This document shows positions 1 to 64,000 of a DNA stretch of 64,000 nt, in pieces (the first letter of the stretch is position 1; each line of letters opens with the position of its first letter). The position numbers and the translations under genes were made by a program. The notes under the pieces were generated by a model. The model saw nothing but the letters and a program-made list of their open reading frames with translations. It ran no database searches and had not been told where the DNA came from. The stretch spans positions 320,001 to 384,000 of the forward strand of contig JBGAON010000003.1 in assembly GCA_044221725.1 (NCBI GenBank), given 5' to 3'. The DNA comes from Elusimicrobiota bacterium (lineage in GTDB: Bacteria > Elusimicrobiota > Elusimicrobia > F11).

Positions 1-809
1 TCCAAAAGCCGTCGACCCGCACGGCCGTGTCGTTCGCCGTCGGCGTTACGCAGTTGAGCGGAACCCCGTTGATTCTGTCGGCGGACGTTCTGCAGATCAA
101 GCGCGGCGAATCTCCGCGTGATACGGCACGAGTGCTGTCACGTTATCTCGACGCCATCGTGATCCGCGCGAATCACCATTCGGACGTGGTTGAGATGGCC
201 GGTTACTCAACAATTCCTATTATTAATGGGCTCACGGACCTTGAGCATCCGTGCCAAGTCCTCGCCGATTTGTTGACGATTATGGAAAAGCGAAAAATGA
301 AAAGCGCCAGCCAACTTCAGGGTTTCAAACTCACGTACCTGGGGGATGGCAACAACGTGGCTCAATCGTTGATGCTCGCTGCCGCTATGCTCGGAATGAA
401 GCTTGTCCTGGCTTGTCCGTCGGGTTACGAGCCGAAATTGGAGTTTCGCGATAAAGCGAAAAAAATTTCAGGCGTAACAAAGGCCGAAATCCATTTGGTG
501 AAAGACCCCATGGTTGCCGCGCGCAATGCCGACGCGTTGTACACGGACGTGTGGACGTCCATGGGACAAGAGGCCGAGTTGCAGCGGCGCCAGTCGATCT
601 TTGCGCCGTATCAGTTGAACGAAAAGGTTTTGAAAGAAGCAAAGCCCGACGCGCTCGCGATGCATTGTTTGCCGGCGCATCGCGGCGAAGAAATTACCGA
701 GACGGTGCTCGAAGGTCCCCAATCGGTTATCTTCGATCAAGCGGAGAACCGATTGCATGTACAAAAAGCTGTGCTCATGATGCTTTTGGCCGGCAAAAAG
801 AAAAAATGA
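1..809 (+). CDS. argF: Ornithine carbamoyltransferase (5' end outside window)
   Basis: Frame reads QKPSTRT from base 3; HPCQ, DVWTSMGQE and MHCLP motifs. Confidence 0.95.
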   Translation, partial: QKPSTRTAVSFAVGVTQLSGTPLILSADVLQIKRGESPRDTARVLSRYLDAIVIRANHHSDVVEMAGYSTIPIINGLTDLEHPCQVLADLLTIMEKRKMKSASQLQGFKLTYLGDGNNVAQSLMLAAAMLGMKLVLACPSGYEPKLEFRDKAKKISGVTKAEIHLVKDPMVAARNADALYTDVWTSMGQEAELQRRQSIFAPYQLNEKVLKEAKPDALAMHCLPAHRGEEITETVLEGPQSVIFDQAENRLHVQKAVLMMLLAGKKKK

Positions 810-1333
810 TCTTTGCGATCGGATCCAACAAACCCGAAATTCATCCGACGGCGTTCATTCACCCGATGGCGGAGATTTCGGGCAAAGTAAAAATCGGGCC
901 GCGGGTATCTGTGTGGGGTGGCTGCGTTCTGCGGGGCGACGTTGATTGGATCACGGTCGGCGAGGATTCGAATATCCAAGACGGATCTGTTTTTCACACC
1001 TCGCATCACGTTCCCGTGACGCTCGGAAAAGGGGTAACGGTCGGACACCGCGCTGTTGTGCATGGCGCGACCGTCAAAGATTATTCGTTAATTGGCATGG
1101 GGGCGATTCTGCTCGACGGTTCCGTGGTCGAAGAGAACTGTTTGATTGGTGCGGCCGCGGTGGTGAAAGAGAATGGTTTGATTCCCAAGGGCAGCCTGGC
1201 GTTTGGGACGCCGGCCAAAGTGATACGTCCGCTAAAACCCGAAGAGATTAAGATGGTTGTGGACCGCGCCGGCGAATACATTCAGCTCACCAATCAGTAC
1301 ACAACAGCGCTAAAAGTCGCAAAGCTTCTTTAG
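806..1333 (+). CDS. Gamma carbonic anhydrase family (hexapeptide repeat) protein
   Basis: LRGDV, NIQDGSVFH, VTVGHRAVVHG motifs; ATG at 806 overlaps the argF stop (ATGA). Confidence 0.9.
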   Translation: MIFAIGSNKPEIHPTAFIHPMAEISGKVKIGPRVSVWGGCVLRGDVDWITVGEDSNIQDGSVFHTSHHVPVTLGKGVTVGHRAVVHGATVKDYSLIGMGAILLDGSVVEENCLIGAAAVVKENGLIPKGSLAFGTPAKVIRPLKPEEIKMVVDRAGEYIQLTNQYTTALKVAKLL

Positions 1334-1353
1334 TTACGAACCGCATCTTATCG

Positions 1354-1992
1354 TTGTATCACCGTCTGCTTCGCACGTACGGCCATCAAGGGTGGTGGCC
1401 GACCACACCCATCGGCGGTTCCTGCCCCGTTTACACGCCGCGCAAAAGTTTGCGCACGTGCACCGAGATTGAGCGATTCGAAATTTGTTTGGGTGCGATG
1501 CTGACCCAAAATACGAATTGGACGAACGTTGAGAAGGTTCTCGTCCTATTAAAACAGAAGAAAGCGTTGTCGTTGAACGCCTTGCTTAATCTGCCGCGAA
1601 CGAAAGTGGAGACCTATTTCCGTTCGAGCGGATATTTCCGCCAGAAATCCGCCCGGGTCGTAAATTTTTTGCGAATCGTTCAGAAAGAGGCGGGCGGAAG
1701 CATCTCTCGATTTCTCAAAGGACCTTTGCCGGTTGTTCGAAAGCGGTTGCTCGAAATCAACGGAATTGGGCCCGAGACAGCCGATTCCATGCTTCTGTAC
1801 GCCGCAGGGAAACCCATCTTTGTCGTCGACGCGTACACGCGGCGTATCGGCAAGCGGCTCCGATTTCTTAAAGGCGGTGAGACTTACGACGAAGTCCAGC
1901 AGATCTTTATGCGCGGGTTGCCCCGTTCCGCCAAAGTTTTTGGTGAATTCCATGCGCTTCTAGTAAAGTTGGCGAAAGAAACGCGCGCATGA
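1354..1992 (+). CDS. HhH-GPD / endonuclease III-related DNA glycosylase
   Basis: LTQNTNWTNV, GIGPETADS, VVDAYTRR motifs; no C-terminal Fe-S cysteines. Confidence 0.85.
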   Translation: MYHRLLRTYGHQGWWPTTPIGGSCPVYTPRKSLRTCTEIERFEICLGAMLTQNTNWTNVEKVLVLLKQKKALSLNALLNLPRTKVETYFRSSGYFRQKSARVVNFLRIVQKEAGGSISRFLKGPLPVVRKRLLEINGIGPETADSMLLYAAGKPIFVVDAYTRRIGKRLRFLKGGETYDEVQQIFMRGLPRSAKVFGEFHALLVKLAKETRA

Positions 1993-2582
1993 AACAAAAA
2001 CAGAGCCCAATCATTCTTGCTTCCGCTTCGCCGCGACGCCGTGCGCTAATGCGCGAAGCGGGTTACCGCTTTGTCGTTCGCCCCAGCCATGTGTCCGAGC
2101 GCGCGCCGAGCGGGTTATCGCCGGCGCAACGGGTGAGTTTTTTGGCGCTTAAGAAGGCCACGTTCGTGGCAAAAAAGTTTCCAAACGACATCGTTATCGG
2201 TGCGGATACGCTCGTTTTCATTCATGGTCACGCGGTGGGAAAGCCGCGAAATGCCCGCCATGCGGAACGAATGCTTGCCGAATTATCGGGGCGTTGGCAG
2301 CGTGTTTACACCGGCGTTGCGGTTGTGGCGCAGGGCGGGAAAACAAAATTTAAAAAGTCCGCCGTATCCTATGTGAAATTCCGGAAACTTGCGGCCGAAG
2401 AAATTCGATCTGCCGCGCACAAGCATTTGGATAAAGCAGGCGCTTACGCGGTTCAAGAAAAAGGCGATAGCTTCGTTGCGAAGATAAAAGGCCGGTACGA
2501 CAACGTGGTGGGACTGCCGATGAACGTCGTGAAAGAGTTATTTCGCCGGTTGGCCGCCCAAACGCTTACGAAACGCGTCTGA
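1989..2582 (+). CDS. maf: Maf family nucleoside triphosphate pyrophosphatase
   Basis: ILASASPRR, GADT, GKP, DKAGAY, NVVGLP. Confidence 0.93.
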   Translation: MKQKQSPIILASASPRRRALMREAGYRFVVRPSHVSERAPSGLSPAQRVSFLALKKATFVAKKFPNDIVIGADTLVFIHGHAVGKPRNARHAERMLAELSGRWQRVYTGVAVVAQGGKTKFKKSAVSYVKFRKLAAEEIRSAAHKHLDKAGAYAVQEKGDSFVAKIKGRYDNVVGLPMNVVKELFRRLAAQTLTKRV

Positions 2583-3266
2583 GACGATATTTACTTTCAA
2601 TGTTGAGTTCAGCTGATTGAGCCAATCTCCGAATACGAAATTCGCTTCCTTTTCCCAGATCTGCTGACGAATCTTTTCCGGGTCCGCCTGCAACTCCTTG
2701 CGTTTCTTCGGATCCATTTCGGCTTTTACGGCCGCGTCCATGGAAGCCGTCAATTGCTCGTCTGAAATATTGACGGCCGTGGCGATCAAAGAATTCAATT
2801 GCCGGCCCGCCATGTCTTTCTTGTGTTCTTTTTCAAAATCGCGTGGGGCCATTGAGAATGTTTGCGCCACCACGCGGACGTAAGTGGCCGGATCAAAATG
2901 ACCGTCTTTCTGAAACGCCGGAATCGACATCAATTGCATCTGCAACTCTTGATCCGTAATTTCAATTCCGTACTTCTGCGCTTCTTGAGCGAACACTTCT
3001 TGGCGGATGACTTCGTTTAGTGCTTGGCTTTGAAGTTGATTGCGCTGATCGGTCGGGAGATTTGCTGCCTCGCGTTGCCGCACAAGCTGATTGTAGGTGC
3101 GGTCGTATTGCGCTTGCGGCACTTTTACACCGTTCACTTTGAAAATCGTGTCATGCGATGTGGAAACGAATGAGGAGCCGCCCACGCCAAACAAAATAAG
3201 CCCGCCGATACAGGCGGCCATGAACACCATGACGACGGAGCGATGCTTGCGGAAAAAGCGAAACAT
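2538..3266 (-). CDS. SurA N-terminal-domain (PpiD-like) membrane-anchored chaperone
   Basis: N-terminal TM segment, KVNG, IPAFQKDGHFD pattern typical of the PpiD/SurA N-domain. Confidence 0.75.
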   Translation of the reverse strand: MFRFFRKHRSVVMVFMAACIGGLILFGVGGSSFVSTSHDTIFKVNGVKVPQAQYDRTYNQLVRQREAANLPTDQRNQLQSQALNEVIRQEVFAQEAQKYGIEITDQELQMQLMSIPAFQKDGHFDPATYVRVVAQTFSMAPRDFEKEHKKDMAGRQLNSLIATAVNISDEQLTASMDAAVKAEMDPKKRKELQADPEKIRQQIWEKEANFVFGDWLNQLNSTLKVNIVSDAFRKRLGGQPAK

Positions 3267-3288
3267 GAGGTCGGGATTATAGGAAATT

Positions 3289-3317
3289 CGTCATCCCGGA
3301 ATGTTTCTGTCCAGGAT
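3289..3317. repeat. Partial copy of REP-like family A (CGTCATCCyGGAATGT..TCCAGGAT)
   Basis: Matches the left arm of the elements at 37123 and 43729. Confidence 0.65.
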
Positions 3318-3319
3318 AA

Positions 3320-3757
3320 TTAATGTTTCGCGTTCGCGACTTTTAGGTTGCGGTGGCTGTTGTTTTCGAGTTCCGCGGTAATGTTGGACGGATTCACGTC
3401 GATAACTTGGCCGTCACCTTTTAACATCTGGCAGTTGCCTTCGAAGTTGGCACCATCGGAAACAACAAGCTTTGCGGTACGGATATCGCCGAGCACTTGG
3501 CCTTTCGGCAACAGCTCAAGCGATTCGTTGGCGGAAATGTTTCCTTTTACTTTGCCGGCGATCGTGACAGCGGACGCTGTAATATCACCAAGAACCAACC
3601 CAAATTCTCCGATCACAATCCCTTGGGCATGAATGCTTCCTTTGATTTTTCCGTCCACGCGAATCGATTCGTTCGTGTGCAGGTCGCCTTCAAGCTCGGT
3701 CCCAGCTCCGATAATTGTCTCGATTTTGTGTGCGGTTTTATCTGATTTAAGAAACAT
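3320..3757 (-). CDS. Bactofilin (polymer-forming cytoskeletal protein)
   Basis: TIIGAGTELEGDL..IRVDGKIKG beta-helix repeats, GANFEGNC; adjacent to an M23 peptidase. Confidence 0.9.
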   Translation of the reverse strand: MFLKSDKTAHKIETIIGAGTELEGDLHTNESIRVDGKIKGSIHAQGIVIGEFGLVLGDITASAVTIAGKVKGNISANESLELLPKGQVLGDIRTAKLVVSDGANFEGNCQMLKGDGQVIDVNPSNITAELENNSHRNLKVANAKH

Positions 3758-3796
3758 GGGAACCTCCCGAGCGATGCCGCCGATAGTTAGTAGGTA

Positions 3797-4807
3797 TTAG
3801 TGTAGCGAGGCGAAGCGTGTTTTGCCAGAAAATTTTGGGTCTTCGCGGATAAACGCAAGCGGGTTCTTTCTTGCCGTGTAGCGCCATACCTCGTAATGGC
3901 AATGCACACCGGACGATTTTCCCGTGGTGCCCATGAGAGCGATGACTTGGCCCCGTTTCACGCGATCGCCGACTTTAACGAGAATGCGGCTATTGTGCGC
4001 GTAACGGGTGCTATAGCCAAATTCATGTTGCAGCAAAACAAGATTCCCATAACCGCTGTTCCACGATGCTAGGCGCACAACGCCATCGGCCGTGGCCCGA
4101 ACCGCCGTGCCCAAATTGCCGCTGATGTCGATGCCCGGGTGAAATTCTGCTTGACCGTCGAATGGCGACGTGCGTGTTCCGTAGTGCGATGTGAGCGGAC
4201 CGTTGCAGGGCCAGCCGCGTGGAGTGGCGCGAAAAAGACGGCGTTGCGCCTCAATCCAGCTTGTAAGTTCATTAAAACTTGTGAGTCGGTCTTTGGCTTC
4301 GGATTTCATGCCTGTGATCTCACGAACGAGGTGCGGCCACGACATATCGGGTTCACCGGATTGAAGAACGCGCGTAAGGTCGTTCGCATCGGCAATCGTG
4401 GGCCCACCGGTTGCTGCCGATGCTTGTTTCGATGGTTTCAGTGGCTGATCATTTTTTATCAATGAAGACGCGTTTTGGTACTGCAATAATTGTCTCAGTT
4501 GCTCATCGACAGTTTTTACTTCATCCATATACTCACGCGATTGGTCCAACTGCGCCATCAAATATCGGATTTTTAACTTCATCACTTGGTTCGATGCTTG
4601 GGTGCGCCAGTAGTCAACATGTTGCGCGGACAAATACGAACCCCAGAAAGTGATGCCGGCCCACGCAAACGTGACAAAAAGAATTAATGAAAGTGGGATA
4701 TTTATTTGGCGAGGACGGCTTCCGCCATGCGGAACGAGCATGAACGTAAAACGATAAACAAGCAGATTTTTAAGCCAACTGTTTTTCAAAGGAGACCTGC
4801 CCTCCAT
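3797..4807 (-). CDS. M23 family peptidoglycan endopeptidase
   Basis: TM + coiled coil + HPGID, YAHNS, HCHYEV. Confidence 0.92.
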   Translation of the reverse strand: MEGRSPLKNSWLKNLLVYRFTFMLVPHGGSRPRQINIPLSLILFVTFAWAGITFWGSYLSAQHVDYWRTQASNQVMKLKIRYLMAQLDQSREYMDEVKTVDEQLRQLLQYQNASSLIKNDQPLKPSKQASAATGGPTIADANDLTRVLQSGEPDMSWPHLVREITGMKSEAKDRLTSFNELTSWIEAQRRLFRATPRGWPCNGPLTSHYGTRTSPFDGQAEFHPGIDISGNLGTAVRATADGVVRLASWNSGYGNLVLLQHEFGYSTRYAHNSRILVKVGDRVKRGQVIALMGTTGKSSGVHCHYEVWRYTARKNPLAFIREDPKFSGKTRFASLH

Positions 4808-4860
4808 TTTTTAAAACGAAGTCGGCGAAGGAATACCAAGACGGATATCCAATGTCAATG

Positions 4861-5640
4861 TTATTGACTGAGCAGATCATTCATTTGTCCTTGGTCTTCG
4901 ATGGGTTTCGCTTTCTTCGCGTCGCTTCTGTAAAAGACCATGTTCGTTCCGCCGACCTCGATGAGCGCTCCGTTTTCAAGCAGCACTTGTTCGTTCACGG
5001 CGACACCATTCACTTTCGGGTAGCCCTGTTTCACGGCTTTTAAGAAATATCCTTCGGGACGCTTGCTTATCGCGGCGGCCAAACTGGGAGCTAAGAAACC
5101 TTTTATTTTGATCATTGCCTGATCCGTCGTGCCGATGTAAGTCACAAGATCTTTCAAATTAACTTCGGTTTGCCCGTTTACGCCACCGGCAATGATGCGT
5201 ACGACCCCCGTGGCGGAAGACGCCGGAGCGCCGGAATTTTTGCGGGAAATTTCTTTTTGTATTTCGGAGGACAGTGAATCGGGCGTTTTGGCGGGCGCCG
5301 TGGCTGGCTTGGGTCCGTTGGAAACTGGCGAATCGGTCGATGGTGCGCTTTTATCGTCAGCATGAAAATCCAGAATATGGCCGGCAACGCCGATTTGGTC
5401 TTTGTCTTTAATCTGACCCTCTTTGACGCGGCGGCCATTAATGAAGGTGCCGTTCGTGCTGTTTAAATCCTCTACGACAAAATGATCGCCCACTTTCTTA
5501 ATTTTTCCATGAAAACCGGAGACCGTGGGATGATCAATCGAAATATCGTTTGTGAGTTTGCGGCCAAATGTTATTTCGTCCTTATCCAATAGATATTCTT
5601 TGATGATTGCCGAATTAAACTTCAGAAATACCTTGGCCAT
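4861..5640 (-). CDS. FHA domain protein (N-terminal FHA plus second degenerate FHA-like domain)
   Basis: FGR..S..H..DLNSTNGTFING; ATG overlaps the PP2C stop. Confidence 0.88.
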   Translation of the reverse strand: MAKVFLKFNSAIIKEYLLDKDEITFGRKLTNDISIDHPTVSGFHGKIKKVGDHFVVEDLNSTNGTFINGRRVKEGQIKDKDQIGVAGHILDFHADDKSAPSTDSPVSNGPKPATAPAKTPDSLSSEIQKEISRKNSGAPASSATGVVRIIAGGVNGQTEVNLKDLVTYIGTTDQAMIKIKGFLAPSLAAAISKRPEGYFLKAVKQGYPKVNGVAVNEQVLLENGALIEVGGTNMVFYRSDAKKAKPIEDQGQMNDLLSQ

Positions 5641-6479
5641 TATTTTGATTCCTTCGCCTTGGAGAGTGCACCTTTGACGCGGTCCGTTAATGAGCTCCAA
5701 TGGGATTTTGGTTCCAGTTTTGCAACGATGACGGTGATATTGTCGCCTCCGCCCGCGTCGTTCGCGCGCGCGATAAGTGTGTCCGAAATTTTTTCCGGGT
5801 CGGTTTCCGCTTTAAACACAGCTTCGATTTGGGTGTCGTCGAGCATCTTTGTAAGTCCGTCGGAGCACAACATCACATAATCTTCTTCTTGGACCGCGAC
5901 CTCTTTTATATCCACCTCGACGTCGTCTTTGTTGCCAATCGAGCGCGTCAGCATGTTTCGTAGATCGGACTTTTCTGCTTCTTCCGGCTTAATAAGGCCT
6001 TTGTCGATTTGTTCTTGCACAAAACTGTGATCGCTGGTGATTTGCTGGAGTTTGTTTCCACGAACGAGGTAGAGACGGCTGTCACCAACATGGGCGACCG
6101 CGAATTTGTCATCAAGCCACAACGCAGCGACCAGCGTCGTTCCCATGTTGTGGTTTTCGGGATTTTTCTGCGCCGCTTCGAAAACCGCTTGGTTTGAAAA
6201 TTTAAAACAGTCGCCAAGGATTCGGCTTCGCGGATCAAGACTGGGGTTGGGCGGAACGTGGAAGAACACCGGTACGTGACCGGTTTTCAGCGCGCGCTTT
6301 AATTGCTCGGTGCACAGTTTGGCGGCCAAATTGCTGGCCACTTCACCCGATGCGTGGCCGCCCATTCCGTCCGCAACAATCATAAAGCCAAGGTTTTCTT
6401 CGACGAGAAACGCATCTTCATTTTTTGAGCGTCGCCGCCCTTTGTCTGTCTTACCTGCGATGTTCAATCGTATCCTCAT
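5640..6479 (-). CDS. PP2C/Stp1 family Ser/Thr phosphatase
   Basis: NEDA, VADGMGGH, HVGDSR, LCSDGL, GGGDNIT. Confidence 0.95.
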   Translation of the reverse strand: MRIRLNIAGKTDKGRRRSKNEDAFLVEENLGFMIVADGMGGHASGEVASNLAAKLCTEQLKRALKTGHVPVFFHVPPNPSLDPRSRILGDCFKFSNQAVFEAAQKNPENHNMGTTLVAALWLDDKFAVAHVGDSRLYLVRGNKLQQITSDHSFVQEQIDKGLIKPEEAEKSDLRNMLTRSIGNKDDVEVDIKEVAVQEEDYVMLCSDGLTKMLDDTQIEAVFKAETDPEKISDTLIARANDAGGGDNITVIVAKLEPKSHWSSLTDRVKGALSKAKESK

Positions 6480-6490
6480 TGGTCTTAAAT

Positions 6491-9400
6491 TTATACCGCT
6501 TTGCGCTTCTTCTCATCTGTTTCATTCGCGTTTCCAGGACGCGGTGGTTGAAAATTTCCTTCGATTTGATCGGACAGCGGAAGGTTCGGGCGCTCGGACG
6601 GATCCATCACGACGGTTTTCTCAATGAAATCGGATGGCGGGATTACCACCGTATCGCGACCCACCGGATTCTGCGGAATCATGTCCATGACCGGTTCTAA
6701 AATCGAATCGCTTTTTGGTTGTTCCGGCATATCAATATTGAATGTGTCCTGTAACTCCGACATAAAATCGACCTTCGACATCTCGGAGGCAACATCATCA
6801 ATCGTGGGCAAATGTGCCACGGTTGCCACGGAAGGATTGTGTGGCGTTTCCACCTGTATCGGCTCCGGCGCCAACGGTTTCTGGATTTGCGGTTCAGGCG
6901 TCTCTTGTGGTTTCGTCTCTGCTGCTTGTGTTTTGCGAGTCGGTCCTGCTAGGGATTCCGGGTTTTCAAGGAAGCGTCTCAAATCGAGCGCCATTTCACC
7001 GGCTGACTGATACCGATCCGCCGGCAATTTTGCGAGAGCCTTATTAATAATCGTCACAAGCCCTGCCGGAATATTCGGATTGAATTCGCGCGGATCCGAA
7101 TGTTCGACGTTCGCGATGCGGTACAAAAGAGCTGGAATGCTGTCGGCCGCAAAAGGTTTTTCACCGGTCAATAATTCGAAAAGCGTGACGCCCAACGAAA
7201 AGATGTCGGCACGGCCGTCGACGGATTTGTTTTGATTCACCTGCTCGGGACTCATGTACGCTGGAGTTCCAAGAACAGCTCCGGTGGCGGTTTTTGACGT
7301 GGCTTGGATGCGCGCGATGCCGAAATCCGTGATCCGAAGCGTTCCATCTTTGAGCATCATTATATTGGCGGGTTTGATGTCCCGATGAACAACGCCTTGT
7401 TTGTGCGCGTAGTCGAGGCCTTCTGCCACTTGTGCTGCAATCTCCACAGCCCGGTTGATTGGTAACAGTTTGCTCTTCTCACAATTCTCTTTAAGGTCAT
7501 GACCGTCCAACAGCTCCATTGCGATGTAGGCCACGTCTTGGTCTTCACCGGCATCGAAAATTCGAATAATGTTCGGATGGGTGAGATTGCCGGCGGATTC
7601 GGCTTCTCGGAAAAAACGCTCTTTGATGCTCTTCGTTTGTGTCTCATCCATATCTTCTTCAAAGCGCAGCGTTTTGATCGCCACTTGCCGATTGATCTTC
7701 GGATCTTTTCCAAGATACACGATTCCCATGGCCCCGCGTCCAAGTTCCTTCATGACCTCATAGCGGCCGAGCGTTGTGTTTTGGCCCAAGCCCTGCACCA
7801 CCACGGTCGCATCGGAACCTTTCTTGCCAATGCCGCCGAACACGGCACCTTCGCCGGCTTTTTTCAGCAACTCAATTTTTTCTTGCACGTCTTTGTATTT
7901 CGGGTCAACGGTCGCAATGTGATCATAAACGGCGGCCGCTTTTGAGAATTGCCGTTTGCGCTCCATGTCGAGGCCGAGGTTGTACAAAAGCTCCTTCATC
8001 GAATCATCGATCGGACAACGGCGAAATTTTTCAAACGCCAAATCGAGCATGCCTTGACCTTGGAAGGAAAGGCCCAGCATTTTGTTCGTTTCGACGCCTT
8101 CGGCTTCAACCAATTCTTTTCCTTTCTCCGTGAACACGAGACGTTTCCCGACAATAACGACGAATCCGGCCACGAGCAGAAACGCGCCGTAAGTGGGGGA
8201 AACCCACAAGCCCTGCTTGACGAACAAGAAAGCGCTGGCTCCGACACACAGACCAAAGCACGCACCGGCAATCGGAATACCGACCCGCGCTTTGAGCATC
8301 GGCAAAACGAGTAACACAACAAGCGCGGCGAGCGCGATCATGCCCCACTCGGCTTTCGCAGCCCAGCGCGGTCGTGAAATAAAATGTTGTGCCAAAATAT
8401 TTTCGATGTGCGTTGACCAAATCTCGAGACCCGTGAAGCTTTCGCCGCTCGGCGTCACAAACGCCGGCGCGAGCCCTGGCGCGGTGACGCCAATCAAAAC
8501 GATTTTGTCGGTCAACGCGCGGTCCGGAATGCCGCCCGACAACACATCGACTGCGGAGAAGCGTTTGAATGTGCCCGCGGGCCCGGCGTACTCAAGATAG
8601 GTCTTCGCGTTCTCATCCATCGGAATCTTTGCCTTGAACAGTGTAAGTCCTTCATCGGCTTTCCACGTGAGCGCGTTGCGTTGCAGTTTTAGAAACTCAC
8701 GAACAATCTCGAGTGCGAAGGAGGGATAAACACTGTCGCCGTAGCGAAAGAGCGGCGCGATGCTGCGAAGGGTTCCGTCCGCGTCGGGCTGCAGATTGCT
8801 TTGCCCAACGGACAACGCCGCCTTCCCAAATTTTTCAAGAGGAAGTACGGCTGCGTTTCCGGCCGGAATGTTCGAATTCGCAGCGCCCACAACATTTAGT
8901 TTTTCGCGGGCAAAAAAATCTGGAAGTTTCTCGAGGTTGTTGCCAAGCGTGTCGCCCGGCTGAAAGTACATGGGCAACACAATGTTGACCGCCTGCTCGA
9001 TTGATTGCGCAAGGATGGAATCCCCGTCGAGTGACGATTGCGCATTTCCGAGATCCTCGGCCAGGAATTCTTCGAATGGGTGGATGTCGATTTTCTTTTT
9101 CTTCATGGCCGCCCGCTGTTTGTCGAGCAGCTCCGAAAACTTGTCGTGCAACTGAGTCAGTTCTTCCAGGCCTTGTGTCTGATCCGGTTCGGTGTAGAAA
9201 ATGTTCAGCCCAATCACTTTTGCGCCGGCACCGATCGTTTCATCCACAAGTTGCGCGACGAGCGACCGTGGCCATGGCCAGCGCCCAAATTGGGCCACCG
9301 AATTTTCATCAATTTCGACAATGCGAATGTCATCGGTCTTCGAGGTGGGGTGTCGGAATCGGCTTAACAGGTCGTAGGTTTTTAGGCTTGCGGTTTCAAT

Positions 9401-9493
9401 TTGCGTTGATTTCTTGAGGTATCCGTAACAAACGAACCCCGTCAATACGAGACCCAACCCAACTTCCACGAGAAATGGCGCTTTTTTGCTCAT
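6491..9493 (-). CDS. CHASE2-domain membrane Ser/Thr protein kinase
   Basis: GRWPWPR CHASE2 motif, TM helices, GRGAMG, VAIK, HRDIKPAN, DFG, YMSPEQ; Pro/acidic C-terminal tail. Confidence 0.93.
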   Translation of the reverse strand: MSKKAPFLVEVGLGLVLTGFVCYGYLKKSTQIETASLKTYDLLSRFRHPTSKTDDIRIVEIDENSVAQFGRWPWPRSLVAQLVDETIGAGAKVIGLNIFYTEPDQTQGLEELTQLHDKFSELLDKQRAAMKKKKIDIHPFEEFLAEDLGNAQSSLDGDSILAQSIEQAVNIVLPMYFQPGDTLGNNLEKLPDFFAREKLNVVGAANSNIPAGNAAVLPLEKFGKAALSVGQSNLQPDADGTLRSIAPLFRYGDSVYPSFALEIVREFLKLQRNALTWKADEGLTLFKAKIPMDENAKTYLEYAGPAGTFKRFSAVDVLSGGIPDRALTDKIVLIGVTAPGLAPAFVTPSGESFTGLEIWSTHIENILAQHFISRPRWAAKAEWGMIALAALVVLLVLPMLKARVGIPIAGACFGLCVGASAFLFVKQGLWVSPTYGAFLLVAGFVVIVGKRLVFTEKGKELVEAEGVETNKMLGLSFQGQGMLDLAFEKFRRCPIDDSMKELLYNLGLDMERKRQFSKAAAVYDHIATVDPKYKDVQEKIELLKKAGEGAVFGGIGKKGSDATVVVQGLGQNTTLGRYEVMKELGRGAMGIVYLGKDPKINRQVAIKTLRFEEDMDETQTKSIKERFFREAESAGNLTHPNIIRIFDAGEDQDVAYIAMELLDGHDLKENCEKSKLLPINRAVEIAAQVAEGLDYAHKQGVVHRDIKPANIMMLKDGTLRITDFGIARIQATSKTATGAVLGTPAYMSPEQVNQNKSVDGRADIFSLGVTLFELLTGEKPFAADSIPALLYRIANVEHSDPREFNPNIPAGLVTIINKALAKLPADRYQSAGEMALDLRRFLENPESLAGPTRKTQAAETKPQETPEPQIQKPLAPEPIQVETPHNPSVATVAHLPTIDDVASEMSKVDFMSELQDTFNIDMPEQPKSDSILEPVMDMIPQNPVGRDTVVIPPSDFIEKTVVMDPSERPNLPLSDQIEGNFQPPRPGNANETDEKKRKAV

Positions 9494-9544
9494 GCTCGAT
9501 AAAAGTAACGGGCAAATCGAGGGTTTTCAAGACCCTCTTATTAT

Positions 9545-10288
9545 TTAGTTCGTGAGTTTTTTCAAGTATTCCTTCGTGAAATACTTGTCAGGGAGGGGGG
9601 CGACGATCATTTTGTCGTAAATTAGCACCGAATATTGGTCTTTGTTGACGGCGTCGCGCATCGTGAGTTTGGTGGGACGTAGCCCGCCGCCAAATTCCTT
9701 GTACGCTTCGTAGGTGCAAATTTTTAATAGCCGTCCAGAGAACGCGTAAAATTCGGCTTGGTAGGGACGGTAGTTCTTAACATCGACCCACAGGACCGCG
9801 CGGCCGTAGGTCACGTTTTCATTTTTAGCGGTCAGCATCAGCGTGTAATACTTCCGACCTTTCATTTCTTTTATCTTGATCAGTTCCGCGTCATAATCGG
9901 CCGAAAAGTTTGTGCGCGCGAGGTCGCCGTTCGCCACGTCGCCCGTGAGTCTTTCTTGCGCGGAAATCCGAATTGGCTTTGATACGTTCGGCATGAAGGC
10001 CCAAAAATTTTCGGTGTTCATAAGCAGCACCCGCCCTTTGTCGATGGCGGGTTCCAGCGTTTTCACGATGGCGTTTTCGCGGCCCTTCACCATTACGGAG
10101 TAAAGAGAATTGGCGGGCGCTCGATTCGGTTTAATGCTTGTCACCTTCACCTGCACCGTGTAATCGAGTTGGGGATTTCGTACTTCGTCGCACTTCGCGA
10201 CAATAGAGTTCGCGTCCGGTTCCGCTGCAAAGCTCGGAACAAAAACGAATCCAAAAATGATTGCTGGGATTAAGCGACCGCGGATCAT
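9545..10288 (-). CDS. Outer-membrane lipoprotein-sorting (LolA-like) protein
   Basis: Signal peptide; FWAFMP..KPIRIS..RLTGDVANGDL and EFYAFSGRLLK patterns. Confidence 0.8.
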   Translation of the reverse strand: MIRGRLIPAIIFGFVFVPSFAAEPDANSIVAKCDEVRNPQLDYTVQVKVTSIKPNRAPANSLYSVMVKGRENAIVKTLEPAIDKGRVLLMNTENFWAFMPNVSKPIRISAQERLTGDVANGDLARTNFSADYDAELIKIKEMKGRKYYTLMLTAKNENVTYGRAVLWVDVKNYRPYQAEFYAFSGRLLKICTYEAYKEFGGGLRPTKLTMRDAVNKDQYSVLIYDKMIVAPLPDKYFTKEYLKKLTN

Positions 10289-10330
10289 TAACGAATTGTA
10301 ACGGCAAGTCGTTTTCTTATCAACGATTTT

Positions 10331-11284
10331 TTAACCGTTTGCAGCGAGCGGTAGTGAGGACGGAAGTATTTCAGAGAAATCGTATTCCGGATAAATGTTT
10401 TTCAGTGTGACAACTTGCTCCACCGTAAGATCGGAGTGAATCAACGGAGAGGCGTGGATCATTTCCTTTATGTTGTCGGGGGATAACCGAAGCATCCGCT
10501 TAAATTTCTCCGGGGAAGCGGGTGTGCCATAAAAAAGTTTGTAGGCAACGTGCGTTTGCGCTTGCGCCTCCGTTTCTCGAAAATTGAAATGGCGGGCGAT
10601 CGCCGGGTTGTTCCCAGCGATGGCGTAGTCCGTAAGGCCTCCCAGTGGCTGGAATTGGAGAAAATTGTAGAGCGTATCGTGCCGCGGATGGTAGCACGCC
10701 ACTATCTCCGCAATATCTGTTTTTGTGCGCACGTAATCAAAAATGACTTTGAAAAAATTAATGAGAATGAGCATTCGTTTCGACCGGGAAAACGTTTTGC
10801 TCGAAAGCGACCGATCGAATGCCAGAAGCGACGCTTCCGCGATTTGGCCTTTTTGTTTTCGCAGCACGTCGAGCTGTGCTTTGTAGTTTTTATCCATCGG
10901 CACACCGAGCGGCGAATCTTGAATTAACGTGAGCGTTGCGAGCACGTAACGTCGTTTATAAACCACGATGAATGTATGGTTGTTCGGCAATAACTGTTGA
11001 AGAACAAAGCGGGATTGGGTCTGTTGTGGCGCCTGAAGCTTTCGTTTCAAATATTCTTCGTAAACCAGGTGCGAAGCGACTTTGAGTTCTTCCATCGTTT
11101 GAACCGGACGAAATTCAAAATCTCTCATGTGCCAGGATGACAATCCTTTCCAAATCACCTGAAGGAGCGGCAAGGATTTGCCGTTGCTGAGAAAATTGCG
11201 CTGCGGATGGTTGTTTTCAATGAATGGTGCCGTGGCGGTGGCACGAGCGTTTGTCGAGCTGTTCAAGTCCGTGTCATTAAACAT
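10331..11284 (-). CDS. FeeM-like N-acyl amino acid synthase (copy 1)
   Basis: LVYEEY, TLTLIQDSPLGVPMD, AEASLLA, HPRH..LY, AGNNPAIA resemble the FeeM/NAS GNAT fold. Confidence 0.8.
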   Translation of the reverse strand: MFNDTDLNSSTNARATATAPFIENNHPQRNFLSNGKSLPLLQVIWKGLSSWHMRDFEFRPVQTMEELKVASHLVYEEYLKRKLQAPQQTQSRFVLQQLLPNNHTFIVVYKRRYVLATLTLIQDSPLGVPMDKNYKAQLDVLRKQKGQIAEASLLAFDRSLSSKTFSRSKRMLILINFFKVIFDYVRTKTDIAEIVACYHPRHDTLYNFLQFQPLGGLTDYAIAGNNPAIARHFNFRETEAQAQTHVAYKLFYGTPASPEKFKRMLRLSPDNIKEMIHASPLIHSDLTVEQVVTLKNIYPEYDFSEILPSSLPLAANG

Positions 11285-11406
11285 GTTGTTGATTCGCCTC
11301 CCGTTGAAAGTCTAGCGGAATCGTCGTTCGTTACGTCGTGACTTTCGTCATCGCATGAATTCTTGCAACGGTCGTGCCAGAAGAAGCCGCGAAGAAACGC
11401 GTTGTT

Positions 11407-12453
11407 TTATGGGTGGGAAAAGAATTTTTCGAATTGTGTGTGCATACGGGAGGCTTCTTCGTAACCGAAGTCGATCAGACGAGCAATGTAGGAGGATTGA
11501 AACCGAAACGCGCGCGTCGAAAATTTCTTTTTCGTGATATCGCTCGTGTCAGAAAACTCATTGAGCAAGTTTTCGACATCTTTTGAAGGGGTGAGAACTT
11601 TAAGTTCAACGTCTTTCCCTAGCGAGGTTGAGTGCAAATCTCCCGTGAGCGGGTCATGACTTAACGCCTTAATAAGAACCTGGAACAGCAAAGCAGAATC
11701 TGTTTGGAAATCGCTCGGATAGGGATAAAGCGATCTCGGTTTGGGCGGTTGTGTGGAAATCGCCAAGATTTTTTTCGCTCCCATTTGAACGGCGGCCGTG
11801 AGCGGCTTTGTCATGTTAATAGAACCGTCGGCGAAATAATGTTCGTGGATTTTTACGGGCGGAAGAAAAAAAGGCACGCTGCAGCTGGCCACAACGTGTT
11901 GCGGACCGATTTCTTGAGGAAGCCCAATCGAATCGTTAAGGTGCCACGGGGTCACGCGGAGCCCTTCAATAAACCAAACAGGATAACAATGGACAACGTC
12001 CGTGGCTGCGATCGCCAGTCCGAGCGTCGATTCGTACCGGAAGTTCTCCATTAAACTTTGCCGATCAAAGCCCTTGTTAACGATGCGTTCGACCGCCTTT
12101 CCATCGAATAGAGACCAAAAACCTTCTTGTCGATTTAATTTTTTACGTGCATGGCGAAACAAGGACTTAATGAGGTTGGGCAGCGGTTGTTGGTAGTACT
12201 CGGGTACGTGAAAGCTTCTCCACATATCTTCGAGGACCAAGCGCTGCTGAAACGCGTGGGAGGAGCGACAAGCATAAAACGTGGTGTTTAAAGAGCCGCA
12301 TGAAATTCCCGAGAAAATTTGAAACGGGCTCCGTTCCGCTCGACAAAATTTTTCGTGAATATACGTGAGCACGCCGGCTTGATAAGCGCCCATCGCACCG
12401 CCGCCGCTGCACACCAGTCCAAATATCGGATGTTTTTTTTGTTCACTTTCCAT
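11407..12453 (-). CDS. Patatin-like phospholipase/acyl hydrolase
   Basis: SGGGAMGAY, GISCG nucleophile motif, ASCSVP, DGS. Confidence 0.88.
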   Translation of the reverse strand: MESEQKKHPIFGLVCSGGGAMGAYQAGVLTYIHEKFCRAERSPFQIFSGISCGSLNTTFYACRSSHAFQQRLVLEDMWRSFHVPEYYQQPLPNLIKSLFRHARKKLNRQEGFWSLFDGKAVERIVNKGFDRQSLMENFRYESTLGLAIAATDVVHCYPVWFIEGLRVTPWHLNDSIGLPQEIGPQHVVASCSVPFFLPPVKIHEHYFADGSINMTKPLTAAVQMGAKKILAISTQPPKPRSLYPYPSDFQTDSALLFQVLIKALSHDPLTGDLHSTSLGKDVELKVLTPSKDVENLLNEFSDTSDITKKKFSTRAFRFQSSYIARLIDFGYEEASRMHTQFEKFFSHP

Positions 12454-12506
12454 CGCGCACGGTAAGTGTGCGGAGAAAGCGGCCGAGCGTCAAGGAATAG
12501 GTTGGA

Positions 12507-13748
12507 TTAGGAATGCTTCTTTATGGCGAGAACAGCGTTATGTCCACCGAATCCGAACGAGTTCGAAAGCGCGGCATTGATGTGAGCGGAGCGCGCAGAA
12601 TTCGGAACATAGTCCAAATCGCAGTCCGGATCCGGCTGTTCGTAATTAACGGTCGGATGGACCACTTTGTTTTCCATGCAGAGCAGCGTCGCGATCAGTT
12701 CCACACCGCCGGAGGCTCCGAGCAAATGTCCCGTCATTGATTTGGTGGCAGAAACCGGAATTTTTTTGGCGCGATCTCCAAAAACCATTTTTATCGCTTT
12801 CGTTTCGCTTTTGTCATTTAAAGTTGTGGCGGTTCCGTGCGCGTTTATATAGTCGATTTCAACGAATTCCATGTTAGCGTCGCGCAAGGCACCGCGCATC
12901 GCTTGTGCAGCGGCCGTGGCTTCGGGGCCGGGAGACGTGATGTGATAGGCATCGTTCGTGGCGGCGTACCCCGCTAGTTCCGCATAAATTTTTGCTCCGC
13001 GCCTTTTTGCGTGCTCTTCGGTCTCAAGCACAACGACGCCAGCACCCTCTCCCATTACAAATCCTGAACGCTTTCCGTCAAAAGGGCGGCTCGCTCGGTT
13101 CGGTTCGTCATTGAAGTTTGTGGTCATCGCCTTTGCTTGGCAAAAACCCGCAATCGCCGACGCCGTGATGGCGCTCTCCGAGCCACCGGCGAGAATCATG
13201 TCCGCGTCGCCATAGCGCAAATGTCGCAATGCCGACCCAATCGCGTGATTCGCCGTGGCGCATGCTGCTGAAACCGAATAGACGGGGCCCGTGAAGCCTG
13301 TGTGAACAGCAATTTGTCCGGCCGCTCCGTTGGTGACAAACATCGACAGAAGACGAGAGGAAACTTTGCGCGGACCGTCTTTCATGAGAATGGAGTGTTG
13401 CTGTTCAAGCGAAGGCAATCCGCCTATGCCAGATCCCACAATGACGCCAGCCCGGTCAAGCTCAACTTTGGTCAGATCAATTTCAGCATCGTTCAGCGCC
13501 ATACGAGCGGCGCATACTGCAAAAAGGCCAAACCGGTCGAGATGGCGCGACTGCTTCCGGTCAAGGTGATTCAGTGGGTCGAAATTCTGAACTTCCGCGT
13601 CAATCTTGCAAGGAGATTCGCTCGCATCGAAACGGGCGATTTTTCCAACTCCGTTTTTTCCGCCAGCTAGCGCTTTCCAAAAATCGGTGCATCCAATTCC
13701 AATGGGGCTTATTACACCGAGGCCTGTAATAACCACTTTTTTACGCAT
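12507..13748 (-). CDS. fabF: Beta-ketoacyl-ACP synthase II
   Basis: SAACAT catalytic Cys, INAHGT, TGHLLGA, NSFGFGGHN. Confidence 0.93.
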   Translation of the reverse strand: MRKKVVITGLGVISPIGIGCTDFWKALAGGKNGVGKIARFDASESPCKIDAEVQNFDPLNHLDRKQSRHLDRFGLFAVCAARMALNDAEIDLTKVELDRAGVIVGSGIGGLPSLEQQHSILMKDGPRKVSSRLLSMFVTNGAAGQIAVHTGFTGPVYSVSAACATANHAIGSALRHLRYGDADMILAGGSESAITASAIAGFCQAKAMTTNFNDEPNRASRPFDGKRSGFVMGEGAGVVVLETEEHAKRRGAKIYAELAGYAATNDAYHITSPGPEATAAAQAMRGALRDANMEFVEIDYINAHGTATTLNDKSETKAIKMVFGDRAKKIPVSATKSMTGHLLGASGGVELIATLLCMENKVVHPTVNYEQPDPDCDLDYVPNSARSAHINAALSNSFGFGGHNAVLAIKKHS

Positions 13749-13787
13749 AGACCTCTGTTAGAAAACTACTCTAAAAGAAGCAACAAC

Positions 13788-14047
13788 TTATCGCGTTGCC
13801 GCCAGTGTTTCGGTGATCGCGCTTGTGATTGGCAAGCTGTATTCGAGAATGCCGAAATCCATTGAAGTTAAAGCCGGCGCATTTCGTCTTGCGGCTTAGA
13901 GTTTGTTATTACCTTCCATTTGGAACGTGCGACCTCGACGGACTGACTCGAAACGACGTTCAACACAAATTGAAACGGGTTCAGTCATTTTGCGGCGCGA
14001 TGAAAATCCTACACAAACAATGTGCCGCCCGAAACGAGCACGCGCTT
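13788..14047 (-). pseudogene. Degenerate duplicate of the C-terminal half of the upstream methyltransferase
   Basis: Translates KRVLVSGGTLFV*DFH...EMRRL/LTSMDFGILEYSLPITSAITETLAATR*, aligning with RVLAPGGTLLIQDFH...EMSRLITSSKFGTINYSQQINGFITETMATAS; internal stops and a frameshift. Confidence 0.8.
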
Positions 14048-14701
14048 TTAATGATTGGGCGCAACGTTTGGTTTGTCACTCGCTGTTGCCATTGTTTCGG
14101 TGATGAATCCGTTGATCTGTTGGCTGTAATTGATCGTCCCAAACTTTGAAGAAGTAATAAGCCGCGACATTTCTTCCGAAGGGGGTAGCTCCTCCCACTT
14201 TTTCAGTTCCGCCTTAGCTTTTTTTACCGAGCGAAACAGAAAGCAGTTTCGAATGAAGTGGAAGAACACTGTCAGCCCGGTTAGTTTGTGAAAATCTTGA
14301 ATCAACAGCGTCCCACCGGGCGCCAACACTCGTTTAATCCGCAACAAAAGTTCGTCCCGCGTCGCGAATTTATGGAATGAAAGACTGCTTACCACGACGT
14401 CGAACCATTGTTCTTTAAATTCCGCGCTGTTGGACAGATCACTTCGCGTAATTTTCCAGCTCGGACGTGACTTCCTCAGAACTTCTGAGACAAAACCCTC
14501 GTTTGTGCCAACCTCTAATACTTTCAAGCTGTGGTGGTGACCAACGAGATGGAGGATTTTCTCGACGAACTTCAATTGTTCGTCTCGATTTGGGTAATTC
14601 TCTTCGTCCACCATCGTCCCGATTTGAAATTTCGACTCAATCATCTCTTGAAGGTTGACCGGGCGTGATGCTTTCGTCAAGGATTTATCGCGAAAAAACA
14701 A
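14048..14701 (-). CDS. Class I SAM-dependent methyltransferase
   Basis: VLEVGTNEG, FDVVVSSLSFH, RVLAPGG. Confidence 0.8.
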   Translation of the reverse strand: MFFRDKSLTKASRPVNLQEMIESKFQIGTMVDEENYPNRDEQLKFVEKILHLVGHHHSLKVLEVGTNEGFVSEVLRKSRPSWKITRSDLSNSAEFKEQWFDVVVSSLSFHKFATRDELLLRIKRVLAPGGTLLIQDFHKLTGLTVFFHFIRNCFLFRSVKKAKAELKKWEELPPSEEMSRLITSSKFGTINYSQQINGFITETMATASDKPNVAPNH

Positions 14702-14746
14702 CCTAATACTTGTAAATGAATGCGTGACCCAGCATACTTTTTGATT

Positions 14747-16285
14747 ATGGGACGTTCGATCGAGTCGGCATTGAAATTGTGGAAAAAAGTATTGGGACCT
14801 GATTGTGCAGTGAACGACGCCGAAAGCTTGCGAGCTTATTCGAATGACACGACGGTCAATCCTCCAAAAGCTTCTGCGGTTTTAAAACCGAAAGATATTC
14901 AAAGTGTCCAGGCGATCGTCAAGATCGCTAATCATCACCGAGTGCCCATATATCCAATCAGTCGCGGAAAAAATTGGGGCTACGGTGCGGCGTGTCCCGT
15001 AAACGATGGCGACGTGGTTGTGGATTTGAGTGACTTAAACCGAATTGTTGACGTAAACACAGAACTTGCTTATTGCGTGATTGAGCCCGGCGTTACTCAG
15101 CAGCAGCTCTATGACCATTTAACCAACAACAAAATTCCACTTTGGATGGATGTGACCGGTGGTCCACCGGATTCAAGTTTAATTGGAAACGCATTGGAGC
15201 GCGGATTTGGACACACGCCATACGCGGACCATTTCCGGTCCATTTGCGGATTGGAAGTCGTGTTGCCGAGCGGTGAGCTGATCAAAACCGGATTTGGCCA
15301 TTTCCAAAACGCTCAAACGGCGCATCTTTATCCGTACGGTATCGGTCCGTATCTTGACGGGCTATTCACACAATCCAACTTTGGAATTGTCGTGCGAATG
15401 GGAGTTTGGCTCATGCCCAAGCCCGAGACGATGACCGCTTTCTTCGGGAAGATCGAGGATGATGCCGCCTTGCTGCACGTTGTCGAAAAGCTGCGCGTGA
15501 TGAAATTAAATCGTGATCTTCCAGGTTGCCTGCATATTGCGAACGCTCAACGCGTACTTTCCATGGGGGATTCCGCACCAAAAGACGTTAAGGCGTGGAA
15601 TTTTTCCGGCGCCTTTTACGGAGACTCGGCCGACGTCAAACTTAAAACCAGGAAACTTCTCAATCGGCTTCGAGATGTGGCTGAACTAAAATTTGTCGAC
15701 GAGCAAAAACTCAGGATCGCAAAAAAATTTCCGAATGCTTTGAAGACGCTGACCGGAGTCGATTTGCCAAGGATGTTGCCGGCATTGTCTTCTTTCTTTG
15801 GATTGTTGAAAGGTGTCCCGAACGGGCACGCTCTAAAAGGAGCATACTTCAGAAATCCCACGCCGGTACCGAGAAAAAATATCGATGCGGTGCGAGATAA
15901 TTGCGGTCTTTATTGGATTTCTCCGGTGATTCCTGCGCATCCCTCAGCGCTCACGCGCTTTCTAGCGCTTGTACGGCCCATATATAAGATGTTCGACTTC
16001 GATTTTCACGCAACATTGAATCTCGGAGAAGGACGAACCATTTGCGCGATCCTCTCCATTTCGTTCAACAAGTTTGACCACGCCGAAGCCGTTCGGGCGA
16101 GCCGCTGCTACGAAAAACTTTCGCGAGAATTAATTGGGGCTGGGTACGTGCCGTACCGCACCGGCGTGCAATCGATGCGTTCGGTTGTGAAGCGTAACGA
16201 TTCCTTTTGGAAATTCGTGAACACTCTTAAAGAGGGAATCGACCCAAATCAGATTCTTTCGCCAGGGAGATACAACATTGGATAA
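14747..16285 (+). CDS. VAO/p-cresol methylhydroxylase family flavoprotein (FeeG-like)
   Basis: SRGKNWGYG, IEPGVTQ, GNALERGFGHTPY, QSNFGIV, PYR, DPNQILSPGRY. Confidence 0.9.
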   Translation: MGRSIESALKLWKKVLGPDCAVNDAESLRAYSNDTTVNPPKASAVLKPKDIQSVQAIVKIANHHRVPIYPISRGKNWGYGAACPVNDGDVVVDLSDLNRIVDVNTELAYCVIEPGVTQQQLYDHLTNNKIPLWMDVTGGPPDSSLIGNALERGFGHTPYADHFRSICGLEVVLPSGELIKTGFGHFQNAQTAHLYPYGIGPYLDGLFTQSNFGIVVRMGVWLMPKPETMTAFFGKIEDDAALLHVVEKLRVMKLNRDLPGCLHIANAQRVLSMGDSAPKDVKAWNFSGAFYGDSADVKLKTRKLLNRLRDVAELKFVDEQKLRIAKKFPNALKTLTGVDLPRMLPALSSFFGLLKGVPNGHALKGAYFRNPTPVPRKNIDAVRDNCGLYWISPVIPAHPSALTRFLALVRPIYKMFDFDFHATLNLGEGRTICAILSISFNKFDHAEAVRASRCYEKLSRELIGAGYVPYRTGVQSMRSVVKRNDSFWKFVNTLKEGIDPNQILSPGRYNIG

Positions 16286-16958
16286 ATTGGTAACCATAAA
16301 ATCAGTCACAAAGAATTATTTTCTGGGTAAGCAGACGTCCTCCGCTTTACGCGGAGTAAGCCTCAATATCGAACGCGGCGAATTCTTAGCGATTTCGGGT
16401 CCCTCGGGGAGCGGCAAAACCACCTTGCTGAATCTTATCGGGTGCATAGAAACTCCGACTCAGGGCAGCGTCATTATCGACGGGGTCGACGTAGGAACCC
16501 TAAGCTCGGATCAAAGTGCCGAATTAAAAATGAACAAAATCGGTTTTGTATTTCAGAATTTTAATCTGTTGCCAGTATTGACGGCGCTTGAAAATGTCGA
16601 ATACCCGCTTTTCCTAAAGCATGTTCCAAAGCTGCAGGTGCGAGAGCGGGCACGAAAAGCATTGGCCGATGTCGGGCTTGCTACGCGCGAAAATCACAAG
16701 CCGATGGAGATGAGCGGGGGGCAGCGACAGCGCGTCGCCATTGCGCGCGCCATCGTTTCCCAACCACAACTGGTGTTAGCCGATGAGCCGACGGCAAACC
16801 TCGATCATAGCACCGGGCTTGAGATTTTGGATCTCATGAAATCGATCAATGTTGCAAATCAAACGACCTTCATTTTCGCGACTCATGACCCGAAGGTGAT
16901 CGCTAAAGCATCCCGCAACGTGTCCATGATAGACGGACTTATCGAGGGGGACAAATGA
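16278..16958 (+). CDS. ABC transporter ATP-binding protein (LolD/MacB-like)
   Basis: GPSGSGKT, MSGGQRQR, LADEPTANLD. Confidence 0.95.
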   Translation: MDKLVTIKSVTKNYFLGKQTSSALRGVSLNIERGEFLAISGPSGSGKTTLLNLIGCIETPTQGSVIIDGVDVGTLSSDQSAELKMNKIGFVFQNFNLLPVLTALENVEYPLFLKHVPKLQVRERARKALADVGLATRENHKPMEMSGGQRQRVAIARAIVSQPQLVLADEPTANLDHSTGLEILDLMKSINVANQTTFIFATHDPKVIAKASRNVSMIDGLIEGDK

Positions 16959-18211
16959 TTCTGAAACTTGGTTTCCGGAACGTTTTCCGACACAGGATTC
17001 GCTCACTCGTGGCATTATTTTCGGTGTCTTTCGGGTGTATTGGGATAATTTACTGCGGAGGATTCTTTGAAGACATTTTTATCGAGGTCCGCGAGAATCT
17101 CATCCATTCGTTAACGGGGCACATCCAATTAACTCGGGTCGGATTTCGAGAGTTAGGCCGATCCCGCCCATTCGAATTTCTTATCGATAATCCGGATGAA
17201 GTTTTGGATTTGACGCGAAAAATGCCGCACGTGGTAATGGCCACGCCTCGCCTGCACTTTTCTGGACTATTGAGTACCGGGGATAATTCAGTCTCTTTTG
17301 TTGGAGAAGGTATCGTTCCTCAGGATGACGCGTTCGTTATGGGAAAGGATGTCGAAAAAAACCGCGTTCTTCGCGGGGCGGGAGCGGTAATTGAGCAGGG
17401 AGAATCGCTTAGCAATGCGGATCCCTTTGGTATTAATCTCGGACGAGGACTGGCTGATAGTATTGGAGCAAAAGTCGGAGATAATCTGATTATGGTGGCG
17501 CGAACGGACGGTGGATCAATCAACGCGTTCGACGTCAGGGTTCGGGGAATTTTTTACACCGGATATAAACAAGCGGATGATTATTTCATTCGCATTCCTC
17601 TTTCGACCGCACAGCGCCTCCTTCGAACTTCTTCGGTTGATTCGATAATTGTGAATATCGATCTGACGAAAAATACATTCGATGTGCAGAAGGAATTTAA
17701 AAATGTGATTCGAAACAAAAAATTAGGGCTCGAGGTAAAGTCTTGGATTGAATTGAGTGATTATTATGTTGCCGTAAAAGCGCTGTTCGGTCGGATATTT
17801 CTCGTGATAAATATCGTGGTGGTTTTTTTGGTGGTATTCAGTATTTACAATACACTAAGCCTCGCTGTTTCGGAGCGCACTAACGAAATCGGTACACTGA
17901 TGGCGATGGGATCGAAACGTTCGGATATTGTAAAGCTGTTTATCGTAGAAGGTATGGCACTTGGAGCCATCGGCGGAGTATTCGGTTCTGCTATTGGTTG
18001 TGCCGTCACTTGGACGATTGCTCAAATTGGAATTCCTATGCCTCCGCCGCCGGGATTGGCCGTTGAGTGGACTGCTCGGCCCATCGTACTTCCTTTTAAT
18101 GTTTGTTTTGCGATGCTCGTGACTTTTTTGGCTTCTCTAATCTCTTCAATCTTTCCCGCGTATCGCGCCGCGAAGATGGAGATTGCTCAATGTTTGAGAA
18201 GTTCTAACTAA
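16955..18211 (+). CDS. ABC transporter permease (LolC/E, FtsX-like)
   Basis: TM1 + periplasmic domain + ERTNEIGTLMAMG, PAYRAAK. Confidence 0.92.
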   Translation: MILKLGFRNVFRHRIRSLVALFSVSFGCIGIIYCGGFFEDIFIEVRENLIHSLTGHIQLTRVGFRELGRSRPFEFLIDNPDEVLDLTRKMPHVVMATPRLHFSGLLSTGDNSVSFVGEGIVPQDDAFVMGKDVEKNRVLRGAGAVIEQGESLSNADPFGINLGRGLADSIGAKVGDNLIMVARTDGGSINAFDVRVRGIFYTGYKQADDYFIRIPLSTAQRLLRTSSVDSIIVNIDLTKNTFDVQKEFKNVIRNKKLGLEVKSWIELSDYYVAVKALFGRIFLVINIVVVFLVVFSIYNTLSLAVSERTNEIGTLMAMGSKRSDIVKLFIVEGMALGAIGGVFGSAIGCAVTWTIAQIGIPMPPPPGLAVEWTARPIVLPFNVCFAMLVTFLASLISSIFPAYRAAKMEIAQCLRSSN

Positions 18212-19430
18212 GCAGTCGTTCAATCCTCTGCATTATCTCGTTTGTCTGGTTGAATCCTCGTAATTCTCGAGAAATTTCTATGCAATTTCTTTTTATTCCA
18301 TCTTCCTTCAATATTCGGAGGGAGATCTCAACCAATTGATCAACTTCCATCCGTGAAGGATAAATATAAGTTCCACAACCAAGCCGACGAATGGCTTCCG
18401 CATGGAAATGCTGATCCGCTTGGGCGGGGATTGCTACCATCGGGACACCGTAGTGAAGCCCATGATACGTGCTCATAGCACTTCCCGAATAAATCCAAAG
18501 ATCAACCATTTGTAAGAGACGGCTTTCGTTGATGAAATCTTGGATGAAAAGATTTGGGTGTCTGACATCAATTTCAAATTTACGATTCCCTTTTGAAAGA
18601 ACGACGTTTAAGTTTTGTTGCAGTAGTTTGTTGAGGAGGGGGGATAGGAACGCCGTATCGAGTGCTTCTTGGGTGCCGACCGAAATGTAAACAACTTTCC
18701 TTTGTTTAAGCGCGGTTTCGTCAATGGACAGAGGTTCCTCTCGTTTCCAAATTAACGCTCCCGAATAAATGTCTTGAGTTCGTAACCTGGGGATGGGCAT
18801 CACCATTGGATGGTCTGCCAGCACACACACATCTCCTTGAGCTGCGTAATGGAAAAACGAATCTAGCGCCGGTAATTTCATTCGACAAGATGCCGTTCGA
18901 AGTGTACGAGATATGGACCGAATGATATTTTTCCTAACGAGATCACCCAATAATGTTCTGCTTAAGGGATTAAATATTTTTAGAGGAAAAAACTTCGGCG
19001 GCAGATAAGCATTGGGGGTGCTCGAGCCGATCGGAAAATTCGGGTGGCAACTTGCGGATGTGATCCCGATAGAAGGAATTCCCATCTTTTTTGCCAATTG
19101 GAGAGCAGTAAATCGGAAGTCGCTCACGATGAGGCCCGGCTTCATGGAGTCAATTATTTTCTGATCCTCTCGATAGTAACGAAGCAAGTCGTCAACTTCG
19201 TACATCCACGCGCGCTTTGCGAGTCGATGGTAGATTTCGGTGGGATTCGTCGTTGTCAAATTTGTTGTTTCGAAGCCATGCTGATGAAACAGGCCGGCGA
19301 ATTTGTCAGCACAGGCGACAACAACCTTTCGTTTCAGGGTTTTAAACAATCGAGAGAAAATAAGGGGCCGAACGATGTGGCAGAAGCTAATGCTTTCAGA
19401 AAAAACGACAACCGGAGCGTCTTTCGACAT
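18204..19430 (-). CDS. GT-B glycosyltransferase (GT1/MGT-like)
   Basis: N-terminal CHIVR His, VYISVGT, GVPMVAIPAQADQ C-terminal NDP-sugar motif. Confidence 0.85.
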   Translation of the reverse strand: MSKDAPVVVFSESISFCHIVRPLIFSRLFKTLKRKVVVACADKFAGLFHQHGFETTNLTTTNPTEIYHRLAKRAWMYEVDDLLRYYREDQKIIDSMKPGLIVSDFRFTALQLAKKMGIPSIGITSASCHPNFPIGSSTPNAYLPPKFFPLKIFNPLSRTLLGDLVRKNIIRSISRTLRTASCRMKLPALDSFFHYAAQGDVCVLADHPMVMPIPRLRTQDIYSGALIWKREEPLSIDETALKQRKVVYISVGTQEALDTAFLSPLLNKLLQQNLNVVLSKGNRKFEIDVRHPNLFIQDFINESRLLQMVDLWIYSGSAMSTYHGLHYGVPMVAIPAQADQHFHAEAIRRLGCGTYIYPSRMEVDQLVEISLRILKEDGIKRNCIEISRELRGFNQTNEIMQRIERLLS

Positions 19431-19435
19431 TTCGC

Positions 19436-20608
19436 CTAAAGACCGATGTCTTCTCGCTTTAAATTCAACCTTTGTAAAAGTTCGATAAACGTTTTGTTCA
19501 TGAACAAATTCTTTTTAACGAGAAACTCCACGCACTCGAAAACGTTGCGCCAATAAGTTCCGTCGGTTCGCTTTATTCTGATCATGTCGGAGAATTCGGG
19601 CTCAAAGCTGCAATGCCCAATTTTTTTGATGTCGATGGCCGTCATAATCGAAAGTACTTCGTTATTGGTTACCAGCGGACTTGAATGCCCTGGCAGAATG
19701 AGGTGCATCCTTTCTAATTCGTCCGCCACCAACTGTTTGTCTGGGCGCCAGGCCATCAGAGGAAGAATCCATCGAGGAACTCGTTCGGCGGGCCATTTCG
19801 TGCCATCCCAATACATTTCCGCATCTTCCTTATTAAAGATTTCAGCGATCTTAAATTTGCTTCGTCGCTCTATCCTGTCGGTATCCACGCGGGTTAAAAG
19901 ATCATGACGCGGATGTTCAAACGTTGTGTTACTTCCCATGAGAAGGGCCTGCGCCCAATCAACTCCGCTTATCATAAGTGGGATTTCAAACTCGGCGGCG
20001 TACCGAAGACCCATGTGCTGATTAAGCGATCCATCCAATCGATCGACCGTTCCATAACTTCCACTTTCATCAACATGGAGCAGGGTATAGCGGTAGAGGG
20101 AAGCGTATAAAGAGGAAGTTGGTTTATAAACGATATGGTCGAGATCAAGCTTCTTCGCGACTTGCTGTGAGGTTTCCAAGGCGACCACGCTGTAGAAACC
20201 ATTATCGATAGTCAGAGTAAGCATTCGGAGCTTCGGGTAGTCGCGTTTGATTCGGTACAACATGTAGGTGCTGTCTTTTCCACCGCTAAACAAAACAAGA
20301 GCGTCATAGCGGCGTTTTCCCTTCCCCTGATATTCGGTCAAGATTTCATGGAGCTTCTTTTGTTCATTCGCGATATATTTCTCTTCCCATCGCGATTGCT
20401 TGTCATCCGGTGTTGAATGGTTGAACGCTTCGCAACGCTGGCAAATATTTCCTTCGATGGTTACATGGGGAGCGTTCGACGAAATGGTGCATTGATGGCA
20501 ACGTTTTGCAATGAAGTTTCCGAGCATCGGCCGAATTAGCGGCCATATATTCTGGGAAACGAATTCGAACCGTTTTATTTCACGTGCAATGGCATGGGAA
20601 TTTGACAT
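19436..20608 (-). CDS. PP-loop ATP pyrophosphatase (N-acetyl-sugar amidotransferase-like)
   Basis: CHQC..CQRC, YDALVLFSGGKDSTY, TIDNGF. Confidence 0.8.
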   Translation of the reverse strand: MSNSHAIAREIKRFEFVSQNIWPLIRPMLGNFIAKRCHQCTISSNAPHVTIEGNICQRCEAFNHSTPDDKQSRWEEKYIANEQKKLHEILTEYQGKGKRRYDALVLFSGGKDSTYMLYRIKRDYPKLRMLTLTIDNGFYSVVALETSQQVAKKLDLDHIVYKPTSSLYASLYRYTLLHVDESGSYGTVDRLDGSLNQHMGLRYAAEFEIPLMISGVDWAQALLMGSNTTFEHPRHDLLTRVDTDRIERRSKFKIAEIFNKEDAEMYWDGTKWPAERVPRWILPLMAWRPDKQLVADELERMHLILPGHSSPLVTNNEVLSIMTAIDIKKIGHCSFEPEFSDMIRIKRTDGTYWRNVFECVEFLVKKNLFMNKTFIELLQRLNLKREDIGL

Positions 20609-20609
20609 A

Positions 20610-20867
20610 TCAGTTTGTGGAGTCCTTTCGCTCAATGTACTCGTTTATTCGTAGAGGTCTTGGTCCGATTCGTTTGCCGTCGAGTTTGTCGACAATATAG
20701 CTGACATCCGTCGTATCCATGTCCACATAAGCGTAGGCATCGAACGTCGCATTCTCCATATCTTCAAATAATTGCACATTGGCGACTTTGCCAAACGGTT
20801 CGAACAGCGACCGGATTTCATCTCGAGTAAATCCGAACGGCATGCATCCGACAAAAATTCGTTTCAT
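20610..20867 (-). CDS. RRM RNA-binding protein
   Basis: RNP2 IFVGCMP, LFEPFGKV, RNP1-like AYAYVDM, LDGKRIGPRPLRINE; ATGA overlap with the upstream gene. Confidence 0.85.
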   Translation of the reverse strand: MKRIFVGCMPFGFTRDEIRSLFEPFGKVANVQLFEDMENATFDAYAYVDMDTTDVSYIVDKLDGKRIGPRPLRINEYIERKDSTN

Positions 20868-22048
20868 CGACGACTCCTGTGGATCTCTTTGTTTAAGTTT
20901 ATGTGCCAACTCTCGTCTGACCAGAGCTTTTTAAAATGAGGTTGCGAAAAGCTGCTTGTGCAAATTCCGTGCCAACCATACGAACACGCGATCTGAACGG
21001 CGTCCGCGCTGATATCTTTAAACCAATTCCAATCGTCGGCGATGGTGGTGGGGCCCTCGTTTAGGAAGGTCGCGATCCATCCTTCCGAGGTGACGAGGGG
21101 GAGATTTTTGTCTTTGGCAAGTTGTTTCCAGACTTCACATTTACTTCTAAGAATGTCTAACGACTTTCTCTTGTTTTTTGTTACGTAACTTCGTGCTTCT
21201 TTCAAGACAAGGTCGCCTTTCGAGAAGTTGGTGGCAGATTTGCTGTGCCCCGATAAGAGAGACCATAGCAAGTCATCCGATATCCAAAAATGCGAGTCAA
21301 TCACGTCCAGTTCGCTCAAGTCAGCGCGAAACAGATTTTTAAGACCATTTGATTGAAACGAAAAGGTGTAGTTCAAATCCGGAAATTCCCGCTTCAAAGA
21401 ACCGATAGCCGTTCGCATGAATTCTCCAAATCTCTCGACGCAAGAGTCTCTCCATCTAAAAACATCGAGAATGAGCGCGCTCATCGTCATGGAATACGGT
21501 AACGAATATCCAAAAACATAATTGTTGGCCTCCGGAGCCCAATAGGCCATCGGAAATTCGTTGCAGATGTCGACCCATGCGACGGCGTCCAATAGATCCT
21601 CATTTTTAAGCAGAGTCAAAGTTTTTTTCCAAATTTCGGCGAAATGTTCTGGGCTCTTGAGTTCTCGTTTCATGTTTTGAGAATCATCGATAAGCCACGT
21701 GGAGAGAGCAATCCAAATGCCACGTTCCTTCGCCTTTCGAACAAAATCGACGAGGTTTTGGGCAGGAGTAATGGTCACGGGCACCGTGGCGCCCCACATA
21801 AACCCTTTGGGATAAGGCAGGACCGTAAACTGAGTCTCCATTTTCGAGTTCGGTTGGCCGATTAAATGGGGAAGCGCTTCTATGCGGAGACAGTCGTATC
21901 CGCGCGAAAGCGACTCATCTAAAACGCGGTCCCAATCCGAATACTCATTTTCCGCTCCGAACCGACGCACCGCCCAAGAAAAGTCCCACATTGATACGGA
22001 TCGTCGAGGTTGAGTTAGAAAGGAATTCGCGCGGTGCGGATGGGACAT
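20864..22048 (-). CDS. Cellulase-like glycoside hydrolase (clan GH-A TIM barrel), no signal peptide
   Basis: MWDFSW, RGYDCLRIEALPH, DICNEFP acid/base, TSEGW nucleophile. Confidence 0.8.
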   Translation of the reverse strand: MSHPHRANSFLTQPRRSVSMWDFSWAVRRFGAENEYSDWDRVLDESLSRGYDCLRIEALPHLIGQPNSKMETQFTVLPYPKGFMWGATVPVTITPAQNLVDFVRKAKERGIWIALSTWLIDDSQNMKRELKSPEHFAEIWKKTLTLLKNEDLLDAVAWVDICNEFPMAYWAPEANNYVFGYSLPYSMTMSALILDVFRWRDSCVERFGEFMRTAIGSLKREFPDLNYTFSFQSNGLKNLFRADLSELDVIDSHFWISDDLLWSLLSGHSKSATNFSKGDLVLKEARSYVTKNKRKSLDILRSKCEVWKQLAKDKNLPLVTSEGWIATFLNEGPTTIADDWNWFKDISADAVQIACSYGWHGICTSSFSQPHFKKLWSDESWHINLNKEIHRSRR

Positions 22049-22174
22049 GCATTATGTTAACGGAATGAACTGAAATATCAACTATAAAGTGCGGGGTGCC
22101 GAGCCCGCTAACGTATCAAAGGAACTACAACGTAGAGGCAAAACTCAATCAATAAGTTCGTGATACGCGGACTG

Positions 22175-23160
22175 TTACGTGCTTCCAAAATATTCGTTGT
22201 AGATCTTAAGCTCATCGCGGAAAGCCGGAACGTTCATGAGCAATTCGTGCATATCCTTTAAATTGTAATACGGCACGGCCGGCAGCAGGTGGTGGGTGAA
22301 GTGGTAGTTTATGTTGAGCGGGGCCAGAGTGAAGCCTCTTACTTCACGGCTTTTGAGAACACGTCCGTCAGCGGCAGGCCCAAATGTTCAGCGATCGTTC
22401 GAACGCGAATCCACAAGACATTCAACGTCGAAAGGGGAAGAACCCAATACAAAAAGAATCCAAGCCAGGCGTGTGTGATGGTCAGCGCAACGGCGAGCGT
22501 CAATACGAATAAATAGAAAGAGAGCCGTTCTCTCCTAGAAAGTGCCGGAATGGGGGCCTTTGTTTTGAAGTGGTTAGAGATCGGGGAATAGGCACTAAAG
22601 ATCGAAACGATTTCCTTAAGGTTCATGCCAAAGACGTCGCGGAGGAACAACTTCGTGCTCTCCTTCATGGTTTTCGGCCAGCTCCAGTTCTTGCTGGTGA
22701 TCCAATAGGCGTAATACGGATCATCGTCCGTCATTAAAAATTTGTGATGAAGCACATGCTCCGCACGGTACCGGTTCACCGTCAGATTTACTGGAAATCC
22801 ACAGAAAAAATCCACGATAAAATCGTTCCAGCGTCGCGAGGAAAAAGAACTCATGTGCGTCGCTTCGTGAACAATGAGGCTGAGCGCATTTTGTCGTGTT
22901 GAAATAACAAAAATCGCCAGTGCCGAAGCCCACCCGTTGTTCATTTTGTGGGCGAAATAAAGACTTCCCGCGATAATGAGCCATTGGCTGGCGATTGACC
23001 AAGCGCCGCGCAAATTCGAGATCCGATAAAATTTCTTGTAGGCGGCGAGCAATTTGGCGTGTTCCGGGCGGTAGAGATATTTCAGTATGTCCGCGATAAC
23101 GGACGAGGCGGTTTTGTTTTCGCTTTCCTGATCTATTCTTTCTAAAAGTTCGATTTCCAT
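22175..23160 (-). pseudogene. Membrane fatty acid desaturase, frameshifted
   Basis: HEATH and HVLHH boxes in 22339..23160; the third box NYHFTHHLLPAVPYYNL lies in the -1 frame after the A-run at 22351-22354. Confidence 0.85.
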
Positions 23161-23215
23161 ACTGACCTCCGGTATTTGCTTCTGCTTTAGTCTGAGGTCA
23201 TCGCCGCTAAGGGCT

Positions 23216-23240
23216 GTAAAACTGTGTCAAACGAGAGTAA
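23216..23240 (-). promoter_or_regulatory. Triple direct repeat GTAA-N6-GTCA-N7-GTAA upstream of the desaturase
   Basis: Same spacing as the motifs at 24333 and 31032. Confidence 0.6.
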
Positions 23241-23305
23241 AAAGTCGCGCGCTTCAGGTTCGTGTTGATTTATACGGCTGTTTCGCTTCGACGGGAAATT
23301 CATAG

Positions 23306-24271
23306 TCAAGCGACCGCCAGTTCTTTTTCCGAATAAAGAGTTTCAATGTAATTGCGTTGAATGTCGGAGGCAGATGCCAGCACGTTCGATTCGCGTTTAA
23401 ATAGACGTTCAAACTGATCGGCTGTGAGTTTTAAGCGGTTCGCGTAGCGCAAATCCATCGGCAGGTCTCCGCACAAAAGGCGTTGCGCGGTGTGATCTTT
23501 TCGGTCGGCCGCCAACCCTTCATACAAATCCCAGTAGCGCGCAATGGCCGGATTGCCATTGACGTTCGAATAGCTGCGTTCGCCACCCAACGGTTTCGCC
23601 ATTAACAACTTATAGAAACCGTCGTGCGAAGGGTGGCAGCACTCGAGGACGTGGGTAATTTTTGTCTGCGTTCTCACGTAGTCGAGCGCCGCTCGGATCA
23701 AATGGCAAACAAAGATGAAACGTTGCGACGACGTCATGGCTGTGGAACCACAAACAAGCTTTTCTTTGTGAACCGCGAACATGGAAAGCTCCATGACCTT
23801 ATGGCCCTGGTGTCGAAGCGCGTTTACTTCGGATCCGAATATTTTTTCCATCGGTAATCCGAGAGCGGAATCCTCCACGACCGTGATCGTGGCCAACGCG
23901 CCATGGCGAACGTGCCAGGCGACGAATGTCACCGTCGAGGGGAGCGCGTTAAACAACGAAAGGTGTCTTTCGTACGGATTTGGCGGGATGTACCCACTAT
24001 CGACATATTGTTCGTAAACGAGGTGAGCCGCTTGTTCCAATTCACCGACGGATTGGACTATCCGGAATTCGATGCTCGGAAAATAGAGTTGTTGCGAGAC
24101 GTCGATGGTGCCCAGCGGCGGCCCGTCGTGCATGAACTTCTTCGCAAAATATTCCGGTTCCTGCAAAATAGGGCTGGGTTTTTCGGCGTTTTCAATGCCG
24201 AAAAGATCGTCCGTGGCGATTGCGAATTTTTTGAGATTCGTAACCAGATTGAGTACGTCTAGCAAAAACAT
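23306..24271 (-). CDS. FeeM-like N-acyl amino acid synthase (copy 2)
   Basis: LVYEQYVDSGY, TITVVEDSALGLPME, ELSMFA, HPSHDGFY, VNGNPAIA. Confidence 0.85.
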   Translation of the reverse strand: MFLLDVLNLVTNLKKFAIATDDLFGIENAEKPSPILQEPEYFAKKFMHDGPPLGTIDVSQQLYFPSIEFRIVQSVGELEQAAHLVYEQYVDSGYIPPNPYERHLSLFNALPSTVTFVAWHVRHGALATITVVEDSALGLPMEKIFGSEVNALRHQGHKVMELSMFAVHKEKLVCGSTAMTSSQRFIFVCHLIRAALDYVRTQTKITHVLECCHPSHDGFYKLLMAKPLGGERSYSNVNGNPAIARYWDLYEGLAADRKDHTAQRLLCGDLPMDLRYANRLKLTADQFERLFKRESNVLASASDIQRNYIETLYSEKELAVA

Positions 24272-24304
24272 ATTCGTCTCCTTTGACTTCTTTGTGCTGG
24301 TCTC

Positions 24305-24378
24305 AGGCTATCCGGAAGGTGCTCATCGGCGTGTAAGACTATGTCAGGCTTCTGTCAGCACGCGATTCGTGTTGATTT
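24305..24378 (-). promoter_or_regulatory. Activator-type promoter: triple direct repeat plus -10 (TAGCCT) upstream of FeeM copy 2
   Basis: GTAA 24333, GTCA 24343, GTCA 24354, GTTGATTT 24371; similar to 31004-31075. Confidence 0.7.
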
Positions 24379-24436
24379 TTAAATATGTCTTTCCGTCGGT
24401 GAGATGGCCGTTATACTTTTCGATAGGGCCGAATTT

Positions 24437-26383
24437 ATGGCCCGTCATCCCATGAGATCACGAACCTTCACGCGCGCGATGTTGATAGCTTTGATGCTCG
24501 GAACCGTGCTTCCGTGCCCGCTATTTGCTGGGCAGACTGACACTGGACACGCGGGTACGGTTGCGGCGCCTTTCTTGCAACTGAACTCCAGCGTTCGCAG
24601 TGCTGCTCTCGGCGGCTATCAAGCGGCGCTTTCGGGCGATCTTCAGTCGCAATTCTCGAATCCCGCCGGATTGGCCAATGTGAGTTCGCCAGAATTGTGG
24701 TTCTCGCACAATCAATCGATTGAAAAGACGAAAGTGGACTCGCTGGGATTTGCGTCGAATCTAAAATCAAACGCGCTGTCGTTCGCGATTCAGCAATTTG
24801 GTTACGGATCCGCAGACCGGGTGGATCTCGATGCAAGCGGTAATCCCGTTACGGGACAGGGTAGTTTTAGTTTTTCAACCACGCTTCTCGAGGCTGGATG
24901 GGCGCGCCCTGTTGGTGATTCGCCGATCACTGAAAAAATAGCCGTCGGCGCTGTTGCCAAAGGATGGCGTGACAGCCAAGCCGGAACGTCGAAAACAGGC
25001 TGGGCCGGAGATATTGGCGTTCAATGCTACGGCTTGTTGTTTCAATCGCTTGATCTTGGATTGTCTGCTAGGAACTTTGGGCCCTCGGTCGACGGCTACA
25101 ATCTGCCACGCAGCATTGCCATTGGCGGCGCTTATCACATTGTTCCGCATGAAAGCGTTCTTAAACGTGTAAGCGTATTTTCCGAACTCGATATTCCTCG
25201 TCAACAAAGTGCCGTTCTTCGTTCGGGATTTGAACTTAATCAAAATTGGGTGTGGGAACGCCTCGGGTTTGAAAACGTCAATAATCATCCCGAAGATTCA
25301 TTGAGTCGTTTTTCATTCGGCGCCGGCATTCGGATAAAGAATCTCAAATTGGATTATGCGTGGTCCCCGCAAGGAGACCTTGGTGATATTCACAGGTTGT
25401 CACTTCAAGTGGGCTTTGGACTTACGCCGGAAGAAAAAAGAGACATGGCAAAAAATATCGACGCGGCTATTCAAAAGAGGTCGATTGAGAAATCTTCGAG
25501 CTTTATCGCGTTGGCGCAGCAGGCGATGAAAGAAGGGAAATGGAAGGTCGCACAAGGCAATCTTGAGACAGCTCTGATCTGGAGCCCTAGAGATGAAAAG
25601 ACCCGAGAGCTTTTGCAATCGGTGCAAGACAAAGCGCGCTATTCGGAATCGCGGTTGTTGTACCAGGAAGGCATGGAACTGTTTCAAGACGAACAATGGC
25701 TCGACGCAGCGCTTAAATGGGAACAAGTATTAAAGATTGATCCAAAGAACAAAAACGCTCGGCAAAATCTCATTGTGGCGCGCGATAAAATGGCGCGCGC
25801 AGGCTCCCAAAGAAAGGCCGAACTATCCGCTGCCGAAAAGGCGTTCGACCGCGGGACGCGTGCTTATCTGGATGGACGGTACGACGACGCGATCAACGAA
25901 TGGATGATGGTCAAAAAGTTGGCGCCGGGCACGCACGACATCAATACTTACATCGTGAAAGCGAAGAACATGAAGTTAACGGAGGAAGTCACAAAGCTTA
26001 AGAAAGAAGCGGCTCCCGAGAATTCAATGGCGGAGACGCTTTCGCAAGAAGCGTATACGTGGTACAGCCTTGGTCAAATCGATAAGGCTGTGGAAAACTG
26101 GGAAAAAGTTTTGGTGCTTGATCCTTCCAACGCCGATGCAAAGGCAGCGCTAAAAGAAGCGCGCGCACGCAAAAATTTATCTAAAAATGAAAGCCCACCC
26201 CAAACATCTGGAAAGGTCACGGAGTTAAACGCAGCAGCACTGAAAAATTACCGCGAAGGGAATCTCGATGCCGCGGCCGCCAATTGGCGCAAAGCGCTTC
26301 AGATTGATCCGCACAATGTTTGGATTCGCAGTTATTTAAATCGGGTCGAACGTGAAATTACGGATAGGGAGAACAGTCGTTGA
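24437..26383 (+). CDS. PorV/PorQ-like beta-barrel fused to C-terminal TPR repeats
   Basis: FLQL..SVRSAALGG, FSNPAGLA, LDYAWSPQGDLGDIHRLSL, followed by multiple TPRs; start uncertain (24404-24479). Confidence 0.8.
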   Translation: MARHPMRSRTFTRAMLIALMLGTVLPCPLFAGQTDTGHAGTVAAPFLQLNSSVRSAALGGYQAALSGDLQSQFSNPAGLANVSSPELWFSHNQSIEKTKVDSLGFASNLKSNALSFAIQQFGYGSADRVDLDASGNPVTGQGSFSFSTTLLEAGWARPVGDSPITEKIAVGAVAKGWRDSQAGTSKTGWAGDIGVQCYGLLFQSLDLGLSARNFGPSVDGYNLPRSIAIGGAYHIVPHESVLKRVSVFSELDIPRQQSAVLRSGFELNQNWVWERLGFENVNNHPEDSLSRFSFGAGIRIKNLKLDYAWSPQGDLGDIHRLSLQVGFGLTPEEKRDMAKNIDAAIQKRSIEKSSSFIALAQQAMKEGKWKVAQGNLETALIWSPRDEKTRELLQSVQDKARYSESRLLYQEGMELFQDEQWLDAALKWEQVLKIDPKNKNARQNLIVARDKMARAGSQRKAELSAAEKAFDRGTRAYLDGRYDDAINEWMMVKKLAPGTHDINTYIVKAKNMKLTEEVTKLKKEAAPENSMAETLSQEAYTWYSLGQIDKAVENWEKVLVLDPSNADAKAALKEARARKNLSKNESPPQTSGKVTELNAAALKNYREGNLDAAAANWRKALQIDPHNVWIRSYLNRVEREITDRENSR

Positions 26384-28149
26384 AGTCGGCGTCCTTGAAG
26401 TTTCTCGCCTGGGTCTTGTTCTTCTTGGCAATTTCATGTCCGGTATTTGCGATCTATTGGACTTTGGTCGATCCGTCGGCCATTCCGTATGACCGCCGAG
26501 AAGTCGCTCCAGCAGCGTTCAACGGATATTTCTATGTTGCGTCCGCAACGGCGCCTCTTAACTCTGGAATCTTTCCGACACGAGTCTTCAGATCCGCGGA
26601 CGGATTGAGTTGGACGTTAGCGAACAATTTCGGAAACAATATTCAGATTACGCAGCTCATTGCTAACGGCCAAAACTTGTACGCGTTTGTCGATGATCGA
26701 CTGGGGGCTTACCATGTTTATCGAAGTGCCGATGGATTAACGTGGACGGACGTTTACACTGGCATGGGAAACAGTTATTTCATGCCTCTCGTGTCTTTTG
26801 GCGGCTTCATTTATCAATTTGATAGTTCCGCTGGCTTTACAATAAGAAAGTCCGACGGATTAGGGAATCCATTGACGTGGCAGATCGTGTCGCAAGGACC
26901 CGGAACAATTACTCCAAATTTTCCAGTCAAGGCAACGGAATTTCAAAACGAAGTTTACGTATTGTCTTACAGCGGGTCAGGGCCCACGTACGACATAAAT
27001 ATTTTCAAGTCCCCGGATCTCGGAAATTGGACTCTTTCAAAATTGATACCAAACAATATTCCCCGTCCGAGCTTAGCAGCTTGTTCGTCTGGTCTGTATT
27101 CAGGACTCGGGGACGTATGGAGGCTTCCAAGTTCTACCGAGACTTGGGCCATTGATCTTGCGGGCCCCCTCAACGGAACAATTTATCCCATGAAAGTTTT
27201 CGGACATACACTCGCTTTCCGGCCTGGGCCGACGCAGGGAAATCCTCAGACTAGCCAAGACGATTTATTGGTTCGCTCCTCGTCAGGTAGCTGGTCAATC
27301 GATTCCACGTGCCAAGGAATTGGTGCCCCTACATTTGAGACTTTACCGATATCCATAGCGGATATAGCCTATATTCCGGCTTGCACATCGGCGAGGATTT
27401 TTAAAGACGGGTTGGTTTCGCTCGCACGTAAAACATTTATCTTGCCGACGTTGAGCTTTGACCAAAGAGACGCCACCCTATCCGCGATGACCTTGACGAT
27501 AAACCTCGATGAAACTTTAACGTCATTCGTCGTTGAAAACCTGGGTTCCGCGAGAGCAACGACCGATATTAAACGCTTGCAACTGCTCCGTTCGCGATTC
27601 GTTGCGAGTGTCGAGACTTTCACGACGGTGTGTGAGTTGGCCGCTGACTCTGATACCAAAACTTGGCGCATGCCGAACGGTACTCAAGTATCGCTTCAGG
27701 ATCAGGACAATTTGTACGTAACAGCGGATATCGCAAGCTTTCCGACCAATTTGGCAACGGTACAGCTGTCGGTGACGTCAATGGGATGGGCAAGAAATAT
27801 TTCCTACACGCCGCCACTTCCGCTTGTTGCGCCGCAGTCGATCGCGATCAACGGCAATCCGTCCGCTCCTACTACAATCTCGGACGTTCTTCCGTCGCCC
27901 CAACCGGCGAGCAATCAAGTGAAGTTTTTTTACGACCTCAACTCTATGGCTGACGTGCACATAAAAATTTTCAATGTGACAGGGGAACTTGTTAGTCAAG
28001 TTTCAGATACAGGAAAAGCGGCCGGCCGAAATTCGTCCATCTGGGATTCAACGAAGGTCGCCTCCGGAGTTTATTACGCCACCGTTGAGATTATTGAGCA
28101 GAGTGGCGGAACAAGGCGCTACCGCAAAACGGTGTACATTAAAAAGTGA
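26380..28149 (+). CDS. Secreted beta-propeller-like protein with T9SS type A / FlgD-like C-terminal domain
   Basis: Signal peptide, repeated RSADGLxW (Asp-box-like) motifs, C-terminal PQP..IKIFNVTGELV..WD..VASGVYY..KTVYIKK. Confidence 0.7.
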   Translation: MKSASLKFLAWVLFFLAISCPVFAIYWTLVDPSAIPYDRREVAPAAFNGYFYVASATAPLNSGIFPTRVFRSADGLSWTLANNFGNNIQITQLIANGQNLYAFVDDRLGAYHVYRSADGLTWTDVYTGMGNSYFMPLVSFGGFIYQFDSSAGFTIRKSDGLGNPLTWQIVSQGPGTITPNFPVKATEFQNEVYVLSYSGSGPTYDINIFKSPDLGNWTLSKLIPNNIPRPSLAACSSGLYSGLGDVWRLPSSTETWAIDLAGPLNGTIYPMKVFGHTLAFRPGPTQGNPQTSQDDLLVRSSSGSWSIDSTCQGIGAPTFETLPISIADIAYIPACTSARIFKDGLVSLARKTFILPTLSFDQRDATLSAMTLTINLDETLTSFVVENLGSARATTDIKRLQLLRSRFVASVETFTTVCELAADSDTKTWRMPNGTQVSLQDQDNLYVTADIASFPTNLATVQLSVTSMGWARNISYTPPLPLVAPQSIAINGNPSAPTTISDVLPSPQPASNQVKFFYDLNSMADVHIKIFNVTGELVSQVSDTGKAAGRNSSIWDSTKVASGVYYATVEIIEQSGGTRRYRKTVYIKK

Positions 28150-29504
28150 AATTAAAAACAAAATTCATCGTGGCGATGTCGACGCTAGTGACGGTCTCCG
28201 TGCTGGTAGGCGGAGCACTGAACATCGTCGGCGAAAGGCGACTTCTGAAGCGTGAAATGAACGCCCAACAACAAGAAACGATGAAACGACTTGCGCGGGT
28301 ATGCGAAGAATCGCTCTATCAAAAAAATCTTAGTTTCTTTAATTATCTTCCAACGCTTGAATCTGAACGAGGATTCAAAGCAGCGTTTTTCGAAGATTCC
28401 ACAGGAATCATCCAAATGCATTCGGATCCCGAACAAATGGGGAAGAAAATCCCTGCGGTGAATAGTGATTTATTGGATTTATCAGAGCCCATTACCTACG
28501 CCGGCACGCGCGTGGGAAATGCGCATCTTATTTTGTCGAAAACAGAAGTGGACAAGCTTTTCATGGAATCGTTGATGGATGCGGTTCAACGCACAATCAT
28601 CACAATGCTTGCCTCATTGTTGCTTGGGTGGTTTGGCGCCTTATTTCTCGGAAGCACAATGATCACACCCATTCAGCGCCTCATCGACGGGTTCAGAAAA
28701 GTTGCAACAGGCGCGCTGGAACCGATCGCGTTTCCGGAACGTCATGACGAGTTGGGGCAAACATTCAAAGAACTGAACGTAACCATCGAAAAATTAAAAG
28801 AAATGGAAGATATGAAGCGGAATTTCTTCGCGCAGGTAACGCACGAACTTCGCTCGCCGCTCACGACGAATCAAGGGTTTCTCAGTTTGATCCTTCGTGG
28901 CCGGTACGGCACGCTCAACGACGAACAGCGCGGATTGTTTCTCACCATGCACAACAATCTGGATCGACTAGCTCGGCTGGTCGACGATCTTTTAACGACG
29001 TCGAAACTTGAAAGCAAGAAAGAAACTTTGGAACCGACTCAATTCGATGCCAAGAAAGTGGTGCAGGAAGTTATCGAGATGTACGTGCCTCTTTTTGAAC
29101 AGAAAAAGCTAAAGCTTGCCACCAACTTCCCGAACGAAGCGGTAATGATTCGAGCGGACTACGACAAATTAATTCACATTCTTTCCAATTTGATCTCAAA
29201 CGCGATCAAGTACACACCCAAAGGTTCGGTTTCAATAGGAATAAAAGAGCAGGGCGCCAACGTCGCTATTTGGGTCACCGATACGGGACTCGGAATTCCG
29301 GCTTCGGACCAACCACAGATCTTCAATCACTTTTTTCGAAGTTCGAACGCAAAAAACGTGAAGGGAACCGGTTTGGGATTGGCGATTGTGAAGAATCTGG
29401 TGGAAATGCATGGCGGGCAAATTCGTGTGGACGAGAATCCCGGGGGGGGATCAATTTTTTCTTTTTCGCTTCCGAAGAAAATAGGGATGAAAAAGGCCGC
29501 GTGA
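28146..29504 (+). CDS. HAMP-domain sensor histidine kinase
   Basis: Two TMs, HAMP, THELRSPL, NLISNAIKY, DTGLGI, GTGLGL. Confidence 0.95.
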   Translation: MKLKTKFIVAMSTLVTVSVLVGGALNIVGERRLLKREMNAQQQETMKRLARVCEESLYQKNLSFFNYLPTLESERGFKAAFFEDSTGIIQMHSDPEQMGKKIPAVNSDLLDLSEPITYAGTRVGNAHLILSKTEVDKLFMESLMDAVQRTIITMLASLLLGWFGALFLGSTMITPIQRLIDGFRKVATGALEPIAFPERHDELGQTFKELNVTIEKLKEMEDMKRNFFAQVTHELRSPLTTNQGFLSLILRGRYGTLNDEQRGLFLTMHNNLDRLARLVDDLLTTSKLESKKETLEPTQFDAKKVVQEVIEMYVPLFEQKKLKLATNFPNEAVMIRADYDKLIHILSNLISNAIKYTPKGSVSIGIKEQGANVAIWVTDTGLGIPASDQPQIFNHFFRSSNAKNVKGTGLGLAIVKNLVEMHGGQIRVDENPGGGSIFSFSLPKKIGMKKAA

Positions 29505-30185
29505 CTACTCGGAGTCGAGTCTGTAGCCTACGCCACGGAGGCTTCGTAACAAATCGCGATTGGAGCCCAACTTTTTTCGGATTTGGTCGATCATCGTGTC
29601 CATTCGACGCGACAGTCGCGAAACGTCCGCTCCCCACACCGCTTCGGAAATGGTTGCTCGCGTCAGCACCTTACCTTCGTTCTTTGCCATAAACGCAAAC
29701 AATTCAAATTGTTTTGCTGACAGATCCAGTTGTTCATCGTCCATAAACACCGCGTACTTATCGAAATCGACTCGGAAAGGACCACAAACAAGCTCGCGCG
29801 ACTTTTGAGATCCGTCCTGGCGCCGAAATGCGGCTCTCACGCGCGCGAGAAGCACCGGTTCGCGCATCGGTTTCTCAATGTAATCTTCGGCGCCAATTTC
29901 AAGGCCCGCCACAACGTCAGCATCGTCGGCTTTGACGCTAACAAAGATGATGGGCACGTTTTGGGTGCTCTTATCTTCTTTCATTGCGCGACAAACATCC
30001 AGCCCGTTCATTTGAGGCATGCATACATCTAATAGTAGGAGGTCTGGAGGATCTGCTTTGATTTTCGGAAGAGCTTTCGTGGGATCGGTTTCTGAAACAA
30101 CGGTATATTCGTGCAAACCCAAAATTTTTTTAGCGAGCTCGATGCAGGACGGTTCGTCATCGACCACGAAGATCCGTTTCTTCAT
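29505..30185 (-). CDS. OmpR/PhoB family response regulator
   Basis: VVDDE, LLLDVCMP, DYIEKP, C-terminal winged helix RKKL..SLRGVGYRL. Confidence 0.95.
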   Translation of the reverse strand: MKKRIFVVDDEPSCIELAKKILGLHEYTVVSETDPTKALPKIKADPPDLLLLDVCMPQMNGLDVCRAMKEDKSTQNVPIIFVSVKADDADVVAGLEIGAEDYIEKPMREPVLLARVRAAFRRQDGSQKSRELVCGPFRVDFDKYAVFMDDEQLDLSAKQFELFAFMAKNEGKVLTRATISEAVWGADVSRLSRRMDTMIDQIRKKLGSNRDLLRSLRGVGYRLDSE

Positions 30186-30253
30186 GCTTCAATTGTGCGG
30201 CCAAAGCCTCGCCGCGTCAACGGGCTTTGCAGGATTGATCGTCGATAGATTGC

Positions 30254-30976
30254 TTACGCTGGGCGGCTTTTCTTTGTGGCAATAACCTCCAATAGATGTC
30301 CCAACGTGGCTGCGCGAGGGGCCGCGAACCCGGCGAGCTCGGCTTTGCCCAAGAGTTCGTTAACTTCGTCCGGTTTGTAGGCGGCGCGAAGGCTTTCAAC
30401 GTATTGCTTGCTCATCTGGATGGATCCCATCGAAATGGCTCCGCCCATAAATAGCAACGGAAAGAGAGCATTGTGCGGACGGCGCAAGTCTTGCAGCAGA
30501 ATGATGCCACCGGGAACGAGCACGCGTTTCATTTCTTCCAGCATGGCCAGCGCGTCGGGAAATTCGTGCAGCGCGAAATGGCTCACAATAATGTCGAAAT
30601 GTTCGGAGGGGAAGCCGGTTTTTTCGGCAAAACTCTTTACGAAACTCACGTTTTCCATTCCCTGGCAATGACGACGAGCTTTTTCGAGCATGAGATCTGA
30701 CGCATCGAGCCCGATGATTTCCCAATTTGGCCGCTCTTTGTGGAGTTCTTTCGGAATCCACCCGGGGCCGGTGCCGAGATCCAAAACTTTCAGTTTAGAG
30801 AAGCGGCCCGCGAAACTCAAAATACGTTTAATAAAGAGTCCACGTTCCCACCGGACGAGCCCTTTGTCCATTCGGTCGTTATAAATTTCGACTTCTGCCA
30901 CTTCATCGTAGCGGGAATCTTTTTCCGGAATACGGGCGGATTTCGTTGCCCATTCAGCATTTGGCGCGCGTTCCAT
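30254..30976 (-). CDS. Class I SAM-dependent methyltransferase
   Basis: VLDLGTGPG, GLDAS, FDIIVSHFALH, KRVLVPGG. Confidence 0.9.
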   Translation of the reverse strand: MERAPNAEWATKSARIPEKDSRYDEVAEVEIYNDRMDKGLVRWERGLFIKRILSFAGRFSKLKVLDLGTGPGWIPKELHKERPNWEIIGLDASDLMLEKARRHCQGMENVSFVKSFAEKTGFPSEHFDIIVSHFALHEFPDALAMLEEMKRVLVPGGIILLQDLRRPHNALFPLLFMGGAISMGSIQMSKQYVESLRAAYKPDEVNELLGKAELAGFAAPRAATLGHLLEVIATKKSRPA

Positions 30977-31003
30977 TGTAAAGCCTCCTTTCCCTCTGCT
31001 GTC

Positions 31004-31075
31004 AGGGTAATAGAGGAGGCTTCATCGGCGGGTAAGCTTATGTCAGGAGTATGTCAGCAATAAATGAGTTGATTT
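31004..31075 (-). promoter_or_regulatory. Activator-type promoter: triple direct repeat plus -10 (TACCCT) upstream of the methyltransferase
   Basis: GTAA 31032, GTCA 31042, GTCA 31053, GTTGATTT 31068. Confidence 0.7.
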
Positions 31076-32772
31076 TAGAAGTGATATTCCACTTCGATGT
31101 ATCCGCGGTCTTTGTTTTCGAAAATACCGAAATGGCCTTGATTCGGGTGGCCCTCGAAAATATCGGCACCCAACTTTGTGACGATGTGATCGCCGAAGCG
31201 GAGCGTAATTTTGGGACGATGCAATCGGTCTCTGCGACTTGGGTCGGTCAGAACCAGGTATTCCGGTTCCAGCTTTTTGTCGAGCAACGGCCATTTCACC
31301 CAAAATGTCCAAAGGCTGCTGCTCGGGCGTTCGTTTACGAGTTTATCGCCCGCGTCAGAAATTATTTTTTGGCTGAATTGGACATTTGTGTCGAGCGGGC
31401 CATATTGCCGCGACAAGCCGACCACATAGTTGAATGTGTCCTTGCGAGTGACGCCGTCCGTATCGGCGATGTCTGAGGTAGAGTAATAGCTATCCGGTTT
31501 GAGGTTTGCTTCGCCTTTGAGAATCGAGTCCCACAGGAAGTCTTTAGAAAGTGTCAACCCAAAGATATTTTGCCGCCGATATCCTGGCGCAAAATGGAAT
31601 CCGGAAAAATCGATGGTGCGAAAATAGATGGGAGATTTCTCCCAGGTGTAGAGCGCGAACGCGCTGATGTCGAGCCCGGCTACGAGCCGCGAAATCTTTG
31701 CTCCGGCATCCGCGCTGTCGGAACCGGTCGGTTCCGTGGGATCCTTCGTCGTTGTCGGTACCCCGGAAGGCGCGGGCAGGGGAAATGCAAACTCCGATCC
31801 TTGCACCGCAAATTTGTTGAATTCGGGCTTCGCAGCGAACAGTTCAAGATTCGCAATGTTGTGCGTGATGGACAGGTCCGCCGCCCACTGCGGTATTCGG
31901 ATTAAATCGAATTCGGGCAAAATGTATTCACGCAAGTCGATACCGTTTGCCACATCCGCGATGAACAGCGAAATCGCATCGCCCCACACGATTTGTTGTT
32001 TGCCGATGCGCAAGTCGAAGGCACCCGATGAATAATCAAGATACGCGTCTCGGAATTCCAGTTCGGATTCCAAATCGTCCTTCTCGAGCCCTTTCTTTTT
32101 CCGTTCGTCGTTGTTGTTCGCAACGGCCGTGTCGTAAAACGCGTGCTCGGATAATCTCAGTTGCAGCGCCTCGTTCACTTCGAACGATTGGTTCAGAAGG
32201 AGTCGCGTGCGATTTTTTGTGAATTGACGCGGTTCGCTGATGCGATACGCTACTTCCTGTCGAACGCTTCCTCCGAAATGAAAACGGTCCAAAAAGGGGG
32301 AGGCTGTTTCATTAACGTAAGACGACGTTTGTTTTGGTGGTGGGGGTGGCAAAGCGGCAGGTTTTCTTTCGGCTTTTTTTGCCGGCGGCACCGCCATCGC
32401 TGGAGGCAACGCCTTTTTCTGAGCTTCTTTGCGCGCCCGATCGCATTCGGCGTGCAACGCTTTTAGTTTTCGTGCGTATTTTTTGCGCGCTTCATTTATT
32501 TTTTCATTTCGGCTGGATTCCGAATCGTTCATCGACTTCAGGCTTCTGCGGGATGCCTTTTTTTTATCGGCATTGAAATTGTCGAGCAGAATCTTTTCGT
32601 TTTCGCGGCAATTTTCATTTACCTCGTCTAGCGCTGGGTTGTGGTGGGATGACTTTGCTTGCGCGTGGCTGCATTCGAAAAACGTCAGTAGGAATAACGC
32701 GAGCAGTGGCACTGCGCACGATTTAAAAATGTGGGCAGGATTAAGCGGCGGGTCTTGCTTCGTTGGCGTCAT
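31075..32772 (-). CDS. Outer-membrane beta-barrel (DUF1302-like) with N-terminal helical/Pro-rich extension
   Basis: FRDAYLDY, LRIGKQQIVWGDA, DLREYILP, terminal YIEVEYHF. Confidence 0.75.
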   Translation of the reverse strand: MTPTKQDPPLNPAHIFKSCAVPLLALFLLTFFECSHAQAKSSHHNPALDEVNENCRENEKILLDNFNADKKKASRRSLKSMNDSESSRNEKINEARKKYARKLKALHAECDRARKEAQKKALPPAMAVPPAKKAERKPAALPPPPPKQTSSYVNETASPFLDRFHFGGSVRQEVAYRISEPRQFTKNRTRLLLNQSFEVNEALQLRLSEHAFYDTAVANNNDERKKKGLEKDDLESELEFRDAYLDYSSGAFDLRIGKQQIVWGDAISLFIADVANGIDLREYILPEFDLIRIPQWAADLSITHNIANLELFAAKPEFNKFAVQGSEFAFPLPAPSGVPTTTKDPTEPTGSDSADAGAKISRLVAGLDISAFALYTWEKSPIYFRTIDFSGFHFAPGYRRQNIFGLTLSKDFLWDSILKGEANLKPDSYYSTSDIADTDGVTRKDTFNYVVGLSRQYGPLDTNVQFSQKIISDAGDKLVNERPSSSLWTFWVKWPLLDKKLEPEYLVLTDPSRRDRLHRPKITLRFGDHIVTKLGADIFEGHPNQGHFGIFENKDRGYIEVEYHF

Positions 32773-33232
32773 CGGCTTCCTTCGCTTTCTTTTTTGAGGC
32801 GAGGCGGGTATCGATGACCTTTTGGATACGATCTTGAATGTTAGGGATTTTTCGGGAAATCGAACTCATCGATTCGTGGGACAAAATAAGCAGTTCAGCA
32901 CCTTGGTCGCTCGTGGTTACTGTGGCGGTCGCCGACGTGGGGCGAAGCAGCGAAATTTCACCGAAATAGGCGCCCGCTTGCAGTTCGGCGAGGGTAATTT
33001 TCTGGCCCTTATTCTTTGTTGTGATCACGACGCCGCCTTTTCGAATGATGTAAAGGCGGTTCGCAATCTCGCCCTGAAAAATTATCGTTTTGTTCGGGCC
33101 GGTTGTCGCCTTCTGAAGCGACAGCAAGATGTTTTCAAGTTCCGTTTCGGGGACCGTCTCGAGGAAGTCAATTTTTTTCAGCAATGAAACGGTGCTTACG
33201 TATTCTTTTGGATCGAGGTCTATTAACTCCAT
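32741..33232 (-). CDS. Stand-alone cyclic nucleotide-binding domain protein
   Basis: IIFQGE..LYIIRKG..YFGEISLL..SATATV. Confidence 0.85.
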   Translation of the reverse strand: MELIDLDPKEYVSTVSLLKKIDFLETVPETELENILLSLQKATTGPNKTIIFQGEIANRLYIIRKGGVVITTKNKGQKITLAELQAGAYFGEISLLRPTSATATVTTSDQGAELLILSHESMSSISRKIPNIQDRIQKVIDTRLASKKKAKEADDANEARPAA

Positions 33233-33276
33233 AATGGAAGTATAAGGGGCAAAAACCAAAATGCTAACCTCTATTT

Positions 33277-33999
33277 ATGATTTTTGCTTTGTATCACAGC
33301 GCCGGCGAAACCGTTGGTTTGATCGGAGACGTTCTTAAAGAATTGCGCCTGCCGTTCAAAGCCGTCCATTTGTACGAGGGCGAAGGTTTGCCCCGCGATA
33401 CGAGCGATTTGGAAGGCTTGATTGTTATGGGCGGCCCAATGAACGTGGATGATGTTGATAATTATCCGTTCCTACTTCCCGAAGTTCAACTCATTGAAAA
33501 GATTTTGCATGAGAAGAAACCCGTTCTTGGAATTTGTCTCGGCGCGCAACTTATGGCCAAGGCCTTGGGAGAAAAAGTCTTCGCGAACGGAACGAAAGAA
33601 GTGGGCTGGCATCCGATAAAGCTCACGGAGCATGCAAAAGACGATCTGCTTTTCAAAAAATTCCCGAGCTCCGTCAACGTGGTTCATTGGCACGGCGACA
33701 CGTTTAATGTTCCGAGCGGTGCGGTCCATCTGGCGGAAACCGACACGTGTAAAAGCCAAGCGTTTCGTTGGGGCGAGAAAGCTTACGCTCTCCAATTTCA
33801 TTTCGAAGTGACTCCGCCGATGCTTCAAAGCTGGTGCGAGGCAGCGTCCGAGCAGAATTTCATTAAAGCGGCCGGCGAGGACGCCCAGCAGATTGTTGCC
33901 GTGACGCCCGATGAATTCGATGACTTGGAACCGTTGGCTCGCCAATTTTTCTCTTCCTACTTTAAATCCGCCTACAGTCACCTTCTTGCGACGGTATAG
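33277..33999 (+). CDS. Type 1 glutamine amidotransferase
   Basis: MGGPM, GICLGAQL, HWHGDTF, QFHFE. Confidence 0.92.
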   Translation: MIFALYHSAGETVGLIGDVLKELRLPFKAVHLYEGEGLPRDTSDLEGLIVMGGPMNVDDVDNYPFLLPEVQLIEKILHEKKPVLGICLGAQLMAKALGEKVFANGTKEVGWHPIKLTEHAKDDLLFKKFPSSVNVVHWHGDTFNVPSGAVHLAETDTCKSQAFRWGEKAYALQFHFEVTPPMLQSWCEAASEQNFIKAAGEDAQQIVAVTPDEFDDLEPLARQFFSSYFKSAYSHLLATV

Positions 34000-34014
34000 C
34001 CGTTCCTTCTCTAA

Positions 34015-34902
34015 ATGAGTTTTCGTAGCGGGTACGTCAGTGTCATCGGCTGGCCGAACGTTGGCAAATCGACACTGGTTAACACATTCCTCGGAGCGAA
34101 ACTTTCCATCGTGTCGCCGCGCCCGCAAACCACGCGCGAATCAATTCTCGGAATTTTGAACGAGCCCGACTTTCAAATGATTTTCGTCGATACGCCCGGG
34201 TGGCTTGAACCCAAAGATTCGTATCAATCGTTTATGAAACGCGCCATCGTTCGCTCAATGTATGACGATGCCGACGAGATCGTATGGTTGCTTGAACCCA
34301 AACCCTTCACCGCCGAAGACGCGGCCTTCGCCGATAAACTTCAAAAGACCACGAAACCCGTCATCGTCGCCGTGAACAAGATGGATTTGGCCGGCAGTCA
34401 GCCGCACTTCGAAAAAATTCGAGCGGAGCTGACCGACCGTTGGGGGAACGACGCAACTGTTTTGGGAATTTCGGCGAAGAACGGAGTTGGCCTTTTGGAA
34501 TTGAAAGGCGCGCTGTCGTCGCGTTTGCCAATCGCCCCGGCTTTCTTTCCGACCGATCAAATCACCGATCGCTGGGAGCGATTTTACGTGGCGGAACTTA
34601 TTCGCGAGCAGATATTCAAACACTATAAAGAGGAAGTGCCGCACGCGTGTTTGGTGACGGTGGAAGAATTCGTTGAGAAGCCGGGTCGTAAGGACGTTAT
34701 TCGCGCGAATATCATCGTTGAAACCGACGGACAGAAAAAGATTGTCATCGGAAGCCACGCAGCGGCGATCAAGTCCCTTGGACAAGCATCGCGCAAAGAA
34801 ATCGAAGCGCAGCTGGGGCGTCCGGTGTTTTTGGAGCTCAATGTGAAGGTGCACAAGAACTGGCGCAACGACGCTGGATTTCTAAAAAAGTTAGACGAAT
34901 GA
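34015..34902 (+). CDS. era: GTPase Era
   Basis: GWPNVGKST, PQTTR, DTPG, NKMD, KH domain. Confidence 0.95.
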   Translation: MSFRSGYVSVIGWPNVGKSTLVNTFLGAKLSIVSPRPQTTRESILGILNEPDFQMIFVDTPGWLEPKDSYQSFMKRAIVRSMYDDADEIVWLLEPKPFTAEDAAFADKLQKTTKPVIVAVNKMDLAGSQPHFEKIRAELTDRWGNDATVLGISAKNGVGLLELKGALSSRLPIAPAFFPTDQITDRWERFYVAELIREQIFKHYKEEVPHACLVTVEEFVEKPGRKDVIRANIIVETDGQKKIVIGSHAAAIKSLGQASRKEIEAQLGRPVFLELNVKVHKNWRNDAGFLKKLDE

Positions 34903-34940
34903 TTTGTCGCCCCGGCATTATTAGCACTCGGCCTTTCCGC

Positions 34941-34969
34941 TTGACAGAAATAAATCGCGCTTCTATAAT
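34941..34969 (+). promoter_or_regulatory. Perfect sigma70 promoter of groESL
   Basis: TTGACA-N17-TATAAT. Confidence 0.85.
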
Positions 34970-35062
34970 ACCGCCATCTTAAAAACGAACCGGGCGTTCT
35001 GCTCGGGTCACCATCCGACGGAAAATAGTCGTTCCAAAGGATGGTTTTTTTGGATTCTAAAA

Positions 35063-35089
35063 TTAGCAGTCCATTTATGGAGGTGCCAA
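35063..35089 (+). promoter_or_regulatory. Degenerate CIRCE (HrcA operator) overlapping the groES RBS
   Basis: TTAGCAGTC-N9-AGGTGCCAA versus consensus TTAGCACTC-N9-GAGTGCTAA; perfect half-site also at 34921-34929. Confidence 0.55.
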
Positions 35090-35091
35090 TT

Positions 35092-35406
35092 ATGGCAGAC
35101 GCAGTATTGAGCGGCGTGAAAATCACGCCTCTTGGCGATCGAGTTCTCGTTCGCCCGGCAGACAAAGGTGAAACACGGAAAAGCGGCATTATTATTCCCG
35201 ACACGGCGAAAGAAAAGCCGCAGGAAGGAAAAGTGGTCGCGGTGGGCAAAGGCAAAGTGACCGACGAAGGAAAAGTGTTGCCAATGGACGTAAAAGTGGG
35301 CGACCAAATCCTTTACGGGAAATATTCGGGCACGGAAATCAAATTGGACGACCAGGATCACCTGATTCTTCATCAGGACGACATTCTTGGCATCGTGTCG
35401 AAATAA
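35092..35406 (+). CDS. groES: Co-chaperonin GroES
   Basis: [29 protein letters not shown]. Confidence 0.97.
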
Positions 35407-35420
35407 TTAGGAGGAAATGA

Positions 35421-37079
<1,659 letters not shown>

Positions 37080-37105
37080 ACAAAAGTTCTAGAAAAAAGT
37101 AACTT

Positions 37106-37217
37106 ACGCGTCATTGTGAAGACGTCATCCTGGAATGTCTCTATCCAGGATCCAAGTTAAAATGGGCCCTGGATTAAAACATTCCAGGGCGACGACCTTC
37201 GCAATGACGCGTTTTTG
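37106..37217 (+). repeat. Long nested inverted repeat (REP-like family A) followed by a T-tract; probable groEL terminator
   Basis: Arms ACGCGTCATTGTGAAG / CTTCGCAATGACGCGT enclosing a CGTCATCCTGGAATGT..ACATTCCAGGGCGACG doublet. Confidence 0.8.
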
Positions 37218-37225
37218 TTTAACCT

Positions 37226-39982
37226 ATGACCGAACCTCTCTCATCAACCTACGATCCAAAAAACGTTGAAGCCCGCTGGTACGACGTTTGGGACAGCGCT
37301 GGCTATTTCCAGCCCGCCTCCGCTGAAGCTACGGCGGGCAATCCCGCGCCAAAACCTTATGTGGTTGTAATTCCTCCACCAAACGTGACGGGCTCCTTGC
37401 ACATGGGGCACGCGCTGAACAACACGGTGCAAGATATTCTTGTGCGGTATCACCGAATGAAAGGCGACGCCGTCGAGTGGGTGCCCGGAACCGATCACGG
37501 TGGAATTGCAACGCAGAACGTTGTGGAAAAAATTCTGCTCAAAGAAAAGATTTCGCGTCATGACTTGGGTCGCGAAAAATTCCTCGAGCGCATGTGGGCT
37601 TGGCGCAAAGAAGCGGGCGACAACATTCTCAATCAACTGAAACGGCTCGGCGCATCGCTCGATTGGACTCACTACCGATTTACAATGGACGAACAATGTT
37701 CGCGCGCCGTGCGCTACGCGTTCGTCGAACTTTATAACCGCAAACTGCTTTATCGTGGCAAGCGCCTCGTGAACTGGTGTCCGCGCTGTATGACGGCGCT
37801 CGCCGATATTGAAGTGGAACACAACGAGACAAACGGCCATCTGTGGCACATTCGCTATCCCATTGCTGAACGTCGCAAAGAAAAACGTATTCCCGCGAAA
37901 AAGTCCAAACAAAATCCTTTTTATGAACAGGGGTGTGTGATTGTTGCCACGACGCGTCCCGAAACTTTGCTTGGCGATACCGCCGTTGCCGTGAATCCGA
38001 AAGACAAGCGGTATAAAGATGTGATCGGCGCCACGATCAAATTGCCGCTCACCGATCGCATAATTCCTGTGGTGGCCGACGATGTCGTTGACAAAAATTT
38101 TGGTTCCGGCGTCGTGAAAGTGACACCGGCGCACGATCCGACCGACTTTGAAATTGCGGAGCGCGCGAAGCTGCCGCACGTCACCGTCATCGGATTTGAG
38201 GGAAAAATGACGGATGCGGCCGGTGCCAATTTCGCTGGCATGGACCGTTTCGATGCGCGCAAAAAAGTTGTGGAAGAGCTGGAAAAGGCGGGGCTGCTCG
38301 AGAAAATTGAGGATTACAAACTGTCCGTTTCGGTTTGCTACCGCTGCGATTCCATTATCGAGCCACTCGAATCCGAACAGTGGTTTCTTTCGATGGCGAA
38401 CATGTCCAAGAAAGCGCGCGAAGCCAACAAGAAAGGGAAGATGAAAATCGTCCCGGAAAGTTGGGAGAGCCCGTATCAACTTTGGTTGCGAAATCTGAAA
38501 GACTGGTGCGTGTCGCGTCAGATTTGGTGGGGACACCGAATTCCTGTTTGGTATTGCGCCGACAAGAAATGTCCGCCGGTGGTGTCGCTGGAGGATCCAA
38601 CGTCGTGCCCAACCTGCAAAGGGGAAAAGTTGGAGCAGGATCCCGACGTTCTCGATACCTGGTTTTCCTCGGCGCTCTGGCCATTTTCTGTGTTTGGATG
38701 GCCCGAACAAACGCCCGACTTGAAAAGATTTTTCCCAACGTCCACCCTCGTTACCGGCCACGAGATCCTCTATTTGTGGGTTGCGCGCATGGCGATGTTT
38801 GGCATCGAGTTCCTTGGTAAATCACCGTTTGAGCATGTGCTCATTCACGGCATTGTGCGTGACAAGAAAGGTCGCAAAATGTCGAAGTCGCTTGGGAACG
38901 TAATCGATCCGTTGGAGCTCATTGCCGAATTTGGTGCGGACGCGGTGCGATTTTCGCTCGCACAGTCGGCGGCGCCCGGTCGCGATATGCAGATTTCGAA
39001 GGAGAACTTCGTTTCGGCACGAAACTTTTCAAACAAGATCTGGAACGCCACGCGCTTCGTTTTGATGCGTCTCGGTGAGATGAATCAGATAACTCCGGTG
39101 ACGCCGCAAACACCGGGACTCGAGTTGGCCGATCGGTGGATTCTGAATCGGTTCAATGAAATCATTGCAGAGACAACGGAAGCGATCGACCGGTTTGACT
39201 TGGACACGGCAGCGCGCGGCCTTTACGATTTTTTCTGGTCAGACTTTTGTGACTGGTATTTGGAAATGGTGAAGCCACGCGTCGATCGTGAACATTACGC
39301 GGATCACGTCGTTGGTCCCGAATCCACCGAAACAGCGCGCAATGTGCTTGCCACGGTGCTCGAGGGCACCGTGAAGCTGCTTCATCCATTTATTCCGTTC
39401 ATCACCGAAGAGCTCTGGGAGAAAATCCCGAAGTCTGCGAACCCATCCACGCATGTGATGAAAGCGCCATGGCCGGTCCCCACCGCTATATATAAGGATG
39501 CTGCAGCGGCCCAGGCAATGACCGTTCTGCAAGAGATCGTAACGAAGTTGCGTACGATTCGCAGCGAAATGAATATTCCACCGAGTCAGCCGATCGAAGT
39601 TCTCGTGAAAACAGGTTCGGATTCGACGGCCGCTTTAATCGATCGTCAAACGACGATTCTTAAATGCCTGAACAGCCGGGTCGGAAAGATTCAAATGAGC
39701 AAGGAGTTGCAGCGCCCGAAAGCATCGGCCGCGGCCGTTGTCCCTGGGGCCAATCTGTACGTGCCGCTCGAGGGGCTTATCGATTTTCCAAAAGAACGTG
39801 CTCGGCTTGAAAAAGAACTTGCGAATCTACGGATGGACGCTGAGCGTTTGACCAAAAAAATGTCGAACCCGGATTTCATTACGCACGCGCCAAAAGAAGA
39901 AGTTGAGAAAGCCAAAGCGCGACTTGATGAATCGCACGAACGCATCCGTCACCTCGAAGGAAACATCGCCACGCTCTCGTAA
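37226..39982 (+). CDS. valS: Valine--tRNA ligase
   Basis: PPPNVTGSLHMGH, TTRPET, SRQIWWGH, KMSKS, C-terminal coiled coil. Confidence 0.98.
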   Translation: MTEPLSSTYDPKNVEARWYDVWDSAGYFQPASAEATAGNPAPKPYVVVIPPPNVTGSLHMGHALNNTVQDILVRYHRMKGDAVEWVPGTDHGGIATQNVVEKILLKEKISRHDLGREKFLERMWAWRKEAGDNILNQLKRLGASLDWTHYRFTMDEQCSRAVRYAFVELYNRKLLYRGKRLVNWCPRCMTALADIEVEHNETNGHLWHIRYPIAERRKEKRIPAKKSKQNPFYEQGCVIVATTRPETLLGDTAVAVNPKDKRYKDVIGATIKLPLTDRIIPVVADDVVDKNFGSGVVKVTPAHDPTDFEIAERAKLPHVTVIGFEGKMTDAAGANFAGMDRFDARKKVVEELEKAGLLEKIEDYKLSVSVCYRCDSIIEPLESEQWFLSMANMSKKAREANKKGKMKIVPESWESPYQLWLRNLKDWCVSRQIWWGHRIPVWYCADKKCPPVVSLEDPTSCPTCKGEKLEQDPDVLDTWFSSALWPFSVFGWPEQTPDLKRFFPTSTLVTGHEILYLWVARMAMFGIEFLGKSPFEHVLIHGIVRDKKGRKMSKSLGNVIDPLELIAEFGADAVRFSLAQSAAPGRDMQISKENFVSARNFSNKIWNATRFVLMRLGEMNQITPVTPQTPGLELADRWILNRFNEIIAETTEAIDRFDLDTAARGLYDFFWSDFCDWYLEMVKPRVDREHYADHVVGPESTETARNVLATVLEGTVKLLHPFIPFITEELWEKIPKSANPSTHVMKAPWPVPTAIYKDAAAAQAMTVLQEIVTKLRTIRSEMNIPPSQPIEVLVKTGSDSTAALIDRQTTILKCLNSRVGKIQMSKELQRPKASAAAVVPGANLYVPLEGLIDFPKERARLEKELANLRMDAERLTKKMSNPDFITHAPKEEVEKAKARLDESHERIRHLEGNIATLS
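37312..37339. repeat. REP-like family B palindrome inserted in frame in valS
   Basis: GCCCGCCTCCGCTGAAGCTACGGCGGGC encodes PASAEATAG; related to the copies at 55118-55173. Confidence 0.7.
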
Positions 39983-40069
39983 TTACTTCCGATTTTCACC
40001 TTGAAATCGGCAGTGCCCGCCTCTAAACTTCAAGTACGCAGTAAGAAGCTCAAGTGAAGAAGGGAAATC

Positions 40070-40708
40070 ATGACGAAAAAGGCGCGAGAAGACCTGCTGA
40101 AAATTAGCGAGATGGCCCAAAAGGCGGATGTCTTGGTTTCTACGATCCGCTATTACACCGATATCGGCTTGCTCAAAGCCGCGATGACCACCGAAGGCGG
40201 TCATCGACTCTACGAAGAAGCGCCCACCATGGATCGGCTGAACAAAATTAAAAAGATGGTTTCGAAAGGTATGACACTGCCGGAAATTCAATCTCAAATT
40301 GAACAAGAAGTCTCAACGAAAAAAATTCTTGTCGTGGACGATGAGCCGGAGATTGTGGATTTCATTAAAGATTTGTTGGCCGACACCGTGCCGCACCAAT
40401 TTGAAACAGCGTCCGAAGGTTTTTCAGCGGGACATTTGGTTCACACGTTTGCGCCGGACTTGGTCATTCTCGATTTGCTGCTTCCGGGCGTCGACGGATT
40501 TCAAGTGTGCCGCATGATTCGTGAAGACGCCGAGACGAAGAACACAAAAATTTTGGCGGTGACCGGATACGATTCCGCCGAGATCAGAAACAAAATTATT
40601 GAGTCCGGCGCCGACGATTATTTGGGGAAACCGCTCGACTACAATCAAACGATCGAAAAAATTTGCAAGTTGCTCGGCGTCAAAGCCAACAAGCCCGCCA
40701 AAAAATAA
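40070..40708 (+). CDS. MerR-type HTH fused to a response-regulator receiver domain
   Basis: STIRYYTDIGLL..GGHRLY; LVVDDE, ILDLLLP, DYLGKP. Confidence 0.88.
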   Translation: MTKKAREDLLKISEMAQKADVLVSTIRYYTDIGLLKAAMTTEGGHRLYEEAPTMDRLNKIKKMVSKGMTLPEIQSQIEQEVSTKKILVVDDEPEIVDFIKDLLADTVPHQFETASEGFSAGHLVHTFAPDLVILDLLLPGVDGFQVCRMIREDAETKNTKILAVTGYDSAEIRNKIIESGADDYLGKPLDYNQTIEKICKLLGVKANKPAKK

Positions 40709-40803
40709 TCCTTTCTTTTAATCTTCGTCGATAATAAGTTATAGTTCGCTGCCAGTTTATGGCGGGAGTGTTACGCCGGACTGCAAAATCTCTAGGAGGA
40801 AAC

Positions 40804-41061
40804 ATGGCACGAAAAGTGAACAAAGCATTCATGAAACCACTCCAGCCGTCCGACGCGTTGGCCGAAGTGGTGGGAAGCAAAGCGCTTCCACGCACCGAAG
40901 TAACGAAGAAACTTTGGGCATATATTAAGAAGCACAAACTTCAGGATCCGAAGAACAAAAGAAATATCAATGCCGACGAAACGCTTAAAGAAATTTTCGG
41001 CGGAAAGAAAACCGTCAATATGTTCGAAATGACGAAGCTCGTTGGAAAGCATCTTAAATAA
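40804..41061 (+). CDS. SWIB/MDM2 domain protein
   Basis: PSDALAEVVG..PRTEVTKKLWAYIKKHKLQD..MFEMTK; GGAGG RBS. Confidence 0.92.
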   Translation: MARKVNKAFMKPLQPSDALAEVVGSKALPRTEVTKKLWAYIKKHKLQDPKNKRNINADETLKEIFGGKKTVNMFEMTKLVGKHLK

Positions 41062-41087
41062 CCTCGAGTAAAACCGTTTCTCAAATC

Positions 41088-41129
41088 AAAGCGCGTCCCC
41101 CGAAGCTTAAGCATAGGGGGACGCGCTTT
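41088..41129. terminator. Hairpin terminator built on a family B palindrome
   Basis: AAAGCGCGTCCCCC / GGGGGACGCGCTTT arms; loop resembles CGTAGCTTCAGCGAAG. Confidence 0.7.
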
Positions 41130-41142
41130 GTACTTTACACCC

Positions 41143-41916
41143 ATGAAATTTGAAAACAAAGTGGTCGTGATCACCGGCGCTTCGAGCGGCATTGGCGAGG
41201 AACTCGCTTTTCAGCTCGCAAAAAAGAAGGCGAAGGTTGTTTTAGCGGCGCGTCGCGGCGAATTAATTGAGCAGCACGTGGCGAAAATTCGCGCGGAGGG
41301 TGGCACAGCCATTGCGGTTCCCACCGACGTGTCCCGCCGGTTTCAAGTCGAAATGCTGATGCAGCGCGCTGTGGCGGAATTTGGATCGCTCGACGTGTTG
41401 ATTAACAATGCCGGCGTGTCCCCAGCGAAAGGCACAATTCTTGAAAACAGTGAAGAAGACGTGCGACGCGTCATGGAAACGAATTTCATGGGCAGTTTGT
41501 ACGGCGTTTGGGCAGCAGCGCCGCACATCGAGAAGGCCGGCGGCGGGCAAATCGTTTTCGTTTCATCTATTATTGGCAAGCGCGGAATTCCATTCAACGC
41601 GGCCTATTGTTCATCAAAATTTGCGATTCAAGGTTTAACCGAATCAATTCGGCAGGAGCTGGCACGAAAGAAAATCCGGGTGATCAACATTTGTCCGGCA
41701 GGTGTGGATACCGATTTCTATAAAAACAACGACAAAGGCACGCGGCGCCAATATATTCTTCACAGCGTTGAAAAAATTTCGCGCCGTATCATCCGCGCCT
41801 GTGAAAAAGAAAAGCGCGAAGCGTTGCTGACCTGGGACGCGGTGTTGCTCAAGTGGTTGCACTTTTTTATTCCCGGCATCATGGACCGGGCGATTGCGAA
41901 GGCGAAGGGAGTTTGA
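41143..41916 (+). CDS. SDR family oxidoreductase
   Basis: TGASSGIG, NNAG, YCSSK. Confidence 0.93.
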   Translation: MKFENKVVVITGASSGIGEELAFQLAKKKAKVVLAARRGELIEQHVAKIRAEGGTAIAVPTDVSRRFQVEMLMQRAVAEFGSLDVLINNAGVSPAKGTILENSEEDVRRVMETNFMGSLYGVWAAAPHIEKAGGGQIVFVSSIIGKRGIPFNAAYCSSKFAIQGLTESIRQELARKKIRVINICPAGVDTDFYKNNDKGTRRQYILHSVEKISRRIIRACEKEKREALLTWDAVLLKWLHFFIPGIMDRAIAKAKGV

Positions 41917-41918
41917 GA

Positions 41919-42521
41919 ATGATCGAGTTCTTGAAGTCATTTTGGTCGAAGCTGAGCAGCAGCAGATCGCGCAATCCGAACGCGCCTTCGGTTTTACGCA
42001 AAGCCGGCGTTGCGAACGATGGTCCACCCGACACGTCGCTGCGCGATCCGGTCACCGGTTTGTACAACCGCAAACACTTGGTCCATCGGCTCGATGCCAA
42101 TATGGCGCGTTTGAGCCGCAGCAAAAAAGAAAAGATGGCCGTCATACTTTGGGACATCGACGGGTTCGTTGATTTCAATAACCGCTTCGGCCAAGAAGAA
42201 GGCGACAAATTTTTGAGAAAGGTAGCCGAAATTATTCATCGGTCCATTCGGTCGTACGATGAAGGGTTCCGCTCGGGCGGCGATGAGTTCTGTGCGTTGC
42301 TCATTCCATCGGACGAAAAAGTCGCGAAAGAAGTGACCGAGCGTGTGCGCCAAGCCGTTTCAAAAGATTTGTTTCAAGAAAACGCCGAGTACGCGGGGCG
42401 GCAATTCTCAATTTCATCGGGCCTGGTTTTCCACCCGGGCGCGTCGCAGGTGCCGGAGGCGTTGTTGCACGAGGCAAGGCAAGAATTATATAGGAACCGA
42501 ATGAAGCCGGTTCAGGGTTAA
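41919..42521 (+). CDS. GGDEF diguanylate cyclase
   Basis: DPVTGLYN, DIDGF, RSGGDEF. Confidence 0.88.
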   Translation: MIEFLKSFWSKLSSSRSRNPNAPSVLRKAGVANDGPPDTSLRDPVTGLYNRKHLVHRLDANMARLSRSKKEKMAVILWDIDGFVDFNNRFGQEEGDKFLRKVAEIIHRSIRSYDEGFRSGGDEFCALLIPSDEKVAKEVTERVRQAVSKDLFQENAEYAGRQFSISSGLVFHPGASQVPEALLHEARQELYRNRMKPVQG

Positions 42522-42538
42522 TAATAGGACGAACATAT

Positions 42539-43045
42539 ATGAAAGATTCTCATTACATTATTCTCTTCACAGCGGTTGGTCTCGCGTTGGCCTTTGTGGT
42601 ATCCAAGCCGCTTCGCCAGCCCGCCAACACGATGCCGCGCGTGGGTACGCCGATGTCCTCCATGGAAGAAAAGCCCGCTGTTGCTGAGAAAGAGGCGCGC
42701 GTCTATGCCGAAGGAACGATTGCTTTGGGAGGCGGCATCAGTGAGCAAAAAGCCGCGAACGAAGTGTTGTTTATTTTTGTTCGTCCGGCCGTGGATGGGA
42801 AGGTGACTGCGGGCGGGCCGCCGATTGCTGTGAAACGAATTCCGTCTCCGATTTTCCCATTGAACTTTTCGCTCACGAACGCGAACAACATGATCGGCAC
42901 CGATTTCTACGACGGTGATATTGCTGTGGTCGTGCGTCTGGATGCCGACGGAATGGCGGGCCCCAAGCGTGCCGATGATACCGAGGTATCGTCTCTCGTC
43001 AGCGCGAAAGGTCCGCGCGATATTCAAATAACGCTGTCCCGCTAA
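42539..43045 (+). CDS. Membrane-anchored protein resembling the CcmI/CycH C-terminal domain
   Basis: VLFIFVR..GGPPIAVKRI..FPLNFSL..VVVRLDADG. Confidence 0.6.
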   Translation: MKDSHYIILFTAVGLALAFVVSKPLRQPANTMPRVGTPMSSMEEKPAVAEKEARVYAEGTIALGGGISEQKAANEVLFIFVRPAVDGKVTAGGPPIAVKRIPSPIFPLNFSLTNANNMIGTDFYDGDIAVVVRLDADGMAGPKRADDTEVSSLVSAKGPRDIQITLSR

Positions 43046-43098
43046 GCGCTCTCTCCTGTAGTTTCTCCTATGAAAATTGCACGCCGTTGCTGTCCAGC

Positions 43099-43127
43099 TT
43101 GACAACCCTACAAATGTAGGGTATATA
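43099..43127 (+). promoter_or_regulatory. lexA promoter with palindromic operator ACCCTACA-AA-TGTAGGGT
   Basis: TTGACA 43099-43104 directly followed by a perfect 8-2-8 palindrome at 43105-43122. Confidence 0.75.
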
Positions 43128-43134
43128 GCTTTCC

Positions 43135-43719
43135 ATGGAACCGATTCTTACACACAAACAAAAAGCTGTGTATCGCTTCATTCAGGAATACATAGAAGAA
43201 AATCACCGACCGCCATCGTTGCGGGAAATTGGCACGCACTTGGACTTGTCGGTGGGAACCGTGCAAGACCAGGTGGAAGCGATTCGTCGCAAAGGGTTTT
43301 TGGAAAAGGATCAAACGAAGGCGCGCGGTTTGCGGTTGCCAATGTCGGCGCACCAAGTACCGGTGTTGGGGCGCGTTCACGCCGGTCCTTTGCACGCGGC
43401 GATTGAAAACGTGGAAGGGTATTTGCCGGTCGGCTCCGGGTTCTCGCCCTCCAAACATTTTGCGCTCAAAGTGCGCGGCGACTCCATGATTGAGGCCGGA
43501 ATTTTGGAGGGGGACATGGTGATCGTGCGTGTGCAAGCGACGGCCGATGATGGCGACGTGGTGGTGGCGCGCATTGATGATGAAGCGACGGTTAAGAAAC
43601 TTCGCCGCCGCGGAACCAAAACCATTCTCGAGCCCGCCAACGCCGCTTATTCCACTATCGAAGGCCCGTTCGCGCTGTTGGGCGTCGTTGTGGAAGTGCG
43701 CCGGCAATTTAAGAAATGA
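43135..43719 (+). CDS. lexA: SOS repressor LexA
   Basis: PPSLREIG HTH, VHAG cleavage site, GDSM Ser, TVKK Lys. Confidence 0.95.
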   Translation: MEPILTHKQKAVYRFIQEYIEENHRPPSLREIGTHLDLSVGTVQDQVEAIRRKGFLEKDQTKARGLRLPMSAHQVPVLGRVHAGPLHAAIENVEGYLPVGSGFSPSKHFALKVRGDSMIEAGILEGDMVIVRVQATADDGDVVVARIDDEATVKKLRRRGTKTILEPANAAYSTIEGPFALLGVVVEVRRQFKK

Positions 43720-43728
43720 CGGCTAAGC

Positions 43729-43810
43729 CGTCATCCTGGCACGTCGTTAGCCAGGATCCAAGTTAACAAAAGTAAAAATGGACCCTGGATAAAAACATTC
43801 CAGGGTGACG
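43729..43810. repeat. REP-like family A doublet
   Basis: CGTCATCCTGG..CCAGGATCCAAGTTAA..CCCTGGAT..ACATTCCAGGGTGACG, near-copy of 37123-37194. Confidence 0.8.
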
Positions 43811-43820
43811 AGGAGTCAAT

Positions 43821-44570
43821 ATGTGGAGCGCGTTACCATCGGTTGCATTAGAAAATTTAATTGTGCCAGGGCCCGTCGAGCGCGGATTTTATGTGGCCCC
43901 AGGCGGTGGGGAATTGGTGCCAGCGGTTACAAAAAAGCTTGTTGACTTGTTGGATGTCGAAAGCGCTTCGGTAACGGAGCCGGCGGTGCCGCTCTACAAG
44001 CTGCGTTATTCGCAAACACGCTATTGGCGACGCAATTCGCGTATCGGTCAATTGCTGTGGATTGATTCTGGAAATATTTTTGATGGCTACGGGCTTTCCA
44101 TGGAAGCGCGGAAAAGGCGGCTTGATCCCAATCGAATTCTGCGCGCGGTAAAAGTGACGCGTCCGTTCAGTCTTTTGCAATTTCAACAAATGTTGGAAAG
44201 GGTTCCCAATCCAGCCTTATGGGCACCCAATAATAGTGGCTTTCCACCACTGCCTGAGAGGGTTCGAGGCGAGGGACTCAAAAACTCTCAGGCAGTGTGG
44301 TGGACGCCGCTCGTGATCATATCCGATTTGATGGGAATGTTTTACGACCCCAACGTGTCCGAGGAATCCGTCATTCGTGCGTTTCGCAGTTTTATGATTC
44401 GGCTGTCGTTTCTGCGCCAACGCGCCATCGTTTTGGCGTTCCTGCGAAACGAACCGGCGCCGTTAACGCGTCAACACTTGTTGCCCGATGTGCTCAAACT
44501 GGCGCGACGTGTGTATTCGCAGCCGGATGCACAGGTTCCGCCGGCGCCTTTGCTGGCAAGGGTTGGATAA
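43821..44570 (+). CDS. Inactive RecA/Rad51-like (ImuA/ImuY-like) protein
   Basis: WIDSGNIFDGY..LDPNRILRAVKVTRPFSLLQ resembles the RadA/RadB core; no intact Walker A; follows lexA. Confidence 0.6.
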   Translation: MWSALPSVALENLIVPGPVERGFYVAPGGGELVPAVTKKLVDLLDVESASVTEPAVPLYKLRYSQTRYWRRNSRIGQLLWIDSGNIFDGYGLSMEARKRRLDPNRILRAVKVTRPFSLLQFQQMLERVPNPALWAPNNSGFPPLPERVRGEGLKNSQAVWWTPLVIISDLMGMFYDPNVSEESVIRAFRSFMIRLSFLRQRAIVLAFLRNEPAPLTRQHLLPDVLKLARRVYSQPDAQVPPAPLLARVG

Positions 44571-44577
44571 TTAATAG

Positions 44578-45357
44578 CTAGATGTTCGGAAGAAAATTCT
44601 GAAGACCAATTACCTTGTCCGTGCTTTCGCCGGGTTTTTTCCAATAAAGCTGAACCATCGCAAGTCCAACGCCCTGGAAATATTCAATTTTGATTTTGTG
44701 CGGGCCTTTGCTCAAAGGAATTACATACGAATCGCGGGTCGGGTTCCGCGTCGCCCAATCTTCGATAATTTTCACGTCATCGATATACACGCGGCAGCCG
44801 TCGTCGCTAAGGATTGAAATTTCGTAGTCCCCATTCACAGGGACGTCCAGGTATCCGGTCCATCGCACCGAAAAGTCCGCTGCTCGGCGAAATGTAAAGG
44901 GGCCGCCGGAATTGTCATGCCAACGGAAATCAATCTTGAGATCCTTCCGAGTAAAAACAAGGTTGTCGAAATCGCGACCTGAGTAATACTCCCCAATCAA
45001 ACCGTGTTTGGACAAATAAAACTGATCGAGCGCCATCCAACCAATTACCGAGAAAACCAAAATTAGAAAAAGGGCGCGGACAGATCTGCGCCGGGCCGTT
45101 CGCTTCAATGCTTCAGGATCGGTGACAAATCTAATGACTTTGAAGATGAGGCCCATCACCAAATTCAGCAACGGATCGGGCGCGGTCGTGGAGTCAGAGT
45201 ATTTTTCGCTGATTCTTTGTGCACGTTGGTCTTCTTTGGTCAAAGCATCAATTTCTGCTTTGATGAGTTTTAATGTTGCGTTCGCCATTTCCGGATCGCT
45301 CCCGCGCAGCGATTCGTAAACAGAAATACGTTTTTTTATCCGATCAATTTCGTCCAT
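44578..45357 (-). CDS. Membrane protein with PA14 domain
   Basis: GLIGEYY, FSVRWTGYL, SDDG, GPHKIKIEYFQ. Confidence 0.85.
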   Translation of the reverse strand: MDEIDRIKKRISVYESLRGSDPEMANATLKLIKAEIDALTKEDQRAQRISEKYSDSTTAPDPLLNLVMGLIFKVIRFVTDPEALKRTARRRSVRALFLILVFSVIGWMALDQFYLSKHGLIGEYYSGRDFDNLVFTRKDLKIDFRWHDNSGGPFTFRRAADFSVRWTGYLDVPVNGDYEISILSDDGCRVYIDDVKIIEDWATRNPTRDSYVIPLSKGPHKIKIEYFQGVGLAMVQLYWKKPGESTDKVIGLQNFLPNI

Positions 45358-45358
45358 A

Positions 45359-46525
45359 TTATGCCCCTAGCAAAGTAGCCGTCGTCCGACTGGTTTGGGA
45401 GAAGGTGGCCCGCGCAGCGAGAATTGCAAAAAACGGATACCACCAAACAAAATAGTTCGCCGCGACAGCTGTGGTTAATAAAAGATAATTCAAAAAAGCG
45501 ACCGTCGCGGCGCACAGCACGACTTGATTTTGCGGATTTCTATATCTCTGAACGCATGACCACACGAGCAGCGCAGAAAATGAAATTTTCAAAAGCATCG
45601 GAACCATTGGCGATAAATGCGAGTACCAACTGTGGATTGAACCGTACGAGCGCAGAATCAGAAACAGAAAAATATTTTCCGTAAAAGCGGAGGGCTGACT
45701 GAGAAAGAAAGGAAGGGCTGGGCTTATCCCGAGCAGGAAACCGAGAAACAAATTCCTCTTTGGATAATTCGATCCCCAAATTACCAGGAGCAGCGCCCCC
45801 GGAATCAACTTCGAGCATGTTGAAAGGCCCAGCAAAATACCTGAGAGGAATAACCGCGAGTCAAGCATCAAGAACGAAGCGAGTGCAAAAGCAATAGGTA
45901 TAACGTCGTTGGAGCCCTGACGATAAATTTTGTGGCCGACGAAATTTAACCAAAGATAGAGTACCGATGAGAAAATCGCAACCGTTCGACTGGCTAGCGT
46001 TGGACGCTGACTTAAAAGCAAGAAGGCAATCGCCATATCGAAAAAGAAATTTGTAACGAGAATTCCTTGAAGTCCGTAAATCGACGACAGCGGCGTGTAA
46101 ACCAGCAGCGTGATCGGCAGATATTTATATCCTTGGAACATGTGCGGCGGCCTGGCAAAATCCGCGTGATAGTCAATGACGGCGCTGTAGGGATTTTGGC
46201 CGTGAAGCAACGTGGTAATGGCTCGCATCGACGTAAACGAAATGTCGGTCAAATTGGGACTGTTTAGGCATTGGACAAAGAAAATGAACCGACGAGAAAG
46301 CAGGTACGTCCAAAATATCAGCAAGACCAAATCAATTTTTGGTGAAACGTTTTCGAGCGGTTGGAACGCCACCGAAGAGACAAAATAATTAATAACGAGG
46401 ACAAGGAAAATTAACTTCGCGAGTTCAAATCCATTGAAATCGTACTGGAAAAACTTTCTTGAGAAAAAATCGAGTGTCCATAGCGCGATGGCAAATTTCA
46501 CCGCTATGAACGAATGCTTATTCAT
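45359..46525 (-). CDS. GT-C (GT87/DUF2029-like) polytopic glycosyltransferase
   Basis: GQNPY, YKYLP, GSND, multiple TM helices, NYFVWW. Confidence 0.65.
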   Translation of the reverse strand: MNKHSFIAVKFAIALWTLDFFSRKFFQYDFNGFELAKLIFLVLVINYFVSSVAFQPLENVSPKIDLVLLIFWTYLLSRRFIFFVQCLNSPNLTDISFTSMRAITTLLHGQNPYSAVIDYHADFARPPHMFQGYKYLPITLLVYTPLSSIYGLQGILVTNFFFDMAIAFLLLSQRPTLASRTVAIFSSVLYLWLNFVGHKIYRQGSNDVIPIAFALASFLMLDSRLFLSGILLGLSTCSKLIPGALLLVIWGSNYPKRNLFLGFLLGISPALPFFLSQPSAFTENIFLFLILRSYGSIHSWYSHLSPMVPMLLKISFSALLVWSCVQRYRNPQNQVVLCAATVAFLNYLLLTTAVAANYFVWWYPFFAILAARATFSQTSRTTATLLGA

Positions 46526-46585
46526 AGGATAAATATACTTGCTCTCAATTTATGAAGCAATTACTGTTTTAATAATCTCCACGTG

Positions 46586-48277
46586 ATGAACCTCGAAAAA
46601 CAAACATATCGCCTTCGGCCGAAGACTGTTTTTTGGGTCTTTGCCTCTCTATGGATTCTCTATTTCATCGTCATCTGGTGGCGTGCGGTGCACTTCGATT
46701 CCGTCGGAAATATGATTACCGGACACGTTGGAATATGGGGGGATGGGGCGCTGCATTTCACCATGGGCTCCGCGCTGGCGTTCCGCGATTTGTTTCTCAC
46801 GCAGAGTCCGCTGTTGGTAAACGCACCGTTCCGATATCCGTTAGCGGTTAACTTTATCTCCGCGGTTCTCATTCGCTTTGGAGTTCCGTTTTTTTCGGCC
46901 TTTACGGTCCCCAGTTTCTTTTATTGTGTTTTTTTTATCGTGGCTCTCTTCATATTTTATCGGGAGTATTTTAATTCGGAAGTCGTCGCATTCGTAAGTG
47001 GATTTGTCTATCTTTTGAACGGCGGCTTTGGATTTTTTTATTTTTTCGGTGACGTCGCGAATTCTCTGGCGCCGTGGCACACTCTATTTTATCCGCCGAC
47101 GCAGTACACTTATAACACCGCCAGCGATCTTCAGTGGCATTCGATCATCGATAGCATGATAATTCGCCAACGGTCGTTTCAATTGGGATTCCCAATCGCG
47201 CTGGTCGTGCTTCTGTTGGTTATGAATTCGTTCAAGCGGAATAAGTCCGCTCCAGCACTTTCAACGATTTTTTTAGCCGCAATTCTGTGGGGACTTCTTT
47301 CCATTGTGCATACGCATTCTTTTCTTGCCGTTGGAATAATTTTGGGTTGCTGGGCGTTCGGAAGCCTGGCGCTTGATCGCGACGCAAATTGGACGCGTCG
47401 CCTCGCGATGTGGGCATTGCTGCCAAGCGTTGCGTTGATCGTGGCGGCGCCTTTTTTGTTGCGGTACTCGCTAATTTCGGGTGGCAGTGCGATGCTATGG
47501 AAACCGGGTTGGTACGCGAATACATTCCGAACATGGATCTCTTTTTGGCTGATGAATTGGGGGCTCACGCCGATTGTGGCCCTGATCGGTGTCGCACTTT
47601 GGATTCGCGAACAACCGTCAAAAAAAGAAAGACTCAGAATGCTGTTTTGGTTCCTTCCATTCGCTAGTTTGTTTGCAATTGTGAATCTTGTCCAGCTACA
47701 TCGATGGATTTGGGACAACACCAAATTGCTCGTGTGGGCTTCTGTCGGAATTTCGGGTCTGGCGGGATTTGTAATCGTTCGACTGTACGAACGGCGTCAC
47801 CGAACCGTAAGCATTCTGCTCTTCATCGTTTTGATCCTTTCCGGTTTCCTTGATACTTATCGCACGTTGATTCCGTCACTGAATTCCAATCAAATGTATT
47901 CAGCCGAAGAGTTGGCGCTTGGACGGTGGGCGCGCGAGAATACACCGGTTAATTCCATTTGGTTGTCGGCACCGTATCACTACAACTGGGCATTTAATCT
48001 CACCGGAAGGCAGCCCGTGATGACTTACGACGGATGGTTATGGTCGCACGGTTACAACTATCTGCAAATTCAAAATGACGTAAAGGAATTGTTTGCTCAC
48101 CCGGAAAAATCTGATTTATTCAAAGAGTATGGCATCTCCTACATTGTGATGGGGCCGCGCGAAAAACAGATGATGGGAGCAAACAACGATGCGTTCGCTA
48201 AAATTTTTACGATCGCGATAAAGAGCGAGAACTACACTGTTTACTTTCTACCGTTGCCCGCCCCAGTTCCAAAATAA
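46586..48277 (+). CDS. Polytopic membrane protein, probable GT-C glycosyltransferase
   Basis: WGDGALH loop, many TMs, C-terminal WARENTP..TGRQPV..YGISYIVMGPRE domain. Confidence 0.6.
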   Translation: MNLEKQTYRLRPKTVFWVFASLWILYFIVIWWRAVHFDSVGNMITGHVGIWGDGALHFTMGSALAFRDLFLTQSPLLVNAPFRYPLAVNFISAVLIRFGVPFFSAFTVPSFFYCVFFIVALFIFYREYFNSEVVAFVSGFVYLLNGGFGFFYFFGDVANSLAPWHTLFYPPTQYTYNTASDLQWHSIIDSMIIRQRSFQLGFPIALVVLLLVMNSFKRNKSAPALSTIFLAAILWGLLSIVHTHSFLAVGIILGCWAFGSLALDRDANWTRRLAMWALLPSVALIVAAPFLLRYSLISGGSAMLWKPGWYANTFRTWISFWLMNWGLTPIVALIGVALWIREQPSKKERLRMLFWFLPFASLFAIVNLVQLHRWIWDNTKLLVWASVGISGLAGFVIVRLYERRHRTVSILLFIVLILSGFLDTYRTLIPSLNSNQMYSAEELALGRWARENTPVNSIWLSAPYHYNWAFNLTGRQPVMTYDGWLWSHGYNYLQIQNDVKELFAHPEKSDLFKEYGISYIVMGPREKQMMGANNDAFAKIFTIAIKSENYTVYFLPLPAPVPK

Positions 48278-48731
48278 ACGAAAACTCTTCCGGCGTTACC
48301 GGTTGCACCGATAGCCGACTGCCGCGGCGAACGACGACCATGTCTTTGAGCGGCGGTGACGAGCGTAATGTTTCAAGCGGCACGTAAGTCGGAAATTTTT
48401 CCACAAATTGCACGTCAACCATGAACCACAGCGGCTTCTCCGGCGTTGATCGCGGATCGTAGTAATCGCTCTTCGGGTCCCACGACGAGTTGTCCGGATA
48501 CGCTTCTTTGCACACGCGCGCAACGCCGGCCACGCCCGGTGGTTCGGTGCTCGAGTGATAAAACAAAATCAGGTCGCCCACTTTCATCGCCTTCATATTG
48601 TTGCGTGCTTGATAATTGCGCACGCCGTCCCACGGCGCAGGGCTTTTCTTTTGCAAATCATCAATCGAAAAAACATGGGGTTCTGTTTTCATGAGCCAAT
48701 ATCTTTGGCCCGATGGTGATGGGGAAGAAAT
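48207..48731 (-). CDS. EVE domain protein
   Basis: YWLMKTEP, WDGVRNYQARN, GDLILFYHS, RLSVQPV; start uncertain (possible ATT at 48731). Confidence 0.88.
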   Translation of the reverse strand: MSSPSPSGQRYWLMKTEPHVFSIDDLQKKSPAPWDGVRNYQARNNMKAMKVGDLILFYHSSTEPPGVAGVARVCKEAYPDNSSWDPKSDYYDPRSTPEKPLWFMVDVQFVEKFPTYVPLETLRSSPPLKDMVVVRRGSRLSVQPVTPEEFSFILELGRATVESKQCSSRSLSRS

Positions 48732-48748
48732 GTTAATCTCCTTTTGCC

Positions 48749-49789
48749 ATGTGGATTCAAGGAATCGGGACTGCGGTTCCGCCTCAGCCAACCTCGCAGC
48801 AAGACACGTTGCAGTTTGTGCTTTCGCGCTTCGACGTTCACGACCGAACAAAACAACTCTACAAAAAGACGCTATCGAACGCGTCGATCGAAAAGCGTCA
48901 CTTTTCTCTCTCCACTCTCGATCAAGTTCTTGATCAAAACCACGACCGAAAAAACGCACGCTTTGAGCGCTCCGCGGTTCAACTTTCCACTCGCGCGCTA
49001 AACGTTGCTCTTTCAAACGCAAACGTTTCGTCGTCCGATCTTGATTACGTGATTGTCACCACGTGTACCGGCTATTTGTGCCCGGGGCTGAGCGCCCACT
49101 TGGTCGAATCGTGCAACTTGCGTGGCGATGTTCGTACGGCCGATCTTGTTGGCATGGGGTGCGGCGCCGCGATGCCGGCGCTCGAGCAAGCGTGCAATTT
49201 CTTGCACGCCAATCCGGGTCGCACCGCCGCGGTGGTGTGCACCGAAATTTGTTCGGCGGCGATGGTGTCCAATGATGAGGTGGACATCGTGATATCGAAC
49301 ACAATTTTTTCGGATGGCTCCGCTGCGCTCATTTTGTCGAACAAGCCAAGTCATGTTCGAATTCACGAATTCCAAACGTTGATTGTTCCGGAGTGGCGTG
49401 AAACGTTACGATTTCGCACCGAGAACGGTCACCTAAAAAACGTTCTCGGAAAAAAAGTACCTGAGCAATCGGCCATCGCTATGCGGACGATTGCGGGACG
49501 TTTGCTGAGCGCCCGCAATCTCACGCCGTCGGATATCGAACACTGGGTCTTGCACGCCGGCGGTGAAAAAATTTTGGACCGACTTCAAAAAGAATTTTCG
49601 TTGAGCGAAAAGGCGTTGCGTTCGTCGCGAACGGTTCTGCGTAATTACGGAAACATGTCGTCGCCCACCGTGTTGTTCTGCCTTGACGAGGAAATTCGCA
49701 CGCGCGCCGCGCGTGACGGAAAATGGGGAATCCTTGGTTCGTTTGGCGCTGGTTTCTCGGCGTTCGGCGCAATTCTCGAATGGATGTGA
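48749..49789 (+). CDS. Type III polyketide synthase
   Basis: Cys-His-Asn triad GMGC, LHAGG, YGNMSS; FGAGF. Confidence 0.93.
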   Translation: MWIQGIGTAVPPQPTSQQDTLQFVLSRFDVHDRTKQLYKKTLSNASIEKRHFSLSTLDQVLDQNHDRKNARFERSAVQLSTRALNVALSNANVSSSDLDYVIVTTCTGYLCPGLSAHLVESCNLRGDVRTADLVGMGCGAAMPALEQACNFLHANPGRTAAVVCTEICSAAMVSNDEVDIVISNTIFSDGSAALILSNKPSHVRIHEFQTLIVPEWRETLRFRTENGHLKNVLGKKVPEQSAIAMRTIAGRLLSARNLTPSDIEHWVLHAGGEKILDRLQKEFSLSEKALRSSRTVLRNYGNMSSPTVLFCLDEEIRTRAARDGKWGILGSFGAGFSAFGAILEWM

Positions 49790-49790
49790 G

Positions 49791-50486
49791 ATGAATTTTA
49801 CCGAGCGCATTGATAGGCCCGAGTTGATGGACAGCGAAGTTTTTCCGGTTGATGAGATGCGCAGCGCACTGCGGTTTTTGGGAATAACGAACCGGTTCTT
49901 TGATGGAAGTGCGGTCATCGTTCGCCATTTCGAAAGTTGGTCCCGCGCGTGGAATCCGCAACAACCGATCCGTGTGCTCGACGTCGGCACGGGCGGCGCG
50001 GAAATTCCAATAGCGGTTGTGCGCTGGGCGCGTGAACGAAATCTTCGTATGCATGTGACCGCCATTGATTTGGTCAGCGAGGTGGCAAGCATTGCTCGCG
50101 AAAATACGCGCGACTATCCCGAAATTACCGTGCTTCAGAAAAATGTTTTTGATCTCGAGGAAACGACGTTCGATTACGTGACCGCGTCGTTATTGTTTCA
50201 TCATGTGCGTCCGTCCGAATCCGTGCGTTTGCTGCAATTGTTTGATCGTCTTGCTACGCGGGGAATTGTTATTTCCGATTTGTTGCGATCCCGTTCGAGC
50301 TATGTTGCGGTTAGTGCGCTCAGCTATTTGATCGGTAACCGAATTGTCCGACACGATGGTCCACTCTCGGTGCGACGCGCGTTTCATTCACAGGAACTGC
50401 AATTGCTCGCACAGCAAGCAGGCCTCAACTATCTCCGCGCACAAAATGAGCCGTGGTTTCGCTTGAGTCTTGCCGGACAAAAATGA
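49791..50486 (+). CDS. SAM-dependent methyltransferase associated with the type III PKS
   Basis: ELMD, VLDVGTGGAE, SLLFHH, ISDLLR, HDGPLSVRRAF. Confidence 0.88.
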   Translation: MNFTERIDRPELMDSEVFPVDEMRSALRFLGITNRFFDGSAVIVRHFESWSRAWNPQQPIRVLDVGTGGAEIPIAVVRWARERNLRMHVTAIDLVSEVASIARENTRDYPEITVLQKNVFDLEETTFDYVTASLLFHHVRPSESVRLLQLFDRLATRGIVISDLLRSRSSYVAVSALSYLIGNRIVRHDGPLSVRRAFHSQELQLLAQQAGLNYLRAQNEPWFRLSLAGQK

Positions 50487-51592
50487 AGACCGCATGCGTG
50501 ATCGGAGCAGGCCCCGCGGGACTTAGCGCTGCCATCGGACTTTCTCGAAGCGATTATCAAGTCACGGTATGGGAACAGCGCCCCCTATGGCAAGGTCGCG
50601 TGTGCGGCGGCTTTATCAATTCGGAAGCCGTCCGGCATTTGAAATGGCTCGGTGTGTGGAATCAAATTTCAATCGAGGCGGTACCCATTTCGGAAACGAA
50701 AGTGACGTTTGGAAACAATCGCGACGAACTTGCAATCGCGCATTACGATGAGGTGGGCATCCCAAGAAAAAATCTGGAAGAAACATTGATTCGCCAAGCA
50801 CAATCGGAAGGCGTCGAAATAAAATTCGGCCAACGCTTCAAACCCGAAGGAAACCCCACCGCCGACCTCATTGTAATTTCCTCCGGCCGCGGCTTAATTC
50901 CACTCTCTGCGGCCCGCAGCGAATCGGGGCCTGCCCCCCGTAGCCCGCAGGGCGAAGGGGGGTGGTACGGTTGGAACGCCCAGTTCAAAAACGCAAACCA
51001 ACGCGCCGGTCAAATGTCGATCCAATTCTATTCGCGCGGCTACGTCGGTACGCTCACACACGCGGACGGCACCACAAACGTGTGCGGGCTTGTTCAACGG
51101 AAGCCGAACGAACGGCCACAGTGGGACTCTGTTTTCGAGGAAGCAAAGGAAAAGAGTCACGGCTTTCTGTTGCGGCTCGGCCAAGCCGATCGCATCAGCG
51201 AATGGCGCGCCGTTGGCCCGCTCCCTTACGCGCGTGGTCGCCGTCATAGTTTTGCGGAAACATATTTTGTCGGAGACGCCGCCGCTGTAGGAGATCCTTA
51301 TATGGGAGAGGGAATTGGGCGTGCTCTTAGCGCGGGTCCCATGATTTACGATGCGCTCTCCGAACAGACATCGATTGAGCATTTCAATCGTTCATGGTTG
51401 AACGCCTACGACGGTCGATTCCGAGTTGGGCGAACACTGCGTTGGTTGCTCGAGCACCCGTTTTGGTTGTTCATATTTGGTAAAAGTCTCGGAGCTCGAA
51501 GCACAGCGAAACTCTGGAGACACCTCAATGACTACGGATACAAATCAAAAAACCTATCACGTCCGAAATTCCGAGAAATGCTTTCGGTTTAA
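50483..51592 (+). CDS. FAD-dependent oxidoreductase/monooxygenase
   Basis: IGAGPAG, RVCGGFI, VGDAA..DPYMGEGI. Confidence 0.88.
   Translation: MKTACVIGAGPAGLSAAIGLSRSDYQVTVWEQRPLWQGRVCGGFINSEAVRHLKWLGVWNQISIEAVPISETKVTFGNNRDELAIAHYDEVGIPRKNLEETLIRQAQSEGVEIKFGQRFKPEGNPTADLIVISSGRGLIPLSAARSESGPAPRSPQGEGGWYGWNAQFKNANQRAGQMSIQFYSRGYVGTLTHADGTTNVCGLVQRKPNERPQWDSVFEEAKEKSHGFLLRLGQADRISEWRAVGPLPYARGRRHSFAETYFVGDAAAVGDPYMGEGIGRALSAGPMIYDALSEQTSIEHFNRSWLNAYDGRFRVGRTLRWLLEHPFWLFIFGKSLGARSTAKLWRHLNDYGYKSKNLSRPKFREMLSV
50934..50962. repeat. REP-like family B palindrome inside the oxidoreductase CDS
   Basis: CCCCCCGTAGCCCGCAGGGCGAAGGGGGG encodes PRSPQGEGG. Confidence 0.65.
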
Positions 51593-51944
51593 GCCCGACG
51601 CATTTTGCTCGCACGCACCCACGAACCGCGGTATTTACGAACTTGTGACGTTCGATGAAAATCAAAACCCCAAAGTTTTGTTTGTCGGAGCCGCGTTTGA
51701 AAAAGGAATTTTGGAATCGCTCGAAGCGCACGCGGCGGGCACGATCGAACCCAAAGCAAATGACTTGCTCGCGAAATTTCCCAATTTGTATTTCGATTAT
51801 CTCACCGAGATGGACGCAAAAACCAAAGAAGATGCGCAGGATATCTACTGGTGGTTGATTCAAAAGCACAAACCGCCGTTTAACGATCTTTCCACGCCGC
51901 ACTCCGCGCGCTACGAAAAAATCGACGTCGTTGAGGCCAATTAA
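51528..51944 (+). CDS. Hypothetical protein with degenerate GIY-YIG-like motif
   Basis: GGAGA RBS; APTNRGIYEL..VLFVG..HKPPFN pattern. Confidence 0.5.
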   Translation: MTTDTNQKTYHVRNSEKCFRFKPDAFCSHAPTNRGIYELVTFDENQNPKVLFVGAAFEKGILESLEAHAAGTIEPKANDLLAKFPNLYFDYLTEMDAKTKEDAQDIYWWLIQKHKPPFNDLSTPHSARYEKIDVVEAN

Positions 51945-51959
51945 TTTTCTGAACTGAAG

Positions 51960-53111
51960 ATGGCGTCCGAAAACAGTCTTCTCTTCCTTTATATGGCTGC
52001 GGGCACGGGCCATCAGAAAGCGGCCGAAGCTATTATGGAGGCCGCATCGCGCATGGATCCGCGCATGCAGTACACCAATATCAACGTAGGCATGCACACG
52101 TTCCCCATCATCGGCACGATGGTTAACCGCATGTATTTGCAGATGCTGAAAAGCGCGCCGTTCATCTGGGAGTATCTTTATGACAATCCCGAAGTTGAAG
52201 AAGCCACGCGCGACGCGCGCGAGCTGTTGCGGCTCGCGGGTTCGCTCAAAATAAAACGCATGCTGAAAAAGTATCGGCCATCGGCGGTGGTGTGCACGCA
52301 AGCGATGCCCGCGATCTCGATGTCTGCCGAAAAGCGCGCCGGGCGTTTAAAAGTCCCGCTCATCTGCGTCGTTACAGATTTCGGAGTTCACACTTATTGG
52401 TTGCACGAAGAAGTGGATCTTTATTTGGTGGGGCACGACGACGTGAAACGCGAAATGGTGCAGCGTGGAATTTCGGCTGATCGCATTCGCGTCACTGGAA
52501 TTCCGATCATGCCGAAGTTTGGAGAATCGGCGAACCAAGCGGAGGTTCGCCAGAAATTACGTCTTCATCCAAACAAAAAAACGTTGCTGCTCATGGGTGG
52601 CGGGCACGGCCTCGGCCCTATTGATGAGATTGTTGAAGCGGTTTCAAATATTCCGGTGAACATTCAAACGATCGTCGTTTGCGGTCGCAACCGCCGCACC
52701 TACAAGAAAATAATCAAGGCGACCCGTAACGACCCGGATTTCCATGTCTTCGGTTATGTGAAAGACACCTCTCAACTAATGAGCGCCGCCGACATTTTAA
52801 TCACGAAGCCCGGCGGCTTGACCTGTTCCGAAGCGCTTGCCAAGCAATTGCCGATGATTTTGACGAGCCCGATTCCGGGTCAAGAAGAACGCAATGTTCG
52901 GTTCTTAACGCGTTACAAAGTCGCCAAGCTGGCGCACTCGCCAGAAGATTTGCAAATTCTGCTTCTCGATTTGTTTCGTCATCCAAAAAAAATTGAATCG
53001 ATGCGTCAGCGCGCGAAGTTGGTTGCGAAGCCGCACGCTGCGTGGGAAGCATCGCGCTTGATGTTCGATTTGATTCATCGCCGCGGTTCGTTCGCCCATC
53101 CGATTTCCTAA
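51960..53111 (+). CDS. UgtP/MGDG synthase family glycosyltransferase (GT28)
   Basis: GTGHQKAA, VVTDF..H..W, TGIP, ITKPGGLTCSEA, PIPGQEERN. Confidence 0.9.
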   Translation: MASENSLLFLYMAAGTGHQKAAEAIMEAASRMDPRMQYTNINVGMHTFPIIGTMVNRMYLQMLKSAPFIWEYLYDNPEVEEATRDARELLRLAGSLKIKRMLKKYRPSAVVCTQAMPAISMSAEKRAGRLKVPLICVVTDFGVHTYWLHEEVDLYLVGHDDVKREMVQRGISADRIRVTGIPIMPKFGESANQAEVRQKLRLHPNKKTLLLMGGGHGLGPIDEIVEAVSNIPVNIQTIVVCGRNRRTYKKIIKATRNDPDFHVFGYVKDTSQLMSAADILITKPGGLTCSEALAKQLPMILTSPIPGQEERNVRFLTRYKVAKLAHSPEDLQILLLDLFRHPKKIESMRQRAKLVAKPHAAWEASRLMFDLIHRRGSFAHPIS

Positions 53112-53114
53112 TCA

Positions 53115-53981
53115 ATGCGCTTTTTTTTCTGGGATACATTTCAGACGCTCGCTGCCAATATTTTTGAAATGCTGGCTTGGTTTTGTGGGCGTCTTCCAAA
53201 GCGATTGAAATATTTTTTCGTTGGGTGGCTCGGTTTTGCCTTCGGCGTGTTAGCGCGCAACATGCGGAAATCTCTCCAAGAAAATTTGCACGTGATCTTT
53301 GAAATGGAAAAAGGGGAATTGGGCTCGCTTTCAAACACAATCTTTCGAAATTTCGCGTGGACCATGTGTGATTTCTTTTTGCCCGACGGCATTGAAGTTG
53401 AAGTGGACCCGTCCGACCGTGCAAAGGTGGAGCTCTTGCGAAAAACATATCCGGGTGTACTGGTGCTTACGTTCCATCTTGGGCATTGGGAGCTGGGCGC
53501 GCGCACGATGCAAAGCTGGGGTTGGCCCGTGACCGCCGTGTATCAACCGTACAGCAACAAAAAATTTAAAGAGGTCATCGAAGCCCGACGTGCGCCCGGT
53601 GTGAATTTTCTCCCGGTGGGAGGAACCGCGGCCACCGGCGTGCGCGACGCCTTACGGCGCGGCGACGTAGTCGCGATGCTCGGCGATCACATGTTTGGTG
53701 AAGATGGTGCGGAAGTGCAATTGCTGGGCCAAAAGGTTATGTGGCCAAAAGGTCCGGTGGTGCTCGCCGTGCGCGAACAATGCCCGATTGTTATTGCTGT
53801 TGTGGTGCGAACCGAGCTCGGCAAATACAAAGCCTTCGTCGAAGATCCGATGATTCCTCAGTCGAAAAGTCGCGCTGAGGTGCAAAGATTGGTGCAAGAA
53901 GTGGCCGACAAATTTGGTAAGTTCCTCCCGCATTATCCTTCCCAGTGGTACCGATTCCGAAGATTTGATTTCGTGAAATAA
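53115..53981 (+). CDS. LpxL/PatA-like lysophospholipid acyltransferase
   Basis: TFHLGHWE, LGDH, PSQWYRF. Confidence 0.85.
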   Translation: MRFFFWDTFQTLAANIFEMLAWFCGRLPKRLKYFFVGWLGFAFGVLARNMRKSLQENLHVIFEMEKGELGSLSNTIFRNFAWTMCDFFLPDGIEVEVDPSDRAKVELLRKTYPGVLVLTFHLGHWELGARTMQSWGWPVTAVYQPYSNKKFKEVIEARRAPGVNFLPVGGTAATGVRDALRRGDVVAMLGDHMFGEDGAEVQLLGQKVMWPKGPVVLAVREQCPIVIAVVVRTELGKYKAFVEDPMIPQSKSRAEVQRLVQEVADKFGKFLPHYPSQWYRFRRFDFVK

Positions 53982-54047
53982 TTGCGGCACGCGAGAACCC
54001 CAGATCCCAAAAACCGCTGACTTTTAAAGTCGTTTTTTGACTTTCTT

Positions 54048-54093
54048 ATTGTCCAGGCAATTGTCTTGACAATTGTCTGGACATACTTATAAT
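54048..54093 (+). promoter_or_regulatory. TA operon promoter with three tandem 12-bp operator repeats
   Basis: ATTGTCCAGGCA ATTGTCTTGACA ATTGTCTGGACA; TTGACA-N16-TATAAT. Confidence 0.75.
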
Positions 54094-54099
54094 TATCCT

Positions 54100-54483
54100 A
54101 TGAAACAAGGAAATTTGGCCTTCACATTAAACGAACCTCTCTCGGAACAAAATGCCGCCCAACATATGGGGGCGATCATTCGTGATTCCCATATTCCCGC
54201 CTATATGATTGCTCAGGGGCTTGGAATACCCGAGAAAAATCTCAGCCGCATCACAGGCCAACATCATAAACCTCGACGCGATACGTTGAAACAATTGGAA
54301 CGTGTCGAGAAAGTATTTCAAGAGGCGCTTCGAGTTCTTACTCCAAAGGGAGCATTTGAGTGGTTGCGGAAAGCGAATCCTTATTTAAACGATGTCGCTC
54401 CGATTCAGTGTTTGCGCTCGGAGAAAGAACTGGAAAAAGTATTGGGGCTTCTCGGCTCAATTAAATTCGGTTTTCCAGCTTGA
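54100..54483 (+). CDS. Xre/MbcA/ParS-type antitoxin
   Basis: HTH followed by EWLRKANPYL..API..VLGLLG..G. Confidence 0.8.
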   Translation: MKQGNLAFTLNEPLSEQNAAQHMGAIIRDSHIPAYMIAQGLGIPEKNLSRITGQHHKPRRDTLKQLERVEKVFQEALRVLTPKGAFEWLRKANPYLNDVAPIQCLRSEKELEKVLGLLGSIKFGFPA

Positions 54484-54992
54484 ACTTAGCGGCACTCGCC
54501 GACTTATATCCCGGTATCAAAAAACAGGGAACCGCTTTCCGAATGGTGAATGCGGAATTCGAATCCTCGATCGATGAAATTAGCCACTCAATGGTTTTCG
54601 GAGCTCGGTTCAACCCAAAAGGGGAATTCGGAGTGCTCTACTTATCGTTAAGTGTGGACTGCTGCTTCAAAGAGAAGATTAAACAGGTCGGAACAAAAAA
54701 TTATTTGAAAGCGCAGACAGTTGGCACGTTTGAATTCCGTTTTGAACGTTGCCTTGACTTAACAGAGAAAGCCAACCTCGTGAAACTAGAAATTGAAACC
54801 TCGAAGCTAGTTGTTCCAGACGATTTCAATGAACCTCAGATTCTCGCTCGTGAAACTCGAAGAGTGGGATTTGAAGCCATTGTGGCTCCATCGGCGGTGG
54901 GAGAAGAGTGCCGAAATATTGTTGTTTTCAAAGATAAGCTGGGTCGCAAATCGTTTTGCGAATTGAAGAATACAAAGCCCTATAAGTTTTAG
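54480..54992 (+). CDS. RES-domain toxin
   Basis: FR..GARFNP..LYLS..E, EAIVAPSA, NIVVF; overlaps the antitoxin stop. Confidence 0.85.
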   Translation: MNLAALADLYPGIKKQGTAFRMVNAEFESSIDEISHSMVFGARFNPKGEFGVLYLSLSVDCCFKEKIKQVGTKNYLKAQTVGTFEFRFERCLDLTEKANLVKLEIETSKLVVPDDFNEPQILARETRRVGFEAIVAPSAVGEECRNIVVFKDKLGRKSFCELKNTKPYKF

Positions 54993-55041
54993 CGTGGAAC
55001 ATAATTTGATAAGTTTCGGGTCCTTCCTAGCCGTATTTCTC

Positions 55042-55115
55042 CGGGGTGTAGCTCAGTTGGCTAGAGCGCTTGGTTCGGGACCAAGAGGTCGCAGGTTCAA
55101 GTCCTGTCACCCCGA
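55042..55115 (+). tRNA. tRNA-Pro(CGG)
   Basis: Cloverleaf CGGGGTG/CACCCCG, anticodon loop TTCGGGA, GGTTCAAGTCC; no encoded CCA. Confidence 0.95.
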
Positions 55116-55117
55116 TT

Positions 55118-55173
55118 CTCCTTCGTTAAAACTACGGAGGATTTTGCCCCCCGTAGCTTCAGCGAAGGAGGGC
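55118..55173. repeat. Inverted doublet of REP-like family B flanked by a duplicated tRNA 3' end
   Basis: CTCCTTCGTTAAAACTACGGAGG ... CCCCCGTAGCTTCAGCGAAGGAGGGC; CTGTCACCCCGATTCT at 55104 and 55173. Confidence 0.8.
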
Positions 55174-55226
55174 TGTCACCCCGATTCTTTTGAGTTTTTT
55201 AAATTCTTTGTTACACTCCGCCAACG

Positions 55227-56057
55227 ATGAAAGATAGTTTGGATCCCGTCACACTTTACTTTCAGGGCATAAAGAACCTCCCACCTATTTCCAAAGAGGA
55301 CTTTGAAGATCTTTGGAAGCGCGCCGGAAAAAACGACAAGGTCGCGAAGAAACGCCTCATCGAAGGCAACCTGCGTCTCGTTATTCCGATTGCAAAAAAA
55401 TATTACCGCCCTGGCATCGACTTCCTCGATTTGATTGAAGAAGGGAACTTGGGCCTCATGCACGCGGTCGACAAATTTGATTACACGCGCGGTTTTCGTT
55501 TCTCTACGTACGCCGCGTACTGGATCGAACAATCGGTCCGCCGCGCGATCGATGAACAATCAAAAACAATTCGTATTCCTCCGCACGCTTGGGAAGCGCT
55601 ACGAAAATGGCTCAAGCAGTGGGACCAATTGCACGGAGCGTTTGGACGTGATCCCACGTTGGGCGAGATGGCGAAAAAACTTCATTTGTCGGCGCGTCAG
55701 ATTCGCGGTGTGTTGGATGCTGCGGAAGCCGCGCGCGGTCTCGAAAGTTTGGACACGCCGCTCGATGACGACGAAGATTTATTTGTTAAAGATGTGGTCG
55801 CCGAATCGAGCGAACATTCGCCGGACAACATTTTGTCCGAGTTGCGCATGAAAGACGAAATGGACAAAGCGCTCGGCAAAGTGGGCGAACGCGAACGACA
55901 AATTTTGGAAATGCGGTTTGGTCTGAACGGATCGGAGCGCATGACGTTGGAAACCGTTGGCCGCAAGCTTCGGCTTTCCCGTGAACGCGTGCGACAACTC
56001 GAAGAACGAGGCCTTCAGCGTTTGCGCCGCGCGGCGCAGCGTATGGGCCTCATATGA
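55227..56057 (+). CDS. Sigma-70 family group 2 (RpoS/RpoD-like) sigma factor
   Basis: NLRLV, DLIEEGNLGL, FRFSTYA, IRIP, SRERVRQ; no region 1.1. Confidence 0.92.
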   Translation: MKDSLDPVTLYFQGIKNLPPISKEDFEDLWKRAGKNDKVAKKRLIEGNLRLVIPIAKKYYRPGIDFLDLIEEGNLGLMHAVDKFDYTRGFRFSTYAAYWIEQSVRRAIDEQSKTIRIPPHAWEALRKWLKQWDQLHGAFGRDPTLGEMAKKLHLSARQIRGVLDAAEAARGLESLDTPLDDDEDLFVKDVVAESSEHSPDNILSELRMKDEMDKALGKVGERERQILEMRFGLNGSERMTLETVGRKLRLSRERVRQLEERGLQRLRRAAQRMGLI

Positions 56058-56587
56058 CGCCGCAAGCCATCTCCGAAAACCTCAAACAATACATTCGCAC
56101 GATTCCTGATTTTCCGAAAAAAGGAATTCTATTCCGAGATATCACCACACTTCTCTCCGACGCCAACGCATTTCGTATCGCTATCGATCAGTTGGTCGAG
56201 CCGTATAAAGACAAAGGAATTGAAAAAGTCGTTGGTATCGAGTCGCGCGGATTTTTAGCAGCGGCACCGCTTGCGTATCATCTGAAAGCTGGTTTCGTTC
56301 CAGTTCGCAAGCGCGGAAAACTTCCTCACAAAACCCAGTCGGTAACCTACGAATTGGAATATGGCGTTGATACGCTAGAGATTCACGACGATGCCGTGAA
56401 GAAAGGGGAAAAAGTTCTTATCGCCGACGACTTGCTCGCCACCGGCGGAACCGCGAAAGCCACCTGCGACCTCATCGAAAAAAGCGGCGGAATTGTTTCC
56501 GGCGTTGCCTTCCTCATCGAATTGGCTGCGCTTAATGGGCGCGAGAAGCTAAAAGCCCACAGCGTGTTCTCGCTGATCCAATATTAA
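56054..56587 (+). CDS. apt: Adenine phosphoribosyltransferase
   Basis: PDFPKKGILFRDI, GIESRGF, LEYG, ADDLLATGGT. Confidence 0.97.
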   Translation: MTPQAISENLKQYIRTIPDFPKKGILFRDITTLLSDANAFRIAIDQLVEPYKDKGIEKVVGIESRGFLAAAPLAYHLKAGFVPVRKRGKLPHKTQSVTYELEYGVDTLEIHDDAVKKGEKVLIADDLLATGGTAKATCDLIEKSGGIVSGVAFLIELAALNGREKLKAHSVFSLIQY

Positions 56588-56620
56588 GTCGTCTACTATT
56601 GTTCGGTATTCGCTGGTTTT

Positions 56621-57079
56621 TTAGCGACGGACAAAGTTGTTCGCGAAAGTGGCGAGGCTCCAGGTAAGAAAAACAAAACGTTCCGCTTTCACGCTCGTAC
56701 GCAACAAGCGAAAATAACTATTGCCCGCGAACAGGCCGATCAGCGAACCTACAAAAATTCCGACGGCCAATTGTCCGATTGGCATGACGACGTGGCCATC
56801 GGGGCTGACGGCCGGCCAAACGCGCATAACAATCGCGAGCGTGAGCGCGTAACTCGCAATCGTTATCGCAATCCATACAATTGCTTTCACAAAAAAATCC
56901 AACGGCGCCTGTTTTGTTGCAAAGAGGCTAAACACGAGGGCAATCACCGGCAAAGCGGCAAGAATCACCTGCGCATCTTGTTTGAGTTGGCGCGCAACAA
57001 ACAAATGAATCAAAACCATTACCGACAAGAAACACACTTGTGAGAATTGACCTTTTGGCGATACGCTGACGTCCTTCAT
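56621..57079 (-). CDS. Hypothetical membrane protein
   Basis: GGAGG RBS, about five hydrophobic segments. Confidence 0.6.
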   Translation of the reverse strand: MKDVSVSPKGQFSQVCFLSVMVLIHLFVARQLKQDAQVILAALPVIALVFSLFATKQAPLDFFVKAIVWIAITIASYALTLAIVMRVWPAVSPDGHVVMPIGQLAVGIFVGSLIGLFAGNSYFRLLRTSVKAERFVFLTWSLATFANNFVRR

Positions 57080-57170
57080 AAATTTCCTCCGGATTGAGTT
57101 CCTTTTTTAGATCCTGACAAACATCATTTTGATTGCCAAGCCATACTTCTTCAATGTACTTTAGAGACCA

Positions 57171-58463
57171 ATGAGAACAAACAGTTCACCGCGCGTTAAA
57201 TGCGTGGGCGTTTTTTTGGTGATGGCGGTGGCTCGAGGAATCGCATTTTCTTCCTGCGATTTGGGGCCCAACTTAATCGTTCCGGAAAGGTTCATCGTGA
57301 AATTGGAACCGCGGTCCGTTTCCGGTAATAAAAAAGAATCTCTCTCCTATTCGTGGGTGCAAATTTTTGGCCCTGAAGTGACCATCGATAAACCGCATTC
57401 GCTTGTGGCCAGTGTTACAGCGCCCAAGCTCTCTTCGAACGAACCGTTGTTGCTCGGTTTCTCGTTTCATGCGGACGCAGGCCATCGCGATGTGTGCGGC
57501 GAGCGCACCTGGGTAATGGTGGAGCACGTGAACTCGGCGCCTGTTCCTTCGGCGGGGAAATCCATTGCGGCGGACGAATTCAACGTCGTGTCATTGGATG
57601 CCGGCCAATCGAAAGACGCGGACCACGATCCACTTCAATTTGTTTGGTGCCAAACCAAAGGCGACCGGGTTCAATTGAGCAACCCTCTGAACAGCTCGGC
57701 GCTTTTCACGATGCCTCAGATGAGTATCGATCGTCGAGGCGTTGTCGCTACGTTTCAAGTATGGGTGAGTGATGGGTATTCCGACTGGACGCCCGCCGAC
57801 GTAAATGTTTCGTACACCGCGTTCCATCAATTTTCAAAATCAAAATCGGATGAGCCCCCGCAATCGCTCGCGGATCAACAAAACGATCGCGCCTATAGCG
57901 ATAATATTGAAAAGGGTGTGAGCAAAGCTGTCGATCAAGAAATGCTGAGTCTTCGAGAAGCGGTGGCCGGAAAAAATTTGGCGCTGGCTCGAGCGAAGCT
58001 TGAGAAGATTCTCGTGATGAACCCCAAATACGTGAATGCGGTGCAAATGTTTATCGCCGCGGACAGAGAAGCGTTCAAAAAAGTTTTATCGATTTTGCAG
58101 GGTGGAAAGGATCTGTTCCAACGCCGCGACTATTTGAACAGTGTTCGAGAATTTCATCGGGTACGAGAGTCGGGTTCGCTTGCCGTCGTGGCCCAAGTGT
58201 ATATCAATGCGTGCTTGGAAGCGCTTGAGATGGAAGCGCGGGAAACGGGCGATTCGAACACCGACGCCAAGACGGTCGTCGTGCAATTAACACGCAACGA
58301 AGAGATCAGTCGCGATCTGTATCGCGAAGGGCTGCTCTATTATTCGAAAGGAGAACTGAACTTGGCGACCGCCAAGTGGCGGGAAGCGTTACACTTGAAC
58401 CGAAACAATTCTCTGGCGTTGTCAGCGTACAATCACGTGCTTGCAGAAACGGGCGCGAAGTGA
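57171..58463 (+). CDS. Exported protein with PKD/REJ-like Ig repeats and C-terminal TPRs
   Basis: LSYSWVQ..GP, SLDAGQSKDAD.D.LQFVWCQ, TPR LYREGLLYY..A..KW. Confidence 0.65.
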   Translation: MRTNSSPRVKCVGVFLVMAVARGIAFSSCDLGPNLIVPERFIVKLEPRSVSGNKKESLSYSWVQIFGPEVTIDKPHSLVASVTAPKLSSNEPLLLGFSFHADAGHRDVCGERTWVMVEHVNSAPVPSAGKSIAADEFNVVSLDAGQSKDADHDPLQFVWCQTKGDRVQLSNPLNSSALFTMPQMSIDRRGVVATFQVWVSDGYSDWTPADVNVSYTAFHQFSKSKSDEPPQSLADQQNDRAYSDNIEKGVSKAVDQEMLSLREAVAGKNLALARAKLEKILVMNPKYVNAVQMFIAADREAFKKVLSILQGGKDLFQRRDYLNSVREFHRVRESGSLAVVAQVYINACLEALEMEARETGDSNTDAKTVVVQLTRNEEISRDLYREGLLYYSKGELNLATAKWREALHLNRNNSLALSAYNHVLAETGAK

Positions 58464-58561
58464 CATTTGGGTTGCCAAGCCGCACTTCTTCAATGTACTC
58501 TCATTATTATATGGCGACATCAACCCGGAAAATTTTTGCTCGTATCGAGCGAAGTCGAAGT

Positions 58562-58634
58562 GCCCCCGTAGCTCAATTGGAAGAGCGGCTCCGTCCTAAG
58601 GAGATGGTTGGTGGTTCGATTCCGCCCGGGGGTG
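58562..58634 (+). tRNA. tRNA-Arg(CCT)
   Basis: GCCCCCG acceptor, GCTC/GAGC D-stem, loop GTCCTAA, GGTTCGATTCC. Confidence 0.85.
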
Positions 58635-58638
58635 ATCA

Positions 58639-59295
58639 ATGAGCACGCGTTCCGATCTCAAAGAAAATATTCTCGCCACAAAAGTGGAAGGTGTGCTCGC
58701 ATGGGTGCTCACGAACCGCGTTCCTGTTATTGCAACGGCGGCCGTCGCAGCGCTTGTTCTTCTTTTTGGAAGCGTGGTCGTTTTGCGGAACCGAGAAAGG
58801 CGCGAAATCAACATTACGCGCATGGCGCTCGCACAATCTTTTCTTATGCAGCATCAATACGACCGCGCCTATCAGGCTTTCGAAGAATTAAAACCAACCG
58901 TTAGCGATAACAACTTGTTGGCGCAGGCGTTGTACTACCAGGGCGCGTCGGCGCTCGGTCTTAAGAAATTCGACGACGCCGAAAAACTTTTTTCCGAAGC
59001 GGTTGATCGCAGCGCTAAGTCGCCGCTGAAGCCGTTGGCGTTATCCAATATGGGATTTGCCCAAGAATCAAAAAAGAATTATGAGGCCGCCGCCCAAACA
59101 TACGAACGTTTCATGTCGGAGTTTGGCGAGCATTTTCTTGCGGCGCGCGTGCAGCTGAATCTCGGTCGCGCGTTGGCCGCCGCCAACAAAATTGACGACG
59201 CCAAAAAAGCGCTCGGCCACCTTATCGATCTCTATCCAACCTCGCACTGGGCTGAAAACGCGCGGTCAATTATGGACAAATTAAAAACTCGGTGA
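58639..59295 (+). CDS. Membrane-anchored TPR protein (YfgM-like)
   Basis: Single TM followed by TPR repeats. Confidence 0.75.
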   Translation: MSTRSDLKENILATKVEGVLAWVLTNRVPVIATAAVAALVLLFGSVVVLRNRERREINITRMALAQSFLMQHQYDRAYQAFEELKPTVSDNNLLAQALYYQGASALGLKKFDDAEKLFSEAVDRSAKSPLKPLALSNMGFAQESKKNYEAAAQTYERFMSEFGEHFLAARVQLNLGRALAAANKIDDAKKALGHLIDLYPTSHWAENARSIMDKLKTR

Positions 59296-59388
59296 TACAA
59301 TCCGCGCACTTTGCCTTTCACATTTTTTCTGATTCACGGTATTTTGAATAGCAGCACAAATCAAAACTCCTAAGGGGGAATCACAAAG

Positions 59389-60849
59389 ATGAGAAAACAA
59401 TTGGCCATGTTTGCCATTGTTTCAGTAGTAGCGACCACTTCGACGTGGCCGCTCTTCGCGGTGGGGAACCTGCAGTTCGACGGGTCCCTGGAAGTAAGCG
59501 GTAACTCAGCAAATAACGAAAAAGATCTCGGTGGTGTGAAAACATCGAACACCGGATCGAACGATCACCGTGGCGTCACCACGACGCGGGTGCGGGTCGG
59601 AATGAATGCCGAGGTAACCGAAGGTGTGACGGGTCGCCTCGAACTCGTTCGCAACAACGGTTCGGCTGGTTCGCAGTCTCTCTATGGTGGCGCAGGAAAG
59701 CCATCGTCGGTGAGCAATGAAGAAAGCAACTTCCTATTCCATAATGCCTACGTGACTCTGCAAGATTTGTGGGGCATGGAAGCGCGCCTCGGTCGTCAAT
59801 ACACCGGTGAAGTTGGAGATGCCATCTGGCACATCGGTCCGAAAAGCGATGATGCGCTCGCCGTCAATTCCATCGATGGTCTTCAACTCCAATGCGCGAA
59901 GAAAGAACCTCGCGGTAATTTCTGGGACAAACTTCATGTCGTTTTGTTCACGGGTAAAGCAGCGGAAACCGCCACGTCCGTAGCACAGACCGATGCAACT
60001 TCCTCCGGTGATGTGAACCTCACCAACGTCGAAGCTATCTTGAGCGTGATCCCCGGTGGTCGCGTTCGGACAGCTGTGTTGATGGGTGATAAGTCCAACA
60101 CGAGTGGGGCGGGCGATAACGATCACCTGAAAATCTTCCGTTTGGGCGCCAATGGTGGTATTCATGAAAACATGTTCACCTACCGTGCGGAATACTTGAA
60201 AAACTTCGGTCAGCGCAACAACGGTGGCGCGACAAGCGACCTCAAATATAAAGGTAGCGCCATTGACTTGGGCGCCGGCTTCAACAGCGGTGACCTCAGC
60301 ATCGGTTCGATCGGCGTTGCTCTTAACTTCTTCCAGGCGTCGGGCGATGACAAAACAGCGAACGACAACGACGACAAATCCTTCCATGACTTCTCGCTTC
60401 TCGGCGTGAATACATCGGATCGTTACTTCGGCGAAATCTTCGGAAAAAGCAATGCGTTGGGTGGTGGTACACCTCTCGGACAGGGCGTGGACGGCGTGAA
60501 CAGCACGGCGCAATCGCAAGGTCTCCAGGTGTTCAACGTTGGTCTCGTCTACAAGCCGCATTTCTCGACGAAATCGCGTTTCGACCTTCAGTTCTACACG
60601 TTTTCCAGAGCGAAAGGCTCGGTTGATGGAACGGACCATGGCAAGAAATTCGGAAACGAATTTGACTTGACCTACGGTTACGACCACACGGAAAACGTTG
60701 GGCTCGAGCTCGGTTGGGCGATGTTGAATCCGGACGAAGCGCTGGATTACAACGTTGCACCGACGACAGGTTTGAATGCAACGCAGCAAGATGCCATCAA
60801 CAAAATTTTCGCCCGCGCGAAAATCAAGTTCGGTGGAGAGAAGAGCTAA
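59389..60849 (+). CDS. Outer-membrane porin (alginate export family-like)
   Basis: Signal peptide, RLGRQ, ASGDD, GNEFDL beta-barrel motifs; highly biased codon usage. Confidence 0.7.
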   Translation: MRKQLAMFAIVSVVATTSTWPLFAVGNLQFDGSLEVSGNSANNEKDLGGVKTSNTGSNDHRGVTTTRVRVGMNAEVTEGVTGRLELVRNNGSAGSQSLYGGAGKPSSVSNEESNFLFHNAYVTLQDLWGMEARLGRQYTGEVGDAIWHIGPKSDDALAVNSIDGLQLQCAKKEPRGNFWDKLHVVLFTGKAAETATSVAQTDATSSGDVNLTNVEAILSVIPGGRVRTAVLMGDKSNTSGAGDNDHLKIFRLGANGGIHENMFTYRAEYLKNFGQRNNGGATSDLKYKGSAIDLGAGFNSGDLSIGSIGVALNFFQASGDDKTANDNDDKSFHDFSLLGVNTSDRYFGEIFGKSNALGGGTPLGQGVDGVNSTAQSQGLQVFNVGLVYKPHFSTKSRFDLQFYTFSRAKGSVDGTDHGKKFGNEFDLTYGYDHTENVGLELGWAMLNPDEALDYNVAPTTGLNATQQDAINKIFARAKIKFGGEKS

Positions 60850-60869
60850 TCGAAAAAAAGTTTAAAACG

Positions 60870-60909
60870 GAAACCCCTCTCGCCTTCGGGTGAGAGGGGT
60901 TTCTTTTTT
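60870..60909 (+). terminator. Rho-independent terminator
   Basis: GAAACCCCTCTCGCC-TTCG-GGTGAGAGGGGTTTC followed by a T-tract. Confidence 0.9.
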
Positions 60910-60958
60910 CTTGCTGGACCACTGAGTCTCTGTTACAATCGATTTCTCGAAAAACGAC

Positions 60959-62311
60959 ATGAAAATAAAAAAAATCATTTTCCTTCTCGGTTTTTCCTGT
61001 TCAATTCCTTATCTTCACGCCACCAATCTTTCCATCGGCGCCGATTATCTGTTGCGCGGTGTTTCAACCCACGAGCGCGATAAAAATTTTAAGAACAGTG
61101 CCTACTACGATCAACGCCTGCAAGGTTATCTCACGACCGATTTAAGCCGCGACGTCGAAGCATCGATTCGGATTCAATCGATCACGCCATGGGGCCTCGA
61201 AGGCTCGTCCACGCCGCTCGTGACGCGTTATCCGAGCGCGAACGGAAATTTGTTTGTGCAAAACGCGTTTGCCCGCTTGCCACATCTATGGAAAGACAGA
61301 ATCATTCTCACGATCGGGCGCCAACCCATCCAGTGGGGCGACGGAAAAATTCTCTCGGATGATGAATTGGGATTCAATGCGATCCGGGCCCAATTAAAAT
61401 CGCCGTTTCGGCGTCTGCCGTTCGATTTGGAGGGCTTTACAGCGAAAATCAGTGAAAGCCTTAACCAACCCGGTGGCGATAAAGATTTGTACGGTTCGAT
61501 GCTGTCGTTTGACAGCAAAGCCTTTCGCTGGGATTTCATGGGGTTGTGGGAAAAATCGGATGGTTCGCAATCGTATCAAGTGGGCAGCTCCAGCACTCCA
61601 TTCGCCGCAACAAAAGTGGACCGAACCATTTATGGTGTGCGCGCGATCACGCGCCTCAAGGACGCCTATTTAAAAGGTGAATATTACATGCAGAGCGGTG
61701 AAGTGAAGCAGGGGGCAAATTCCCCGACCGTGAAACTGGGTGGCTCCGGATATGTGGTGGGGTTGGGGGGGAAACAAAACACCGAAAAATTTGGGCGTTT
61801 CGGAGCCGTTGCAGAAATCTGTTCCGGTTCCGGAGACAATGCGAACACGTCCGACAAGGACGAAGCATTCCGGCCAACGTTTGCGAGCCGTTGGTCCGGT
61901 TTGGAACGAAGCGGCTATGGCAATTATTTCGCGGCGACGTTTTCCGATGCTTATTCACCGACACAGCCCTTTGCGAATCCAGGAACCAACAACACGGGCC
62001 TTCCCGACGGAGCTTCCGGTATTCAAACCATTCATTTCGGAATTGATGCGACGCCGTGGTCGCAGTGGACATTTCTTTTTGATTACTACCAATACAAAGC
62101 CGACAAGAGCACAGCCGGGGACAAAGAGCTCGGTGTGGAGTTTGACTACGGATTCCTCTATCGATTCTCTGGTCTCGTCAGCGTGAAAGGAATGATGGCG
62201 TCATTTAAACCGGGCAAAGCTTTTGATGTAATCGATCCCACCACCAACAGCACCATCAGCACCAGTCAGAACGCAAGTCGCTCCAGTATCGAACTTCAGC
62301 TAAAGTTCTAG
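60959..62311 (+). CDS. Outer-membrane porin (alginate export family-like), paralogue
   Basis: TIGRQPIQWGDG, GSGD, LGVEFD, terminal LQLKF. Confidence 0.7.
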   Translation: MKIKKIIFLLGFSCSIPYLHATNLSIGADYLLRGVSTHERDKNFKNSAYYDQRLQGYLTTDLSRDVEASIRIQSITPWGLEGSSTPLVTRYPSANGNLFVQNAFARLPHLWKDRIILTIGRQPIQWGDGKILSDDELGFNAIRAQLKSPFRRLPFDLEGFTAKISESLNQPGGDKDLYGSMLSFDSKAFRWDFMGLWEKSDGSQSYQVGSSSTPFAATKVDRTIYGVRAITRLKDAYLKGEYYMQSGEVKQGANSPTVKLGGSGYVVGLGGKQNTEKFGRFGAVAEICSGSGDNANTSDKDEAFRPTFASRWSGLERSGYGNYFAATFSDAYSPTQPFANPGTNNTGLPDGASGIQTIHFGIDATPWSQWTFLFDYYQYKADKSTAGDKELGVEFDYGFLYRFSGLVSVKGMMASFKPGKAFDVIDPTTNSTISTSQNASRSSIELQLKF

Positions 62312-62313
62312 TC

Positions 62314-63225
62314 TCAGGCCCGCGGATGGGCCTTCTCGTAGGTCTTCTTCATTCTCTCGGTCGTCACATGCGTATAGATCTGTGTTGTTGAGAGATTTTT
62401 ATGGCCCAGCATCTCCTGCACGGTGCGCAAATCGCAGCCAGCGTCCACCATGTGCGTCGCGAACGTGTGTCGGACAACGTGCGGGCTAATCTTTCGACGA
62501 ATACCAGCCTTTAAGGCGGCCTGCTCAATTATTGTGTGCATCGCGCGCGTGCTGAGGCGTGATTTCGAGCGCAAGCTCGTGAAAACGGGGTTTTTCTGAG
62601 AAGTGGGGGATAAAACATCTTGTCCGCGCAGTTTTAGATAGTCGCGAAGAGCCTTCATTCCGATTGAACCAAGCGGCACGATACGTTGTTTGTTGCCTTT
62701 GCCAATAACAGAAACCGTTTTATTCCAAAAATCGATGTCTCCTATGCTTAATCCCGACGCTTCCGAAACCCGGATTCCACAGGAATAGACCAATTCAATC
62801 CAGGCTCGGTTCCGCAGCGCTGCTTCCTGATTCTTTACTTGGCAAATCGCGACAATCAGATGGGTCAGCTCATCTGTTGTCAGAAAATTGGGGATTTTCT
62901 GCTCTCTTCGTGGTGTGTGGAGGGTAGCAGCGGGGTTTTTAGCGATTTTCTCGGTCCTCATCAGGTATTTGAAGAACGACCGAATTGTTGCCAACTTTCG
63001 GATGAAGGAATTGGTCTTTAGGTTCTGTTCCTTGATCCTACCGAAATAAGCGCGAATGTCGGATTTGTCCAGTTCGATAACGCTCTTCATGGTCTTTCGG
63101 TCCAGGTATTTCGCGAAATCGGACAAGTCGGCTCGATACGCGCGAACGGTGGCCGGCGACATTCGCCTTTCTTGCAAGCTTTTCAAGAATTCTTCGATAA
63201 GTGCCACGTTTTGTTTCATTTTCAT
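62314..63225 (-). CDS. xerC: Tyrosine recombinase XerC/XerD family
   Basis: GIRVSE, GKGNKQR, HVVRHTFATH, LGH, TQIYTH. Confidence 0.88.
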   Translation of the reverse strand: MKMKQNVALIEEFLKSLQERRMSPATVRAYRADLSDFAKYLDRKTMKSVIELDKSDIRAYFGRIKEQNLKTNSFIRKLATIRSFFKYLMRTEKIAKNPAATLHTPRREQKIPNFLTTDELTHLIVAICQVKNQEAALRNRAWIELVYSCGIRVSEASGLSIGDIDFWNKTVSVIGKGNKQRIVPLGSIGMKALRDYLKLRGQDVLSPTSQKNPVFTSLRSKSRLSTRAMHTIIEQAALKAGIRRKISPHVVRHTFATHMVDAGCDLRTVQEMLGHKNLSTTQIYTHVTTERMKKTYEKAHPRA

Positions 63226-63282
63226 TTTTTGGGATTCGACGTTAACATTTGCACCAATTTCTACCAAATTTGGCCGAAGACA

Positions 63283-63310
63283 ACTTCTGATAATATATAT
63301 TATGTTCTAT
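63283..63310 (+). other. dif-like Xer recombination site
   Basis: ACTTCTGATAA-TATATA-TTATGTTCTAT, 11-6-11 architecture resembling the E. coli and B. subtilis dif sites. Confidence 0.75.
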
Positions 63311-63463
63311 ATATTGTGTGCGCGGCAAGGTTAAAATTCTGCATATAGATTGGTAGATTTTCTTTGAAAATAATTGCTGATCAGTATTAATTTGTTGTGC
63401 GCGAGGACTTGTATTGATTTTTTAATCTTGCGAATCGCGGCCAAAAAAATCCGTTGGCGCGAT

Positions 63464-63724
63464 TTAAGAACGATCTTTAACGAGAAGAGCTACACCGATT
63501 GTGGTGTAGCCGCCCAAGATTAGAAACGGGCTTAGATGGCTGGCCCAGTTGCTGCCCATCGGGTCTGCCAACGACAGAACAACGTACCCAATAATAAGGA
63601 TGCCGATCCCAAGTCCCACCAGTTTCCATCCCTTTTTGGATACCAAGAGAGGCGTTTTTACGATTTGATTTGGCGTGTTTTGGGGTATCCCGGGTACCCG
63701 GTTTTGCTTATTTTTCTTTGGCAT
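63464..63724 (-). CDS. Small two-TM membrane protein (DUF3098-like)
   Basis: GIGILIIGYVVL..LSPFLILGGY pattern. Confidence 0.6.
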   Translation of the reverse strand: MPKKNKQNRVPGIPQNTPNQIVKTPLLVSKKGWKLVGLGIGILIIGYVVLSLADPMGSNWASHLSPFLILGGYTTIGVALLVKDRS

Positions 63725-64000
63725 TTTGCGGTTTCTGGCAGTTGCGACATCGACCGAAGATTTCGTGTCGGTGAAAAATTGGAGTAAAGCCGAGTTCGCG
63801 ACAAGTCTTTTCCTGGATCCGTTCCACTTGTGGCCATTGAATTTCTTGGATTGCGCCACATTCCACGCAGATCAAATGATCGTGATGCGGCCGTTCGTAG
63901 TTAACCTCGTAGCGCGGTTTGCCGTTCGGTGCGTGCACGCGGTCGATAATTTTGCATTCCTCAAGCATTTTCAACGCTCGGAACACGGTTACCTTGCCGA
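63708..64000 (-). CDS. fur: Fur family transcriptional regulator (5' end outside window)
   Basis: TVFRAL, HHDHLICVECG, GRCRNC. Confidence 0.88.
   Translation of the reverse strand, partial: GKVTVFRALKMLEECKIIDRVHAPNGKPRYEVNYERPHHDHLICVECGAIQEIQWPQVERIQEKTCRELGFTPIFHRHEIFGRCRNCQKPQNAKEK

Follow-up and report, generated by a model that had tools for sequence, protein, structure and literature searches.

The fee cluster of the environmental DNA (eDNA) clone CSLC2, reportedly described by Brady, Chao and Clardy in 2002, combines ABC transport and fatty-acid genes with a dedicated acyl carrier protein (ACP), FeeL, in a pathway known from soil DNA that converts acylated tyrosine to unusual lipids. 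The same clone is the source of the MIBiG entry BGC0001591, a fatty acid enol ester (PMC12464452). For the hyellamide (hye) cluster of Hyella patelloides, the available excerpt of the report describes glycosylation of the enamide phenol, an SGNH/GDSL acyltransferase, an RND transporter and a sugar acetyltransferase; it gives no dedicated ACP, and neither FeeM nor a PP-loop enzyme is named in that excerpt (PMC11959600). CndG of chondrochloren biosynthesis belongs, in the part of the account available, to the same flavoprotein subgroup as HyeB and is a proposed decarboxylase acting on a substrate from a PKS/NRPS line (PMC11350588). The oxazolone (OxzAB, TyzABC) and stieleriacine clusters follow an N-acyl-tyrosine synthase with ATP-dependent or oxidative tailoring, in their case by ThiF and nitroreductase enzymes, and the stieleriacine cluster adds a methyltransferase and a desaturase (PMC10404671, PMC7293339). 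The core chemistry is already known and widely recurring, and glycosylated enamides are published.

Here we analyse a 64,000-nucleotide window, the whole stretch of DNA examined, from an uncultured wastewater/bioreactor lineage of Elusimicrobiota, and find a gene island of ~23 kb that shares with fee (CSLC2, BGC0001591) its FeeM-family synthases, a FeeG-type flavoprotein and a PP-loop protein (54% identity), and with hye a flavoprotein close to HyeB and the absence of a dedicated ACP. Unlike fee, the island has no FeeL counterpart, carries two FeeM genes and adds a GT1 glycosyltransferase, a hydrolase, methyltransferases, a patatin and a sensor cassette. No Pfam family for an SGNH/GDSL acyltransferase or a sugar acetyltransferase turned up in the ORFs scanned, and the island lacks both ThiF and nitroreductase enzymes. 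We favour, at a probability of roughly 55%, a full fee route to a long-chain acyl tyrosine lipid followed by glycosylation of the phenol before export; the product is likely a lipid of known class that carries a sugar cap.

Extent and insertion of the island

The cyclic-nucleotide (cNMP) gene and the Ser/Thr kinase that flank the island are neighbours, with the site between them empty, in all four relatives examined at this site (G001, G002, G004 and G009), and the coordinates fit an insertion. The middle of the island has a G+C content of 47.7% vs 52.1%, a value equally low in 11 of 557 10-kb windows. A search for a target-site duplication at the island ends yielded 7-8-mers only, plasmid searches gave distant matches only, and a sigma-70 promoter scan found 10 sites vs 16.0 expected. 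RNA-run contigs span a large part of the island (28 of 30 bins in run X5), a coverage that is in itself no measure of expression.

Every gene class named in the initial annotation is recovered at its place by Pfam and TIGRFAM profiles and by sequence (Table 1), and its island boundaries hold; it had overlooked the RRM gene, the desaturase frameshift, the deletion in methyltransferase 1 and the sensor cassette. Its proposal of dedicated export is likewise matched by the ABC ATPase, FtsX-type permease, LolA-like and DUF1302 genes.

Table 1 Features of the island, in window coordinates
Feature	Position	Strand	Evidence
LolA-like periplasmic lipid chaperone (left end)	9545..10288	-	PF17131 155 bits; homologues adjoin ABC/permease in L002, L115
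FeeM1	10331..11284	-	PF21926 87.7 bits; PDB 2g0b E 2.9e-11, Glu of KLAEV motif aligned
Patatin-like lipase	11407..12453	-	PF01734; GGGAMG, GISCG, DGS motifs
FabF paralogue	12507..13748	-	TIGR03150 579.6 bits, cut-off 493.75; 65% identical to housekeeping FabF
Methyltransferase 1, probably degenerate	14048..14701	-	EVGTNEG motif; deletion of about 25 residues
FeeG/HyeB-type VAO/PCMH flavoprotein	14720..16285	+	FAD_binding_4; 42% identity, 96% coverage to HyeB WP_144872799.1
LolD/MacB-type ABC ATPase	16278..16958	+	Overlaps flavoprotein stop
LolCE/FtsX-type permease	16955..18211	+	Four hydrophobic segments
GT1-type small-molecule glycosyltransferase	18204..19430	-	TIGR01426 E 1.6e-21, below cut-off; 22 PDB matches, mostly GT1 enzymes
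PP-loop enzyme with tetracysteine motif, WbuX-like; probable FeeH orthologue	19436..20608	-	54% over 303 aa to AAM97301.2 of CSLC2; model pLDDT 92.8; best fold match 8wex
RRM-fold protein, 85 aa; probable PP-loop partner	20610..20867	-	PF00076; coupled to both neighbouring genes
Cellulase-like glycoside hydrolase, no hydrophobic leader	20864..22048	-	PF12876 253.8 bits; 3gyc E 3e-44; NEF and SEGW motifs
Membrane desaturase/hydroxylase, frameshifted	22175..23160	-	Break near 22340-22365; third His box in another frame
Upstream element, weak copy before desaturase	23206..23241	-	Leave-one-out score 8.3; at least 60 genome positions as good
FeeM2	23306..24271	-	PF21926 108.5 bits; 2g0b E 9e-13
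Upstream element, strong copy; candidate regulator site	24323..24380	-	TGACA/TGACA/TTAC, 11-bp period
PorV-like barrel + TPR protein	24404..26383	+	NF033709 over cut-off
Secreted protein, FlgD-Ig/T9SS-like C-terminal tail	26380..28149	+	All 3 copies among 401 genomes lie in cassettes next to FeeM
Sensor histidine kinase, two TM	28146..29504	+	Two transmembrane segments
OmpR/PhoB-family response regulator	29505..30185	-	TIGR02154 177 bits, PhoB cut-off 296
Methyltransferase 2	30254..30976	-	DLGTGPG motif intact; 32% homologue in G004, about 5 kb from flavoprotein
Upstream element, second strong copy	31022..31075	-	Element scoring
DUF1302 outer-membrane protein (right end)	31075..32772	-	PF06980; adjoins FeeM in G004 and L002

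The FeeM and FeeG-type core

Both GNAT proteins exceed the curated PF21926 (FeeM) cut-off of 27 bits and match the structure 2g0b, so their earlier assignment as two FeeM-like N-acyltransferases stands, with the catalytic glutamate aligned in each. We equate this residue with Glu95 of FeeM (PMC4897644) by a count along the PDB chain that is off by one. FeeM1 and FeeM2 are predicted N-acyl amino acid synthases, a family in which the amino-acid specificity of homologues is unreadable from sequence; a third FeeM is also encoded in this genome. The only ACP of the genome (94% complete) sits in the housekeeping fab operon, and a search for a hidden ACP between the island genes found none, in keeping with the previous statement that the island has no ACP of its own.

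In a comparison that took in HyeB, which is a homologue of FeeG from the hyellamide pathway and itself a proposed enzyme only, together with ordinary phenol oxidases, the flavoprotein is closer to the former (42% vs 28-30% identity); this bears out its reading as FeeG-like. In the tree it falls outside a clade, with a support of 100, of the seven more distant phenol-oxidase rows. Tyr479-Arg480 is invariant across the alignment, and NWGYG is also present. We take the Tyr-Tyr-Arg triad to be the phenolate site of the VAO/PCMH phenol oxidases.

Core and export genes recur elsewhere: in L002, from another phylum, FeeM, flavoprotein, permease, ABC ATPase, LolA-like, DUF1302 and desaturase genes are found together; the GT1, hydrolase, patatin and FabF genes lie outside the set shared by the related loci examined. 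FeeM is a neighbour in only two of the six closest flavoprotein loci.

A probable FeeH orthologue and its candidate partner

The PP-loop enzyme is identical in 163 of 303 residues to AAM97301.2 from CSLC2, a deposited protein that lacks the N-terminal tetracysteine part. From accession order we provisionally take AAM97301 to be FeeH; the literature searched, which did not include the three primary papers, yielded no paper stating this. The island enzyme is a probable FeeH orthologue, judged by sequence. The initial annotation had recognised no FeeH and had concluded that the end product differs from that of fee; this argument probably fails because CSLC2 itself encodes a protein 54% identical to the PP-loop enzyme, which the annotation had listed as an amide-forming tailoring enzyme. 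The FeeM/FeeG-like core, dedicated export, local regulation and lack of an ACP that it proposed are all retained here.

A different assignment would follow from the fold. The enzyme has the SGGKDS PP-loop and the CxxC...GxCxxC tetracysteine motif of WbuX, WbpG and LpNASAT (8wex, PMC10607449), and WbuX/NASAT proteins are its best HMM and fold matches (TM 0.53-0.55, from a model that replaced an earlier one built from eight sequences and set aside as poor, pLDDT 58.7), in a family of N-acetyl sugar amidotransferases that convert an N-acyl amide to an amidine. The core might then end at a hyellamide-like enamide glycoside, closest to the view taken initially, with a PP-loop enzyme that is a genuine N-acetyl sugar amidotransferase or else forms an amide or amidine on the sugar or lipid, and the translational coupling of its gene within the hydrolase-RRM-PP-GT1 run is consistent with this. 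We regard this alternative as unlikely: identity to NASAT is 16% vs 54% to the CSLC2 protein; the TIGR03573 score (85.6 bits) lies below the cut-off of 203.2; the enzyme, unlike the NASAT proteins, has a lipid-pathway context and an RRM neighbour; loci L082-L094 have no glycosyltransferase homologue adjoining the PP gene; and the island contains no glutaminase or nucleotide-sugar genes. An adjacent GATase was considered as ammonia donor and rejected, as it belongs to the conserved chromosome backbone.

The assignment as FeeH also agrees with this fold match, to a family acting on N-acyl amides, and with the neighbourhoods of the PP-loop family (about 139 full-length relatives). A flavoprotein, permease or FeeM homologue accompanies the PP gene in nine of 12 metagenome loci, which are close kin and not independent; the remaining three are contigs under 2.6 kb. 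Within the phylum, the PP family occurs in 4 of 401 genomes, all among the eight that have the flavoprotein; G004 carries a ThiF gene and lacks a close homologue of the PP gene. Of 12 related metagenome loci, 10 have the RRM gene directly upstream of the PP gene, as does G194, and in P0128 the two are fused, making the RRM-fold protein a probable partner of the PP-loop enzyme. A permease search and RRM clusters revealed no further CSLC2 proteins among the matches listed.

Tailoring genes

All genes of the tailoring set proposed previously are present, but the desaturase is frameshifted and methyltransferase 1 looks degenerate. Contigs from runs X2, X5 and X6 cross the desaturase break with no gap, and an assembly error is rejected on this ground. 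These damaged genes, together with the low mid-island G+C, would fit a mosaic in which known fee lipids without a sugar come from a functional FeeM-FeeG-(FeeH)-exporter core and the GT1, hydrolase, patatin, FabF and methyltransferase genes are passengers or decaying; no copy of the GT1, hydrolase, patatin or FabF gene adjoins the core in any related locus examined, and the hydrolase is present in 1 of 401 phylum genomes. We find this more doubtful again than an enamide glycoside, since GT1 and the hydrolase are intact genes in translational coupling with the PP gene, and hye sets a precedent for a GT1 next to a FeeG homologue. The hye and island glycosyltransferases were compared by length, which is similar (414 vs 408 aa, the former from the available excerpt of PMC11959600).

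Proposed pathway

In the full fee route with glycosylation, whose chemistry we infer from these gene identities, FeeM1 and FeeM2 would load tyrosine with an acyl chain that comes from housekeeping acyl-ACP and that the FabF paralogue may lengthen, and the flavoprotein would oxidatively decarboxylate the N-acyl-tyrosine to a 4-hydroxystyryl enamide. The PP-loop enzyme, for which an ATP site is predicted, likely acting with the RRM-fold protein, would activate the amide carbonyl with ATP to give the enol ester. GT1 would then glycosylate the phenol, a step that the cytoplasmic hydrolase might undo, and methyltransferase 2 may methylate the product before the ABC transporter, LolA-like chaperone and DUF1302 protein carry the lipid outward.

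The island points to how the last fee step likely works. Conversion of an enamide to an enol ester is chemically odd, and the literature searched gave us no paper on the enzyme behind it; the family, model, ATP-site prediction and candidate partner make that enzyme directly testable. More tentatively, FeeH may be an ATP-dependent, zinc-binding enzyme of amidotransferase fold that requires an RRM-fold subunit, coupled in the island to a GT1/hydrolase pair and a dedicated envelope sensor so as to yield exported glycosylated hydroxystyryl enol esters, lipids of a class absent from the literature searched. The locus supplies a delimited set of genes for making the predicted glycosylated fee lipid.

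Sensor cassette and upstream element

Local regulation, as suggested earlier, is supported by the histidine kinase/response regulator (HK/RR) cassette within the island, which spans 24404-30185 with the PorV-TPR and secreted proteins and adjoins a FeeM gene in three of three copies. The HK/RR pair may control feeM2 and methyltransferase 2 via their common upstream element, which in G004 occupies the interval that separates RR from FeeM; in the genome analysed here the third FeeM lacks a high-scoring copy. That the lipids are signals, forming a feedback loop in which the adjoining cassette senses an autoinducer made by FeeM enzymes, would suit both placements and is the least probable of the alternatives, given that the cassette is limited to two genomes of one family, that lipid binding by the kinase is conjecture and that the two strong element copies in the window may be a simple duplicated promoter. 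Such a role concerns function, not chemistry, and is compatible with the full fee route.

Rfam gave one weak match to the element (E 4.1), and we reject a riboswitch or known RNA. A Pho-regulon reading is also rejected: the RR scores below the PhoB cut-off, and the island element is unlike CTGTCA-type boxes and reversed relative to feeM2. Boxes of the CTGTCA type precede another RR/HK pair of this genome, on contig C3.

A fee-type gene set in an insertion

The 23.2-kb block between its LolA-like and DUF1302 ends sits between a cNMP gene and a Ser/Thr kinase gene that directly adjoin in all four relatives read (G001, G002, G004 and G009), and the island limits drawn in the initial annotation are therefore those of an insertion at a site empty in 4/4 relatives. 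The G+C content is 48.9% in the block and 47.7% in its middle, vs 52.1% in the genome (2.82 Mb, 94% complete). Every gene class named in that annotation is recovered by the ORF map and family scans, and its two FeeM-like GNAT proteins both pass the Pfam FeeM model and match PDB 2g0b with the KLAEV-motif glutamate aligned; FeeM matches occur in 9 of 41 related genomes.

Positions of the features discussed (window unless another sequence is named)
Feature	Sequence	Position	Strand
Block, LolA-like to DUF1302	window	9545-32772	
FeeM1	window	10331-11284	-
Flavoprotein	window	14720-16285	+
GT1	window	18204-19430	-
PP-loop enzyme	window	19436-20608	-
RRM gene	window	20610-20867	-
Hydrolase	window	20864-22048	-
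Desaturase	window	22339-23160	
feeM2	window	23306-24271	-
Strong element copies	window	24323-24380; 31022-31075	
Sensor cassette	window	24404-30185	
Palindromic repeat	window	37120-37200	
Type III PKS operon	window	48749-51592	
Glycosyltransferase and acyltransferase	window	51960-53981	
Toxin-antitoxin pair	window	54073-54992	
Tyrosine recombinase	window	62314-63267	
Third FeeM with second cassette (L043)	G000, contig C3	523400-529800	
ThiF and O-methyltransferase, after LolA-like	G004, L115	4236-6057	
Flavoprotein fusion	G035, L046	9098-12100	
FeeM to reductase run	G413, L113	8463-13779	
FeeM to reductase run	G411, L114		

At 96% coverage, the flavoprotein shares 42% identity with WP_144872799.1, which the accessible part of the hyellamide paper gives as HyeB and its sole FeeG hit (PMC11959600), and it falls outside a clade of seven distant phenol oxidases (FastTree, 34 rows). 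Six of 17 genome loci are close (36-41%), and FeeM adjoins the flavoprotein gene in two of the six. One row at locus L002 holds desaturase, flavoprotein, permease, ABC, LolA-like, DUF1302 and FeeM genes, and one in G010 holds permease, FeeM and flavoprotein. The same set is spread over four short contigs in G004, where a LolA-like gene followed by ThiF and O-methyltransferase genes suggests an oxazolone-type route upon the same export core. In G035 a single gene joins a 7TM sensor domain to a methyltransferase and a FeeG-type flavoprotein; a FeeM-like gene is close by, and a PP-loop homologue lies 11 kb away.

The PP-loop enzyme as probable FeeH

A protein search with the PP-loop enzyme returns 139 relatives with E values no higher than 1e-30, among them AAM97301.2 of uncultured bacterium CSLC2 (163/303 positions identical), titled 'adenine nucleotide alpha hydrolase superfamily protein'. 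If FeeG is AAM97300 and FeeM AAM97306, as we take them to be, AAM97301 would be FeeH, to which we assign a probability of roughly 0.8 from this accession order; accession numbers for the CSLC2 Fee proteins were not found in the literature searched. The tabulated entry for BGC0001591 (fatty acid enol ester and N-tetradecanoyl tyrosine) in PMC12464452 names CSLC2 as its source.

Gene context agrees with the FeeH reading: among 12 metagenome PP-loop loci, which are close kin (the tree took in 60 of 117 rows), a permease is found in eight, the flavoprotein in four and FeeM in two, with at least one of these in nine and the remaining three under 2.6 kb. The family occurs in 4 of 401 phylum genomes, all among the eight with the flavoprotein; the two genes lie 200 kb apart in G361, and in the same-class genome G194, whose PP-loop protein groups tightly in the tree with one labelled Elusimicrobia, the flavoprotein gene directly follows. 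That grouping makes it likely that the window's genome belongs to Elusimicrobiota. In the two Desulfobacterales-type genomes G411 and G413, a homologue of a more distant branch (32-33%) comes immediately after FeeM, and FeeM, this homologue, an acyl-CoA ligase and an NAD_binding_4 reductase form one run.

A structure model from 105 sequences (pLDDT 92.8) best matches the fold of the N-acetyl sugar amidotransferase 8wex (TM ~0.54, 16% identity). Such enzymes, as described in the accessible part of PMC10607449, share with the PP-loop enzyme an SGGKDS loop and a zinc tetracysteine, and convert N-acetyl amides to amidines, probably via ATP to AMP and PPi. The PP-loop enzyme would convert the enamide to the enol ester by ATP activation of the amide.

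An 85-residue RRM-fold protein is encoded by an ORF that overlaps the stop of the hydrolase gene and ends just ahead of the PP-loop start. Its homologues (38-46%) lie directly upstream of the PP-loop gene in G194 and in 10 of the 12 metagenome loci, the other two having <210 bases of upstream sequence, and P0128 is an RRM-PP fusion; none was seen beside the distant branch. We infer that this protein is a subunit of the PP-loop enzyme, with an RNA-binding regulatory role as a possible alternative.

Accessory genes and relation to known systems

The GT1 and hydrolase genes are both intact, and each is coupled to the PP-loop gene. The hydrolase is without a hydrophobic leader and present in 1 of 401 genomes; GT1 has weak matches only, in three of five relatives, and neither these two nor the patatin or FabF is found next to the core in related loci read. 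The desaturase frame closes ahead of the third His box, which is encoded in a different frame, and contigs of three sequencing runs (X2, from the sample that is also the possible source of the genome, and X5 and X6 of another study) bridge the break gap-free. Among NCBIfam models this gene fits the GntB arginine hydroxylase best, though far under cut-off (77.7 vs 380 bits), so its product may be a hydroxylase. Methyltransferase 1 is missing ~25 residues.

The sole ACP found in the 94% complete genome is the housekeeping one, which bears out the earlier remark that no dedicated ACP is present. The island would work like the fee pathway but is better classed as a fee-type variant than as the fee cluster proper, because it is without that cluster's dedicated ACP and the identity of FeeH is only probable. 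Hyellamide, made without a dedicated ACP, is already a published case of a glycosylated N-acyl-tyrosine enamide (PMC11959600, accessible part). New here are a probable identity and a fold for FeeH, the RRM protein that accompanies it, and the pairing of both with a glycosyltransferase and with a sensor cassette.

Sensor cassette and upstream element

Across 401 genomes the secreted protein occurs three times, always within a PorV-TPR/secreted protein/HK/RR cassette adjoining a FeeM gene, vs ~18 PorV-domain matches in the window's genome. A third FeeM of this genome lies on contig C3 near mutS/mutL-like genes, with no tailoring genes seen at the locus. The second cassette there is oriented opposite to FeeM.

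Upstream of feeM2 and methyltransferase 2 we find an element, chosen by eye, of TGACA, TGACA and TTAC at 11-bp spacing. When held out, each of these two elements is matched by three genome positions, training sites included; for the G004 site the number is five and for the desaturase site at least 60, and the C3 FeeM has no high-scoring copy. Such spacing is OmpR/PhoB-family behaviour, and the 11-bp spacing points to the element as a candidate binding site of the local RR. The two strong copies are direct repeats flanking the cassette and methyltransferase 2, and may mark a duplication or rearrangement.

Outside the block, a REP-like palindromic repeat of ~75 bp follows groEL, with ~30 matches in this genome and many in same-genus G001 and G003. 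A type III PKS, a methyltransferase and an FAD oxidoreductase make up a small biosynthetic operon of their own. An MGDG-synthase-like glycosyltransferase and a lipid A-type acyltransferase come next, a tyrosine recombinase gene lies close to the window end, and an Xre/MbcA-RES toxin-antitoxin pair adjoins tRNA-Pro.
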